Source: Catajapyx aquilonaris
Taxonomy: Eukaryota
Length of the DNA: 64,000 nucleotides
Reading direction: 5' to 3'
Assembly: GCA_000934665.2 (NCBI GenBank)
Contig: JYFJ02002038.1
Coordinates: 1-64,000, forward strand
A model generated the notes under the pieces. It was not told the DNA's origin. It was given only the letters and a program-made list of their open reading frames with translations, and searched no databases. Of this stretch, positions 1-64,000 are shown piece by piece; position 1 is the stretch's first letter; each line of letters starts with the position of its first letter. The position numbers and the translations under genes were made by a program.

Positions 1-1486
1 TATAGTAATTTTTGTCCCCCCCACCTCCCACCCCCTTCCCTGAGAAGTACCCTTCATGTGCATAATTCATGATGTTCTGTTATGCCACTGCATTCCCCAT
101 CCCAAGAAACCTCTAGACCCCAAAAATCTCGCCGATAGCACTAATGATAGCTTCCTCAGGGCCTTCATAAAGTGGTCCATTCTTGACCTTTTGACCCCTG
201 TATCTCGAAAACGCTTGAGATCGAGGATTTCTCCAGAAGGGTGTTGTCCTTCTAGCTGATGAGGAACCCGAAAAAAAATATTGCACCTTGAACTTCGAGT
301 GACACTTCGAGAGGTTCCCTTGTCAGAAAGAAATCATATTTCATTCAAAAAAGTGGAATTTTTGAGTGAAGATATATTTTCACTCAAAAATTACATTTTC
401 ACTCGGAAAGAAAATATATTTTCATTCAAAAAGAGTTGAATTTTTGAGTGAAAATATATTTTCACTCAGAAAGAAAATGTTTTCATTCAAAATGAGTGGA
501 ATCAATATAGAGGTGGAAGAAAGACAGAAAAGTCACTCAATATGAGTGTAAATATATTTTTAACTCAAAAACGTGGAATCAATAGAGATGCAAGAAAGAC
601 AAAAGTCACTCAATATGAGTGGAATCCACTGAAAAAATTATATTAAAGAGATATAGTTACATATAGTTGCATATAGTAGGCCTAATGCAATTAATATGGG
701 TAGTGCACAGGAGCGACAAAAAGCAAATCCATTTAGACCCTTCAATATATTGTTGGAGGTGTCACATGGACACCACCGGTACTTTATTGTCCGGAGAACT
801 GCAATGGTGCAACCGTGCCCTCCACAAAGAAAATACCGGTAACACTTCCCCCTTTTTTCACATTGACATTACGCGTAACAGTATTTTCGAAATATAAAAA
901 AGAGAGTGAAAACCTGTCTCCTCTCACCTGGACATTATAGTTTTTTCAGTCTAATTTTTTTTTAAATAAAAAAGAGGTAGTGAATGCGGACGTGGGGCAC
1001 GCTCCAGTAGAGTCCCCCCCTTGGACAAGCAGGAACCGGATAATCACGACACTTCCTCTCTCTCTCTCCGGGGAGGTCAGCTGACGCCGGAAGTGACGCC
1101 GTCGACGTCAGCCCAGATTTCCTCTCTTTTGGGTCGAGAGTGGCCAGTGGGGGGGAAAAAAAACCACCCTCTTCTTCACCATTGCTACCCCCAACCTCCC
1201 TTCCAAATATTTGCGGATACACTTCAGCAGCCATTACCAAGCCCACTTCTCCGGACTGGAGGTGGACACCCGATACCCTCGATTTTTGGGGGGGCTGAAG
1301 AAGGACCCAGAGGACAGAGGACACCGTCTGGAGGACACGGGAGTCTATATTTGGACGGCACTCGACAGTGACCCTGATCTTGGGTCGAGGACATTGAAAT
1401 TGCACGTGGTTGCCACAGATATTTAAAAGGTGACCATGCCATAAAACGGGGATGAAAAGTTGCATATTTTGCGTGTTCAACTGCTG

Positions 1487-2251
1487 TACGAGCGCAACCG
1501 AGTGCGCACCACAGTTCGCGCAGCTTGCGACGTTGCCAAGGCTATGGAACGAACCTCAAAGCAGGGAGCATATACTACATACGAGGCGCAAACATTCTAC
1601 TTTTGCGTCTCTCTGTTTGGGGCGTTGCCAAGGCTGGCGGCCATTTTGAAGTGTGTGGAACGCCAACGAGGTGTACATTAGGGTACAGGCAAAAATAGGG
1701 TCTGCCATCTTTGATTCGCGCGTGTTCTTGCCTTTCTTGCCATGTAGTTGCCATGGCCGCCACAATCATCAAAGATGGCTGACCCTATTTTTGCCTGTAC
1801 CCTATTTATACCTCGTTGGCGTTCCACACACTTCAAACTGGCCGCCAGCCTTGGCAACGCCCCAAACAGAGAGACGCGAACATCAAAGGCGCCGACAGAA
1901 GTTTGCGCCTCTTATATGCTATACTTGGCCCGAGGTGTAATAAATAATAATGCATAAGGGCCGAATTCAGAGAGGTTTCTTAACTTAAACGCGCCCGATT
2001 AAATCCTTTAGTCATCCTCGATTAGCAAATTTAAAAGTGCTAGCAAGTGCGATTAGGGGGCGTTTAGCGCTAATCGCCGTCTTTGTATTAGCAGGTTGAT
2101 TAAATTTGCTAATCGAGGATGACTAAAGGATTTAATCGGGCGCGTTTACGTTAAGCAACCTCTCTGAATTCGGCCCTAAATTTTTTTGGCGACGTCGTTG
2201 TAAGAATAATGTTGCTGCGCGACTATGGGTGCACACTCGGTTGCGCTCGTA
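1487..2251. mobile_element. Composite foldback element hosting MITE copy 1
   Basis: Outer inverted repeat TACGAGCGCAACCGAGTG(C/T)GCAC at 1487 and 2251; inner ~110-bp inverted repeat 1605-1715 / 1768-1877; related fragment at about 3255-3385. Confidence 0.65.
1958..2176. mobile_element. PIF/Harbinger-like MITE, copy 1
   Basis: About 75-bp terminal inverted repeats GGGCCGAATTCAGAGAGG...CCTCTCTGAATTCGGCCC; 3-bp target-site duplication TAA (1955-1957 and 2177-2179). Confidence 0.85.
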
Positions 2252-3589
2252 AAAAATCATGCACAGAATTCATGCCTAGAGAATCCTGTACCGGTATATG
2301 AGGGTTCACTATGAGTCATCTATAAACACGATAAACGACCTGGCAACACTGGAAAAAACAAAACCAAAAATTTTCCTGTTGGCATTCTGCACATACTGAT
2401 CATCTCCGATGGTCCAGGTCAATATCATCAAAAAATAATGTGCTCTTTTGTGGTTGAAATTTTAGGCCCATATACCTTTAATTTTTTAGTTTTTATTCGG
2501 TGAGTTTCCCCACCGAGTAATTGCAGGGAAGATGTTGCTTTTAAACGAGCAATTTAGGCCTCGAAAATTAAATGCAGCGAAATTAAGCGAGGAAAACTGG
2601 CTCGGAGGGGTTGCCTTTTGGATGAGCCGAAGATTGTAATTTTGGTTGGGGGCTCCCTGGGTCCCCACCCCACATGCTCGTAAGTCGTAAGGAAGCACGA
2701 TCCGAGTACGTGCCCTGGATGTGGAAGCATTTTTCTGTGGCCTCACAACAGCAAATGGCCCTCGGCAACCTTATTTTCCAAAACGCGTGTAATTTAAGTC
2801 TGAAATAAACCTGAAAAACACGCCCTTGCAACTATTACCCGTGTTTAAGACCGTGACGTCAATCGTGCTTGTAAAGGGCACCAGTGGATATTTGTCTCAA
2901 ACTATAGAAACCGAGTGCGCACTGCATTTCGCAGAATCCAGGGTTGGCATTATCAATGACATCTGCTAAGCTGTCTGCTATAAATGACGGGTTTGTCGGT
3001 TTGAGATCAAAAACAGCCGAACACAAATACGTGCAGAAATTATGTATAGTAATGCCATTTGGTATTAATTACACACTGTTTATGTAGCTGAGCTGCGGAA
3101 ACATATGGACGTAAAAAGTTTCCAGATTGTACCAGTGAAAGTTAAGTAATCATCAGTTCTTGCTCATTTTCCGACCAATTTGTTAAAGTGAACTTGGCTT
3201 TTTCCAACTTGTTTCCAACGCTACACGTTTGGGGGGTACCAAATTGCTGACATATGCGACGTTGCCAAGGCTATGGAAGAGCCTCAGATGGCTACGGATG
3301 TGAATTATTTTTTTGGCTCTTGGAGAATAACTCAGGCAACAATGGAGCTGCGTGAGTGTGGTTGCGTACTCGGTTGCGCTCGTAAAAAATTCATCTATAT
3401 AGTATGACACTTTAGTACCTTTAGTGGGGGCTTAACGTCTGCCTATTTCTGCGTGGTCCTCCTCCTGGTCACTCTGGGGCCTCCTCCTGGCCACCCGGGG
3501 GATCTTTAACGTGCACTCGCGCAATGTCACACTAGTAGAATACTCGTTATTCGCACGGGAATTGAAGAATTTATATTGAACTGTAGTAG

Positions 3590-3895
3590 CTGACTCGTTG
3601 CCAAATTTTGGTGCCCCCTCCCCCTCCCCCTCCACTTGGACGTAGTACCATGTACCACTACCAGTTGGCGCATAGGCTCTCCTCTGCACCCTACTGCCGT
3701 GCTGAGAGGAAAAGTAGTATGCTACATGCACGTTGGTGATGAGTCACCGAGCGGACAAAGCCCACCAGGGTGCTACAACCATCATATGTCTCGCCTACAT
3801 TGAAGTGTGGGTCCTACCCTCTCTGACCGCTGTCCACTTACTGTTGAACTGGGACATACCGACAAACTTTGCCTTTTATAATTATATAAGATTAG
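3590..3895 (+). mobile_element. Non-autonomous Helitron/DINE-like family (other copies about 29400-29700, 33690-33767, 36595-36660, 37670-37862, 38670-39130)
   Basis: Shared blocks ACGTAGTACCAT, (T/C)AG(A/T)TGGCGC, TGATGA(G/C)TCACC..CGGACA and 3' end GACA(TAC)AAACTTT...TAAGAT. 3721-3767 is nearly identical to 29490-29536. The class assignment rests on the style of the 3' end only. Confidence 0.55.
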
Positions 3896-3930
3896 CAGAT
3901 GGCCCAGAGGCGGCGTATTTTTTGGGGTAT

Positions 3931-4007
3931 CGGACTTTTCGCCCCCGGACTTTTAGTCCCCGGCATATCCGCCCCGTGACAATTTCGCCCCCGGCATATT
4001 CGCCCCC
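3931..4007 (+). repeat. Five degenerate ~15-bp tandem units (consensus about GGACATTTCGCCCCC)
   Basis: Read directly; resembles subterminal repeats of DNA transposons. Confidence 0.6.
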
Positions 4008-7000
4008 AATAGCCAGCAACAGTGCGTCTTCATATCATTCTTTCGCTGAATAGCATCAGATGCAAGAAGGCGTGATTGGTTGAGGAAGAAGCGTGAGAGC
4101 TCGTGACCGACGAGACACACATAAACATGTACTTGGCACGTGCCCCTTCTGGCCATCCTATTCCAACTGATGGCATCATGTGGGTGGGTGGGTGGGTTAA
4201 CTGGTAGGGTGTGTCTGTGGAATAAGGTGAAGAGATAAGGAGAAGAAAAAAATAAGGAGAGGATCTGGGCGCTAAAGAGAAAGAGTGGTCTCACATGCTG
4301 TGCATGCACTGCACACACTCTGGGCAGAAGCAACACATAGACACGCATACACCTGCTGATGCTGGCTACCTTTTGGCTGCTGACGGACCGGGTTCGTTGC
4401 CCTCCATCCAGTTTCCAGTTTTTCGCCAACCCAAACCGACCAACAGATGGACCCCACTGGAATAATTGCAACCACTCTTTAGCACCACCAGCAATGTGCC
4501 ATTTTCATCTCTTTTCCATATGGACTCTGTTTATGATGGCCAGAGTTGGTTGTTGCAATGAGGTGGTGATATTGGGCGAGCCAGCTGATTTATAATTGAA
4601 TAAGTCTGGGGGCCAAAACCCTTCCAAAAGCGATCTTCCGTCCTTCCGATGGGGGGTGAGTCAGTCAGTCGGCCTGAACGAACCTCGCCTAAAATTGGTC
4701 ACAACCTGTGCGTGGTCTCCATATTTATGAGGAATAGGTCAGTGTATCGCTGGCCAGCCAAATTGTATAAATCACTGCACTTCCGCTGTCTTTGCAGCAG
4801 GGCATCGACCCAATGCCCAAACATACTGTGCAATACTGCATCTGATGGACACAAAACTGGTTGCGTAAGCTGCGTTCAAATGCGAAAATTTGCAAAAAGT
4901 GTGTGGAGCAACTCTGGTGTCAATCACAGGATTTGCACAAATCCGTTACTTTTTGACTGGTTTCGGGTGTGTGTGTCTATAGTAATGTTCTTTTCCAGCT
5001 TCCAGTTTTTTTTTTGCGTCTCTCTTTCAATTTGTTGTCATGATTTTGATCCGAGAGGGGGGCAGGCTTGACATTGACACGGCTCGACAACCGAATCCCC
5101 GAGTCGCGACTCAAAGGCGTTAATTTCCATTTGGAGCAACATAGACCCCCCCCCCCCTCCTCTCTCCTGATGCCCTCTGACCCCCCCTCTCTTGGTTTCC
5201 AAACCGTGTGAATAAAGTTACAACCGAAAAGTGGCCCTCGCCCCACACCTTTTTTTTCACCTTCCTGGTCTCTCATTTTCCTTTTTGTACTATTTTCCTC
5301 TCTTATATGATGTTGCCTTCCCCCCTTTTCTATATGTTTTCTAACGTTTTCCGACCCCCCCATCTTTTGTGAATAAGGACCGACCTGTATACCCCTTTTA
5401 ATGGAAATCACGTGCCCTTCTCAAATTCGCCCTCATTATTTTCTCATTATAACATGCAGGAACACTCGAAATTTGTACGTTACACCAAGTATGCATCGAG
5501 CAAGTGGGGAAGCTACTCTTTTCCCATACCCTATAAAAATTCACATCATGAATATTTTGCAGTAGCAGCAGTTCCTCCCATGAAGTTTTGCGCCAAAATT
5601 TTCAACGGATTTAATGCAAAAAAAAAGTGGTATCTAAATCGTCTGAAATTATTGGGAATGAAGACTATTGTATAGTTGAGATCCTCTCAGTATCCTCTTT
5701 ATTTAAAAAAAATCGAGTGAAAATTTCACTCGAGAAAGGAAACATTTCGCAAAAATGCTATTTTTGAGTGAATTTCATTCCGTACATCGAGTGGATAATT
5801 AGTCGAAAGAAGAGTGAAAAATAGTATAGAATAAAGCTACTCTTTCAATGATTGAAATACGATCGTAATATACTAATTTTTGAGTGAAAATGCTTTTCAC
5901 TCAAAACGAGTGGAAGGCAAACCAAGTGGAAGAAATAGAAAAAATCACTCATTTAGAGTGGAAATACCACTCGAAAATTTTAAGAGCGTAAACAATAATA
6001 AAGATAATCGGCTCATTTTTTTGATTGGCACAGCAGAAGTTTTCTTCAATTATGTGTCTGTGGAGACAATGCTTTTGGATAAGATTTTTTTGGGGTATGA
6101 CTTCAGTTACTGGTCCATTCCTGATTGGCTGCAATCAAATCAGTCAGTCATTATATGGATAAACCAAGCATATTAACCGCAGGGGGACCGCAACGGTGGC
6201 TAATTTTTCTTGCAATTTGATGTAAGGAGTGGGGGTCCATGGTAATGAAGGCAATTAAAATGGGTTGGTTTGGTTTGGGGGGGGGGATCTGGGATCTGAA
6301 GGGTTGAGCTAATTCCGGAAGCTGCTCCGGATTTTTGACAGTGAGAAGCCGCCGGGATCTTTTGAGAGGGGCAGCTGTGACCCTTTTTGACAGGAAGGAC
6401 GGAAAGGGGACGACTGGATTTTTCCGTCACTCAAAAGTCCGACTGTTTGTCACCGGTTTTCTTCGGGCCTCGATCCCCTTGGTATAGTCCCCCCCCCCCT
6501 CCCCTTTTCTGTTTGGTGTCTCTAGACTTTTGCAGTTGCGCTTTTCCACACGGATAAGTACAAACCGTGCTGGTGGTTACACAGGAGAGCCCCCCCATGA
6601 AAGAAGGGTAGGTGAACTTCACAATTGATAAGGACTGGTTGGGTGTCAATCGTGGATGAGAGAGAGAGTATATGCCTCCGTCCAGATATTGCAAAAAAAT
6701 TTGTCCTGGTATAGGAGGAGGGGGGAAAAGGACACGACCTTTATTGGAGTCCTTCAGAGTGGAATTTAATCCCCGTATCCGAAAAGTCCCCCCCTGTCGG
6801 ATCACAATGAACGTCACCTAGGCTCACTTGCAAGTTTTCCGTGGGATATTCAAATGGGAATCGAAATTCATCACGCAGGCGGTGTATGTGTCCCCCCATC
6901 TCTTTTCATACGTCGCACGGTCCAAAAACTGGCAATCAGCGGTTAGGACCTCGGTTAGAAGGACGGTTAATTGCCATTTGCACTTCAATAAGGGTTCGAT

Positions 7001-7028
7001 AAGGGGGGGGCCAACACCGCACACTAGT

Positions 7029-7515
7029 AAAAAAAATTCGAGTGAAAATTTCACTCAAGAACGAAGCAATTTCGCAAAATGCTCCTTATTAAGTGAATTT
7101 CACTCCGTAAAGATCACATCGAGTGGAGAATTATTCCAAAGAAGAGTGCCGAAAAAGAGTGGAAGGCTACTCTTTCAGTGAGTAAAAATAACTCGAGTGA
7201 TTGCGTTTTTTTGACTCAAAACGAGTGGAAGGGAAACCAAGTGGAAGAAAGAGTATCGTTTTGAGTGGAAAACACTCAAACATTTTAGTGTTTTCCACTC
7301 AAAATTATATTCTCCCACTTGGTTTGCCTTCCACACGTTTTGAGTGAACAGCACAATTTCACTCACTGAAAGAGTAGCCCTCCACTCTTTTTCACTCTTA
7401 TTTCGAATAATTTCTTCACTCGACGTGAGTTAAAGTAAAATCTATACGGAGTGAAATTCCCTCAAATAGCATTTTGCGAAATTGCTATTTTCTCGTGAGA
7501 AAATTTCAGTCGAAA
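7029..7515. repeat. AT-rich GAGT/ACTC-motif interspersed family, here a head-to-head dimer (other copies about 326-640, 5704-5986, 28261-28580, 33993-34358)
   Basis: Shared start AAAAATT(T)CGAGTGAAAATTTCACTC..GCAATTTCGCAAAAT; palindrome centre TTGAGTGGAAAACACT..AGTGTTTTCCACTCAA at 7261-7302. Confidence 0.75.
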
Positions 7516-10500
7516 CAATGTAAGCGGGAAAAACGCCAAATTCGCGAGTAGAGTGTCTGCCTAGTTATCATTTTATCAGCGGCAACCAGACCAATTAAAC
7601 CCACCGCTTGCATTAAACCGAGCTGTTAAGAAACGTTTGCAAAACCTTATCGAGTGGCAGGTGACAAGACACGAGTATATAGCGAGCGGCAAACATTTGA
7701 TCGGCGATTTCACGGGTTCCCTTTGTTTCCCCCCACAGAAACACTGGTTGGCACGATCCGCCTCCTTTTATTGTCTCCTTTAATCTCTTAACCTGAGGAG
7801 GCAAGTGGTCGCCTCTACAGAAGACTTTTCTCGACTATCTTCAAGAGATAGCAAGCCCCGCAAAAGAAAAAGGTAGCTCTTATCTCCGGCTGGTGGCACA
7901 AGCCTCGGGCCTCTGACGCCCACCCACAAACAACTTTTGAGAAAAGGATTTGTGTTTTTCTCCCAACCCTTCAACTCAGGTGCCCTCAGGCTATGCTGGG
8001 GAGTGCGCCGGACACACTTTTCCTCTCGGTACAGCAGCCCCCTTTTTGGTTCGCCTGAAAAGATAGGCACACAATCTATCCCTTGTTTGTGGCCTTGGTT
8101 TTTGTTAGAATAGGAACCCAAAGTTTTCGGCGAGGCTTGTTTTTCAAAAATAAAATCTCCAGTCCGTCCCCTTTAGGCCCCGTGCTAAATATATGGGGCC
8201 TCGATGGATGGCCAAACATGTTTGTCACTTCTAACCTTCTCGTTTCACGCGACTCACCCTTTTGGCCGCGCCTCCACCCCAAAAAATATTTTCCAGCATG
8301 GATTCAAAGATTTTTCGGGGGTCCGGATTGAAAAACCGTCTCTCTGGTAGACTATGGGAGATGACACATCTGCAGCCCTTTTCTTTCTAGCCCCAGCGAC
8401 CAACCCAGCAGCACCTTTTCCCGTGTATTAATCCCTCAACGGAAAAATCCTATTCCAAGTTGCGCCCGTGCGTTTTTGCTCACTACGCAAAAGTTTTACG
8501 CTGGGAAAGAGCGCAACTGACACTGCTGTTGTGTCAACCGGTTCGTGGAGAGATGTAGAATTCCCATGTGGAAATGTTCACACGCAATGGGGGCTCCACA
8601 TCGGTTTCCCTTTTTTCAGATTAAAAAGAGTGTCGATAAGGATCATGCAGAGGGGGTCAGTTGGCTCTCAACTGATTCAATTACGTTTCAATGACCATTT
8701 ACTGTGGTCTGATCCGAAAGAGATACTCTTGGTAACACGGAAACGGAAAAGATGGGCCTGCATGTTCTGTGTGGCCAGTACACACTAAAATGTCGTTACA
8801 CATAGATCACTTTGCTATATACGGCCTATACAAAGTGAACAAAATACATTTCCACCGGTGCAAATCTGAATAATCTTATGGTTAGTGTATACATTCCGCC
8901 GGGAAACATACAGCGGACACTTCCCAGGATGTGTAGTTATTTCTGAAGGAGACGCAAGGTATAACACACAATTTTGGGCCCGGATGCGATAAATCGTGTA
9001 ATAAATCAATCAGATTAGCAGAATGGAAAACCCAGAATGATCTAGTAATCTAATAAGCATATCACCAGATTTATGTTCACGCATCGTAGCTGATGTTTTC
9101 ATGTGGCACGTATCTTGAAAGGCCTTATAAAATGAACAGACTTGCAATAAAAAGACGAATTGTTACCGTATTATAGCTTATCAGTTATCACTTATATCCA
9201 AATCCCTCAGAAATTAACTCTGCAATAACTCCAAAAATAAAATAATAATTTATTGTCTCGGGCATGAATGGACAGTCTTCTGCTCTTATCATATACAGTA
9301 TAGTATTCAATACCGGTATGTTTCTCTTCAACAGTTATATAAGTTTTTTAAACCTTATTTACCAGACATGTACGTATACACTGAAATAAACAGTCACGTG
9401 CAAAGACAAATCAACATTAATCCTAATAACTGCACAGGAGCAACCCTTGCAAAGTTTTGGTCAATTGAAACCATTGATGCACTTTTCCATATACCATAAC
9501 GTGGAAACAAAAAAAAAAAACTTCAAACGCGAATATCCGTCTCGAAATGACAAAAAGCCGAGAGACAGGGTTTTCGGACCGTCAGATGTCCTCTGTCATC
9601 CCAAATACTGCCGGCAGGGAAATGAATACACAATATAACATTTTTATACACAATTTTTATACACAATGTGCTATAGGTGGTTTTGGTATATAGCGAAGGA
9701 AAGATTTCCTGTTTCTTTGCAGGCAGAAAGCAGACGCCTGAAAAGCCGCTGGAAAACGTGAGGGTCGCATGGAATAACATGCACAGTATTACTGTAATTT
9801 TCAGTATTTTTAAAACAATTGCTCAATGAATCCAATATTGCGTGAAACAAGAACCGGCTGAGTTCAATAATTATTGTTTTTATTTCGACAGATGGTCAAA
9901 ATGCACTTGGAATATTGTTGAGCGCGTGCTGCAGTTGAGACAAATCAACAGTAATGTTAACTCTCCTCCGACATAAGCCAATATGTACATGAGGGAAGGC
10001 AACTGACTGATTTGGTACATAAACAGACAACACTCAGGCGTAATCTAAGAAAAAAACGAGACTTTTTGTAACCACTCGCGCGCCTCACAGCTTCATATCT
10101 GAGACGCCGTCGCGGTCGTAAAGCATCCAGTCTGAGTGTGATAAAGTCAAAGTGATTTCAGGAATTACACACACACACAAAAAAAGACGAGGCGCGAGAT
10201 ATTTTATAGAGGCTCTTTTCCTACCGTTATCTTGGAAAAAGCGCGCGAGTCACCACCTTTTACTATTATACTCTTTTTTATCTCAGCTTGCTCACCTGTG
10301 AGAGAGATGCGCCAAGAGAGGTGTTTACCTTTCTAATAGTGCCGTGTGATGTGAATTCAAAAAGGCCGCCCGATTGTGGCCAAAAAGGCGCATGCGCATC
10401 CAACATGGCGCCCACCATTGATGCGCCCCTTTTTTTTTTTGGTAAATGAATCCCTCCTCTCCTCGACTTATATATAATATATATTTTTTTGTTTGTGTAA

Positions 10501-11099
10501 AAAGATGGGATATTCCGTTGGGTGGATACGTGAGCTGAGAGCCGAGCGAGAATAAACGGGGCGGCAGAGAAACCGTCCTTTGTCATGTAAATGGTTTTTG
10601 GTGGTGGGGGGGATGAGGGAGGCCTAAAATGTCCCCCACTCTCCGAACCGTTACCAACCCCTGCCTTGCCTGCCTTGCGCGCCTCTATAGTAGATATACG
10701 ACCTTTTGTAATTAGAAGGTGGGGGGAGGGGGTGTTACATAGGAGGAGGTAAGGGTGGGGGAAGAGTGAGATTTAAAAAAAAAAAAGACGAGGGGGTTAT
10801 ATGGGGGAGGAGGGTTATAATATGATCAAAACGCGGTACAAATTGAATTAACCCGTCGCTAATTACATCAAGCAGTCATTTTGCGGAGATATCACATCGA
10901 ATCACCGGAAATCTCGCAGGAAGTTGAAAATGAAGTAAATCACTCTACGGTAATGAAAGACTATCAACCCTTGTTTAAAAGAAAAATGGCTTACATAATT
11001 ACACTTGCTGCACTCTTCACATTTCTTCAGGCAGCAGCAGCTCTAATTAAGGAGGGGGGAGGAATCTCGGTTTATGTATTACCGTATTACCTCACTTAA

Positions 11100-11595
11100 A
11101 GGGACACTCCACTCAAAATACAAGTTTGGCTCTAAATATCGGGCAAAAAAATCCTGATTCCGAGGGTGTAAGCAGTTTTCCTGAGAGACGAACGGTAAGG
11201 GCGAGCCCTCAAAGTTCGGCAATTCGAATCTGGCGCAAAAGAGCAGCGCCTCTCCCGGATCTGGGCAGAAATTGGGATAATCCTCAGCCATCTTTGGTCT
11301 ACACCAGTCGACGCCATCTTTGGTCCGTGCCACAGTCTTCATCCGGCCACCTCCCGACCAGACCCGACTTTCAGATCGAAACCAGTTTCGCCTAGTATCC
11401 GGTGGCGGCGCGGACTAGTGGGATGGGCTAGACAGGCGGGGCAGCTCATTTAGCAGACGACGCAAATTCTGAGACTTTGACGGCTTGCCCTGGCCTTACC
11501 GTTTGTCTACCAGAAAAACTGCTTATACCCTCGGAATCTGAATTTTTAGCCCGATTTTTAGAGACCAACTTGTTTTTTTTGAGTGGAATGTCCCT
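11100..11595. mobile_element. Kolobok-like (T2-type) MITE
   Basis: Termini TTAA|AGGGACA...TGTCCCT|TTAA, about 105-bp imperfect TIRs, TTAA TSD at 11096-11099 and 11596-11599. Confidence 0.75.
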
Positions 11596-12942
11596 TTAAA
11601 GCGGCATGCCGGTATAACCCGCGGGGGTGGCCGGAATGCCTCAATAACCGAGGTAGATTTCCATCATTTTGATCTAATAAGTACTATGCCCGGTTGAAGG
11701 GACAACATGGCATTATGCAGTACATCACGAGAAAAGATGCAATCGGCACTTACTGACATCATTTGCTTGATTAGCTTTGGTGCAGATATTGCGTTGACAC
11801 GCTCGTACGAATCGGCCATTTCCATTAGGGCCAGGAGCCAAAGCTGACTAAAAATGATTGGAATTGGCTGGGCTGCGAACAACACAACTTTTTAATCGCC
11901 CAGGTAGGTGTTTGCATCTTCAACAAAATAATATAGTCGAAAGCGGGCGAAATGAGGCAGCTGGCTAACCCTCGTCACGTTTCATCGGTTATTATTAATA
12001 GTCCGGCAGCACAGTATGGAGAAGAAGAGAGTGTCCGATTGGCGAGTGAGCAGCTGATGCTGCTGTGGGAGGGATGAAGAAGAGTCGTGATCCTACCTTC
12101 CGTTTATCTCACTCTTACCAGGTTTCAAATCATTATTCACCACTCCCCCTCCAACAACATGATTTATTAACACCCCATCCTGCTCGACCCTTTTTCCATC
12201 ATCCCCATGGGCCAACCCTTTTTCTTAAAAAAAAAAATACGAGGTGGCAAAAAAAATGGCGAGCAAGACTCGCACGACCGAACGTAACTATTGCAATTAG
12301 TCTCAGATTGCTAAAAAAAATCGGGGGTGTCCACAAGACTGGTTTAGCTACGGGGAAAAGTGCTGGCAACGTCGCACAAAAAAATTGTAAATGGAGGGTG
12401 GCTTTTTGCCCCCCCCNNNCCCCCTCCCACCCTTCTTTTTCTTTCGGGCCGACACACAAGGAGGGTTAGGCGCACGACGCAAGTCTCTTTTGTCCCTCCC
12501 TGGACGCGTGCGCACCAACTCAGCCTTGGAGATAACGCAGTGCACGTGTCAGAACCACCTATACACTCTCTACTCGTACTAAAACACACGTGTGCAGGCA
12601 ACGGACACACACACTGGGACACTTCCGACTCGGCCTCTAGAATGACCGTGCAAATTATGTGTTTTTCTGCGCAGAATATATGCGGCGGGACACCTTACTC
12701 TCCTTTGACGGAATCAGCCTTTCACACCTGACAGTTGGGGCGCAGCTAGAATCGGATACGGGACGAAAAAGAGGAGGATTTTTTTAAAGGTTTTAATAAA
12801 GCACGGGGTGATTAGTAATTGCACGACCAAAAGTAAACCACTCGATTCTGTGAGGCAGGAGTAATGCAAAATGTAGAGTGACCAAATGTAGTAGAGGCCA
12901 TAATAAGAGAAAAAAAAAGCACGCACGAAATATGGCATTGTA

Positions 12943-13334
12943 CAGTGCTGGACAAATAGCCGTCGCTGAATGTCTTTTTTTTCCGGCGGCGGGCGTTACC
13001 TGGCAACCCTGTCCTGCGGGTCAATTCAAACATCAGCACATGGAGAGCGCTTCCATTGTTGCCACTGTTTACAAATCGAGTGAGTGACGCGGACGACCCA
13101 GCGACGGGTCTCTTCTGTCTGCTTACACAGTATCTGCAGGGATATATGCAGGAGAAAACGGGGAAAATAATGATGTTAGAAGCAATAAGTGATTTTGTGG
13201 TCACTCACTCGATTTGTAAACAGTGGCAACAATGGAAGCGCTCTCCATGGCCCGCCGGACGGGGTTGCCAGGTAACGCCGCCGCCGTCGCCGCCGAAAAA
13301 AAACATTCGGCGACGGCTAATTTGTCCAGCACTG
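12943..13334. mobile_element. Tc1/mariner-like MITE
   Basis: TA|CAGTGCTGGACAAA...TTTGTCCAGCACTG|TA with long imperfect inverted arms including a perfect ~48-bp segment (CATGGAGAGCGCTTCCATTGTTGCCACTGTTTACAAATCGAGTGAGTGAC). Confidence 0.85.
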
Positions 13335-13367
13335 TACAACTATTAGTAGCATAGCAGCAGCAGCAGC

Positions 13368-13370
13368 AAA

Positions 13371-13425
<55 letters not shown>

Positions 13426-13427
13426 AT
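13368..13427 (+). repeat. (AAAT)15 microsatellite
   Basis: Read directly from the sequence. Confidence 0.95.
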
Positions 13428-15029
13428 GAAGGTTGCCCCATATAATGACTATAGTAATAACTAGCCTGTAGAAGCCTTATAGAAGTTTTACAATAATTAT
13501 ATTCGTATTGAAATTACACTGTACTCCCGATTATCCGGGTGCGGATTATCCGTGCATGGCTTAAAAAATTAATAAAAGTCCCCAAAAATGCAATTTTATC
13601 GCAAACAAAGACATATAACAGACTTTTTCTAGAAGACAAGCTAAAAAATCTAGGGAAATATTTCTTATTTCGATCAAATATTATTTCTAAAGAGCAGCAT
13701 ACAATATGTACAGTCGTTCGTTAAAAACATGTCAATAACTCATTTTACGGTATCTATAGTACCATTTTCGGATTATCAGTGTTTTCGATAATCGGAAAAC
13801 ACTGATAATCCGACGAAATCCGACGAAAATCCGACGAAATGGTACTACGAAAATGGTACTACGGTGGGGCGACACCCGTGCAGCCATTAGCCCAGATATA
13901 ACGGCGTATTTTGTCAAAAATATTTCTATCGGCCTCGTATAGGCCTACTTGACAATGCAGAAAAATTATTAAGCAATTAGCAGCAGTTTGGGCCACTTTC
14001 CGCATCATATGTCTTAATATCGTCCCCCATCAAAAAAATAAGCAAGAAGTGGATGGGCCTTTCGTGACATAACTTGTGTCGAATCGAGCGACTCGTGGCT
14101 CTCCACAGCCAGTTGGGTCACTCGAAGCGCATAAAAAACACACACACTGGACAAGCCACACACACAAAAAAGGTGACTAAAAAGTAAAAACTGGGCCAGC
14201 AGTGTTGCAATAAAAGAGGAGGTGAGGTTGATGGGGGGGATGGTATTTCCAAAGCTGCGGCACGCTTAGGACCAAGAGGGCCGTGGGAGGTCCTTTGGGA
14301 GGCTGCGGAAGCGCGTGGCTGCCTCTCCCCCTCCTCCTCTCTCTCTATGCAAGTCTCTCTCCATCCATCCCCCACCACCACCATCCCCCATCAGTACAAA
14401 ACAGAACCCGACGACCTTGGGACGAAAGACGCCCTACGTTGTTGCCCGCTCTCCCAACCCGGGGCCAGTTCAGAGAGGAACACAAGAGGAGGAATCATCG
14501 TAACATCTGGACCACACGATCAATCCTGCCCCGCCAACTCATTAATTACCACGATTGTTTCATTGCCAATTAATGCCAGCACTTCCAGCGATAGGGGGGC
14601 GCACACCAATCGAATTCCAAGTCAGGAATCAGTGCACTCAGTCATGGCCATAAACAATACACACAGCACGTGGAAATTACTTTAAGAAAAATATATCAAA
14701 TAGTAAATAATTAAATAAATAAATATGTAGTCGCCCTATAGCCACGCACAGGCATACGTGCTGTGTACTTACACTTTCTTTGGGCAAGCACCGTTGTTCT
14801 GTGTGTATGTTCGCCAAATTGGGTATATGCTCATTAATTAGCGAGAATAAGCAGCTGATGAATGCGTAGGTTCTCACTTTTTCAGTTTCATTAGCTCTGC
14901 TTCTTTTTGCGCTTAGTTGCAACTACTTGCAGGACACATCAAGAATATTAGCTGCAAATATGTATATAGGAATCACTGTGAATGATAATAATAATTGTAT
15001 AATATAAAATGCACGCAATATGATTCATG

Positions 15030-15344
15030 TAGTCGACCCACTTGACGTTGACGTCATCGTTTTGTTTACCAACTCCTATATAGTCAATGGGAAATCTTCC
15101 GAACGCACCTCTGGAACCTCCCACTTTTCCTGTTTCCGTGGAAATGTTCTCGTATCATACAATAGGAGTAAACAGTGGATTAAACTATTGTTGTCGATGT
15201 TTACACCTTTTGTTATGACACGAGGACATGTCTATGGAAACAGGAAAAGTGGGAGGTTCCAGAGGCGCGTTCGGAAGATCTCCATTGACTAGGAGTTGGT
15301 AAACAAAACGATGACGTCAATGGCAAGTTAGGGTGGGCCGTCTA
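15030..15344. mobile_element. Unclassified foldback/palindromic element
   Basis: Arms TTGACGTCATCGTTTTGTTTACCAACTCCTA...CCTCTGGAACCTCCCACTTTTCCTGTTTCC are mirrored on the right side, forming a ~140-bp imperfect stem. Confidence 0.7.
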
Positions 15345-16357
15345 TATAATAATATAAGAAAATATTCCATTATCAGATAACATGTGAACAATCGTATTTA
15401 ATAATGGAAAAAAGTAAAAGTGATGGAAAGTAAAATGCTTAATGAGAAAAGTAGCGGCCTCAATAATTTCAACTGAAATGAGCAGATAAATTGGAGCAGA
15501 GGGGTACATGAACTCGATGGGTCTTTCCCCGTATTTCCAAGCGTGATGGGAACCAGACCAAGTGGTGTGGTAGCCGCTCCACGGGGAGGACGGGAGCCGA
15601 AGGGGCCTCCAAAAAAAAAGGAGAGACGAAGAAGAGAGAAATACATGAGGGAGGAGGAGGAGGAGGGGGTTGATGTCAAGGTCAGCAGGCACCTCTTACA
15701 ACAAGCCAGCTCACGTTTTCTGCGTTTCCCAACTCTCCGCCTCTCTGCAACATACAACTCATCACACCTCATCCCCAAAGTCCCAGGCATTATCCTGGAC
15801 GTCTCTCCAGCCAGTGTCCTCAACTTATCAGGAGGCCCAGGAAGTTTGGCCTCACCTTGGCCCCGTGGCCGCCACGGGACTCGATCTGCCGGAGAGAGAG
15901 ACGGGTCCTGTGGAAGGTCGCATGTGGTGTGTGCCATTATGGGTCAAAGTATCAGGGAAGGTGGTACCTCATTCCTCATACACCCCCCTCCTCACTCTCT
16001 CTGTAGGTTAGGACACACACACACACAAAGAGAATCGAAAAACTAGTTTGTACCAAGGCCGACAAAACTGATTAGTGGATAAGTCCATATTTGTAGTTAG
16101 CGCGTGTCTCTCTCTTCTTCTTCTTCCTCGAGTCCCGTACTCTCGGCGTCTCCTTGCAGGTTTTTCCTGCCCCAAGGATGGTGCCCTCTCAGGGTCATCT
16201 GGGTCAACTCTGACCGCTTTTTTTATACCATTTTCTTTCTTTCCGGGAACTCTCACTTTCGAGCACGGTCGCGTGCCAGACATACTGTCCAACACCCGGT
16301 AGTCATCGTTCGGTACACGTGTGCACGATGATGATGATTTAACAGCTTTTTATTGGA

Positions 16358-16494
16358 CAGAGTTGGACATTAATGGTGTCGTACTTGTGGCGCTATGGGC
16401 CGATGACGGCAACTGAAGGCAACTTTCGATTCGCTCTTTTTGCCGATACTGGCTCGTGAGGCCACAAGTACGACTCCATTAATGTCCAGCACTG
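16358..16494. mobile_element. Short Tc1-like MITE family (further copy 28131-28256, fragment near 24696-24750)
   Basis: Inverted ends GGACATTAATGG(T/A)GTCGTACTTGTGGC; shared internal GGCAAAAGAGCGAATC in the other copies; terminus TGTCCAGCACTG|TA as in 12943-13334. Confidence 0.65.
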
Positions 16495-16816
16495 TATACT
16501 GTACGCTTCGGAAATACTTGTTAGAAACCAAGAAATTGAAAACAATCAAAAGTCCCTGGACCAAATGAGATTCGCTCAACATATTGATTCAATCATAAAT
16601 AATGAGCGTTAAAATCGTGCTGAATCAGACCGAATGAATCCTTCAGGGCCTTTGAAAATCTGCCTTCAGCATTAAATCTGGAAAGATTAATTCATATTTT
16701 AAACACCCCCCCTCGGTCTGAATCCTCCATGTCATATTTTGGCTAATCATGTGTGTGTGTCCATCGTTAATGAATTGACTCACCACATCCGCGTGCGAAA
16801 CCAATTTTGCCAAAAC

Positions 16817-17277
16817 GCAGCTGCACAATTTCCCATCTATAATTGAGATTAACTACCCGCAATAGTTGTCACTTTGAATATACAGAGAGAGGTCAGCGGC
16901 CTTTTCCTTGTTGGGGGGGGCTCCATATCGTTCCTCCTTCATCCAAATACACTTAAAGCACACGTCTATGTGTGCACGAGTTATCAGACAAAAAGATAAA
17001 GGAGCTCCTGCCCATACTCACGCCCGTAACACTTATTTCCTCCCCAAAAAATTGCGTCGAACAGGTGATCCGGAAGTGACGTCACCCATAAGCAAGTGCG
17101 GTGGTTTGGGGGGGGACACACACAGACAACACGTGTGGGAAATTGGGTCAGCTTCCCAACCCCTTCTGGTGTGGATCATGGGAAAAACAGAAATGGGACG
17201 GGATACGTACAAAGTACGGGGATTTGGGTCAGGCTGACCCGGAATCGTGTGACCATGACGACTGGTCCATTCCCACG
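16817..17277. promoter_or_regulatory. Candidate upstream enhancer of ASH1 (E-boxes, ETS-CRE, Su(H) sites)
   Basis: GCAGCTG at 16817, ACAGGTG at 17061, CCGGAAGTGACGTCAC at 17070-17085, TGTGGGAA at 17134-17141, TTCCCACG at 17270-17277. Confidence 0.4.
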
Positions 17278-17557
17278 AAAACAGGAGGCTCATCCTGGAA
17301 TGGGCTGCAACCCTTCCGCCGCCGATGTCTAGCCTCGGGTCTAACTTCCAGGCTGAGAAGATGCGCCCGAGACATCTTACTCTTTCACTTATAAAGAGAG
17401 ACCCTACACTTTTATCTACTTGCATATACCGGTATAGGCTTGCGTCTGCTGAAAGATATAGGGGTGGATCGTGGGTCCGTTGAAGAATAGGCGCGTGTCC
17501 GCTGAAGGATACACGTATGTGTGTATCCGCCAGGAATGGAGGTTAGGTCATTGCTGG

Positions 17558-17725
17558 GTAGGTTGGTACAGCGTGCCCCTACCTCTACCACATTAGGTCT
17601 CCCGATATGAAAGTCTTTCCCGAGAAACTTCTAAAAACTCTGCTTTTGAGGGTTGGCACAATGGAAAGACTTTCATATCGGGAGACCGAATGTGGCAGGG
17701 GTAGGGGCACCCTGTACCAACCTAC
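17558..17725. repeat. Inverted repeat (core of a larger degenerate palindrome at about 17440-17800)
   Basis: 17558-17620 is the imperfect reverse complement of 17663-17725 (GGTCTCCCGATATGAAAGTCTTTCC / GGAAAGACTTTCATATCGGGAGACC). Confidence 0.7.
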
Positions 17726-18467
17726 TTCATAACCTAACTTTACTTCCGGCGGAAACATGCCTTTTCTTCGGCGGATACACGCCCATCTGTCAGCGGATAC
17801 AAGAGCAGGAAAGTATGTGAAAGTTCGTGGTCTCCCGATACGAAAGCGTAGACGTAATCAGTTAAACTCTGAAGAAAAATGGAAACATTATTCTAAATTG
17901 TGGTAATCCACCCCCCTATAAACCCGAATCGGGTTACCACGGGGTAATAGAAATAAGAATAAAAAAATAACAAAAATCAGTTAAACTGTAGCGAATCTTT
18001 GTAAGATTTTTGTCGGAATGTCCTACCCCTCGAGCAATCCGCAATATGATATGGCCGGATGATAGGGTGCAACAGGTTATATAGCATGAGAAACGCCAAC
18101 TGTTTCCATGCATTTCCATCGAGTGCAAGCAAGCGTCGGACGGTAGATCCGATTGGCATATATACGAGGGGCGTGGGAGTTTGGGGGCTTGATGAGTATA
18201 GGGGGACATGGGAGGGGGGAGCAGGCCCCAACTTCCGCTCAAAATCCGACAACATCCATCCCCCTGCAGGCTCAAAGTCTGCAGCCACCAAAAACTGGAG
18301 GAGTGGTGGTAAAAAGAGGGGGGGATGGAAGGAAGGGCAGTGAGCCAAGGTGGAAGCGGCCAGGTAGGTTTAGGGCCAGGCCGGTTTGGGTCGCCCTTGG
18401 CTGGATGGTGGGGAGGGAAGGTGGTTAGATGGGGAGGTTGAGGGGAGCAAATGCGGCGCACGTCTGA

Positions 18468-18477
18468 GGCACGCGCA
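18468..18477 (+). promoter_or_regulatory. Hairy/E(spl) bHLH-repressor site GGCACGCGCA, about 210 bp upstream of the ASH1 ATG
   Basis: Matches the GGCACGCG class of site known proximal to achaete-scute genes; it sits in a G-rich promoter-like region. Confidence 0.7.
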
Positions 18478-18683
18478 ACGAGGGGGGATAGCTGCTGTTC
18501 CCCGGATGGAAGCGGGGGGTTGGCTGCTGCTGGGGTGGGTTTTCTGGGGGGAGGGACAGCCAGTGGAATATACCCTGGCTCGAGGGGAGAGGGAAGCCTC
18601 AGTGCGTTCCGGGCGCTCCATCGGACCACATCTCTCTCTGATCTTACTCGTACATCATCTCTCGTACATACCGGCACATTGCC

Positions 18684-19692
18684 ATGGACCATCCGATGTC
18701 TTCATCTCCTGGTGCTATGGCCCAACAGCAGGGGCAGCAGCAGGATGATGGGTCTCTGGCCCGGTGCAAGAGGAGGATCAACTTCGGATACACGCTGCCC
18801 AACGCTCCCCAGCCGGCGGCCGTTGCGCGCAGGAACGCCAGGGAGAGGAACAGGGTCAAGCAGGTCAACCTAGGCTTCTCCAACTTGAGGCAACACATCC
18901 CGGGGATGGCCCCTGTGCCCACCACAGCCAAGGGAAAGAAGCTCAGCAAGGTGAGTTACACACTGTCCAAGAAGTCTTTCAAATCCTATGGCTATGGCGT
19001 ACATTTCGCAACTTATTCGTTGCAATGGGTGCATACTGACTCACCCTACGTAAACGCACTGCCCAGTTTTACGCAAACCTTTCTTTGTGTCCTTTTTACT
19101 CGCGTTGTATTGGTAAAGCCATCATTTCTTTAATATGCAAACCTGTAGCTTCATGTTTGGTGCACATGTTGTACATAACCATCAGGGAATGTTCAATCTG
19201 GCTTACCGACAGTTTCCTCAGTCCTGTAACATCGTGATAATGTCCAGGGTGTACTATAAAGTGTTATTTCGACTCTCTTATCCATTAGAATAAAATATTG
19301 CCAGAGTGTATCAGTTAACTGACCATTGTCTCTCTTGTTCTCTGCAGGTTGAAACATTAAAGTGTGCGGTTGAGTACATAAAGAACCTGAAGTGCCTGTT
19401 GGACGACCCGAACGTGGTTCTTCGCCACCACAGCGACGGACAGTCGTCGTCGTCGTCGTCCGTGGGCAGCGCCAACACCCCAAACACCGACGCCTGCATG
19501 TCTCCCGCCGGCAGCGACGCCTCGACGTCCTCCAGCACCTCTCCGACGCCCTCGTACGGCTCCGAGGGCACCGGATCCTCGTACGTGGCCACCACTCTGA
19601 CCGCATACGACAACTACGAGAACTACGAGCCGATGAGCCCGGAGGACGAAGTGCTCCTCGACGCCATATCGTGGTGGCAGCAGACTCAGTGA
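18684..19692 (+). CDS. ASH: Achaete-scute homolog 1 (proneural-type ASH bHLH), join(18684..18950,19348..19692), 203 aa
   Basis: Exon 1 starts at gccATGG and encodes [45 protein letters not shown], followed by donor AAG|gtgagt at 18950/18951. Acceptor tctcttgttctctgcag|GTT at 19347/19348 continues in phase 0 with [18 protein letters not shown], completing the AS-C family bHLH. The protein ends in the AS-C C-terminal motif [15 protein letters not shown], with TGA at 19690-19692. Confidence 0.95.
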
Positions 19693-20440
19693 ACACTTTT
19701 TTTCACCAACACAAAAAGTGACCCATACCGGCCAGTGCCTCAAGTTTTTGGACAATACTGTACAAAGAAACTACACAAAGTGTCGTGTGGACTCAACTAT
19801 ATCGGAAGGAAAAAAATACCCAGCCAAAGATCTAGTCATTCCACGGTTGACGTCGTACATTCCTGGGCAGAAAAAAAAATTTACTTCCAAACACTACATG
19901 ATGCCTTATTCTTCTCGTGGTCTATTTTCCAAAAAAAAATGAAATAATTTTCTTAAAAAAAAAGAACAAGTAGACAGTAGTAATCGTAGGCTTCCTCTCT
20001 CTGTGCCTTCAACCAACAGAACTGTTTATGTATTTTTTGTATATACGAAATAGTTGCGACTGATAGTATACTGTAGTATACGAATGTTACTATTATTAAT
20101 AATAATATTATTGCTATTATTGGTGTCAAAAATATTGTTGCGCCCACATTTTTTGCCACATTGGTACGTAGTGATTTTTTTTTTGAAAAAAAATGTCACT
20201 CATTTTGCATTTTTATACCTTGTTATTATATTCCTGGCCGATGCAGAGGGTCGTAAAATATTGATATTTTGTACAAACACAGATATTTTGTACTTACACC
20301 ATTTTTTTGTATGTAATACCGGAGGGAACAAAACAGTGAGATAATACACAGTTTGATTTTTAAAGAGTGCAGATTTTTGTTGTTGTTTTGCGTCCACAGC
20401 AGTGTCCCATCAGCATGACTCATAACACAGTACAATGAAA
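19693..20440 (+). other. AU-rich 3' UTR of ASH1 with microRNA seed and Pumilio-type sites (end approximate)
   Basis: CCAAAGA 19824-19830, GATCTAGTCA 19829-19838, TGCCTTA 19902-19908, GTGCCTT 20003-20009, TGTATATA 20038-20045. No canonical AATAAA was seen, so the 3' end is a guess. Confidence 0.5.
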
Positions 20441-20642
20441 CCTGTCTGGTGAACTGCCCTAGTCCCTATAGTTACGTATTGTTTACCGCCCAGACCAGTT
20501 TAAAAAGGAGATGCAATTTGGCGACATTCACTTGTAGGATATTGTTTGAACTGGTTTTTGCTGGGGTGAACAATTCGTAACTTATACTCCTTTCAAGTCT
20601 TTTGACCAATAATTCAGCAGGAACTTGTCCATTTGTTTTTTG

Positions 20643-20733
20643 AAGCTGGTTCACACGGGTGTCTTTGGTCCTTTGTGGTTGGTATAATCGCCTGATGATC
20701 CAAAGACAAAGAAAACCAGTGTGAACCCAGCTT
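20643..20733. mobile_element. Small degenerate MITE-like inverted repeat
   Basis: Ends AAGCTGGTTCACAC / GTGTGAACCCAGCTT, with inner TGTCTTTGG / CCAAAGACA. Confidence 0.45.
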
Positions 20734-21824
20734 GTCGTCTCATATATAAGGTTCTTGCATCACTATAACATAATATTATGAGAATCTATTTCTATACCCA
20801 GTATATGCAACCCTTTTTCCTAATACAAAAAACTACCTGGTATACAAGGAGTAGATGGACGTGATGGCGATGAGGGCGCCCGCATTACATGGATAATTAA
20901 ACTCTCTTAATTATCTCTGCGAGGGAGAGATACGACTCACCCTCTGTTGGAGCAGTAGGACCAACCGACAAAAAAAAAGTAGTAGTAGAAATAATAATAA
21001 CTGGAAATGGAGGTCTGATGAAGAAGGCCCAATTTTCCGGCTCACTTGGTGGTCCATTAGTGCTGCACTCATACGGGCACGAGTTGTTTCTTGGCCCTTC
21101 ACTATATATACTTGATGGCCTCCTCAGACCACCATCATCAAGAGAGGAGCGTCTTACCAGGAAATATGACAGAAAAGCCTCTCTTTTTCACGCGATTCTC
21201 ATTCTCTTTTTTTTCTGTCGACTCATTACACGTGCGGGGGGTTTTTTGAGGGAAGGAGGGAGGGGGGGGGGGAGACACAAAAGATAATTTATCTTGTACC
21301 ATCCACACCTGGCCAAACAATACCAGAGGGAGAAAGAGAGGCCTTCCTCCAACGGGCCGACATTCAAAATTTTTGCGTCCCTTGTAACCAACATTGCCTA
21401 AATAACAAGTCACTATACTTAATACAAGGAGGTTTGTACGATCAGGAAAAAAAACAGCTGTTAACAAGGGTTAACCTGCTTCAAGGATTCAACAAGGCCT
21501 TAGGAGTCGTAAAAAAAGCATATAAACAATCATATTATTGGGGGTTATTGAGCCGTATTGTATTTTTGGATGCTATAACTGCCATGTACACGTTTTACTT
21601 CCTCGAGAAGCATTCCCAAAAAGTCATCGGTGGACCAGATGGAAACACTGAAATGGTCGGAATGCCATAACTGCACTCTAAGAATCGCCATTTTAGTATG
21701 CAAAAAATAAGAAGCCATAACCCGAGGTACACAGATGTACACTTTTCGCAAATAAACACGTAGCTGAATTTAGAAATAATTTTATGAGCTTCTATAATAT
21801 CAAAATCCTTCGCTGCTGCTTGAC

Positions 21825-22049
21825 GTGAGGGGGGGGGGGGGGGNGCGTCGAGGTAACAATATGCGGCAGACCAATAAGAGGAGGCCTCTTATCGGAATAA
21901 GAGGCCTCCTCTTATTGGTCTGCATATTGTTACCTCGACGCTTCCGATTCCGCAGACCAATAAGAGGAGGCCTATTATTGAATAAGAGGCCTCCTCTTAT
22001 TGGTCTGCCGCATATTGTTACCTCGACTCTTCCGATTGGCCCCCCTCAC
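21825..22049. repeat. Tandemly duplicated palindrome, MITE-like
   Basis: Two consecutive hairpins GCAGACCAATAAGAG..GAGGCCT..AATAAGAGGCCTCCTCTTATTGGTCTGC bounded by GTGAGGGGGG / CCCCCCTCAC; contains an N. Confidence 0.7.
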
Positions 22050-25000
22050 ACAACAATATACGAGTAAACATATTTCTTTTTATTGCGCCACTGTTTAGTA
22101 CTGTTGAGGTGATTTCCATATGGAAACGTCGAAAGTGAAGTGCATTTTGGGACGTCCTTTGACCGTCCCACCGCAGACCGCAGGCCTAGACAAAAAGCGA
22201 GTGCAAACACTATTAATTTACTCATCGCAACTGTGCGGCGATTGACATTATCAGAATGATTTATTAATAGGGGCAGAATGTTTATTTCAGATTTGCAACA
22301 ACTTGTATACGAATTCCCATCATGGCACCTATACAGAAGGCTAATTTCATAAACTCCGCTTAATGAGCGGGTGCTGAACCATTTTTGTGTCCTTCAAAAA
22401 ATAATGAGCGCTTACACGGGCGCCACTATTCCTTTAAAAAAAAGTTCCATGATTTAATTCGCGCTTTTGTGTATTACGTTGGTCGAACAATGACGGGGGT
22501 TATATGCTTGGAAATTATCTCTTTTGTGTGTAACCTTCCAAAGAAGTTTTGTATATTATAAAGTTGTTGATCAGTTGTTTTTTTTCTTCTCCTTTTTGTG
22601 TACGGCAGCCCTGGCTTCGCGTGTGCTTTTGAAAGACGGCGGAAACTGGTTCCTTATATTATCATCATTCCTGTTACCGGAATTTTTCTCTCCTTTTCTT
22701 TTTATTACTCCTAGATGGATTCAATGCGTGGCTGCCTCGATAGACAAATATTTTTCTACAAGCGCATTGTGGCCCGCATTATTATCCGGGACGAATTGCA
22801 TAACCTCATTAAAACCTGTTTTAGGTTTCCAGGACTAATCATGCGGCTCTCCCCTCATCCCCCTTTTACGTTTCCCCAAAAATAATAGTGAAAAAAGAGC
22901 CGCGAGCAAACACACGGGGAACCTAAAAAACAAGAGAGGGGGTTTAGAACCGTTATGTAAATTTACCGTTCCCAAATTTGGGATTGGATGGAAAGTGGAC
23001 GGAGGGGTCCTCTTTTTATATTTCCAGTGCTCAGAGATATATAGTACTATATACGAAGCCGAAAAAGATCCGGAATCGTCAGGAATAATAACCGTAATTA
23101 CCCCTTTCGGGCTCCCCCCCTTTCTCCTAGAAAACCCAAAGCTTGGCCCCCCCTTTATACCCTCAAAAAATCCCAGAAGCGATGAGAGACCGTTGATATA
23201 TATCGGGACCATGCTTATATCAAATGAGCGCATTTTTTGACAACTTAATTAAGCCTCCCAGATGACCCGCTTCCAGCACTCTATTCAAAAGATATTTTTA
23301 GAATCACGTGGTTTCATCCCATGTATAGGAATTACCAGTGGTTAGAACCACAGACTTATCCACAGTGGTCAATAAGCGATGCGCCGAGAAACCACGTGAT
23401 GAATGAAAGGTGGTCACTTTCACTAGCTGCTGGACATCCCCCCCCCCAAAAGGTGTCTCAATTTGTGCCCCGATTGTCCAGCGGTGACCCACATCCGCCC
23501 TGGCCCACTGCCTGACCTTTCACCTGGCAGAGACACAATCGCGCCCTCGCTTTAGGCATACCATGGCTCCAACAATGTTTGGAAGATGATGGTCCGCTCC
23601 ACTTATTCATTCCGGCGACGGCTGCTCGCAAAATTGGGTCGTGTTGTTGTTGGGTCCTGATTGTCCCGAGTGTAACGGTACGGCGGCACAACCCCCGCCT
23701 AAGTAATACCTTCGACCCAGCAGCACAAAACGATACGCGACCTGTCATCCCTCCTCTGGACACACACTAACCAGGGGAAAGTTATGTCGCACAAGTGACC
23801 TGGTGGTCAGCCTCACTGGATAAACAACAACGATTGTAGCCATCGGTCGAAAGGGAGCCAACGAACGTTATTGTGGCTTTGCCAACCGCGAACAAATCCG
23901 AGGAGGATATTGTGTCCGCAGCATCATGCGTGGACCGTTACTGCCTGAACATGAGACACACACGTGGAGATTTTTCGGCAAGAGGCGATGAGATGAAAGG
24001 GTGGGCCAACGAGGTGAAAGTTGGCGCCGGATTATTACGGGCGTTGATCTGCCCTAAGGTAGTAATCACGCACTGCTTGTTGTGTACGGATGATGATGAC
24101 CACCACCTATACACACCCGGCAGTTATTTGCTGCCGCTTTGGAACCGTGGGGAGAAGCCAGGACTTGTGGCCGAAATTTTGGGACGGACTGGCCCAGATG
24201 ATGATAGACCTCGGGAGACGATAAGTCCCGGGTATGCTGCGTGGCTGGGGGGAAAGATTGCTGGTATTACCCGCACCCCTTTCCGGAGCGGATTAATTTT
24301 CAGGAATATTAATCTCTCCTCCACTGGTTGCTGCTCGAGAAAAAACACTACTTGCCATAGCAAAGTCCACCCCAAAAAAATGGTCGCAAATCATTTACAC
24401 CTCCGATCTCCTGAAACCATGCCAAAACACTCAGGTATCTAAATTATGCACATCCCCACGGGTGCTGCCCATAAATCCTAGCACACCGGGAGGTCCTTCT
24501 TATTGCCATAATTTAGCGCCAATTATAATCCACCCAGTCATGCATTATTCGCTCCATTTTGCACAGGGTGGTACGATGTTGTCTATACATGTGGTGTACG
24601 TTTTGTTTTGTATTAATTTTGTTGTAAATGTTGAGTGAATGGGCTGTTGGGCCTTAATGGGCATGGTCGGTCCAATAAATTCGTTACAAGTCCTCAGTGT
24701 CGTACTGGTGGCACCACGAGCCCATGGTGACAAAAGAGCGAATCCTAGTGTGCACCACCCTGCTGTATATACGACCCGATGTGAGAAATGGCCTGAGACA
24801 GTGGAGCGTGGCAAGTGGTCCGGGGCGTTGTTGCCGGTACAAGAGGCAGCATGTGGTCCAATAAGACGTGTAGGATGAGACTCCTTTTTGGTTGGGTTGT
24901 AATCGGCGCCTGTATATTGTGCTGGGGACGAGGCCATGACGCGGCATAAATTAAGCCGCGTGTCGTCCGGCGGTGTGTCTCTCTATGGGCGTTTCCCTAT

Positions 25001-28000
25001 GGGACACTCACTTTATTGCCGATGGATTCGCCAATACATTTGTAGCCAAGGATTATCCTGCGCGGGAGATATATATACAATGAAAATGATAGCTGTTCAA
25101 ACTGATAAAAATTAATCATAACCGCGGCATTATAAGAAAAACATCTGCTCCGTTTTTGTGTGCGTATGGCGCGGGGGCGACACTCCCCCCCCCCCTCCCA
25201 ATGGCCAGTATATATTGTGTCGGATTGCAATTCTCAACACCTGGCTTTGTTGCATGCAGGTGTCACGTGATTCCGGCATTAGATTGGAAGGGGGACGGAC
25301 ACTGATTTTTCCCGCCGATAGAAAAAAAAATGTCGGCCGTTGGAAAAAAGTGCCCGCCAAAATTTCTGGGTGTTGTGCAATAACGTGTCAACCCACAAAA
25401 AATGTCAAAATTAAGCCCAAAGAATCGTACTCAGTTGAAATCAAGCTGGCGAAATCTGCATATACTTCTGCCGTAAATGACCACAAAACTGTTCTCTCAT
25501 GGGTTGACTCATTATTGCATAACACGGTCCAAGGAACGTCCGAAACGTAACAAGTCTGCGTCCAGTGTTGTACTGTCCGTATAGAACAACCCTGCAGGAC
25601 CCAAAAGAGGAGCTTTCGCCAGCCCTTTTGTTCTTCTTTGGTCTCACCTGGACGGTGGCCGCGGGGTGTCCCAAAAATCCTCGGAGGTCCGCCATTCATC
25701 TCCACGGCGCACGTCCACGGGGCCGAAAGAATGGGAGAGAAAAAAAATATATATCTTTCCGACTGTATATTACCCACAGGGCAGCAAAGGCCCACCCGGA
25801 ATTTCGCCATGCCTCTCATTCAAGTAACTCACAAAAACTGACTCTTTCCAACCCGCCATATTATGCATTCTGGCTGGAAGTGAACTTCCCCCCCAAAAAT
25901 GGGACCATTTTTTTTCACATTCGGAACCTCCTATAAAGAACCCCCCGAAAAAAGCTGGAGAACCGGATCGTGGCCCCAGTTCCAAAATTAATCCCGCGTA
26001 AGGGAAATTAAGATTGGAGGTTTAGATTTTGAAGGCGCCGTTTTTTTTTGTGTTTACGACGCCCCCCTGTAGCTCTTTCCAACATTCAACGCTGCCGGTT
26101 AAGGTAGGAAAGGTTAAAAATGCTCACGTCGAGGTGCTCCCTGGGCTTCTTCAGGTAAAAAAAAATATATATGTACAAAAAGAGAAGAGAGAAACAAGTT
26201 GGATGAGATCTGATAAACGGGAGCGGCCAATCGAGATTTCCACCGCAACTTTTGATATATTTTTTGGGGGGTATGTAGCCCCTAAAGGTTCTTTTTTTTC
26301 TTCCTGATGCTGGGAGCAGAGACACGTGCTCTCCAAATCAAACCTGAATTTGAAATTAGATTTTTAGAGACGGTTCTGGATTTGTCACACTGATTTATTC
26401 AGGTAGTATCTTTTGACTTACAAGCCTTCCTCTTTATACCTGTCCAAGAGGCCATTGGAGAAGAAGGGGAAATAATTAATCTCAATTGTCGGATAAAGTG
26501 ATCTCTTTCTCGCGCATTGGACACCTTACAGATGCATCATTCCGTTGTGGCTTTTTTAAAAATTAAAATGGGTTAAAAAGCAACACATATACGTAATTTA
26601 GCGCACGAATTCTTTCAACTTCTCAGAAATTCTGGATGTATAGCAATGATAATCAAATAATTAAAATAAGTTGATGATACGCTTTGTAATCTTATTACAT
26701 TTTTTGGCTGATGAACTAACGGCTAGCTGTATTAATTAAAGTTAAAGGTAAATATGGTTTTGTGCCACTTGAGTTACACGAGTTCATCATAAACGGCCAT
26801 GCCAAAGTAGCCACGACAGCCAAATGTTGTCTCGGGCATGACTTGATTTTGTAATGGTGTTAATCTGTATATGTACAGCCTGTTCAAAAGGGCAATTAAA
26901 CGTAGGTAATATTAAGCTACTTTTAATTGTCATTTTGAACAGGGTCCTCTTGTTTATTAAAAAATCCGCCTTGCTTACCACATGCGTTGCAGTCATCGAT
27001 GAACAGCCCCAGATAGGATAATTATTAGAAGGTAATTAAACCCCCCAAATGACTTTTCGCCATGTCCGGAGTTTGCTAATGGCGATACTGCGCACTTTTT
27101 CTTGCGATTGGCATTCGTAGCAATTATAAGCATCAATTTGCCGGATGATGCGGTGTGTAAAGTATTTTTTTGTGTGCCCACCACACACGGCAAATAGAGG
27201 GGCCATAAATTTTCCATCCCAGGCATAATAATTTTTGGCACATTTAATTGAGACCCTAATCAGGGTTCCTCCGCTCGTATTTTTTCACTTATTGGGGCTG
27301 GCTACCCTCCCTTTTTGCAATTCAAATTCGCGTAATGAGACATGATGTACCGACTCGCAAGTTATCATTATCCATCCTGATGGGTCCTGTGATTTGATAA
27401 TTCTCGCCAGAACTAGGGGTCAGAACCTCTCTTTCTTTTTGTATCTCGCGTAAATGATTATTTTAATCTCTGTGGGCCACCTACATACCCGAGTAACTTG
27501 GGGGGTAATTAGAGCTCCGGAATAAAAACCCCCGCATTTTGCAGCTGTGGTGAGCGAGGTGTGAAAAACGCGTCTCTCTGGGGCCGACTCGTGCCAGGAA
27601 TTCTGACCTCTCCACTATGTAGTTGCACCTGGCAAACCTGGTCTTACGTACCACATACTAATGGAATACACATTACAGGATTTACGGCCTTCCCTGCGTC
27701 ACACTGGAAAAAGAAGTCGGACGCCATCACCTCCCCCCAAAAAGACGGGGGCCATCTGCTGCCTGTCGATGGCCCCTCCTCCAATTTGCCATGGAGGGAC
27801 AAAAAGAGGACACTAGGAGGACCCATCACTTCCAAGGAGTCGTCCGGAAGAACAAAAGGGACGGACTTTTACAACCCTCCTTTTATATTCCGGGTGTCTC
27901 CGGACAAATTGGTCGGCTTCTGGCGCCTCCCATTTTTTGGGAAGGGAGATAATGAAAGGGCCACACCAAAAGCTGAGAGAACCGTTTTTCAAAACCTGAA

Positions 28001-31000
28001 GCCAAAGTGACGAGACCATCATTCGTCGTGTGTTGCCTTTAAAAACAGGAGGGGACTTGGATGCAAGAAGGGAACAAGAACTTCAGTCTCGACCTATTTC
28101 AAAGACACAGCTTGAAACGGCCTAGTTGTGCAGTGCTGTACATTGATGGTGTCGTACTGGTGGCGCCGTGAGCAGTTGACGGCAAAAGAGCGAATCAAAA
28201 TTTGCAGCCAATTGCTCACGGCGCCATAAGCACAACGCCTTTAATGTCCAGCAGTGCATCTCTCTCAAAAATTTCGAGTAAAAATTTCACTCAAAAAGGA
28301 GCAACTTCGCAAAATAATATTTTTGGAGAGAATTTTACGTCGGAATCGAGTGAAATTTTACTCAAAGATAGAGTGAAAATGAGTGATCAAAATTTTTTAC
28401 ATTCAAATGGCCGAGCGATTTCCATTCAAAAAGAGTCGCAGTAAAATCAAGTAGGCTAAAGAGTGAAAATCACTCAAATTGAGTGGAAAAACACAAGAAA
28501 TTTTTCCGAGTCAAAATTTCACTCAAAAAGGAGCAATTTCTCAAAATAATATTTTTAGAGTGAATTTCACTCCGGAATTTAAAGTGTGCTATATATAGTT
28601 GACTGAAAGTGAGTTAATTTGTGATCGTACATTTTCCAGCACGATGTTGTAATCAAGTATTTCACACGTGATGAGAGTGGATCACTGGCAGCTTTCTCTC
28701 GATCTTGATTTGATTGGAGAGTTGATGGGGGGAGAGCGCCCGTCGTAAATGATAAAAGAGAGCACACGAGATACAAAGTCGTGTATGTGTATGAAGCAGT
28801 TCAGCAACCAGCAGCACGGGATCATTCCTGTGGCGGCGGACCAGACCTGGTAACCTTGAATCCTGCAGAGGTCTAGCCCAAGGGGGGGGTGTTTAAAGAA
28901 AAAAGAAAAAAAGCACCTCTTTTTATCCTGGCGGCCACTTATTTCGCACCCGCAGTTTTCTGCATGCCGCCCAAGCCAGGAATGGATGGGACTATAAAAA
29001 CCACCCTCCGTATAAGGAGCTGGCCCTGCCCAAAGACTATTACATCCTGGCGCGTGTGTCTATCGGAGGCCAAAGAAAAAAGCCGTCTCTTTTTTTGCAC
29101 GAGAGTCGATTGAAGGCAAAAGAGTGGCACGCGCCGTTGTCAATGACGATAAGTCGGCCACCTGCTGGTTGGTTGGTTGGTTGGTTGGTGCCCCGCGCCA
29201 AGAGCAAAAGCAAGGACCTCAAGGACGACAACTCCATTAGCATCGCTCTTATACTTTACCCCCTTCCCATCCATCCATCCTTCCTCAGGATCCCGGACAC
29301 ACGACCCCCAACTCGCCTTACTTACTTCTGGACACTTCGCACGCGACAACACATGTCGAGTCGCCTCTACTCGACCTGGACAGCACGGCGGGACAGTGAC
29401 ATTTGGCGACAATTTTGGCAACACTCAACCACCAGTTGGCGCATATGCTCTTCCTCTGCACACTACTACTCTCATGGCAAAATGTAGTACTACATGCACG
29501 TTGGTGATGAGTCACCGAGCGGACAAAGCCCACCAGCACGTGCGTCGCCTCGATTGAAGTGGGTCCCACCGACTCTGGCCGCTACATGTCCTCTAATTGT
29601 TGAACAGGAAAAGTGAGAATTGGGGTAACTACTACCTTGGTGATGAGTCAACACGGTCCAAGAAGCGGACATACAGAATAAGGGGATTAGTGTATAGGAT
29701 TGGTGGCAAAACGACAGTTTGGAGAGTGTTGCTGACCGTTGCTGTAAATCACAGACTTATTGCCTGTATCAAATTGCGAGCGAAACATTTTATCGAAACT
29801 ATTTACTGTAAATTATTGCGGGTTTGAAAATGCGGGCGTAATTATCTACCTTGTTTTTTTGCACCCCATCCATCCTCGGCTGCTACAATGCCAATTACCA
29901 GCATTGAAAGGGACAAAAAAAGGTGGCAATTGCCGTGGTCCCCCCATAAATGGAAACAATCGGACGGGTACAAGTATGTATATGGATGGCAATGAGTGAC
30001 AATGCCGAAGTGTAATAAACCTTCCCCCTCCCCCCCATAATTTACAAGAGATTTAAAAAAAGGCGTCTTATCTACGCTCCAAGACCAGTATTAGTAGAGT
30101 GTGCCAAATAAATCCAGAAGTTAAAAAGAGGCGGAGTTGAGCAGCACACGACTCCTTTTTTTTTCAACTACCGCCCACCACTTTTCCTGATTTCCATACG
30201 GAAATGCCTCCTCCCCCTCCAATGGTCCAACTAAAAAGCCAAGAGACAGCTGCTGTTCAATAATATATAATATATATAAAAAAGAGAGGTTTATTCTCTC
30301 CCCCCCTCCCTGAGGTGAGAAAGAGGGCGGTGGGGGAAAACGGGGTTGCCAGCTCGAGGGAAGGTTAGCTACCTTGATGGCTGTTGGCCTGCTACCATTT
30401 GCAGCAAGAAGAAGAAGCCTTGGCGGCACGTGGCCCGACCAGCTCCACGGTTACACGGCCGCCAAACCAGTGGGGGGTGGGGGGTGATTGCATGGGGTGG
30501 TGGAGGGCAAAAAGGCAGTGTTGCCATATTTTGTGGCAACAGGAGGAGGAAGGGCAACCTTCGAAAGAAGGAGAGAGACGCGTGCCTTCTTTGTTTCATT
30601 CCACTGCATCGAAATCGACTGAATTTTTACCTGATATGGGCACACCAACCACTTCTGATGGAATGGACAGGTTAGCACAGTGTCATCGTGTCCAGACAGC
30701 CATTCGCAGTCAAATTGTGCAAATAAAAAAAGCATATACGACATCCTCCCTCCAAATAAAATTTCCCAACTTGTTGACGGGGCGTCAAAGAGCACAGGGC
30801 AACATCTCGTCAAGGTTGTGCACCGGTCCCTCCCTATACTTCTTGACAATGGACACAGTTACTCGGAAGTTGCTTACCCAGCACTCGGTCAATGTTACGT
30901 CAAGGAGCTGGAGGAATAGTGGACTACAGTGCACTTGGTCGTATTTGAATGGCCGTCAGTTTAGGAATGGAGAGACCCGAATATTCTTGCAATTCTTGAC

Positions 31001-31423
31001 GATGATAACAATAATTTACACAATATTGAAGAGGCATAGTCGTTGATAATGCACGAACTGTAGAAACATAGTGTATACCTATAAGCTGGCGATTTTCATC
31101 TGGAACAATAACGGCTATTTTGCTGAATGGTAATTTTCTCCTCAGTTGGCCAAAATTTTAGTGCATGTTGTTCGTTATAATGCCTTTGATTCGGGTTTTG
31201 CTAAAAATGTGTTTTTTTGCAATTTTGGAATTTTTCCAAAAATCACGACAGGAGGTGCATGAAATGCCAAATATTTCTAACTTTAATCCCCCCCCCCCCA
31301 CGAGCAATGACTGATTTGTTGAGGCGACAATTGTTCATTAAAACTGAAACTAATGGCATTAATTAAAATAATTCCCTCCTATCGTATTGCCCCGATCTGT
31401 GCAATCAGTGGCGTAAAAATCAC

Positions 31424-31635
31424 GGGCCGAATTCAGAGAGGTTGTAAACGCGCCCGATTAAATCCTTTAGTCAGCCTCGATTAGCAAATTTAATCAACCT
31501 GCTAATACAAAGACGGAGATTAGCGCTAAACGCCCCCTAATCGCACTTGCTAGCACTTTTAAATTTGCTAATCCAGGATAACTAAAGGATTTAATCGGGC
31601 GCGTTTACGTTAAGCAACCTCTCTGAATTCGGCCC
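31424..31635. mobile_element. PIF/Harbinger-like MITE, copy 2 (opposite orientation)
   Basis: Near-identical to 1958-2176 in reverse complement; 3-bp TSD CAC (31421-31423 and 31636-31638). Confidence 0.85.
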
Positions 31636-31694
31636 CACTTATTTTAATATTTCTCTCCTACTTGAATATTTGAAATGAAATCTCTCTGTATATA

Positions 31695-32256
31695 CAGGGT
31701 GTTTATTGTAACTCTGCAAAGACTTTCAGGGGTAATAGAGGGGACCAAGACAAGTATTTTTGACATAGGGACCAGTGTCCGGAAACGCCATCTAGAGGGG
31801 GTTCATAGACGAGGAACGGGTGCGCTCAGACGCGTCACGCGAGAGGCGCTAGGCGAGCGGACTGTTTTGTTGATAGGTGGCGTGCAGTTGTTGCCAGGTT
31901 ATGGCGTATCGCGTCGTTGTAAGCAAACAACAACGCGATACGCCATAACCTGGCAACAACAGAACCGCTGTTGGCTATCCGCGTGTCTCCTAGGAGGCTG
32001 ACTTTAGTCGCTAGATGGCTCTGTTGTTGCCACGTTATGACACATCTCATCGTTGGTTACTATCCGAGCGCCATCTATCAACAAAACAGTCCGCTCGCCT
32101 AGCGCCTCCCGCGTGACGCGTCTGAGCGCACCCGTTCCTTGTCTATGAACCCCCTCTAGATGGCGTTTCCGGACACGGGTTCCTATGTCAAAAATACTTG
32201 TCTTGATCCCCTCTATTACCCCTGAAAGTCTTTGCAGAGTTACAATAAACACCCTG
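31695..32256. mobile_element. Mariner-like MITE with ~190-bp TIRs and an internal hairpin
   Basis: TA|CAGGGTGTTTATTGTAACTCTGCAAAGAC...GTTACAATAAACACCCTG|TA; internal inverted repeat at about 31887-31960. Confidence 0.85.
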
Positions 32257-32697
32257 TATAGTGAGCAACTGTGATGCAGACAAATCAGCCTGCCATTGCT
32301 CGAATAATTTAAATATGATTCATTTAACATTCATTACACTTCCTGTCGTGATTAAAAATCTGCGGGAAAAATTACGAAATTGAGAATTTGACAACTCCTT
32401 TTCCAACAATTTGGCAAACCAGCGGTCGTATTCCAACCCGCCCCCTCCCCAAAATTTCGGTTACAACTATACGTATAGTGTTCACTGGACGGTGTATATT
32501 GGGGGGACAGGTGGCGCAAACCCCCTGACGTCACAACGTTTGCAACATGCGTGTGCTTCCTTCCTTCCTTCCTTCCCATAATAAAGCAGCATTGCATACC
32601 CTCAGAGGGTCAAACTTCCTCTACCTGGTAACAACTTCCCCCCCATGAAAACCCGCGGGTTCTGAAGGGGGAGGTATAGGAAGGGGGCCACGCTTCG

Positions 32698-32707
32698 GGC
32701 ACGCGAA
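32698..32707 (+). promoter_or_regulatory. Hairy/E(spl) site GGCACGCGAA upstream of ASH2
   Basis: Same 8-mer core, about 750 bp upstream of the proposed ATG, flanked by RCAGSTG E-boxes at 32507-32513 and 32878-32884. Confidence 0.6.
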
Positions 32708-33448
32708 TGGAAAAGAGAAGAGGTGGAGGGGGTATGGAGGGGTGGGAGGCAGTTTGTGTGTAAAAAGAGTGGGTGGTGGTGGGTGGATTTTAGTACGGGG
32801 GTCTCTCTCTACCTCCCTCCCGCTATATACACAATAATAGGTGGGTTAGGAGGGTGCGGGTTTGGTTGGCTGGTTGCACAGCTGCTGCCTGGATTCAACT
32901 ACCAACCTTACACACCAGCATACATAGCACTACACCATGATGTCAACCACCAGAATTCCCTGCAGACAGCCTATTGAAGAAATGCAATTTTTGCACAATT
33001 TTTTTTGCACATGATCACTATCCCACCCAGCGTTGAAGTCTCCACAAGTTGCTGGCAATATTTTCGAGGCTTGCTGCTGCCATTTATTGTATTCCCGGAT
33101 CCGGAAGCGCGCAACTGGTGGTTGCGGGTTGGCCCCCCTGTCAGCAGCAGCGTTGCGATAGAAAAATGTTTCCATCCTGCCCTCCCCATTTATTCCCCTC
33201 TCTTCCTCCCCATCCATTGGGTCCCCTTCTTCCCCCCTTATCCCTCCCACAGGATTCGCCCCCCCCCCCCCTTCCCTCGTTTTTCGGGTGCTGGCGCGTC
33301 AGACGAAACCCGAGAGCCTCCAGAGTCCGGCGGGTCTAAGCTGCCTCTAGAGAGCCCCGAGGGGGAAATATATATACATAATACACACAGCACGGTGTGT
33401 GTACAGCACCGTCCGTCACCCACTGCGAAACCAGAAGTGTATGGCCAG

Positions 33449-35297
33449 ATGAGCGCCAGCACTCAACAGAGCCAACCTAGAGCCATCAGGCCAAGCACAG
33501 TCCTGCAGACGGTGGTCGGAAACAGCACGCAGCCTTTGCAGGTACTGCAGGCCAACATGAACCTGGTGCACCAGCTGCCCTCGTTGGCCATCAAGCCAGA
33601 GGTCAGGAAGACTGTCCTCCAGGTCACGGCCACCACCCACAAGGTCAGTCAGAAGGTACGAAGTAGCCATATGATCAAAAAGCTAACTATCAGTATGCCA
33701 ATTTTCAGCACTCCCAGTAGTCTGAAAGTGGGACATACAAACTTTAACTGATTTAATATGTAAGATATCGACACCATGTACTTATAAGCAGTAATTGTTG
33801 AACAATATTGCTTTTGGCAGAACATACTACAACTAGGCCAATTTGACTCCTTCATTACCCAGCAAGAATGTGCAATGATTTAAAAAAATATATTGAAGCA
33901 ATATTGGCATTGAATGACACCAATTTTACCAGCTAATATTTTGGTAGCCTATAAATATTAACTGCTTAAAATATGCAGTTTGCTCTCTATAAAATGTTCC
34001 AGTAAAAATTTCACACAAAAAATTCGCAATTTTGCAAAATGCTATTTTGCTCCGAAAAGAGTTAGTATACTTTAACTCAAATCTAGTGGAAAATTTTACT
34101 CGAAAGAAGAGTGAAAATGAGTGGAAAACTACTCTTCCAGCTAGATTCACTCAATTTGAATGGTTTTTCGCTCGAATCTCAGACGTCATTTAGCTCCAAT
34201 TGAGCGGAAAATCCACTCGATTTGAGTGAAATGATCGCTCAGTTTGAGTGAAAATAATCTCGAGTGATTTCCACTCAAAAAAGAGTGCGGGGGTTACATC
34301 AAGTAGAAGAAAGTGAAAATCACTCAAATCGAGTGGGAAAACGCTCGATTTTTTAAAAAATAGTGATATGTCTAAAATTGCAATTGGCTGACAGTGAGTT
34401 GAATGATGAGACGGGCTAAGTGTCACATGGTAAGAGGGCCTTCAACTATATATACTAAGAACTAAAAGGTAACGTGTGAATGATCCTGAATGTGACATTT
34501 TTTTTTTGGACTGCTCAGCACCATGGGAGCGGGCCGTCTGTGGCGCGTCGCAACGCCCGGGAGCGCAACCGGGTGAAGCAAGTGAACCAGGGTTTCGCGC
34601 ATCTCCGAGCGCACCTTCCTCAACCTGGAAAGGGCAAGAGACTCAGCAAGGTGGAGACCCTGAGGACAGCGGTCAGGTACATCCGAAACCTCCAGCTCAT
34701 GTTGGACAACCAGCCCATTCCGGACGACGCGTCCAACAACGGCGAGAACGTGTCTCCTGGAAGCCTCGAACAGGTACTGCGCAGCTATTCTTACATTACT
34801 GTACTTGAGAGGTGACACTCCAGCCTTTTCCAATGTCACTTCTCGAGTAAGATGGTTTTTAGTAACATCCACCTTTTTTTTTTTGCGTGACCCAACAGTC
34901 GTGCTCTCCAGCCAGCGTGTTGAGCGACGGAACTTACGGGATGCAACCCGAGTCTCCCCCACCCTCTCCTGATTCCCCTTCGCCTCCTCCGTCCCCACAA
35001 CCCGAGTCGGTGGTGACCCTCGACCCTACCGTGACCCTCCCGAAGGAAGAGGACGCCCTGCTCGAGGTCTTCGCCTGGTGGCAGCATGGCCAGACAGACT
35101 TCCAGAGGTCAGTTGGTAACACTTGTAGCTCATTATCTCAACACCTATATGCTGCAGACACCAAAATTAATGACATCATCCATACATACAAAAAGCAAAG
35201 TTTGTTTGTATGTCTAACAAGTAATAACCTCCGTGACAGCGGGATTATCATGGCAACTAGTTACCATGGCAGCAACAAAATGATCGACTGTTGTTGA
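33449..35297 (+). CDS. ASH: Achaete-scute homolog 2 (divergent, possibly asense-like), join(33449..33655,34519..34773,34899..35297?)
   Basis: Exon 34519-34773 holds a complete bHLH ([54 protein letters not shown]) between acceptor ctcag| and donor CAG|gtactg. The upstream exon [24 protein letters not shown] ends at AAG|gtacga (33655). The downstream exon begins after t-rich..aacag| (34899) with a Ser/Pro-rich stretch and a degenerate C-terminal motif [16 protein letters not shown]. All junctions are phase 0. The start codon and the true 3' end are less certain because of a possible donor AG|gtcagt at 35107/35108. Confidence 0.85.
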
Positions 35298-38200
35298 TTA
35301 CACTACCATGGCAATAGGCCGTGCGAAGAACGTGCTCCGCTGATAGTCTCTATAGATACAAAGATCATCTGGTCCCAAAGAGTTCATTGTAGAAGTTTGC
35401 TCGAGCCATTATGATACACCCGTCAGCACTCTAGCAAGGTGCAAGCGTCTTTTCCATTTCCACCTTGCTCTGTAGAGCTCCATAGTCTACCGTTGTTCGA
35501 AACAATTTTTGGGGGGAGATTATGTGACATTCGTATAGTGTGGCACAGATAGTGGGTGTAGGATAGGGTATGACGGCACGTGAGGGTGTCGCAGTGGCAA
35601 CGACGCAAGCCTTATTGCGTCGGATGGGGTCCAGACCCTGAGCCTGAGCGTTCGGTCCCCTCTTTGAAAAAGCGGCCTGATGCCTTTGGAGCCACCCAAG
35701 CGGACCTAAAAGAGAAGAAAGCGGCGGATGGTGCTGGTGGTGGTGGTAGGTAGGGGTGGGGGGACTAGGGGGCAGGAGGAGAACTGTTTGAGCTCCACCA
35801 ACTGCACGGAATTCATCCTTCTAACCTTCCACCCACCGTCCCTTCTTTTTTCTCTCTCTCTCTCTTTCCTCTTCCACCCTCCTTCTTTTTCCTTCTCACT
35901 AAACCAAATTCCAAGACATTTGGTGACCCAACCAGAAGGATAGGTGGTGGATGGATAGGACTTGCACTGCGAGGGGGAGAGAAGGGACGACGCACACAAA
36001 GAGCGAGAGAGACTGGAGGGGACGTCGAAAGGAGGGGTGCGACAACCTGTTGGGTTGTGGAGAGTACAAGTCGATACTGCAAATGTCACCTGTTGACAGA
36101 ATTGCGCCACATGGCCCAGGTCCGTTCCCCAGAAAATTGGGCGACAATGGCAAGACCCAGCCTTCAGTACAGGTCCCATTATTATGCGGCGAGTTACAAT
36201 GTAGGTATAGTACACAGTCATCATCCCTGCCTTTTGAAACTGGTTTTAGTTCAATCTAGCCATTGCCTGCCGGATGGTACGCCGTAGCTTTTATTGACAA
36301 CTATAGTGAACCCGTTGCCAAAACCTATAATCAGTATGAGAGTGGCAACTCCTACGATATTATAGGCCTGGAACTTGGCGCTGGCGTCGGTGGCCGAATC
36401 TGCGGCATACTTGAGTCATACGATTTGTGTTGGTTCACAAGGCGTCCGCTCGAATGCGCCTGGCAACCCGATGGCTCCAGCGAGCGACTCCAGCGCCAGT
36501 GGAGACTCTCTAACTACGCTACCGTCACCATAAGGCTAGGGTAGAAGTTGCAGTGGTGGCAATCACACAACTTTAATGAGATGGCCCGACGATTTACCAC
36601 GTAGTACTATTCTTCAGGCATAGATGGCGCTTTGCACACTCCTACCACCATCTGAGCGGGAGTTAGCCGATGATATCAGGTCGAACAAACAGCCGACGGA
36701 GAGAATAAGCCTTTTAGGAGAAAGATGCCCGGTCCTATCCTCCTGGAAAAATCCTCATTGGCAACACTCCCTTCGCACTATTTCCGTTTCCCTTTTTCTG
36801 TCCGCCGAATCCAGAAACGCGGGTGCCTTGACCATTATGAGCATTCTCTACGGACCCAAGATTTATACCTCCCAGCTACAAGGCAACTATTGTTACAGTT
36901 TGGCCAACAGAAAGGGCCCGGTAATGCAGGGCAGTTTTTCCCACCGTTTTGGGGATCCCCCCGAAATTACGATCGCCGTTTTCACGCCGGGTCCTCCCTA
37001 AACTCTGCGTGTAATTCCCGAGACCAATGGCCACTCTATAAATCTAGTCCAATCTGCACATTCAAGCCAGGCAGGGGTTGGAAGGAATAGAAAAAATATT
37101 AAAAAGGGAGCAAATTTCTTATGAAATCAAGGCACCCCTCCCTCCCTGCCCCACACTAGTTCAAAAAAATGGTTACAAAGTTGGGTTGCGTTTTGGAGCG
37201 TGATTTATACTTGGTGGGTTGGGTAGAGGGGTTTTTCTATGCCTTTTCAACCGAACCCAAGGGTCCAAACTCACGTGCTTTTTTTTTTTGTTCCATGTGT
37301 GTGTCCTCCAGCCAAGAAAACCGTCTTGGGGGTACCCATGTAAGGTCGGCTCCGAATATTCCGGACCGTATGTGCAGTTCGGGGGTCCAGACACGCGACT
37401 GTGTGTGCGTTAAAAAAAAAATCAACCTTGAATTTGATGGGTAGCCCACCCTTTGAGGCCGTTTGAAATGCAACATTAGGACTCTTGGGTTACGTGATAT
37501 AAATCAGCCAATAAGAAACATGTGGTCGTGTGGTTCCTGGGTCCCTTTGACGATTCTGTACACAGTAGACTATAGGTGGTGCAAAACCATAATTCACGGT
37601 CCATAAAGCAACGGTAACATACCCTGGGGTAATAATTATGTAACGTGTTACATCATGTGGGTAAACTTGTGAACTCTCTCCAAAACTTGGCAACACCGCC
37701 TCTCCAGACGTAGTACCATATCTGTCACATAGATTGAGCACACTTCTGATGACTCACCGCGGACAGAGTCGCAGAGCTAATTCTATGTGACTAGCAGAAT
37801 ACCTTCGCACGGAAATTGAAGAATTAATATATGACAAACTTTGCCTTATATATGTAAGATTAATTCCGCTGTCCGGAGACAAGGCCCTTTTGGCTACTTG
37901 AACCAGCCAATAATCCGACCTTGGCGTATGAGTATAGTGATTAGTCACACAGAAAACCCGACTGTTGTGTGTGGCTAAGTAAAGAGCAAGGCTCGTGCTA
38001 ATTCGAAACAATTTCTTGATTTGCATTTTGTGTGCAGTTTCTGCCGGGCAATTTGGAGATTTTTTTGGGGGGTACTGCTGGAGGGTGGTTGGGTTGGGTT
38101 GGGTGTGGGGGGTCAGTAATTGGTCCGCGGTCTGCAGCTGGTCCATTCCCACATCACCAGTAATATAATGATGAGGCGGTCCTTTTTGCCCTTGCACGCC

Positions 38201-41200
38201 ATTTCGTGTTTTGGCAACGGATTACACCCCCCCTCCCTCCCTCCCTCTCTCCTCCTCAAAAATTCTTATTCGTGGGCAGAGCAAAAAATAGTTTTTTGGC
38301 AAGGGGGGGGGGGGGGCTAAAATAACATAGTAACACAAAAATTGCACGAAAACATTTTTGGCGACCGTTGCATGTTCTGTAATATTCATTTTTTTCCTCT
38401 CTCATTGCAGGTTTCCAATAACGTGACGAGGTCGACGCCACGCAGCCCACGTGGAAATTCTTTGTAAATAACGCGAAATATACCATATTGTACATAAATT
38501 CGCATACAAACACTGCCGGTTATTATTGAGGAACATGTTATTTTTTGGGGGGATATAGAGCGCTAAATAAAGAATTATGTGCCTTCTTTACTCCCCTGTC
38601 TGTTTTGAATATTATAACATCTTGAAGTCCTTTAACTTGGTTGTATCAATGCTTCGTTGTTATCGTTTTTAGGACCATATCTCTCACATAGATGGCGCCA
38701 TCTCTGCACATTACTGATGACTCACCACGGACAAGCAGAGGCACAGATCCTAAGCCAATTCTATACATACGAAACCGTTTTTCGCACGGCCTGTTTCCAT
38801 GGCAATGTAATCAACAACAATCAATCGTTTTTTTTTTTGACGCAATGGTAACCCGTTGCCATGGACAAACAAACAAACTTTCCTTCATATAATCCGTAAG
38901 ACAAGGTGGGGAGAACATGAGCGCGTAGCAATATTGATGCCGTAGATGAAAAACCAAACACCAGGAAAGAAACTAAATTTTGGGTATTTGGACTTTCGGT
39001 TTTCGTACTTTTCCCGTAATCAGCGGCATGTAATCCATCAGTGTGCCAAGTTTCAGCACTCTCAGTAGTCCGAAAGTGTATTAGGTGACCCGGACAAACA
39101 TACATGCTTACAAACTTTCCCGTTCATGAGACTACTTTATCTTCAAAAATGTACTTATTCGCTACTTTTTTTAGATGCGAAAAAATTGTGACGATGATTA
39201 TGACGATGATGATTATTATGACCAACAATGCGGGATGGTTGAGGGACACGGCTTGGAATATAATCCAGGTATATAGGAGTGTGGGTTTGTGATGGGGAGG
39301 GTTGGTGGCGTGTGGAGGGTGAGAGGGGGGCATAGGGCCAGAAGAGAGGGGGCCAGATGGTCTCCTAAGCTGGCCCATTGTCCCCCATGCGAAGGATCGT
39401 GGATGGGGAGAGGGGGGGGCATGGAAGTGTATATAGGCCTGCAACACAGCCTACAGGGGGAGACCGGGGCCTTATTCATGAGCCCCCATGTCTATAGGAC
39501 TCCATCAGATTGCAGCACACACATGCCATCAGGTCTGCTTTCAAGACACATGGTCAAATGCTCCACATTTTATTCGATCAGTTCAGTCTGCATGCTGGGA
39601 CACCCTGTATAAATCATCCGGTGTTAAAAATTACTGGTAAATAAATGGCTGGAGAGTGATTACTGATTAATGGCCCTCGAGGGTCATCATCCGAGAGAAA
39701 TTATGTGAGAGCTGTCGGGTCATATTTTTGGATAAACCCCGAGAATAAGCACCTCGATCACTCTCTTAATAAATTAGGCTCGCGGGGGTATGGGGGGGAA
39801 GGGAACCGTAATTTTTTTTAGAGAGAGAGAGAGAGAGAAAGGTTTGGGTGTTAGGAGAAGAGTTATGTGCATACCCGGGGTCGCCTCGGGGTGCAATTCC
39901 TGACCCACCTCCAAAAACCGAACCGTCTTGTCTATGGCCTATCGTCTCCCCCTTCTTACCACGCACCCTTCCTTCCCTAAGATATATATACAAAAAAAGA
40001 AATCTTACGCACCTCTGGCGACCCGGCGCGTGCCTCAAAGTGAGTAACGGGCCGCCGCGTTAACGGAAGAAATAAAAAAATACGTGCAGAGAAAAATATA
40101 TTTCTAACCACCCTCAACCCCTGGGTCACGTCGAGGTTCAGGCCTAATGTATAGTCGATCCCCATCTTACTTGAAATGTATACACTTGGCAGGGTTGGAC
40201 ATATCCTATACATAACTAGCAGTGGAACCCGTTCTTCGCACGGGCCAGTGTTGCCAAATTTCGGCAACTGTTTCGCTATTATAAATGGCAGAAAATGAGC
40301 AGTCTGCATGTTAGTCATGTTTGGCTGGACCGTTGCGACATCAGACCTTGAGACGTTGGAGGAAGACTCATAATTTTTCTTTTCCCCCTATAGCTTCAGG
40401 GGTTGGCCCCGGGGCGAACCCCCATCCAGGCGACACGATTCGTCCCCGACACGAGCCGAATAGCAATCAGACTAATAACCATAAGTGCAGCAATAAGTCT
40501 GCCTTCCATTATTTATATTTTTTTTCAGTTCAATTTATATCCCGGAGACCAGCCCCGCTGTCTACGGGTTGCCAGGTGAAGGGAGCGTGCTCTATGGAGC
40601 CATCTTTTGTCTTTTCACATCCACACCTGCCCCCTCCCCAGACAACCAATAAAAAAAAACAACCCGCGACGGGACGGCAACCGACCAAAAAAAAATTAAA
40701 AAGGAAATCAGCATAACCAGCATGCTAAATGGATGCAGAAAAGATGCAACCCGAGGCCCGTACTGACACGTGCTTGGAGTCTAATCAGCCCGCCCTCACC
40801 AGCCCGAGGGAAAGTGGACTGGTCACCCTCATCCAGGTAACGGGGACGTCAAGGTCGAAGGTCAACATATCACGAGGTCAAGGTCGAAATGGGACACAGC
40901 ACGATACAAAAATAAATTGTAGGTACCTTTGCTTGGTCCCTTCAGTGGAAAATGGTGCTCCAAGTAAAAAAAAATGTCCATTGGTGACATTGTTGACATT
41001 GTGACCTCTTCTTTTCCCAGTAGGCTAATTCTGTGTTGCTGCGTCGCTGGGTCGCTTCCAGGAAGAATCGCCTTTCGATTAGATTCGGAGGGTTTGTTGT
41101 GAACCGACCGGATGAAGCTGATTTCAGCGACGAGTCAAGCTTATCGATACAAAAATTACGCGCAGGAGATATGTGGTGGACTGCATGGCATCAACTGTTG

Positions 41201-41635
41201 ATATTATCTGGTCTATTTTACTCAGTCAAATGTACCACGCTCTATTATAAGTGACATTAGAGCATGCGGTATTCGGAGCAGGATCAAAAGGACCTATACA
41301 AAAAGGGGGTAAAATAATGAAGAGTGACTTTTTTGGGATTGCGATCCCAACATCTCACGTTTGGATGATCATTTATTCTCGCCACAATAAGAGACAGACG
41401 TTGAGCATAAAAAAAGGGTAATTGCAAGTCTCCGTTTCAATTATGCAACCCTCCTAGCCAAGGTCATTGGTTTGAGGGCCAAAGCAGCACAGATGGTCCT
41501 CTCAGAATGATGGAGGGGACGTGCCGGCGCTAACACACACACACAAAAAAAAAATCGAAAAGAAAAAGAATGAAAAAAGAGGGCAAAGCAAGCAAATGAA
41601 ATACAAAAAAAGAGAGCCGCCATATATGTTGGCAG

Positions 41636-43065
41636 CGCGTGAGGCACGCGATTCAATCTCGCAAATTAAACCCACAACAATTGTCGCCATATTGTAATGT
41701 ATATAGCAGAATCCGCCAAACTTTCCGATATGTCACACAAAAATTCGTTGGGAAATCCTATAGCGACAGCGACCGAAAATTATTGTCAAATATATTTGCA
41801 GGCTTTCGTTTATCAGAAAAATTGCGCTGAAACACGTTGCCTCAACATCCATAAAATGTCAAGGGTGGAAAAAAAATTTTGCCAAATTTTTTTTACAGGT
41901 AGGGGTAGATGGGGGGAGGCCGTATAAGGGTTCGACACCTGTTGATTTAGCAGGTTTTGTCCTCGACTAGATCACCTGCAAAGTCTGCGAAGGTTTACTG
42001 CCAAATAGAGACAAAACTTGTTTAGTAGCGGAAATGCTTCTGTCCGCAAAGAATTTTCTGATGGGTTTTCTTTGTCCGTTTCGCAGTCTTTGGGGCTTGA
42101 ACATGACGGGTCGTCTAGCCATTTTTGGTTTCTATATAGAAAAAACCGTATATGCACAAAAATTTCGTAACGGACTAAAAGTCAAGGTCCTATTCGTCGC
42201 TGAGTAGAACTGCAAACATGTTTCTCCGAAATACACTGGACGTTTTTCAAAAACTGCAAGCACCTGCTATGCATGTCGCAAACACCTGTGGAAAAAAATA
42301 GCTAATAAACTGGGGTCCTTTTTTGAGCCCAGAGGACATCAGGTCGTCCATTGTAGCCGCTTCAAAAATAGCCGCGTTTTTCCAATGACTCCTCAGTCTC
42401 TGGGGGCCTTGTCGTGTGTCCGGTCCTTCCAACATCCGGACATCGGTATACAAAAGCGGTGCTGTGTCCGGATTACAAAAAGAAAGGTTGAGTAAGCTTA
42501 GGGTCGGAAACAAAGGGCCCAATAAATCCGTGTGGAGAAAAAAAAAAGAAATGGCTGGCAGCGACACCTGCGCAGCCTATACTATATAACGTATAGTATA
42601 AAAGGAGGAGGAGGTGGTGGTGTAGTGGTGGAAATACACGTCCTGCACGTAACGGAACTTGTCTGGAATGGACACAACAAACAGCAACACACACACACAC
42701 ACCCAATCCCATTTTTCCACTTCCCCACCTGCTGCCTCCATCAGCTGTCTGCTTTGCCGCCACATTTCTTCCGTTCTTTTTCTTTCAGATGAAAAAAAAA
42801 AATACCCCCTTCATTTCACCCCTCGAGGGTAGGACAAACATTGTGATGATTGGGCTTCTAAATGCGTATACACAAAACGGTAGGCTCTTCCCGAAAGAAA
42901 CGCCATTAATTTGACGGCGAAACTTCGAGAGGAAAAACCCGCCGCTTCTCTGTGTGCACAGAGCATTCGGAGAAACTTGGCGCGTGCCAGGGTCCGAATA
43001 TTATTTGGAACAGTTTTTAGCGCAATTAAAAGGAGGATTACTTGTTGGGTGCACCTGCGCGCGTG
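41636..43065. promoter_or_regulatory. Candidate neural-precursor enhancer: proneural E-box cluster with bHLH-repressor sites
   Basis: RCAGSTG matches start at 41936, 41973, 42261, 42283, 42565, 42726, 42742 and 43052. GGCACGCG sites at 41643 (+) and 42979 (-); extra CGCGTG at 41636 and 43060. Confidence 0.5.
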
Positions 43066-46000
43066 TCCAAAAAACCAGGTTATTAACTTTAGCACTAGCA
43101 GGTCCGAACGTAGCAAGTCATGTAGAGTAAAAATACTGCCAAACTTGTTAGACCTGGTTGCACCACTACTGACAGGGCGACACCTGAACTGCCAAAATCA
43201 GATGACCGCAAAAAAAATCTCCCTCGAGTAAAAAGTGTGAAATGGACCACCCTGTATTGGGCCACCGAGAAAATAACAGATCCGGCATCCATTTTTAGTA
43301 CTAATCCCAAAAACCCACCCAAAAATGGAATCTCAGCGGCTCATCGGACCAGAATACTAATGAATCAGTGCCCCCTCAAAAATGTAGGTTAAGTTACACG
43401 CCCGGACTAATTAAGAGCGGGCGAGAATATAAATTAATAGGCTCCGATTAATATTTCAGTCTGCCGGACCCCCCACAGAAAAAGGAGATATTTTTAAAAA
43501 ACCTATTTTTTTTCGGAAGTTTTTTCGGAAGGATGCTTGCATGTGTGACAATGGGTTTGTAAGTCTGGGCAGGGAGCAGCAGGTTGAACTAATTACGATC
43601 GCGGCGTGAATGTTAAGCGTGCTGAGCAAGAATCAGGTTGTGTGGTTTAGGGGATATAAGGAATCTCCTGTACCAGATGGCCAGATGCCTAACTTACTCT
43701 CCTAAGGGCCTCAGTGTGTGTGATGCATTTATGCGCACACTCACACACGCCCAAAGAGGTTCGCCAGACACGCGACAGATAGATAGATATATTCGGAGAA
43801 GAAGAAGAAGGTAAGAAGAAGAAAAAAATGGTTATACGAGGGGGCAGATGGTAGGCGCGAGAGTCCGGCGGTTTTAAAAGGGACCAACGACCCTCTCTTT
43901 TGCTCTGCCCCGGGGCCGCCCCTCGCATTCTAATTGGGATTTTACGCACACTTTGCCAATCTCAAGAGTGGGTTTTTGGCATGCAGTAATGCTGGCGGGT
44001 TAATGCAATATGTTGGAATGATAAGAGGACAATGTCGTCGAAAAAATGGTGCCGGAGAACAAGCGTCTGAAAAATGCAAAACGGTCTCGTTTTAGCCATT
44101 GTGTAATGTAGTCCTTGAAGGGGTAATTAGATAAAAGATGAGAAACACAATATAATGAGTCAGTTTTCTGCTCTAGCACAAATGGAAATGGTTGAAGTCC
44201 ATGGACAGTGTGGCAGCCTGTATGTGATGAACCACCGTGATCTTCCAGCCCCACATACTGATGAGGGACCACCTCAGGCTGTGGCGTATATGCAAATAGA
44301 AGGATTCCAGGAAGAAGCGCGCCGGACTTGGAAAAATCTGGTCTCGGAAATAACAACTCCTTGGTTTTTCGCATGGGATGACCTTGCCTGTTGTTTTAAA
44401 AGTGTTTTTTAAAATGTGACAGACTCGTTTTCGTGCACCCTATACGAAAGAGAAGAAGAAAATAGTGGTGTGCAGCACCTGCTGATTCGTCGGTAGATTC
44501 GCCACATCCAAAGTGCGGATTCTAAGAAGAAATTCCCAGCTAGGCAATTTTAATAACTCTGTGTTTTAACATTGCAGCTGGCAGCTTTTTCCCAAGTACT
44601 GTCGCAAGCATTAGAACAACTTATCCGAAAAATCCAGGAGAACCACCAAATACTACCGGCTGACATCAAACAGCCAAAAAATATCACATTAATCTTCTCC
44701 CATGAAAAGTGGATCAAGTTTTTTTTCCACAATAATTCCGGTGACTGTAATTAGCGAAGGAGCCCTTCCCTTCCCTTACCCCCCACCCAAGACACGAGAC
44801 CAACAAACATAAAGGTAAAGCCGAAGAGGTGCCTGGTCAAAAAAATTTAAGAAAAAAAAATGGGAGCAATCGGCCTCCCTCCCTTTGGAAAAAGGATTGG
44901 AAGAAAAGTAATGACGGCGGCGATTGTTGATAAGAGAGTGAAAAAAGGCAAGGTTGCCAGATCCCTTCGGCACCACAGCATAAAAAAGAAGACTTCCCGA
45001 GGCCTGCCCAGCCCCCCGAGATATAAGACAGGCAACAATGCAAACCGCGCATACAAACACACACAAAAAAAATTAAGAGTTGGCGGCACACTTCGGCCTT
45101 CTTCATTAGCATGCCAGCTGCACGCGCACTGGCACATGTACCGAGGACCCCAACAATGAAACCAATGAGCCCAACAATAATCGAAGAGTGGAACAGAGTG
45201 CCAGAAAATTAGAAAATTGAGATGCTCTGTATACGTGCCCTGCTTAGTCCCGTCAGGTGCCAGAAAAAGTACTCCCATTTGAAATAAACTCAATTATCTC
45301 CCTTCAAGATTGTTGGCATTTTTTTCGGGCTATTTGGCATTTCCACTCTTTATCTTGACACCTTATCGCACATTGCAGATACGTCACTTTTGCTAAGCAA
45401 AAAAAGGGGCGCATCTACACATTTTGCTTGTTTTTCGCGGTCCGAATTTCACTGCCATTTCCTTGTGCCGGCCCCACAAAAATATGCTGAGAAAATGAAC
45501 TTGGCCCAGTGTTTAAATTCCTGTGACTCGGCATGGAGTTGGTGGGTCTGTTTTTTTGGGGGGATAATGGTCATGCAGGCAGGGCCACGCCGAAGGTCGT
45601 GCACACTCCACCGGCGGAGTCGGCTGTCTCTCTTCTTCTTCTTTTTCTCTCATATATTTTTTTATACCGTGTTATCCCCTGGGCCACGCGAGTGCTGATG
45701 GTGCACGTGACCAGCCAGCTATACGTATGCGCCCACTCACTTTTTTATATATTCTTCTTGGTCTTCTCTTCGGGGGTTTCTCTGCGGCTGCGGTCGCGTG
45801 CCAACAGATCCGTGACGACAATTTTTTTTCTGGAGGGGCCATCTCGGTACCTTTTTTTTTAAAAACTCGCCCTGAGGGTGAATTTACCCTCCGCCAAAGA
45901 CAAAACCGTTGTACTCATTACCGCCAATTTTTTTTCCCCCTACACCTCCCCTGGTTCATCTACCTCCAATTAACCGCCCTCGACACTACAGATTTAGAAA

Positions 46001-49000
46001 GAGAAAAAAGTGGGGCGATATAATTACCAGGGTTATTACTTGTAACCGACAAGGTCGCCTTGTTATAATAATTTGTATGAANGGGGGAACAAAAACCGAT
46101 CCTGGACCTCTCAAGATTTTTCGGGGGCCTTCACCTTCGAGGGCGTCAGACCTTTTTGAAGGGGGACTGTGCCCTAGTTTCGACACCGCGCCGTTAATTA
46201 CAATCCAATTATACAATCTCAATCAAATATTGGAGGCTAATAGGTCACGTTAGAGTAGCGATATGTAGCATACTTTTAATGTGTGTTATCTTAGCTTATT
46301 ATCAGCAATACAGTAATTGCTTCAAGTACTTGCCATGACACTATAATCAATGAAACTTGCAGCGTCCTACGATGTACGAGTAATAATCATTAGTGTCGGA
46401 GCTCGTAATTTCAACTTTAGCACGAATTATTGTAATAAGTCAAATAGCAATATAGAGTATAATTAGTTAATACGTGCGACTCCGGTGCGACTATATTACA
46501 TTTATAACCTTCATCTAGATTATAGCCTACTACTACTGTAGTAATAAAATGCAATTGAAAAACAATGTATGAAATATAATAAATGCAAATTGTAATTCAG
46601 ATGTCGAAAGATGCTCTATGTAACTTGTCACTTAAATGATTGTTATCTAGGAACTATACTGTAAATATACGCCATTAACTCATTTAATTCATCATATGCG
46701 CACAGTATATGTAGTTGCTGTCTATTTACTTGATGAAAATCCTAGCTGCCTAGACATTTTCTAACCAACAGTATTTAGTTACAAGAACAATAATTTATAT
46801 TGAAACTTGATATTGTTTCTCGAGCCTTGCTCGACGATAAGCTTTCCAACAAAACACCTCTGTTACTTGACACTCAACGACACTCTTTTTTGTGTGTGTC
46901 TAAAGTGCAAACTTGTCATCCACACTACTGCTTACATTACAACCAAAGTGAGTTGATTGATAGTGCTCCATCTCCTTATCTGAACTCCACAGTCTCTTAT
47001 ACACCATCGCGCCCTTGTTTAAATCTGCGCAACAAAAAAAGAATCGGTCAGTGGTTTGGCCAAACAATCAGCAGGGTAATTGAACCCGAGTCTCCCGATT
47101 GCAGGACAGGCCATTAATAATTCCCGCGGAGCATAAACCGGTGGCAAAAAGACGAGAGACCGGGGCGCATGCTGGCTTAAGGAATGTGGCCATTTTTGGG
47201 GGACCCAGTGCGAAGGAGATGATAGGTTTTGTTGGTTGGGTTGGAGGGGGGGGGGGGGGGGTGGNGGGGGATGGTTTGCCTGATTAGACGCCGGCCTAAC
47301 CGCAACCGGTTCGGCCCCAACCTGCACGAAAATGAATGCCCGCCTGACACGGAACATACACAACACTCCGAGCAAGCAACAGCAGCCTCCAGCACTACTA
47401 CTACATCTCCAAACCCAGAAGACTGCCTGGGAATTGCCCTCAGGACATGGTGCCCTTCTTCAACACCTCTTCCCCCACCAAAAAAAAGGAGAAGAAGTGA
47501 TGCCAGTAATAAATCAGGGACTGATAAATGCCCGGCTCTCCAGTGTGTGAACATATGGAGCTTTACAGGCTTTCAAAATTTTCCCAAGTGGGGAAAGACT
47601 AAAAGAGAGGTCGAATTAGCATCGTCCGTTGGCAAGTTCGAGTCCTCCAAAAATAAAAAGGGGGCAGATGGCCATCCCCCGAATCTGGCTTCCACTTGAT
47701 GATGTCCACACCGCAACAAGCGCTTTTGTGCGACAAAAATCCGGATATTGAAGCAGAAAGCCCCCGGAGGCTCCGGATTCCCACCAAACCACCCCCCTTT
47801 TGTCTTTCATTCTCTGAGACATAGCAGGGAGAGAGACAGAGAACATGTTCTCATCCCCCCCAAAAAACTAAAGGACCCTGCTGGTTGCACTAACGGTAAA
47901 AATATTCAGGATCTGTGGAAAAACGGACACGTAACTAGAGACATGGGAAGTGTCGTGATTCACTCTATAAACTCTCTGTAAAGGCTGGACGTCGAACCCA
48001 CTGTGCGATGTGAGTCAGAATCTTTTTTTTTTTTTTTGTATGGTTCAAAAAATAAAGCTACCTTGGCAAAGGCCGGAATATAATTAGCCGGTGAAGATGA
48101 GCTTCCCAGAAATGAAGAGTTGCGACGTTCTGGGGGTCAGTGTAGTGTGTAAGGTGGGTTTGCTTAAATTTTCGCTTGGCTGCTCTTGTTGCGTGGGAAA
48201 ATCCGATTCGGACCGATGCGCAAAACCATGATCTCACCTGCACTAAGGCCCCCCCCCCTCCCCCACACCTACGCCCACTCTCCTGTCCTTTTTTTTGCAC
48301 TATTTTATTCGCACATCAACGCCACGGCCTCACAAGGACAAGGGCACGCGACATGCACAAAAATCGCTCCAAAAAATAATGATAGAGACGCTCCAGGTTT
48401 TTCCAACACTCGCTGTATACAGTCGAAGCTGAATACATTGAGTTTCCGTTGATAGCACGAGCGATAAGGAGGCTCGAGGCAACGAAAAGCAAGATGATGC
48501 ATGATTATAGGCTATAGAATAGGCTATAGAAGTAGCCCACTTGTGCTTATTTTCAAACGGATTTGCAGGAGTCGTTATGTTATACGGACGTCATGTTATG
48601 TCCTTTTTTTTCGGGTCTGAAATAATGCAAAATTGCAACTTTCAGACCCGAAAAAAGGGCGATTCAGCTCCCAGTAAGTAATTTTAATTTGCATTCATTA
48701 AACGATAAAAATATGGTAGTTGGCTACATTTTTATGGCTCGCAAAAAGAAGTCCAAGGCGCGCATGAAATTCGGGTGCACGTTTTGAGATGCCAATGGGC
48801 TAAACAACTGGTCTTACTTTGCATTCCAGCAAAATGTGGTCTGCATTTCGCCACCCTCTCCCCCCCTCAATTTTTTTGCGCAAAAGAATTCGCGATAAAA
48901 GGCTCGCATGCCACTGGGACTCATCCCCGATTTTAATCACGAGAGCACCACCAGTTATGAAAAGTGAAGGAAGATTGATCATCGTGTGGCCATGATGATG

Positions 49001-50081
49001 ATGATGATGATGGAAGTGAAGCAAGCACTAACAGAGGAGCAAGGACACAACAATACACCCTGGGTTATCATCCCTGGTAATCTGGACAGGTATTAGGAAA
49101 CGCGAACTTCATGCTCGGCTTAGTCACACAAAGTTACTTGTGCATCGCCAGCAGAATAAAAGTGTGTGACTCACCCGTGCACGACTGGCCAATAGTCACT
49201 TACTCACATTGCGTGCATTTTTCCCCCGTATAATGAAGCCTCTCGCTTGATGTGCTCGCCAACTTTTAGCAAAATATCACTGAAGATTTGCAAAACGATC
49301 ACGCTTAATTTCGCGACTGATTTTTTTGTGTCCAAAATATTGCATTATAAATTATGATACAATTTTTCCTCCCGATTATAATTATATGGGACTTCTAATT
49401 TTTCTATCACGATTTGAGTATCTTATGATAATTACATTAAACGACAATTTCGACCAAAACATGATCGTTTTCCATTGCAGGTCTTCAATTTGAATGGTGC
49501 GGAGTTACATGATAATTACTTCAAATAATTTATCGGCGTGGTTCTGTCATGAGATATGCCGGAAGCAGTGTGCATCATCAAAGGAGCATGAAACCTCATG
49601 AAATTAATGTGCTGCGATTCAGGACAATTTTTACCACCTTGGTACAGTACTTTCCATACCGGTATGTAACTTTTGTAGGCCTACGAGTACTTTACCAGTG
49701 TTTCGTTACGGGTAATGGTTACAACACCTTTTCGTATCACCCTGACTTGTGTTACATCAGAACAGCATCGGCATATATTTTTTTTTGCGTATTTCCGAAC
49801 CGCAATTACTGCGTTTCGCATGCTGAAAATTGTTCACCCAGTTCCAGAGTCCGCCACGTGATGGCAGAGGAGAAACGAGCAGAGACTGGTGAGTGGCGAT
49901 GAACATCCTTCCCCACGAGGCATCTCCCGGCCACACCACAAACCACTTCAGTTGTTCCTTCAGAAGTTATTTCAATCGCACAATATTATATTCATTTAAC
50001 ATAACAAATAGAGAGGGGGGGAAAAAACAACTTTTTAATGGCTTCAGAAATGGCTGTTGCAATTAGGATCTTGTGAGGCGA

Positions 50082-53000
50082 TCAGAGGCTGTGGTCGATC
50101 ATGTATGGGTCCCGGCCCCTGATTCCTTCGAGGTAATCCCACTGCAAGTAGTAGTGCTCCACGCCAGCCCCCCCAGAGGACCTTATTCCCTTTGAGTCGG
50201 TCGGAGCTGCAGTCCTCATCCCCGCTACCTTATTCCTTCGGATGTTCTCCTTCACCCTCCTCTGGACCACCTCCCTGGCTTCCCTCAGGTCCAGCTCCCA
50301 GGTGGGACGCCATGCGATGGGGCCGTCCCAACAGTCCGTCGGTTCAACCCTGGTCATGCGCCAGGCCTTCTCTTCGCGGAGACGCTCAACCAGAACCCGG
50401 GCCATTCCCGCCAGGCTTCCGCCGGACACGATCCTCAGCTTCTCAAGGTGTCTCTCCAGCACAGTGTGGGTGGTGCTGCGACCCAGCTGCGTTCCGTACC
50501 ACTGCTCGTCCCACGAGTCCACGCTGCCCTGCCCCGAAGAGTCGCTGGCCATGGTGGACGAGGAGTCTGACGGGACGAACAAGGTCAGCTCGGACTCGTC
50601 GCTGGCGAACCTCTTGTCCAGGACCATGGCCAGTCGGAAGATGTGCTCCGGATCACGCTCCGTTTGGGGCACGGTCAGTCCCACCATGCCCGATCCGTCC
50701 GGCTCCTCCACGATGACCCCCTTCTGGTACGCCACCTGCTGCTTCCAAAGGGACATCGACGGAGGGTCCATGTACTCAAACCCTTCAGTCTCGTCGTACC
50801 GGATGGCGATGGCCCGACACATCTGCTTCACCTGCCCATTGTGCCTCGACTCCAACTCCAGCGATCCGGACTGGGTCACGCGCACCATGCACGTGTGGGC
50901 CTGGTCCAAAACCTCGGCCATGGTCCGTCGCGACGTCAACGGGTACCGGTTCTCAAGCTGAATGACGCACAAGTCTCTCGCTGTCTTCCAGAGGGCTTCC
51001 AGCTCGTACACGTGCAATGCCATCCCGTCTGGCATAGTGATGCGCAAGGAATTGTCGCATCGTGTCTGAGAAGACCCATCCGGGGCAGTCACCGTGACGA
51101 CCAAATCCGAGGAGATGTCCACCGTCGCGTAATCCGGATGATGCACGCGTCGCTCGGCCAACACCGTCACCCACTCGTCCGTATCAGCCATTCCCGGTAT
51201 TCCGTCGAACATGTACGTCCTGGTGGTCACCTTGGTCCGGTCCGGGAAGTTGATCTCCATCCTGGAGTCCGCCACGTAAAGGAGGGACCTGACGCCGTCC
51301 AGACGATGCCGCTCCTCCGCCACGACGTCGTCCCCTCGCGTCCGCAGCGTCCTCTTGTACCCATTCAACCAGCCGAACTCTTCCTTCTTCCCTTGGAACC
51401 GAACGACGATGCGCCCATCCGGACACAGCACCTGGACCACATCTTCCGGCATAATTCGGACCACCTCTCCGTTGACCGTCACGTACCTGCATAGCTCATC
51501 CTGGCCCTTGGTGAAGCTCTGCCGTACCACCGCATTCCCTCGGGTGTCGAACTTGACGTCGACCATCAACCCGGATATGGGGAAAGCCATGGTCAGCTCG
51601 TGGTGTCGCCACCACTCCTTCCGCGACGGTGCCCTGATGTGTAGTCGCTTCTTGGTCGTGTCGGGCATGGACGCTGGCGTCGCACCCCCAACAGGCACCG
51701 CCGCCATCGTCGCCGTGTCCGACTGGATCAGCCGGAACGACCCGTGCCGCCTCTTCGAGAACGGAATCCTCTTCTTCATGGCGCGGACCACCACGGTGTG
51801 ACCGGACGGTGTCACCACTCGCAGGCTCGGTACCAGCATGCCCTCCGAGGTCTTGCCAGTCACCTCCGGGTAGCACTGCAGGTAGTGGCCGCTCCTGCAG
51901 GTGACCACCAGCTTGTGCTTCCTCTTCGGGTCGCATGCCGACCAGGACTGTGTGTAGCACACCTGCGTACCGTTCGGCAGGTGGAAGGACGAGGTGTCCG
52001 TGAACAGCTCCACGTAACAACTGCTCATTTCGTAGGCCATGGATTGCTGGCCCTGCCAGCGCTTGATGGACTCGTGGTGCACCACGTAGTCCCGAAACCC
52101 AGTCGGGGTCGGTATGGCATGCGACTCCGACGTGCAGTGCTGCCACCCTCCTCCGGGCACCACCTGACCCGGGTGGTAGAACCGGACCAGAACCGTCCTG
52201 AGGGCCGGTACCATCGCCTCGTCCCACGACTGGAACTCTCGGTGCGATCTGTGCAGAAGCTGCAGAAGATCCGCGTACGAGATGCGCTCTGCGTAGTACG
52301 TCTCCTGGTCCCAGCCAGTGTCCTCCATCGTGGACATCACGTCCAGAAGTGGGTACCCCTGCTGTCCTGACCCGTGCTCCGGGAAGTTGGCCAACGCCAC
52401 GTGAATCGAGTGGAACAACTCCGGAGCAGTGATGTGCTCGCCCTGCCTGTCCCGGTTGATGAAGTGGAGCATCCGGGACACCATGCAGTGTCCGGTTGAC
52501 CAGTCAGGGTACCTGATCGTCTTTGGGTCGGCCATCCGGATCGCCGTCTGAATGGACGGAAGCATCCGGAGCACGCGAGGAGGCTCCCTCGCCAACGAGT
52601 CGTTGGTCATGTCGGACGTCGACACCAGTCTGGGAAACGCCAGCACCGCCGAACCTCCCGACGACTTCCGGCTGTCGGACCCACCATACGGAACGGACAC
52701 GTACCGGACGTCCTCCCTGATCCCTTCTTTCAGGACGCATACCTGGTCCGCCATCACGTCCAGTATGCTGCTGACACATACACCTCCCTGCGACAGTCCT
52801 TCGATGGTGTCCAGCCTGCTCCGGTACAGCCCCAGGTATTCCCTGGACGGAGGCCGGTGCGTCGGTAGTGTCACGACGCGAAGGGACTCCAGGAAGTCCT
52901 TGTGGGACATGTAGAGCTGCCACAGCTCGTGCACCGTGCTCTTCAACAAGACCACCACCTCGTCATCCACTTTCGCTTTGGGCTTGGTGGTGGTGGACCC

Positions 53001-54029
53001 ATCCGACGTTGAGCTTATCACGCTCAGCGCGCTCATCTTCTTCGAGGCTGTGACACTGAGGGTGGGAATGGGGACGGCCACTGTCTTAGCCGCCACCTGG
53101 TGCAAGGGGTTGCCTAAGGAGTTGGCTCGAATGAAGTCCTCCACGTCTGAATGGAGGTCGTCGTTTGCCACAGGCGCACCCTGCATCCGGATCACTCCCA
53201 GAACCAGAACGCCTTTCAGTGAGCAAATTGAAGTAAATGCCAAAGGTCAAAATGAAGATGATGCGCTCTATGTGCCCTTCCACTCTTAATAAATTAAAAA
53301 CCAGCCATTCTGCTCACCCATTCTGAGAAGCTCCTTCAAGACTTCCGCCTTGTAGAGGCCTAGGATGATGGCGACGCACTCCGGACTGGAAAGGCTCTCG
53401 TCTACTGCTGGGGGGTTGTCCTGGTGGCCATCCACCTTCGCAGTGTCCACGTTGGGCGTATTTGAATCCCTGGACGCCTTGGTCTCCCCCGTGGGAGGCT
53501 TCTCCCTCGAGAGCAGGTCGGCCCTGATCCTCAGGAGGTGGCTCTTGATGGCCTGTGCCACCAGCCTCGGGGGCGGTCCAGGAGAGTTGGGTGAGGCCAG
53601 CCTGTCCTGGTTGATCTTCTGCAGCTTCTTGAAGGGCTGTGGGAAAGGAGGGGCAGGCGAGCACTTTCCCTTCAGGGACATGTCCTGCTCCAGGACTGTC
53701 CAGTCCACGAAGCGGGTGCTCTGTCCCAATTCCTCTCCAGGGAAGGTCATCGCGGGAGTCGTCCCTCCACTACTTCCAGTGAGGTTCAATATGGACTGCT
53801 GGCTTGTCCTGACCCCTGTGGTCGGGGTGGAGAGCGGGGTGGAGATGTCCGACGGGGTGGAGGGCGGCTGGGGTGGTGCGGCGGACACTGCGATGACCAC
53901 GCACCTCCAGGGGGGCACCTTCTGGGTCAGGTTCAAGGGCATCTCCTCCAGGGCCATCTCCCAAGGGGACTCCCCGTTTGGGCCCCGGACCGTGCCCAGG
54001 GGTTCCTTGGCGGACTTCTTGGGCGCCAT
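50082..54029 (-). CDS. SPAG17: SPAG17/PF6-like central-pair axonemal protein, complement(join(50082..53212,53318..54029)), about 1280 aa
   Basis: The 247-aa and 1053-aa minus-strand ORFs are joined by a 105-nt phase-1 intron (ATG G|gtgagc ... actgaaag|GC GTT), giving 3843 nt. The N-terminus (MAPKK..PWEMAL..PWRCVVIAV..LVAQAIKSHLLRIR..AIILGL..LLRMGVLVLGVIRM), the central VSSILDVMADQV and C-terminal FPDxT/PDG beta-repeats resemble SPAG17 as I recall it. This was recognised from memory, not by search. A probable 5' UTR acceptor lies at 54043 and ATTAAA at 50034-50039 (minus strand). Confidence 0.78.
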
Positions 54030-55941
54030 CTCTCACTGGCACCTGGGAAGAAAGCCAAGTGCTCCAGAGGGCGATCGATGTGTTGGCTGGTTTATCTTAA
54101 CGAGAGAAAAATACAACCTTATTCTTATAAGACAGCCCTTCAAGCTCACTAATCTCTAACGTAATTATTGGTGGAACTCACCGAGTGTCACTTATAATCC
54201 AACTATCCAGGTATGCGTCACTCTCCAGCTTCCTCAACCCGCACACTGCTCCTTTGAAAGGCGAAACGAACTGCAAAAGAAGTGAAGGTGCGACGCTAAT
54301 TCCACGCCAGAAGCAGCAACTCCTGGAAAAGGTCACGGCAATGAAAAAAAGAGTAATCAACGCAGGGTAGCCAGCCTTCCCGTGTATCCAGGTATACAAC
54401 AATGAAAATCACGATGAAAACAGTGAAAAGTTGCTCCCCTATGCGTGAGTCTGCTGCTTAATATGCTTCTTCAACAAACACCTGTAAAACGATATACCAG
54501 AGAAAAGTGCTGATCTGAAAATGGATGGTGAAATGATGCAGGTTATAACCTCGTATGTGGTTGAAATCAAAGTGAAAACTTCCAGACCTATCCTGTTTCT
54601 CTCGGCATGTTTTCCTACTCAATTTGTAAGGAAACAGCACACGATTTTTGCTGCTGCGACTTTAAAAGACCCTAAAATTTTGCGAATTTGTCAGCTTGCA
54701 CGCAATCGCGTGAATACTTCATATTTCAATCCACGGTCGCATTTAAAAAAAGGTTTTGTTGCCAGCAGAGACACTCCTCATGAGCCAAAAACTTTGCAAA
54801 AGTACAGGGATACAAAAAAAAACATCACAGCAAATATAATTATTGATTTATTTCAGGTTGTGTTGCTATTTCTCCTCCGTACAGCAGTCTACATGATGCC
54901 TCATTTTGCATGCTGCACAACCAGACAAACGCCATTTCAAAAGTCTTTATTTAACACATATCAGTGATGTATAGGCTACTATAGGAGGAAATTCTCTTTC
55001 AATTTGCCCTTATATCATTTGAGGCCATGACTAAATTTAAACAAACCAAAAAAACAACAACTCGAGATCTATACGTATATATGGATGGCAGGTCATGAGG
55101 TTGTGTTTTCCTTGTATCACCATTGTGATTGATGAAACATGGGGTCAGGTTTTTCCTGTTACCATCTTATGTTTGAATGCCCAATATTTAATATGCCTCA
55201 CAGTCAATACCTGAACAATGTTTCACACTATCCTACAAATTATTTTCATTTGACATTCTCTGATCCCATTAAATCGACTATTTTTGATGTATACAATTTC
55301 TGTTGGTATATGGGCATTTATGTCTATGTGTGATGTATGAGGTTGTGTCCCCCTATACGAGCAATTCTCCATAACAGGGAATAAAAACAAACAAACAAAC
55401 AAACAAACAAACAATACTGGTAAATGTCTTGAAATGTACCAAAACTCTGTTACATAAAGATTATAAAATAATTTCAAATACATATGACCTCAGTATAGCA
55501 ATAGACATTTCATGCTCGAACATCTGAAATGCTCACCCTGGATTTACAAAAAAAAACACACACACCCATATAAAAACCACAGTTCGTGTATACTGTATAC
55601 AGTGAATCATTCAATAGAAACCTGAGAGGCAAATCGATGACAGCTAATTACTCGTGCATTACTGCACTATGAAACCCAAGATATTGAAATCCGAATGTAT
55701 GTTGGACACTCCCTATATTGGACATTTTCCTTGGAACCGCCAGTGTCCAGCATAGACAGGTGTCACCGTATTTATCTTCGTCTTAATGCAGAAAGGAATT
55801 TTTCGCAAATTTTTAAATGATCACCATATATGCCATATGGAATAAAATCTTTCATTATACGGTACTTTTGCAATTTTTTACAGAAATTCGTTGAAAAATG
55901 TAGAGAAGTAATGTCATCTCAGACCTGAGGTCCAATATATT

Positions 55942-56411
55942 TTATTTTTATTATTATTTATTTATTATACCCTGTGATAAACCTACTGGCTTTGTAGGGG
56001 GTGGAATACCACCATTTTAGCTATTTTTCCGACCTTTTTCTCTCACCGGTGCAGGGGACAGGATAGGTATAATGAGGGTGGGGGATACGGGTCCAGGTGC
56101 ATTGTCATCACGTTGGGGGTCGTGTGCAGTCCCCCAGGGGGCCAAGCTTAACAGTTAACACACCCCCCTAGGTGCGGGGTCAGAAACATCCCTTCCCCAC
56201 TGACACCGCACCTCCTCAAGGACAGGACAAGGATAGGAAAGGAAGGAAGCGGCGGTGGCCTATTAATTTAGGAAACAACTCCGGAATTCTCCTGGAGGAA
56301 CCGTGGGAAACCACAGAAAACCACGGTTAGAGTTGCCGGCACCGGGGATCGAACCCAGGACCTCCCGATTAGCAGCCGGATACCATATCCCCTCCGCTAC
56401 CACTGCTTCGG
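55942..56411 (-). mobile_element. Full-length tRNA-derived SINE with 16-bp TSD
   Basis: Minus-strand head with A-box-like TGGTAGCGGAGGGG and B box GGTTCGATCCC; body GTGGTTTTCTGTGGTTTCCC..TAGGCCACCGCCGCTTCCTTCC; A-rich tail; TSD TGAGGTCCAATATATT at 55926-55941 and 56412-56427. Confidence 0.9.
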
Positions 56412-56548
56412 TGAGGTCCAATATATTGGATATCTAATTTTGCAAAGAGTAATTGCAAAAAATATATGATATTATTTAAAATGGCTTCTACACCTCCCCT
56501 ACAGAGCTTTCTTTCCAAGTATTACTAAATAATTGCACCAATGGCTTC

Positions 56549-56661
56549 TCAGGTCTCAGGAGGGTGTGGTGTCTCCCTAGTGTGAATTCGTATGTGACAT
56601 TTTAGATTCCCTGCCTGCGAAAACTTTTTCTGACACACCCGACAACTGTATGGCTTCTCAC
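56549..56661 (-). pseudogene. Out-of-frame 23rd zinc finger immediately after the ZNF stop codon
   Basis: The minus strand reads ACT CAC A GGT GAG AAG CCA TAC AGT TGT CGG GTG TGT..., i.e. [37 protein letters not shown] in a shifted frame. Two nucleotides are missing from the expected CAC ACA GGT. Confidence 0.85.
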
Positions 56662-59600
56662 CTGTGAGTTCTCTCATGTCCTCTCAAATGACTTGGGTGA
56701 TTGAATGTTTTCTGGCAAACCAGGCAGCTGTATGGTTTCTCCCCAGTGTGTGTATGCATGTGAATTTGTAGATTCCCTCCCTGCGCAAACCCTTTCTGAC
56801 ACACGTGGCATTTAAATGGTTTCTCCCCAGTGTGTGTTCGCATGTGAGCATTTAGACTATCTGCATGTGAAAACTTTTTCTGACACACACGGCATTTAAA
56901 TGGTTTCTCCCCAGTGTGTGTTCGCATGTGAACATTTAGATTATGTGCAAGTGAAAACCCTTTCTGACACACCTGGCATTTAAATGGTTTTTCCCCAGTG
57001 TGTGTTCGCATGTGACCTTTTAGACTCCCTCTTTGCGAAAACCCTCTCTGACACACACGGCATTTAAATGGTTTCTCCCCAGTGTGTGTTCGCATGTGAT
57101 CATTTAGATGCCCTGCCTGTGAAAACCTTTCCAGACACACATGGCATTTATGTGGTTTTTCCCCAGTGTGTGTTCGCATATGAACATTTAGAGAGTTTGC
57201 ATGTGAAAACTTTTTCTGACACACATGGCATTTAAACGGTTTCTCCCCGGTGTGTGTTCGCATGTGAAGTTTTAGACCCCCTCCCTGCGCAAACCCTTTC
57301 TGACACACACGGCATTTAAATGGTTTCTCACCTGTATGTGTACGCATGTGAATGCTTAATTCACTTGGTTGTGAAAACCTTTTCTTACACACACGGCATT
57401 GAAATGGTCTCTCACCAGTATGTATTCGCATGTGAACAGTTAGATGTGCTGTTTGTGCAAACCCTTTCTGACACAGACGGCATTTAAATGGTTTCTCCCC
57501 AGTGTGTGTTCGCATGTGAAGTTTTAGAGTCCCACTTTGCGAAAACCCTCTCTGACACACACGGCATTTAAATGGTTTCTCCCCAGTGTGAGTTCGCATG
57601 TGATCTTTTAGAGTATTTGCATGTGAACACCTTTTCTGACACACATGGCACTTAAACGGTTTCTCCCCAGTGTGTGTTCGCATGTGAACTTTTAAATACT
57701 GTGCTTGTGAAAACTTTTTCAGACACACATGGCACTTAAATGGTTTCTCCCCGGTGTGTGTTCGCATGTGACGTTTTAGATCCTCTCCCTGCGCAAACCC
57801 TTTCTGACATACACAGCATGTAAATGGTTTCTCCCCAGTGTGTGTTCGCATGTGAGATTTTAGACTATGTGCGTGAGAAAACTTTTCCAGACACACGTGG
57901 CATTTATGTGGTTTCTCCCCAGTGTGTGTTCGCACGTGAACATTTCGAGCCCCTATTTGTGAAAACTTTTTCTGACACACCTGGCATTCATGTGGTTTCT
58001 CCCCAGTGTGTGTTAGCATGTGAACTTTTAGACCATCTGCACGTGAACACCTTTTCTGACACACTTGGCATTGAAATGGTTTCTCCCCAGTGTGTGTTCG
58101 CATGTGAACATTTAGATGGCATTTTTGTTCAAACTTTTTTTGACACACATGGCATTTAAATGGTTCTTCCCCAGTGTGTGTTCGCATGTGAAGTTTTAGA
58201 CTCCCTCCCTGCGCAAACCCTCTCTGACACACACGGCATTTAAATGGTTTCTCCCCAGTGTGTGTTCGCATGTGAACATTTAGATTATGTGCATGTGAAC
58301 ACCTTTTCTGACACACATGGCATTTAAACGGTTTCTCCCCAGTGTGTGTTCGCATGTGAACATTTAGAGAATTTGCACGTGAAAACTTTTTCTGACACAC
58401 CTGGCATTTATGTGGTTTCTCCCCAGTGTGTGTTCGCATGTGAACTTTCAATTGAGAAGCTTGTTGAAACTCCCTCTGGCAAATGTCGCATCCAAACACC
58501 TGTTTAGTTCCTCTTGTCTTCCTGTAATCTTGCACTCGAGCCTGTTTCTTTGCATTTCTATCTCTTGTGTTCACTTTTTCTCCCTGAAAGATCAATTACA
58601 TGTGATCCATCACTGAATGTTTCACAAAATGGAAGGGGCCACGAAACCAATTTGAAGGTTGGAAATGATAAAGGGTGTAAGTGCAATTTTTTTCCAACCT
58701 TGAGAAAAAGCAATTTTTGTGTATCCTATCCGAAATTCTTTCTTGGTGAACATGACCGTCGTAAATGCAACATACAATCAAGGCACATGGGCATATGCAA
58801 TAATGATGAACATATGTCACTGATAAAAATTCAAGCCCAAAAGTAACAAAACAACTCAAACAAGAAAGGTGTAAGTGCCAGGAGACCATTTCATCATTAA
58901 AGGTGTCAACACTTGGGTTGCGCAATAGGGTTGAAATTTGACATTTCGCATTAGGTCTCAGGTGTGTACAACCATGATTTTATTCAGCAAAATCAGAGAC
59001 AGTCGAGCAACACTTTGACTCAGTTGAACTGGAATGGCCCACAGCATAATAAGTGTGAACTTTTCCTCATTTTAAAACAAGTTTTGAAATTCATTAGTAT
59101 TGATGCTTTGAAAATTGTAAGTTTTTGGAGAATCGACCATATTATGTTCATTGGGGTTTGACCACTTCCAGTAACTGAAAACATTATCCAAACAAAGCCT
59201 CACTTTCAGCGTTTTTCCAATTTTAGCGATTTTTTCCCTCCCCACGGTATTTCGAAATTTGGCTGAAACTTGATATGCAGTGTTATGGCGTAGGTGTGTA
59301 CAGCTGTGATTATTTTGACCGAAATCCGAGATGGTCTATCAACAGTCTGGGAACAAACATTTGGGGGGAAAAAACCATTATATCTGAGTATTTTGGTTTT
59401 TTGACTGCCCCGAGGTCAAAAACAAATCTCAGGCAAAATGAAAGGTCATTATGAGTTACGAGTGACCTAAGATACATGGAAATAGCAATGAAGTACCATG
59501 GTCAAATATTGTGTTCCATAGTGTAGGCCTAATCTGGAGCACAGGACATCATCATCTGATCAGCCCAACTCCCAAACAATTGGCCGGCAGTAGGCTACTT

Positions 59601-62600
59601 GAATTTCGAGTTTTTTTTTTTTTTACAGTGATCTGTTTGAAAATTAATTTAGGGACTTCTGTACGATGAAAATTGCTTCCAACACATTCATAGTGTGGAT
59701 GTAGAGCATGAACATGTAAGTAGACGTAGCTGTCATTATCGTAAAATATCTCTGGTGGAATTTTTGTCTCACAGCTAGCTACTTCTTAAAAAAAGTGTTG
59801 GGAATGGTACTGCAAAGTTAGAAGTAGAGTCATTCCACATCAGATCATCTAGAGAAAAAAAAACAGAATGTCACCAGACCGTCTCAGCTTTTGACCAAAT
59901 TTGGTACATCTGTTGCACTTGTTAAGAAAGCGAAAGCCTGAAAATTTCAGGTAAATGTCTCAGTAAGATAAAACGTTACGAATAAAATCTTCAATATATT
60001 GGTCATAAATGGGAGAAAAGCGTCGCTAATTCCTTATGGAAGGTGCCCTGTCTCGTAATTTATTTTGCTATACATTTATTACTTGCGCTACAAACCTGCA
60101 AATTGCTACACTTATGGTTTAAAACCTGCTGATTTCAAAACTTCCATCAGATTTGACCTATCTTTTCATGATGAGTGACTTTTGCAATAGGAAAATAAAT
60201 TTTTCATGTCCAAAAAAATGCCATGACCTTGAAACTTTGCAAGCCAATTAAAAAAGTTTCGGAGTTCGTACAGTGACGACAATAGTAGGCCTACCATTGG
60301 AAAGCTAATGGTGGCAACTTTCCAAATCTGTAATAAAAGGTCTGGTATTTTACTTTTAACAGTTAAAAACAGCTTTTTACATAAAAAGGGGGAAATTACT
60401 TACCCTCACCGTGAAGCCTGCAAACAGATTTTTATAATAGGACAACCATTTCCTTTCAATGAGTTCAGGAGACTGGTCATGTAATTTGTATTGTCTTCCT
60501 GTAATAGTAATGGGGATATCTATGCTGCAGTGGCACCTAGCACTGATCTTGCAAGTCTGCCTGGACATGTCAGGTGAAAATCAGAAAAAGACTCGACCAC
60601 GGGAGGGTGACTGGGACGGGATTTGAACCCCGGACCTCCCGCTTGGCTGGCCAGTAGCCTAGCCACTAGACCACCATGGCCCCCCGACCTCATTCAATTG
60701 CACCATTTCACAAAAATCATGATTTGCAAAGAAAAATAAGTATCCAGTAGATTTTATACATTACTTGGACACTTGGTGTAGTATCATTAAGAAGTGATTA
60801 TGCTGTACCTCGTTTTGTGGGGTGTGGTGTTCCCTCATTTCATGGCGTTCTAGGTCCACCTTTGTTGCAAATGGTTTCTTGCAGTCAGTGCATAAGAGAT
60901 GGGCCAGGTCAACCAAGGGACTCTTTCCCTGGGGAAGCAAAAAATTAATGGCTTTACTTCTAAGAATCTTGTCAATCAATTTCGGCTATCTTTGGCTGGG
61001 AGGAACTATTATTTCCTGAGAAGGCGATTAACGTGAAGTTGACTTCCTCCATGTGAAAGAAATGGAATATTCTTCTGCAGAGCTTCATGATCTTCCCCAA
61101 TACCCCAACAACTCTTCCATCTCGATAATGGACTCGGTGGTTTTCCAAGTGATCAGTTCTGGATCAGTTTTTGTGTGGTGTGAGTCGAAAGGGTAGTTTG
61201 GGGCAGCCGTGAATAATAGGAAGAAACTGGATGCAGAGGACAGGATCAAAAATAATAATTATCAAACCTATCTGTCACAAGACCATTTGGAAGTCTGCTT
61301 GCAAATTGTCACAACTTCACACACACCCACACACACCAAATATCGCGAAGTTGGGGACGAATAGTTCACCCATTCTCACTGAAGTGTTTTGTGAAGTGTG
61401 TGTGGGTGTGTGTTCTTGTCTTCAATAAGGTCTGGGGACGGAAACAGGTGTGTTACTGTAACTCTGGGGACGTTGACCCAATTGTGGGGACATATTCTGT
61501 CCCCACAGCGTCTCACACGAGAATATCACCGTTACAGTGGTTTGTCCCCACTATTTCGTTTTGCAGGGTTTCACAAAAGTCAATTTATCTCAGCCTAGGT
61601 TAGTTAGGGTACAGTGAAAAAAAGGGTAGTAAGACCTCCGCGGCGGAATGAAAGTACTGAAACAAGGAAGCCCACGTAAGACCTACACCAATTGATTTAA
61701 GCTGTACCACAGGTCTTACTCAAGCAATTCTAAAGTACTGCATGGAACAGCTCGTAAAAATTACAGCTACAAACTACTCAGAGCAGTATGTAGGGTTTTA
61801 TTTTGAAAAGAAAAAAAAACGTGGAAAAAACTAAACCCATCCTAACAGACTTGGTCCAATCGAAAAAGACCCTCTAAAATTCAACAATTTACGTTTACAT
61901 GTGAAAAATGAAACATTAGAGTTAAAATCAGCATCTAAAAGAGGTGACGATTCTGCATGAATGTTTCATGGCAATAATTCACACCAATAGTATAGAAATT
62001 CAAGGTGCTTAATATTGAAGTTCCTAATTTCATAAAACACTAATATGGAGTGGCTCATGGAGAATTAATGGGTGGAATTTTCGGCGTACTACTATTAATA
62101 TTAACTATAGGTCTGTAGTTACTGCTAACTTATAGCAGTACCATTGCACTACACTGGTGCTGCTAAGTTAGAAGTAACTAGTAGTACGACAGAAATTCCA
62201 CAAATTTGTTTTCAGAAAGGAGATTTCATGAGTAGTAAATTGGTAATTGCTTGAGTAAGACCTATGGTACAGCTTAAATCAATTGGTGAAGGTCTTACGT
62301 GCGCCTGCCTTGTTTCAGTACTTTTATTCTGCCACGAAGGTCTTACTACCCTTTTTTTCACTGAAGGGAATGTTTTTGCTCTTATCTAATACACAATTGC
62401 TGTACCTCACTGGGAGTGGATATCTCATTAATTTCCATTTCAAGTGGTTTTACAACAGTTTCAATCTGACAGACAGGTTCATGCTATTGAGCCCATGCTA
62501 TGTGAGTAATTGCATGGCAAGAGAGAGTGTCACCCCACCTTTTGTTCTCCTGAAGGTGCAACTTGAGGCTCCATTGGTCTGTCACTCGGCAGCACCTTTG

Positions 62601-63379
62601 GCTTTCTATAACTCCTTAAGAATTTCTTGACTCGAGCCTGCTCCTCTACGTCCACCTCTTCTTTCACAGGTACTGCCAAGGGCTGCTCACCATTTCTCAC
62701 ATTCTCTTCCCTCCGTGTGTCCACACCCAACCCTACAGGAGGCTGAAAATGCAAGTGAGGTTAGGTATTTGGTACAATGGCTGAATTCTTTCTCCTGCAG
62801 ATCCTTACTGTAGCCACATGTTTTAAAATGACTGACCAGTATACTGTTATGGGGGTATTGACACAGTTTTCCAGAATAAAATTGGATTCTCCAGCACTAA
62901 AAACAAGCCAAAGAAAACCCAGGTAGCACAAAAAGTTGGGCCAATATTGGAGCCAATATTGGCCCAATATCTAAGATATTGGGCCAACATTCGTCCAATA
63001 TTGGCCCAACTTTTTGTGCTACCTGGGAACCAGTTTCCACCCATGTGTAAATTCCCTACAGCATGTTCTGAGACTCAAAGTAAAAGTATGAACCCACTGC
63101 AGCAATGCTGGTTGACTTGACATGATACATGCTCAGTGGTTTTCTCACCTGGGCATGTGCGCCACTTCCACTTGCGTCACCTTCCTCCTCCTTGTTGAAT
63201 CGAATGGTGACCTCCACCTGACCCCCACCAGTGAGCAGTCCTTCCTCCCCGTCCTGCAGCTCCCTCTTGACCTCATCCCACTTGGAGTGGGTGAAGCTGT
63301 GCCCCAGGAGGAGGCACCTCCTGTCAAACACCTGGTCGCAGTACAGGCAGGGGAAGGTCCCCGTGGCCATCCAGTCCAT
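56658..63379 (-). CDS. Multi-C2H2 zinc-finger protein, complement(join(56658..58583,60809..60928,62539..62742,63149..63379)), about 826 aa, 24 fingers
   Basis: The last exon has 22 tandem C-x2-C-x12-H-x3-H fingers with TGEKP linkers (acceptor tctttcag|GGA at 58583). Three upstream exons are bounded by phase-0 GT/AG sites: 63379-63149 (isolated finger [21 protein letters not shown]), 62742-62539 (acidic, VKEEVDVEE) and 60928-60809 (isolated finger [22 protein letters not shown]). The array exon is certain; linkage of the upstream exons is inferred from phase compatibility. Confidence 0.85.
60540..60686 (-). mobile_element. tRNA-derived SINE head of a second family, in a ZNF intron (3' extent unclear)
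   Basis: Minus strand TGGTCTAGTGG (A box) ... GGTTCAAATCC (B box); the acceptor and anticodon stems do not pair, so it is not a tRNA gene. Confidence 0.7.
61612..62363. mobile_element. Non-autonomous TIR element in a ZNF intron
   Basis: About 115-bp imperfect TIRs CAGTGAAAAAAAGGGTAGTAAGACCT...AGGTCTTACTACCCTTTTTTTCACTG; a second small inverted repeat lies inside at about 62073-62200. Confidence 0.75.
62918..63027. mobile_element. 110-bp palindromic MITE (CMC/EnSpm-like termini)
   Basis: CCCAGGTAGCACAAAAAGTTGGGCCAATATTGG...CCAATATTGGCCCAACTTTTTGTGCTACCTGGG, flanked by AA on both sides. Confidence 0.75.
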
Positions 63380-63781
63380 CTCTGCCTAATGTTAGCGGTG
63401 CTGGCTTTGTCAGGGTAACTAGAGAAGAGTACGTGCTGTTATTCATTTAGTCATAAGCCAGGAGATGCCCCCTGATGTGCACTAGGTTGGGCAGGGGGCC
63501 TGACATGGCCAGCAGCCTCAGCCTGATGGGACTGCAGCTGCCTCCTTGGGGAGAATCGAACCTACCTTTATTCCCAACAACCAAGTCCCACCGACTGACC
63601 ACCTTCCTCCAGCCCAACCGTGTGGTTCTGCCCCCTCCTCCTTTCTTCTCCCACCTTCCCCGAGCGTGTGGCTCAGAAGCGAGCAGAGCAGGGCATAGCA
63701 GGCACCATCCGCCCTCGAAGGAAGAAGAAGTCAAAGGGAAAGGAAGAGTCCGAAGAAGACGAGAGGAAAGGAAGAGGGAGA

Positions 63782-63792
63782 CGCCATCTTGG
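63782..63792 (-). promoter_or_regulatory. YY1/Pho-type CCAAGATGGCG motif near the probable ZNF transcription start
   Basis: Minus strand CCAAGATGGCG about 400 bp upstream of the proposed ATG; this motif is typical just downstream of housekeeping-type start sites. Confidence 0.4.
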
Positions 63793-64000
63793 AAGCCACA
63801 TGCTTAATAACGAAGGGAACGGAACGGTGCGGTGCATTCGGGCGGATGGACACATGAACAGTGCGGTCCATGTCAGAATGCAGGGAACGACAATTAATTT
63901 TACAGCAAATATCACAGCAGTCATTCAAGTCTTGCTTCCATAAAATTGATGCGGCATGTTTTAAATTAAATATTTTCACTAGGAAAATCCTCGCTCCGCT

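Follow-up and report, generated by a model that had tools for sequence, protein, structure and literature searches.

How far does the repressor link between Hes proteins and a proneural gene extend along the DNA: to a single promoter site or to the whole locus? That Hes proteins repress proneural genes is textbook knowledge, the direct DNA evidence coming mainly from single promoter sites, and an ancient Hes-proneural linkage was reportedly described by Rebeiz, Stone and Posakony in 2005. The Hairy binding consensus is ggCACGCG(A/C)C, and a probe from Drosophila achaete carries the Hairy site GGCACGCGAC (PMC449821). The de novo motif of Hes1/HES1 is GGCACGCGCC or SGCRCGYGC (bioRxiv 10.1101/336305, 10.1101/335869), and in the Hes1 ChIP-seq with motif GGCACGCGCC the protein binds Ascl1 and Dll4 (bioRxiv 10.1101/336305).

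The question is raised here by a contig of 64 kb (the window, that is, the whole stretch of DNA analysed) which contains an ASH gene and an asense-like gene, two neuron-specifying genes of an arthropod. Within positions 16270-48350, a span of about 32 kb, the 8-mer GGCACGCG occurs ten times on both strands. It is the published class C word of Hairy and Hes1, and the ten copies are likely to be docking sites, putative as they stand, of Hes repressors. The arrangement is a locus-scale variant of the known Hes-proneural linkage.

Number and arrangement of the class C sites

The ten sites are distributed as follows:

16270..16277, minus strand: class C site TGGCACGCGAC, outside a repeat beginning near 16340; ASH start codon 2.4 kb downstream
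18468..18475, plus strand: class C site GGCACGCGCA, 216 bases before the start codon of the ASH gene; a TATA-like element (18566) lies about 90 bases downstream
29126..29133, plus strand: class C site TGGCACGCGCC, between both genes, E-box CACCTG about 25 bases downstream
30579..30586, minus strand: class C site GGCACGCGTC, between both genes, class B GGCACGTG at 30425
32698..32705, plus strand: class C site GGCACGCGAA, 751 bases before the start codon of the asense-like gene; a TATA-like element (32823) lies about 120 bases downstream
40027..40034, minus strand: class C site GGCACGCGCC, downstream of the asense-like gene
41643..41650, plus strand: class C site GGCACGCGAT, second CACGCG core back-to-back at 41636
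42981..42988, minus strand: class C site TGGCACGCGCC; an E-box and another CACGCG core occupy 43052-43065
45795..45802, minus strand: class C site TGGCACGCGAC, neighbours CACGCG at 45685 and CACGTG at 45704
48343..48350, plus strand: class C site GGCACGCGAC, the last of the ten, neighbours E-box at 48235 and Su(H)-type CGTGGGAA at 48192

The original prediction had listed ten 8-mers in this locus, and all ten were found, each with the trailing dinucleotide given for it; the plus-strand coordinates were exact, and those of the minus strand were positions of the 10-mer, two bases lower than the start of the 8-mer. It had also placed no site in the neighbour genes at 50-64 kb, where GGCACGCG is indeed absent, as it is from 1-16 kb of the contig. 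The sites at 18468 and 32698 are likely to be promoter-proximal, with respect to putative promoter positions. The remaining eight are distal, the nearest start codon being 2.4-15 kb away, and five of them lie downstream of both genes. Spacing between sites is dispersed, from 1.3 to 10.7 kb. Whereas GGCACGCG is present in 10/10 sites, the full 10-mer GGCACGCG(A/C)C is present in six, all of them distal, so the promoter-proximal pair is not among the best-fitting words.

The genome-wide count against a matched background, proposed as a check together with the prediction, puts GGCACGCG far above both the genome rate and the shuffles. The mean of 100 dinucleotide shuffles is 0.82 copies, with a maximum of 3, and the whole genome holds 2103 copies per 285.6 Mb, from which 0.47 would be expected in the 64 kb contig. 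The excess over the genome rate is about twentyfold (Poisson P 1e-10, or 4e-7 once multiplied by the number of such windows). Among the 22,417 8-mer classes of positions 1-50000 the word ranks 12th with a Markov model of order 3, 8th with order 4 and 4th with order 5; those that outrank it are simple repeats or words of a dispersed repeat, with one exception at order 4. The longer forms are also concentrated in the locus: 6 copies of GGCACGCG(A/C)C against 334 in the genome, and 4 of the 102 genomic copies of TGGCACGCG(A/C)C, an 11-mer that was picked after the window had been seen; two of the latter is the maximum for any other contig in the 100 places listed. GG precedes the CACGCG core in 10/33 cores at the locus vs 8/119 in controls; position 10 is occupied by the dyad-partner C, which gives the 10-base dyad form, in 28/49 sites.

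The ASH and asense-like genes

The exons around which the sites are arranged, all on the plus strand, are listed below:

18684..18950, plus strand: proneural ASH gene, coding exon 1, with basic region, helix 1 and loop; Pfam HLH; GT donor
19348..19692, plus strand: proneural ASH gene, coding exon 2, with helix 2 and C-terminal ASH motif
33449..33643, plus strand: asense-like gene, coding exon 1, with IKPEV as an imperfect Ase motif
34519..34773, plus strand: asense-like gene, exon 2, with bHLH (Pfam HLH 4e-19) and GT-AG borders
34899..35107, plus strand: asense-like gene, exon 3, C-terminal motif 5/16 identical
38411..38571, plus strand: likely last exon of the asense-like gene, proposed from an acceptor, a stop at 38424-38426 and AATAAA at 38566

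The first gene shows both ASH characters, an achaete-scute bHLH domain and the 16-residue C-terminal motif (12/16 residues identical to the reference printed in PMC2958161), and its best matches are insect and vertebrate ASH proteins. In the second gene the C-terminal motif stays within the limit of at most 50% identity used for asense-like proteins, and IKPEV has a proline at the polar place of the Ase motif. Its structure is illustrated by contigs of run X5: one spans 33316-33643 and stops at the donor of exon 1, another skips the 125-base intron that is kept in DNA contigs, and the length of the proposed last exon fits 152 unplaced letters of the X5 contig. Besides the class C site at 32698, an E-box was noted at 32879; the gene likely has a long 5' UTR with an E-box.

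Repeats, chance and microRNA-124

Could the ten words be explained by a repeat family, by chance or by microRNA-124, whose sequence contains GGCACGCG? The claim that the sites avoid repeats was borne out, as genome-wide DNA matches overlap 0/10 of them in a search that skips very common words and which a rare or decayed repeat could escape. Matches to the other fetched stretches of the same genome also overlap 0/10 sites, the nearest edge being 152 bases away; four sites sit in contigs of single-copy depth, and none of the X5 contigs covers any of the ten. Among the sequencing runs listed, this DNA is present in the source sample and in one sparse run, and no RNA run with it appeared. An origin in a transposon or repeat family was rejected on the ground that no site lies within detected multi-copy sequence. 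In favour of these explanations, GGCACGCG is 1.4 times commoner genome-wide than its reversal, and a short duplication on contig C6410 holds 4 copies. Against them stand the corrected P value given above and the lack of repeat overlap. A microRNA-124 gene or target was rejected: the AA prefix occurs in 1/10 sites here and in 0/33 sites of other animals, and the sites lie on both strands and outside the inferred transcripts. All this taken together, such explanations are extremely improbable.

Specificity within the genome

A control set of 25 other bHLH/homeobox stretches (580 kb) contains 8 copies of GGCACGCG vs 10 in 50 kb here (P 2e-7). Four of those 8 are located at atonal-like and neurogenin-like genes, so labelled by reading the bHLH sequence, and without these loci the control set has 4 sites vs 4.0-5.2 expected. 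As a positive control of the same scan, Su(H) sites were concentrated at E(spl)/hairy loci (8-18 per stretch). Delta was tested as a predicted target, and 6 copies were found in 20 kb of its 57 kb contig (P 4e-5 against control loci), five of the six being still unknown when the stretch was chosen. The site battery is not special to the ASH/asense-like locus. The cognate bHLH-O repressors are represented by at least five WRPW Hes genes with the basic-region proline, on contigs C1358 and C129.

Drosophila neuralized is a direct Hes target (PMC6070291); among the matches listed, the neuralized-like contig (C479) had no GGCACGCG(A/C)C and the three TAFH contigs had no TGGCACGCG(A/C)C. No neurogenic gene was recognised on the other contigs with 2-4 sites (C631, C654, C1723, C1794, C6410, C37, C9, C114 and C390), which matched a ligand-gated channel, a phosphatase, PIG-M, a TEAD-interacting motif, a kinase exon and a zinc-finger gene. 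On C23, two sites within 4 kb accompany a homeobox gene that was outside the control set.

Achaete-scute loci of other animals

Across 54 non-redundant loci of achaete-scute genes from other animals, GGCACGCG occurs 33 times vs 4.3-5.1 expected, and the reversed word 5 times. At least one copy is present in 21/54 loci, and the excess appears in both halves of the set. Ranked by the number of loci in which it occurs, the word is first or second of 32,896 8-mers, and likewise in distal DNA alone; at more than 3 kb, 12 sites are found vs 2.1 expected. A locus carrying 3 sites falls within a protein cluster of stony corals. The Hes-proneural linkage is seen across animal phyla, coral included, in a comparison with expected counts rather than with control loci from the same genomes. 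Copies of AGCACGCG and CGCACGCG are also raised in these loci, about threefold. Three of the 13 loci of at least 10 kb are free of sites, among them cockroach/termite-like ASH and asense loci.

Comparison with known systems

With the achaete Hairy site and the ancient Hes-proneural linkage this locus shares the word, the gene family and, at each gene, a site that precedes a TATA-like element by about 100 bases, and sites are also present at atonal-like and neurogenin-like genes and at the coral ASH gene. The differences are that here ten sites extend over 32 kb, eight of them distal and the best-fitting words among these, and that the same pattern is repeated at Delta. The original prediction had taken a single promoter-proximal site of the (A/C)C form as the ancestral feature: the class C identity agrees with the published word, but the site nearest to the ASH gene is the non-canonical GGCACGCGCA.

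As in the SOPE of arthropod achaete, scute and asense, each gene of the ASH and asense pair has an N-box or class C repressor site nearby, and the asense-like gene likely has a long 5' UTR with an E-box (PMC2958161, PMC4832353). [quoted passage not shown] In the P+R code of the Drosophila SOP enhancers of neuralized, phyllopod and nervy, CACGYG repressor cores are likewise found in several enhancers per gene, each of which confines expression to the precursor cell (PMC6070291). There, three cores are reported in two enhancers; here there are ten extended sites, and paired proneural sites are not in excess. Mouse and human Hes1/HES1 ChIP-seq targets (Ascl1, Neurog2, Dll1, Dll4, Atoh1) fall into the two categories seen here, proneural genes and ligands of the Delta type. 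It is in promoter peaks and not in distal ones that the class C word prevails there, and the available parts of those reports do not describe a distal field of many sites.

The idea that the linkage is distributed across many enhancers is supported in part, by the class C identity of the word, its specificity against genome and transcription-factor controls, the lack of repeat overlap and the recurrence of dispersed copies at Delta and at achaete-scute loci elsewhere. That the sites mark enhancers or modules stays a conjecture: within 100, 250 and 500 bases of the ten sites taken as a group, motif density does not exceed that at random places for proneural E-boxes, Su(H) sites, alpha-like boxes, N-boxes or Sens sites, and only extra CACGCG cores are enriched, weakly (P about 0.05, one of many tests). 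SOPE or P+R enhancer identity was not borne out for the group, which does not show clustered E-boxes and alpha boxes; single sites may still qualify.

Proposed mechanism and alternative readings

On the whole it is rather probable, judging from the sequence, that the ten class C words in unique non-coding DNA are docking sites of Hes dimers which would silence both promoters and scattered enhancers. Following established Notch biology, E(spl)-type proteins induced by Notch and prepatterning proteins of the Hairy/Deadpan type would bind the sites and recruit Groucho through WRPW. Two of the sites would serve the promoters and the other eight the activating modules closest to them, and therefore each route to proneural expression would have its own off switch. 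Delta would be wired likewise, closing the loop of lateral inhibition at the DNA level. Because the ten-site excess is accompanied by a crowding of the same word at Delta and in distant flanks of related genes elsewhere, the known repressor link likely acts over whole loci and not through one promoter site.

A different organisation, which we consider unlikely, is that the Hes sites form a field silencing the entire locus, long-range Hairy/Groucho action shutting the complex whatever the positions of the modules. The lack of activator motifs clustering at the sites and their dispersed spacing would agree with it, and the reach of Hairy exceeds 1 kb from its sites, with deacetylation spread over broad blocks (PMC4547095). 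On the other hand, in the same study Hairy sites outside a module context did not silence a distal enhancer and the range of repression did not depend on the number of sites, and the neuralized enhancers of Drosophila hold their own repressor motifs, which act locally (PMC6070291). It is considerably less probable that only the two promoter-proximal sites function, as in the classical linkage, the distal ones being weakly selected or bound without effect. Hairy does bind errantly at many loci without change of expression (PMC4547095) and the class C word lies in promoter peaks of mammalian ChIP-seq, but the best-fitting words are all distal, the distal excess is replicated in other animals, and such an excess would not persist in neutral DNA.

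The sites might also be read by another bHLH or bHLH-PAS factor. Hey, Clockwork orange, Myc/Max/Mnt, Met/Taiman and Spineless/Tango have CACGCG or GCGTG preferences, so that all of them could contact the core; TNGCGTG is present on the opposite strand in 5/10 sites, and Hey-like, Cwo-like and Max-like genes, labelled by sequence reading, exist in the genome. Nevertheless, the preferred CACGTG form is not enriched (GGCACGTG 5 vs 2.5 expected), TNGCGTG shows a small excess (23 vs 15 expected), the GG...C dyad flanks fit the Hes consensus, and the enrichment falls on proneural genes and Delta, which makes this reading quite improbable.

Returning to Hes docking sites, we propose tentatively, as something possible rather than expected, that locus-scale fields of putative high-affinity class C sites, and not single Hes sites, have been carried by the core genes of lateral inhibition (achaete-scute and Delta; atonal and neurogenin more lightly) from a time preceding the cnidarian-bilaterian split, and have been renewed with the turnover of enhancers. 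Direct Hes target loci and their enhancers could then be recognised in raw sequence by the density of sites, and lineages without the sites through loss, such as those with the cockroach/termite-like loci, would repress proneural genes by another route. No new factor or pathway is added. The dispersed excess at achaete-scute loci across phyla, repeated at Delta, suggests that distal binding at many sites is a selected feature of lateral inhibition; the ten exact positions bear on whether Hes proteins act enhancer by enhancer or on the whole locus, and the word offers a simple sequence signature with which to find neurogenic enhancers in animals without genetics.

Rest of the contig

Among the 121 stop-to-stop frames of at least 95 residues in 1-49,900, a scan which short exons could escape, the two HLH matches were the only sign of genes among the sites; three weak sub-threshold matches were also recorded. 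For the neighbour protein of 1034 residues no homologue and no Pfam family was found, and its SPAG17-like label is a weak Atlas lead.

The achaete-scute locus

The window contains a tandem pair of achaete-scute family genes, both on the plus strand, and a genome search for achaete-scute relatives returned only this pair and a distant third bHLH on contig C1600. No further genes were recognised in 1-49,900 among 121 frames scanned. The main features are the following:

18684-18950, 19348-19692 (+): exons of the proneural ASH gene; C-terminal ASH motif 12/16
33449-33643, 34519-34773, 34899-35107, likely 38411 onward (+): asense-like gene
18468, 32698 (same orientation): putative promoter-proximal GGCACGCG sites, followed after ~90 and ~120 bases by TATA-like elements at the predicted promoters

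The first gene is assigned by its sequence as an arthropod proneural ASH, the end of its protein resembling those of cockroach, termite and bug ASH proteins. Following the criteria set out in PMC2958161, the second is termed asense-like; it retains 5/16 of the C-terminal ASH motif and has an imperfect Ase motif. One contig from sequencing run X5 omits the 125-base intron of this gene, which is retained in the DNA contigs, and this fits a spliced transcript. Introns are present in both genes (18951-19347 in ASH; 33644-34518, 34774-34898 and 35108-38410 in the asense-like gene), one ASH intron splitting the bHLH at the loop-helix 2 junction; the fly AS-C genes are described as intronless (PMC1310631).

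Excess of GGCACGCG at the locus

The excess of GGCACGCG, the class C Hairy/E(spl) 8-mer, is a real, specific and replicated feature of this locus. The ten sites of the original prediction were all recovered: the window holds exactly 10 copies, five per strand, all within 16270-48350. Besides the two proximal sites there is one at 2.4 kb upstream of ASH, two are intergenic and five lie beyond the point where the asense-like gene is inferred to end; the six perfect GGCACGCG(A/C)C words all belong to these eight distal sites. In 100 dinucleotide shuffles of the window the mean was 0.82 and the maximum 3. The whole genome (285.6 Mb) contains 2103 copies vs 1520 of the reversed word, a rate that predicts 0.47 in the 64,074-base contig, so the genome-wide count proposed earlier as a check places the locus 21-fold above background (Poisson P 1e-10 for ten copies; 4e-7 corrected for window number). 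Elsewhere the densest 32 kb held 4 copies, among the 100 of 2103 places listed, on the 44 largest contigs (11 contigs checked). The 11-mer TGGCACGCG(A/C)C, selected post hoc from the window yet including the published consensus, occurs four times on the window contig, twice on five others and once on the remainder (100 of 102 places listed). Among 22,417 8-mer classes in 1-50000, GGCACGCG ranks 12th, 8th and 4th under Markov orders 3, 4 and 5.

These copies fall outside the repeats that could be identified, as had been noted from the sequence: searching 15950-16420 and 39800-48600 against the genome's DNA gave no repeat overlapping any GGCACGCG there, four sites fall in contigs of single-copy depth, and none of the ten is overlapped by matches to other fetched stretches of this genome. 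Many fold-back (MITE-like) elements are present in the window (e.g. 31424-31635, 31691-32260, 1605-2185 and 15040-15328), and at 31.3-32.6 kb read depth is thousands of times that of single copy. The miR-124 sequence also contains the GGCACGCG word; as a source it was rejected, the AA prefix being found at just one of the ten sites. Each of the two achaete-scute genes has a miR-124 seed match in its 3' region (20003 and 38579), and miR-9-type seeds occur at 19824 and 20700.

Other loci of the genome

A control set of 25 other bHLH and homeobox stretches (580,096 bases, drawn from 54 HLH and 98 homeodomain matches) contained 8 copies, vs 10 in 50 kb of the window (P 2e-7). Of the eight, two belong to an atonal-like locus and another two, both GGCACGCGAC, to a neurogenin-like one, the two labels being read from sequence; with these loci removed, 4 copies were observed vs 4.0-5.2 expected and the word ranked below 21,000th. 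A homeobox gene on C23, outside the control set, has two sites within 4 kb, and its addition would bring the controls to 10 sites in ~600 kb. In the same scan Su(H) sites concentrate at five genes whose products end in WRPW, three of them hairy-type and two E(spl)-type; therefore the scan detects a known linkage, and candidate repressors are present. The three hairy/deadpan-type genes form a cluster on C129 (50.6, 75.3 and 121.3 kb) and the two E(spl)-type genes lie on C1358 (18.2 and 28.1 kb), each of the five being Su(H)-rich.

Notch ligands were searched for as predicted Hes targets, and two of three DSL contigs appear among the 11-mer matches listed (P 0.002). The Delta gene has six GGCACGCG in 20 kb (C1149:3001-23000, at 6995, 8662, 8692, 12815, 13174 and 21113), five of them not known when the stretch was chosen. 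This exceeds the control loci (P 4e-5; reversed word 0) and equals the density at the ASH locus. The Serrate contig has one site in 20 kb, already on the 11-mer list, and the third DSL contig none in the 10 kb examined. Counting against the target prediction, the 10-mer is absent from the neuralized-like contig C479, and none of three TAFH contigs is among the 11-mer matches listed. Three GGCACGCG(A/C)C words were also seen in 5 kb at C1723:13265-18367, where no gene was recognised across the 44 kb contig; by its motif content this is a candidate regulatory region of some Hes target.

Achaete-scute loci of other animals

The best 80 of 242 relatives from metagenome contigs, with near-identical ones merged, gave 54 foreign loci. 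These contain 33 GGCACGCG, where the composition of the individual loci predicts 4.3-5.1 (reversed word 5), with at least one site in 21 of the 54. One three-site locus is assigned to a stony-coral cluster. In non-coding flanks the word occurs in 18 loci vs 3.7-3.8 expected, ranking 1st (order 3) and 2nd (order 2) by locus number among 32,896 8-mers; with the proximal 1.3 kb excluded it occurs in 14 loci vs 3.1 expected, ranks unchanged, and it stays within the top 40 in each half of the set. Two words of similar form, AGCACGCG and CGCACGCG, are raised ~threefold in these loci as well; the expectations for this set are drawn from locus composition.

At distances above 3 kb, 12 sites were counted vs 2.1 expected. 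A few distal sites may be closer to a promoter than counted because the bHLH is split in three loci; a second ASH gene accounts for none of the distal sites. Thirteen loci reach at least 10 kb: nine have 2-3 sites, one has 1 and three have 0. Pooled, they hold 20 sites in 206 kb, about one third of the density in the window's 32 kb. By sequence, two of the three site-free loci are cockroach/termite-like. Over 13 and 12 kb, such ASH and asense loci (L074 and L071) lack GGCACGCG and contain just two CACGCG cores per locus, their CpG content being normal; the linkage was possibly lost, or the sites lie beyond the contigs. Distal sites are often paired, 0.6-1.4 kb apart, in six foreign loci (L024, L029, L045, L058, L056 and L014), and likewise several in the window.

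Candidate factor and proposed action

GG precedes the CACGCG core at 10/33 cores in the window and 6/19 at Delta, vs 8/119 in controls, and C is the tenth base at 28/49 sites (P 2e-6), which makes up a full GG...CC dyad. CACGTG-preferring factors are disfavoured because GGCACGTG is not enriched in the window. In published work, the Hairy site is ggCACGCG(A/C)C, with an achaete probe that includes GGCACGCGAC (PMC449821); Hes1 ChIP-seq gives the de novo motif GGCACGCGCC, with Ascl1, Neurog2 and Dll4 bound (10.1101/336305); and DLL1, DLL4, ASCL1 and ATOH1 are bound and repressed by human HES1 (10.1101/335869). The ten sites are very probably Hes sites.

Hes dimers would dock on the ten putative sites and bring in Groucho via WRPW, the two proximal sites mediating promoter repression of the kind known from fly achaete, and the other eight repression of the enhancers nearest to them; we consider this arrangement as a whole moderately likely. 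In the fly complex, enhancers are spread across at least 100 kb (PMC2958161, PMC12533043), and each fly neuralized enhancer requires its own repressor motifs (PMC6070291). It had been proposed that repressor linkage is distributed across many enhancers, so that the sites may mark the modules of the complex. The specific excess, recurring at Delta and at foreign loci, speaks for the distribution, but module-marking is the weak step of the explanation, because neither E-boxes nor Su(H), alpha-like, N-box or Sens motifs are clustered around the ten sites and because Hairy is able to act over long distances or to bind with no effect (PMC4547095).

The Hes-proneural linkage is already known. Rebeiz, Stone and Posakony reportedly claimed in 2005 that proneural genes carry a high-affinity site of ancient origin, and may already have listed multiple sites per gene. 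No published account of a locus-wide GGCACGCG excess at achaete-scute or Delta loci was found in the literature searched, most subscription journals lying outside it; the sites tabulated in PMC2958161 and PMC4832353 may be relevant to novelty.

Other features of the window

In 1-16 kb GGCACGCG is absent and no gene was recognised; GGCACGTGCC, a class B Hes-type site that is perfectly palindromic, lies at 4135-4144, 14.5 kb upstream of ASH, and a second GGCACGTG at 5409. On the minus strand, 50082-54029 contains two long frames of 1034 and 247 residues (61% GC), neither with a Pfam or homologue match, with a weak Atlas lead to SPAG17-like proteins, and at 56658-58439 about 20 C2H2 zinc fingers are arrayed in a single frame.
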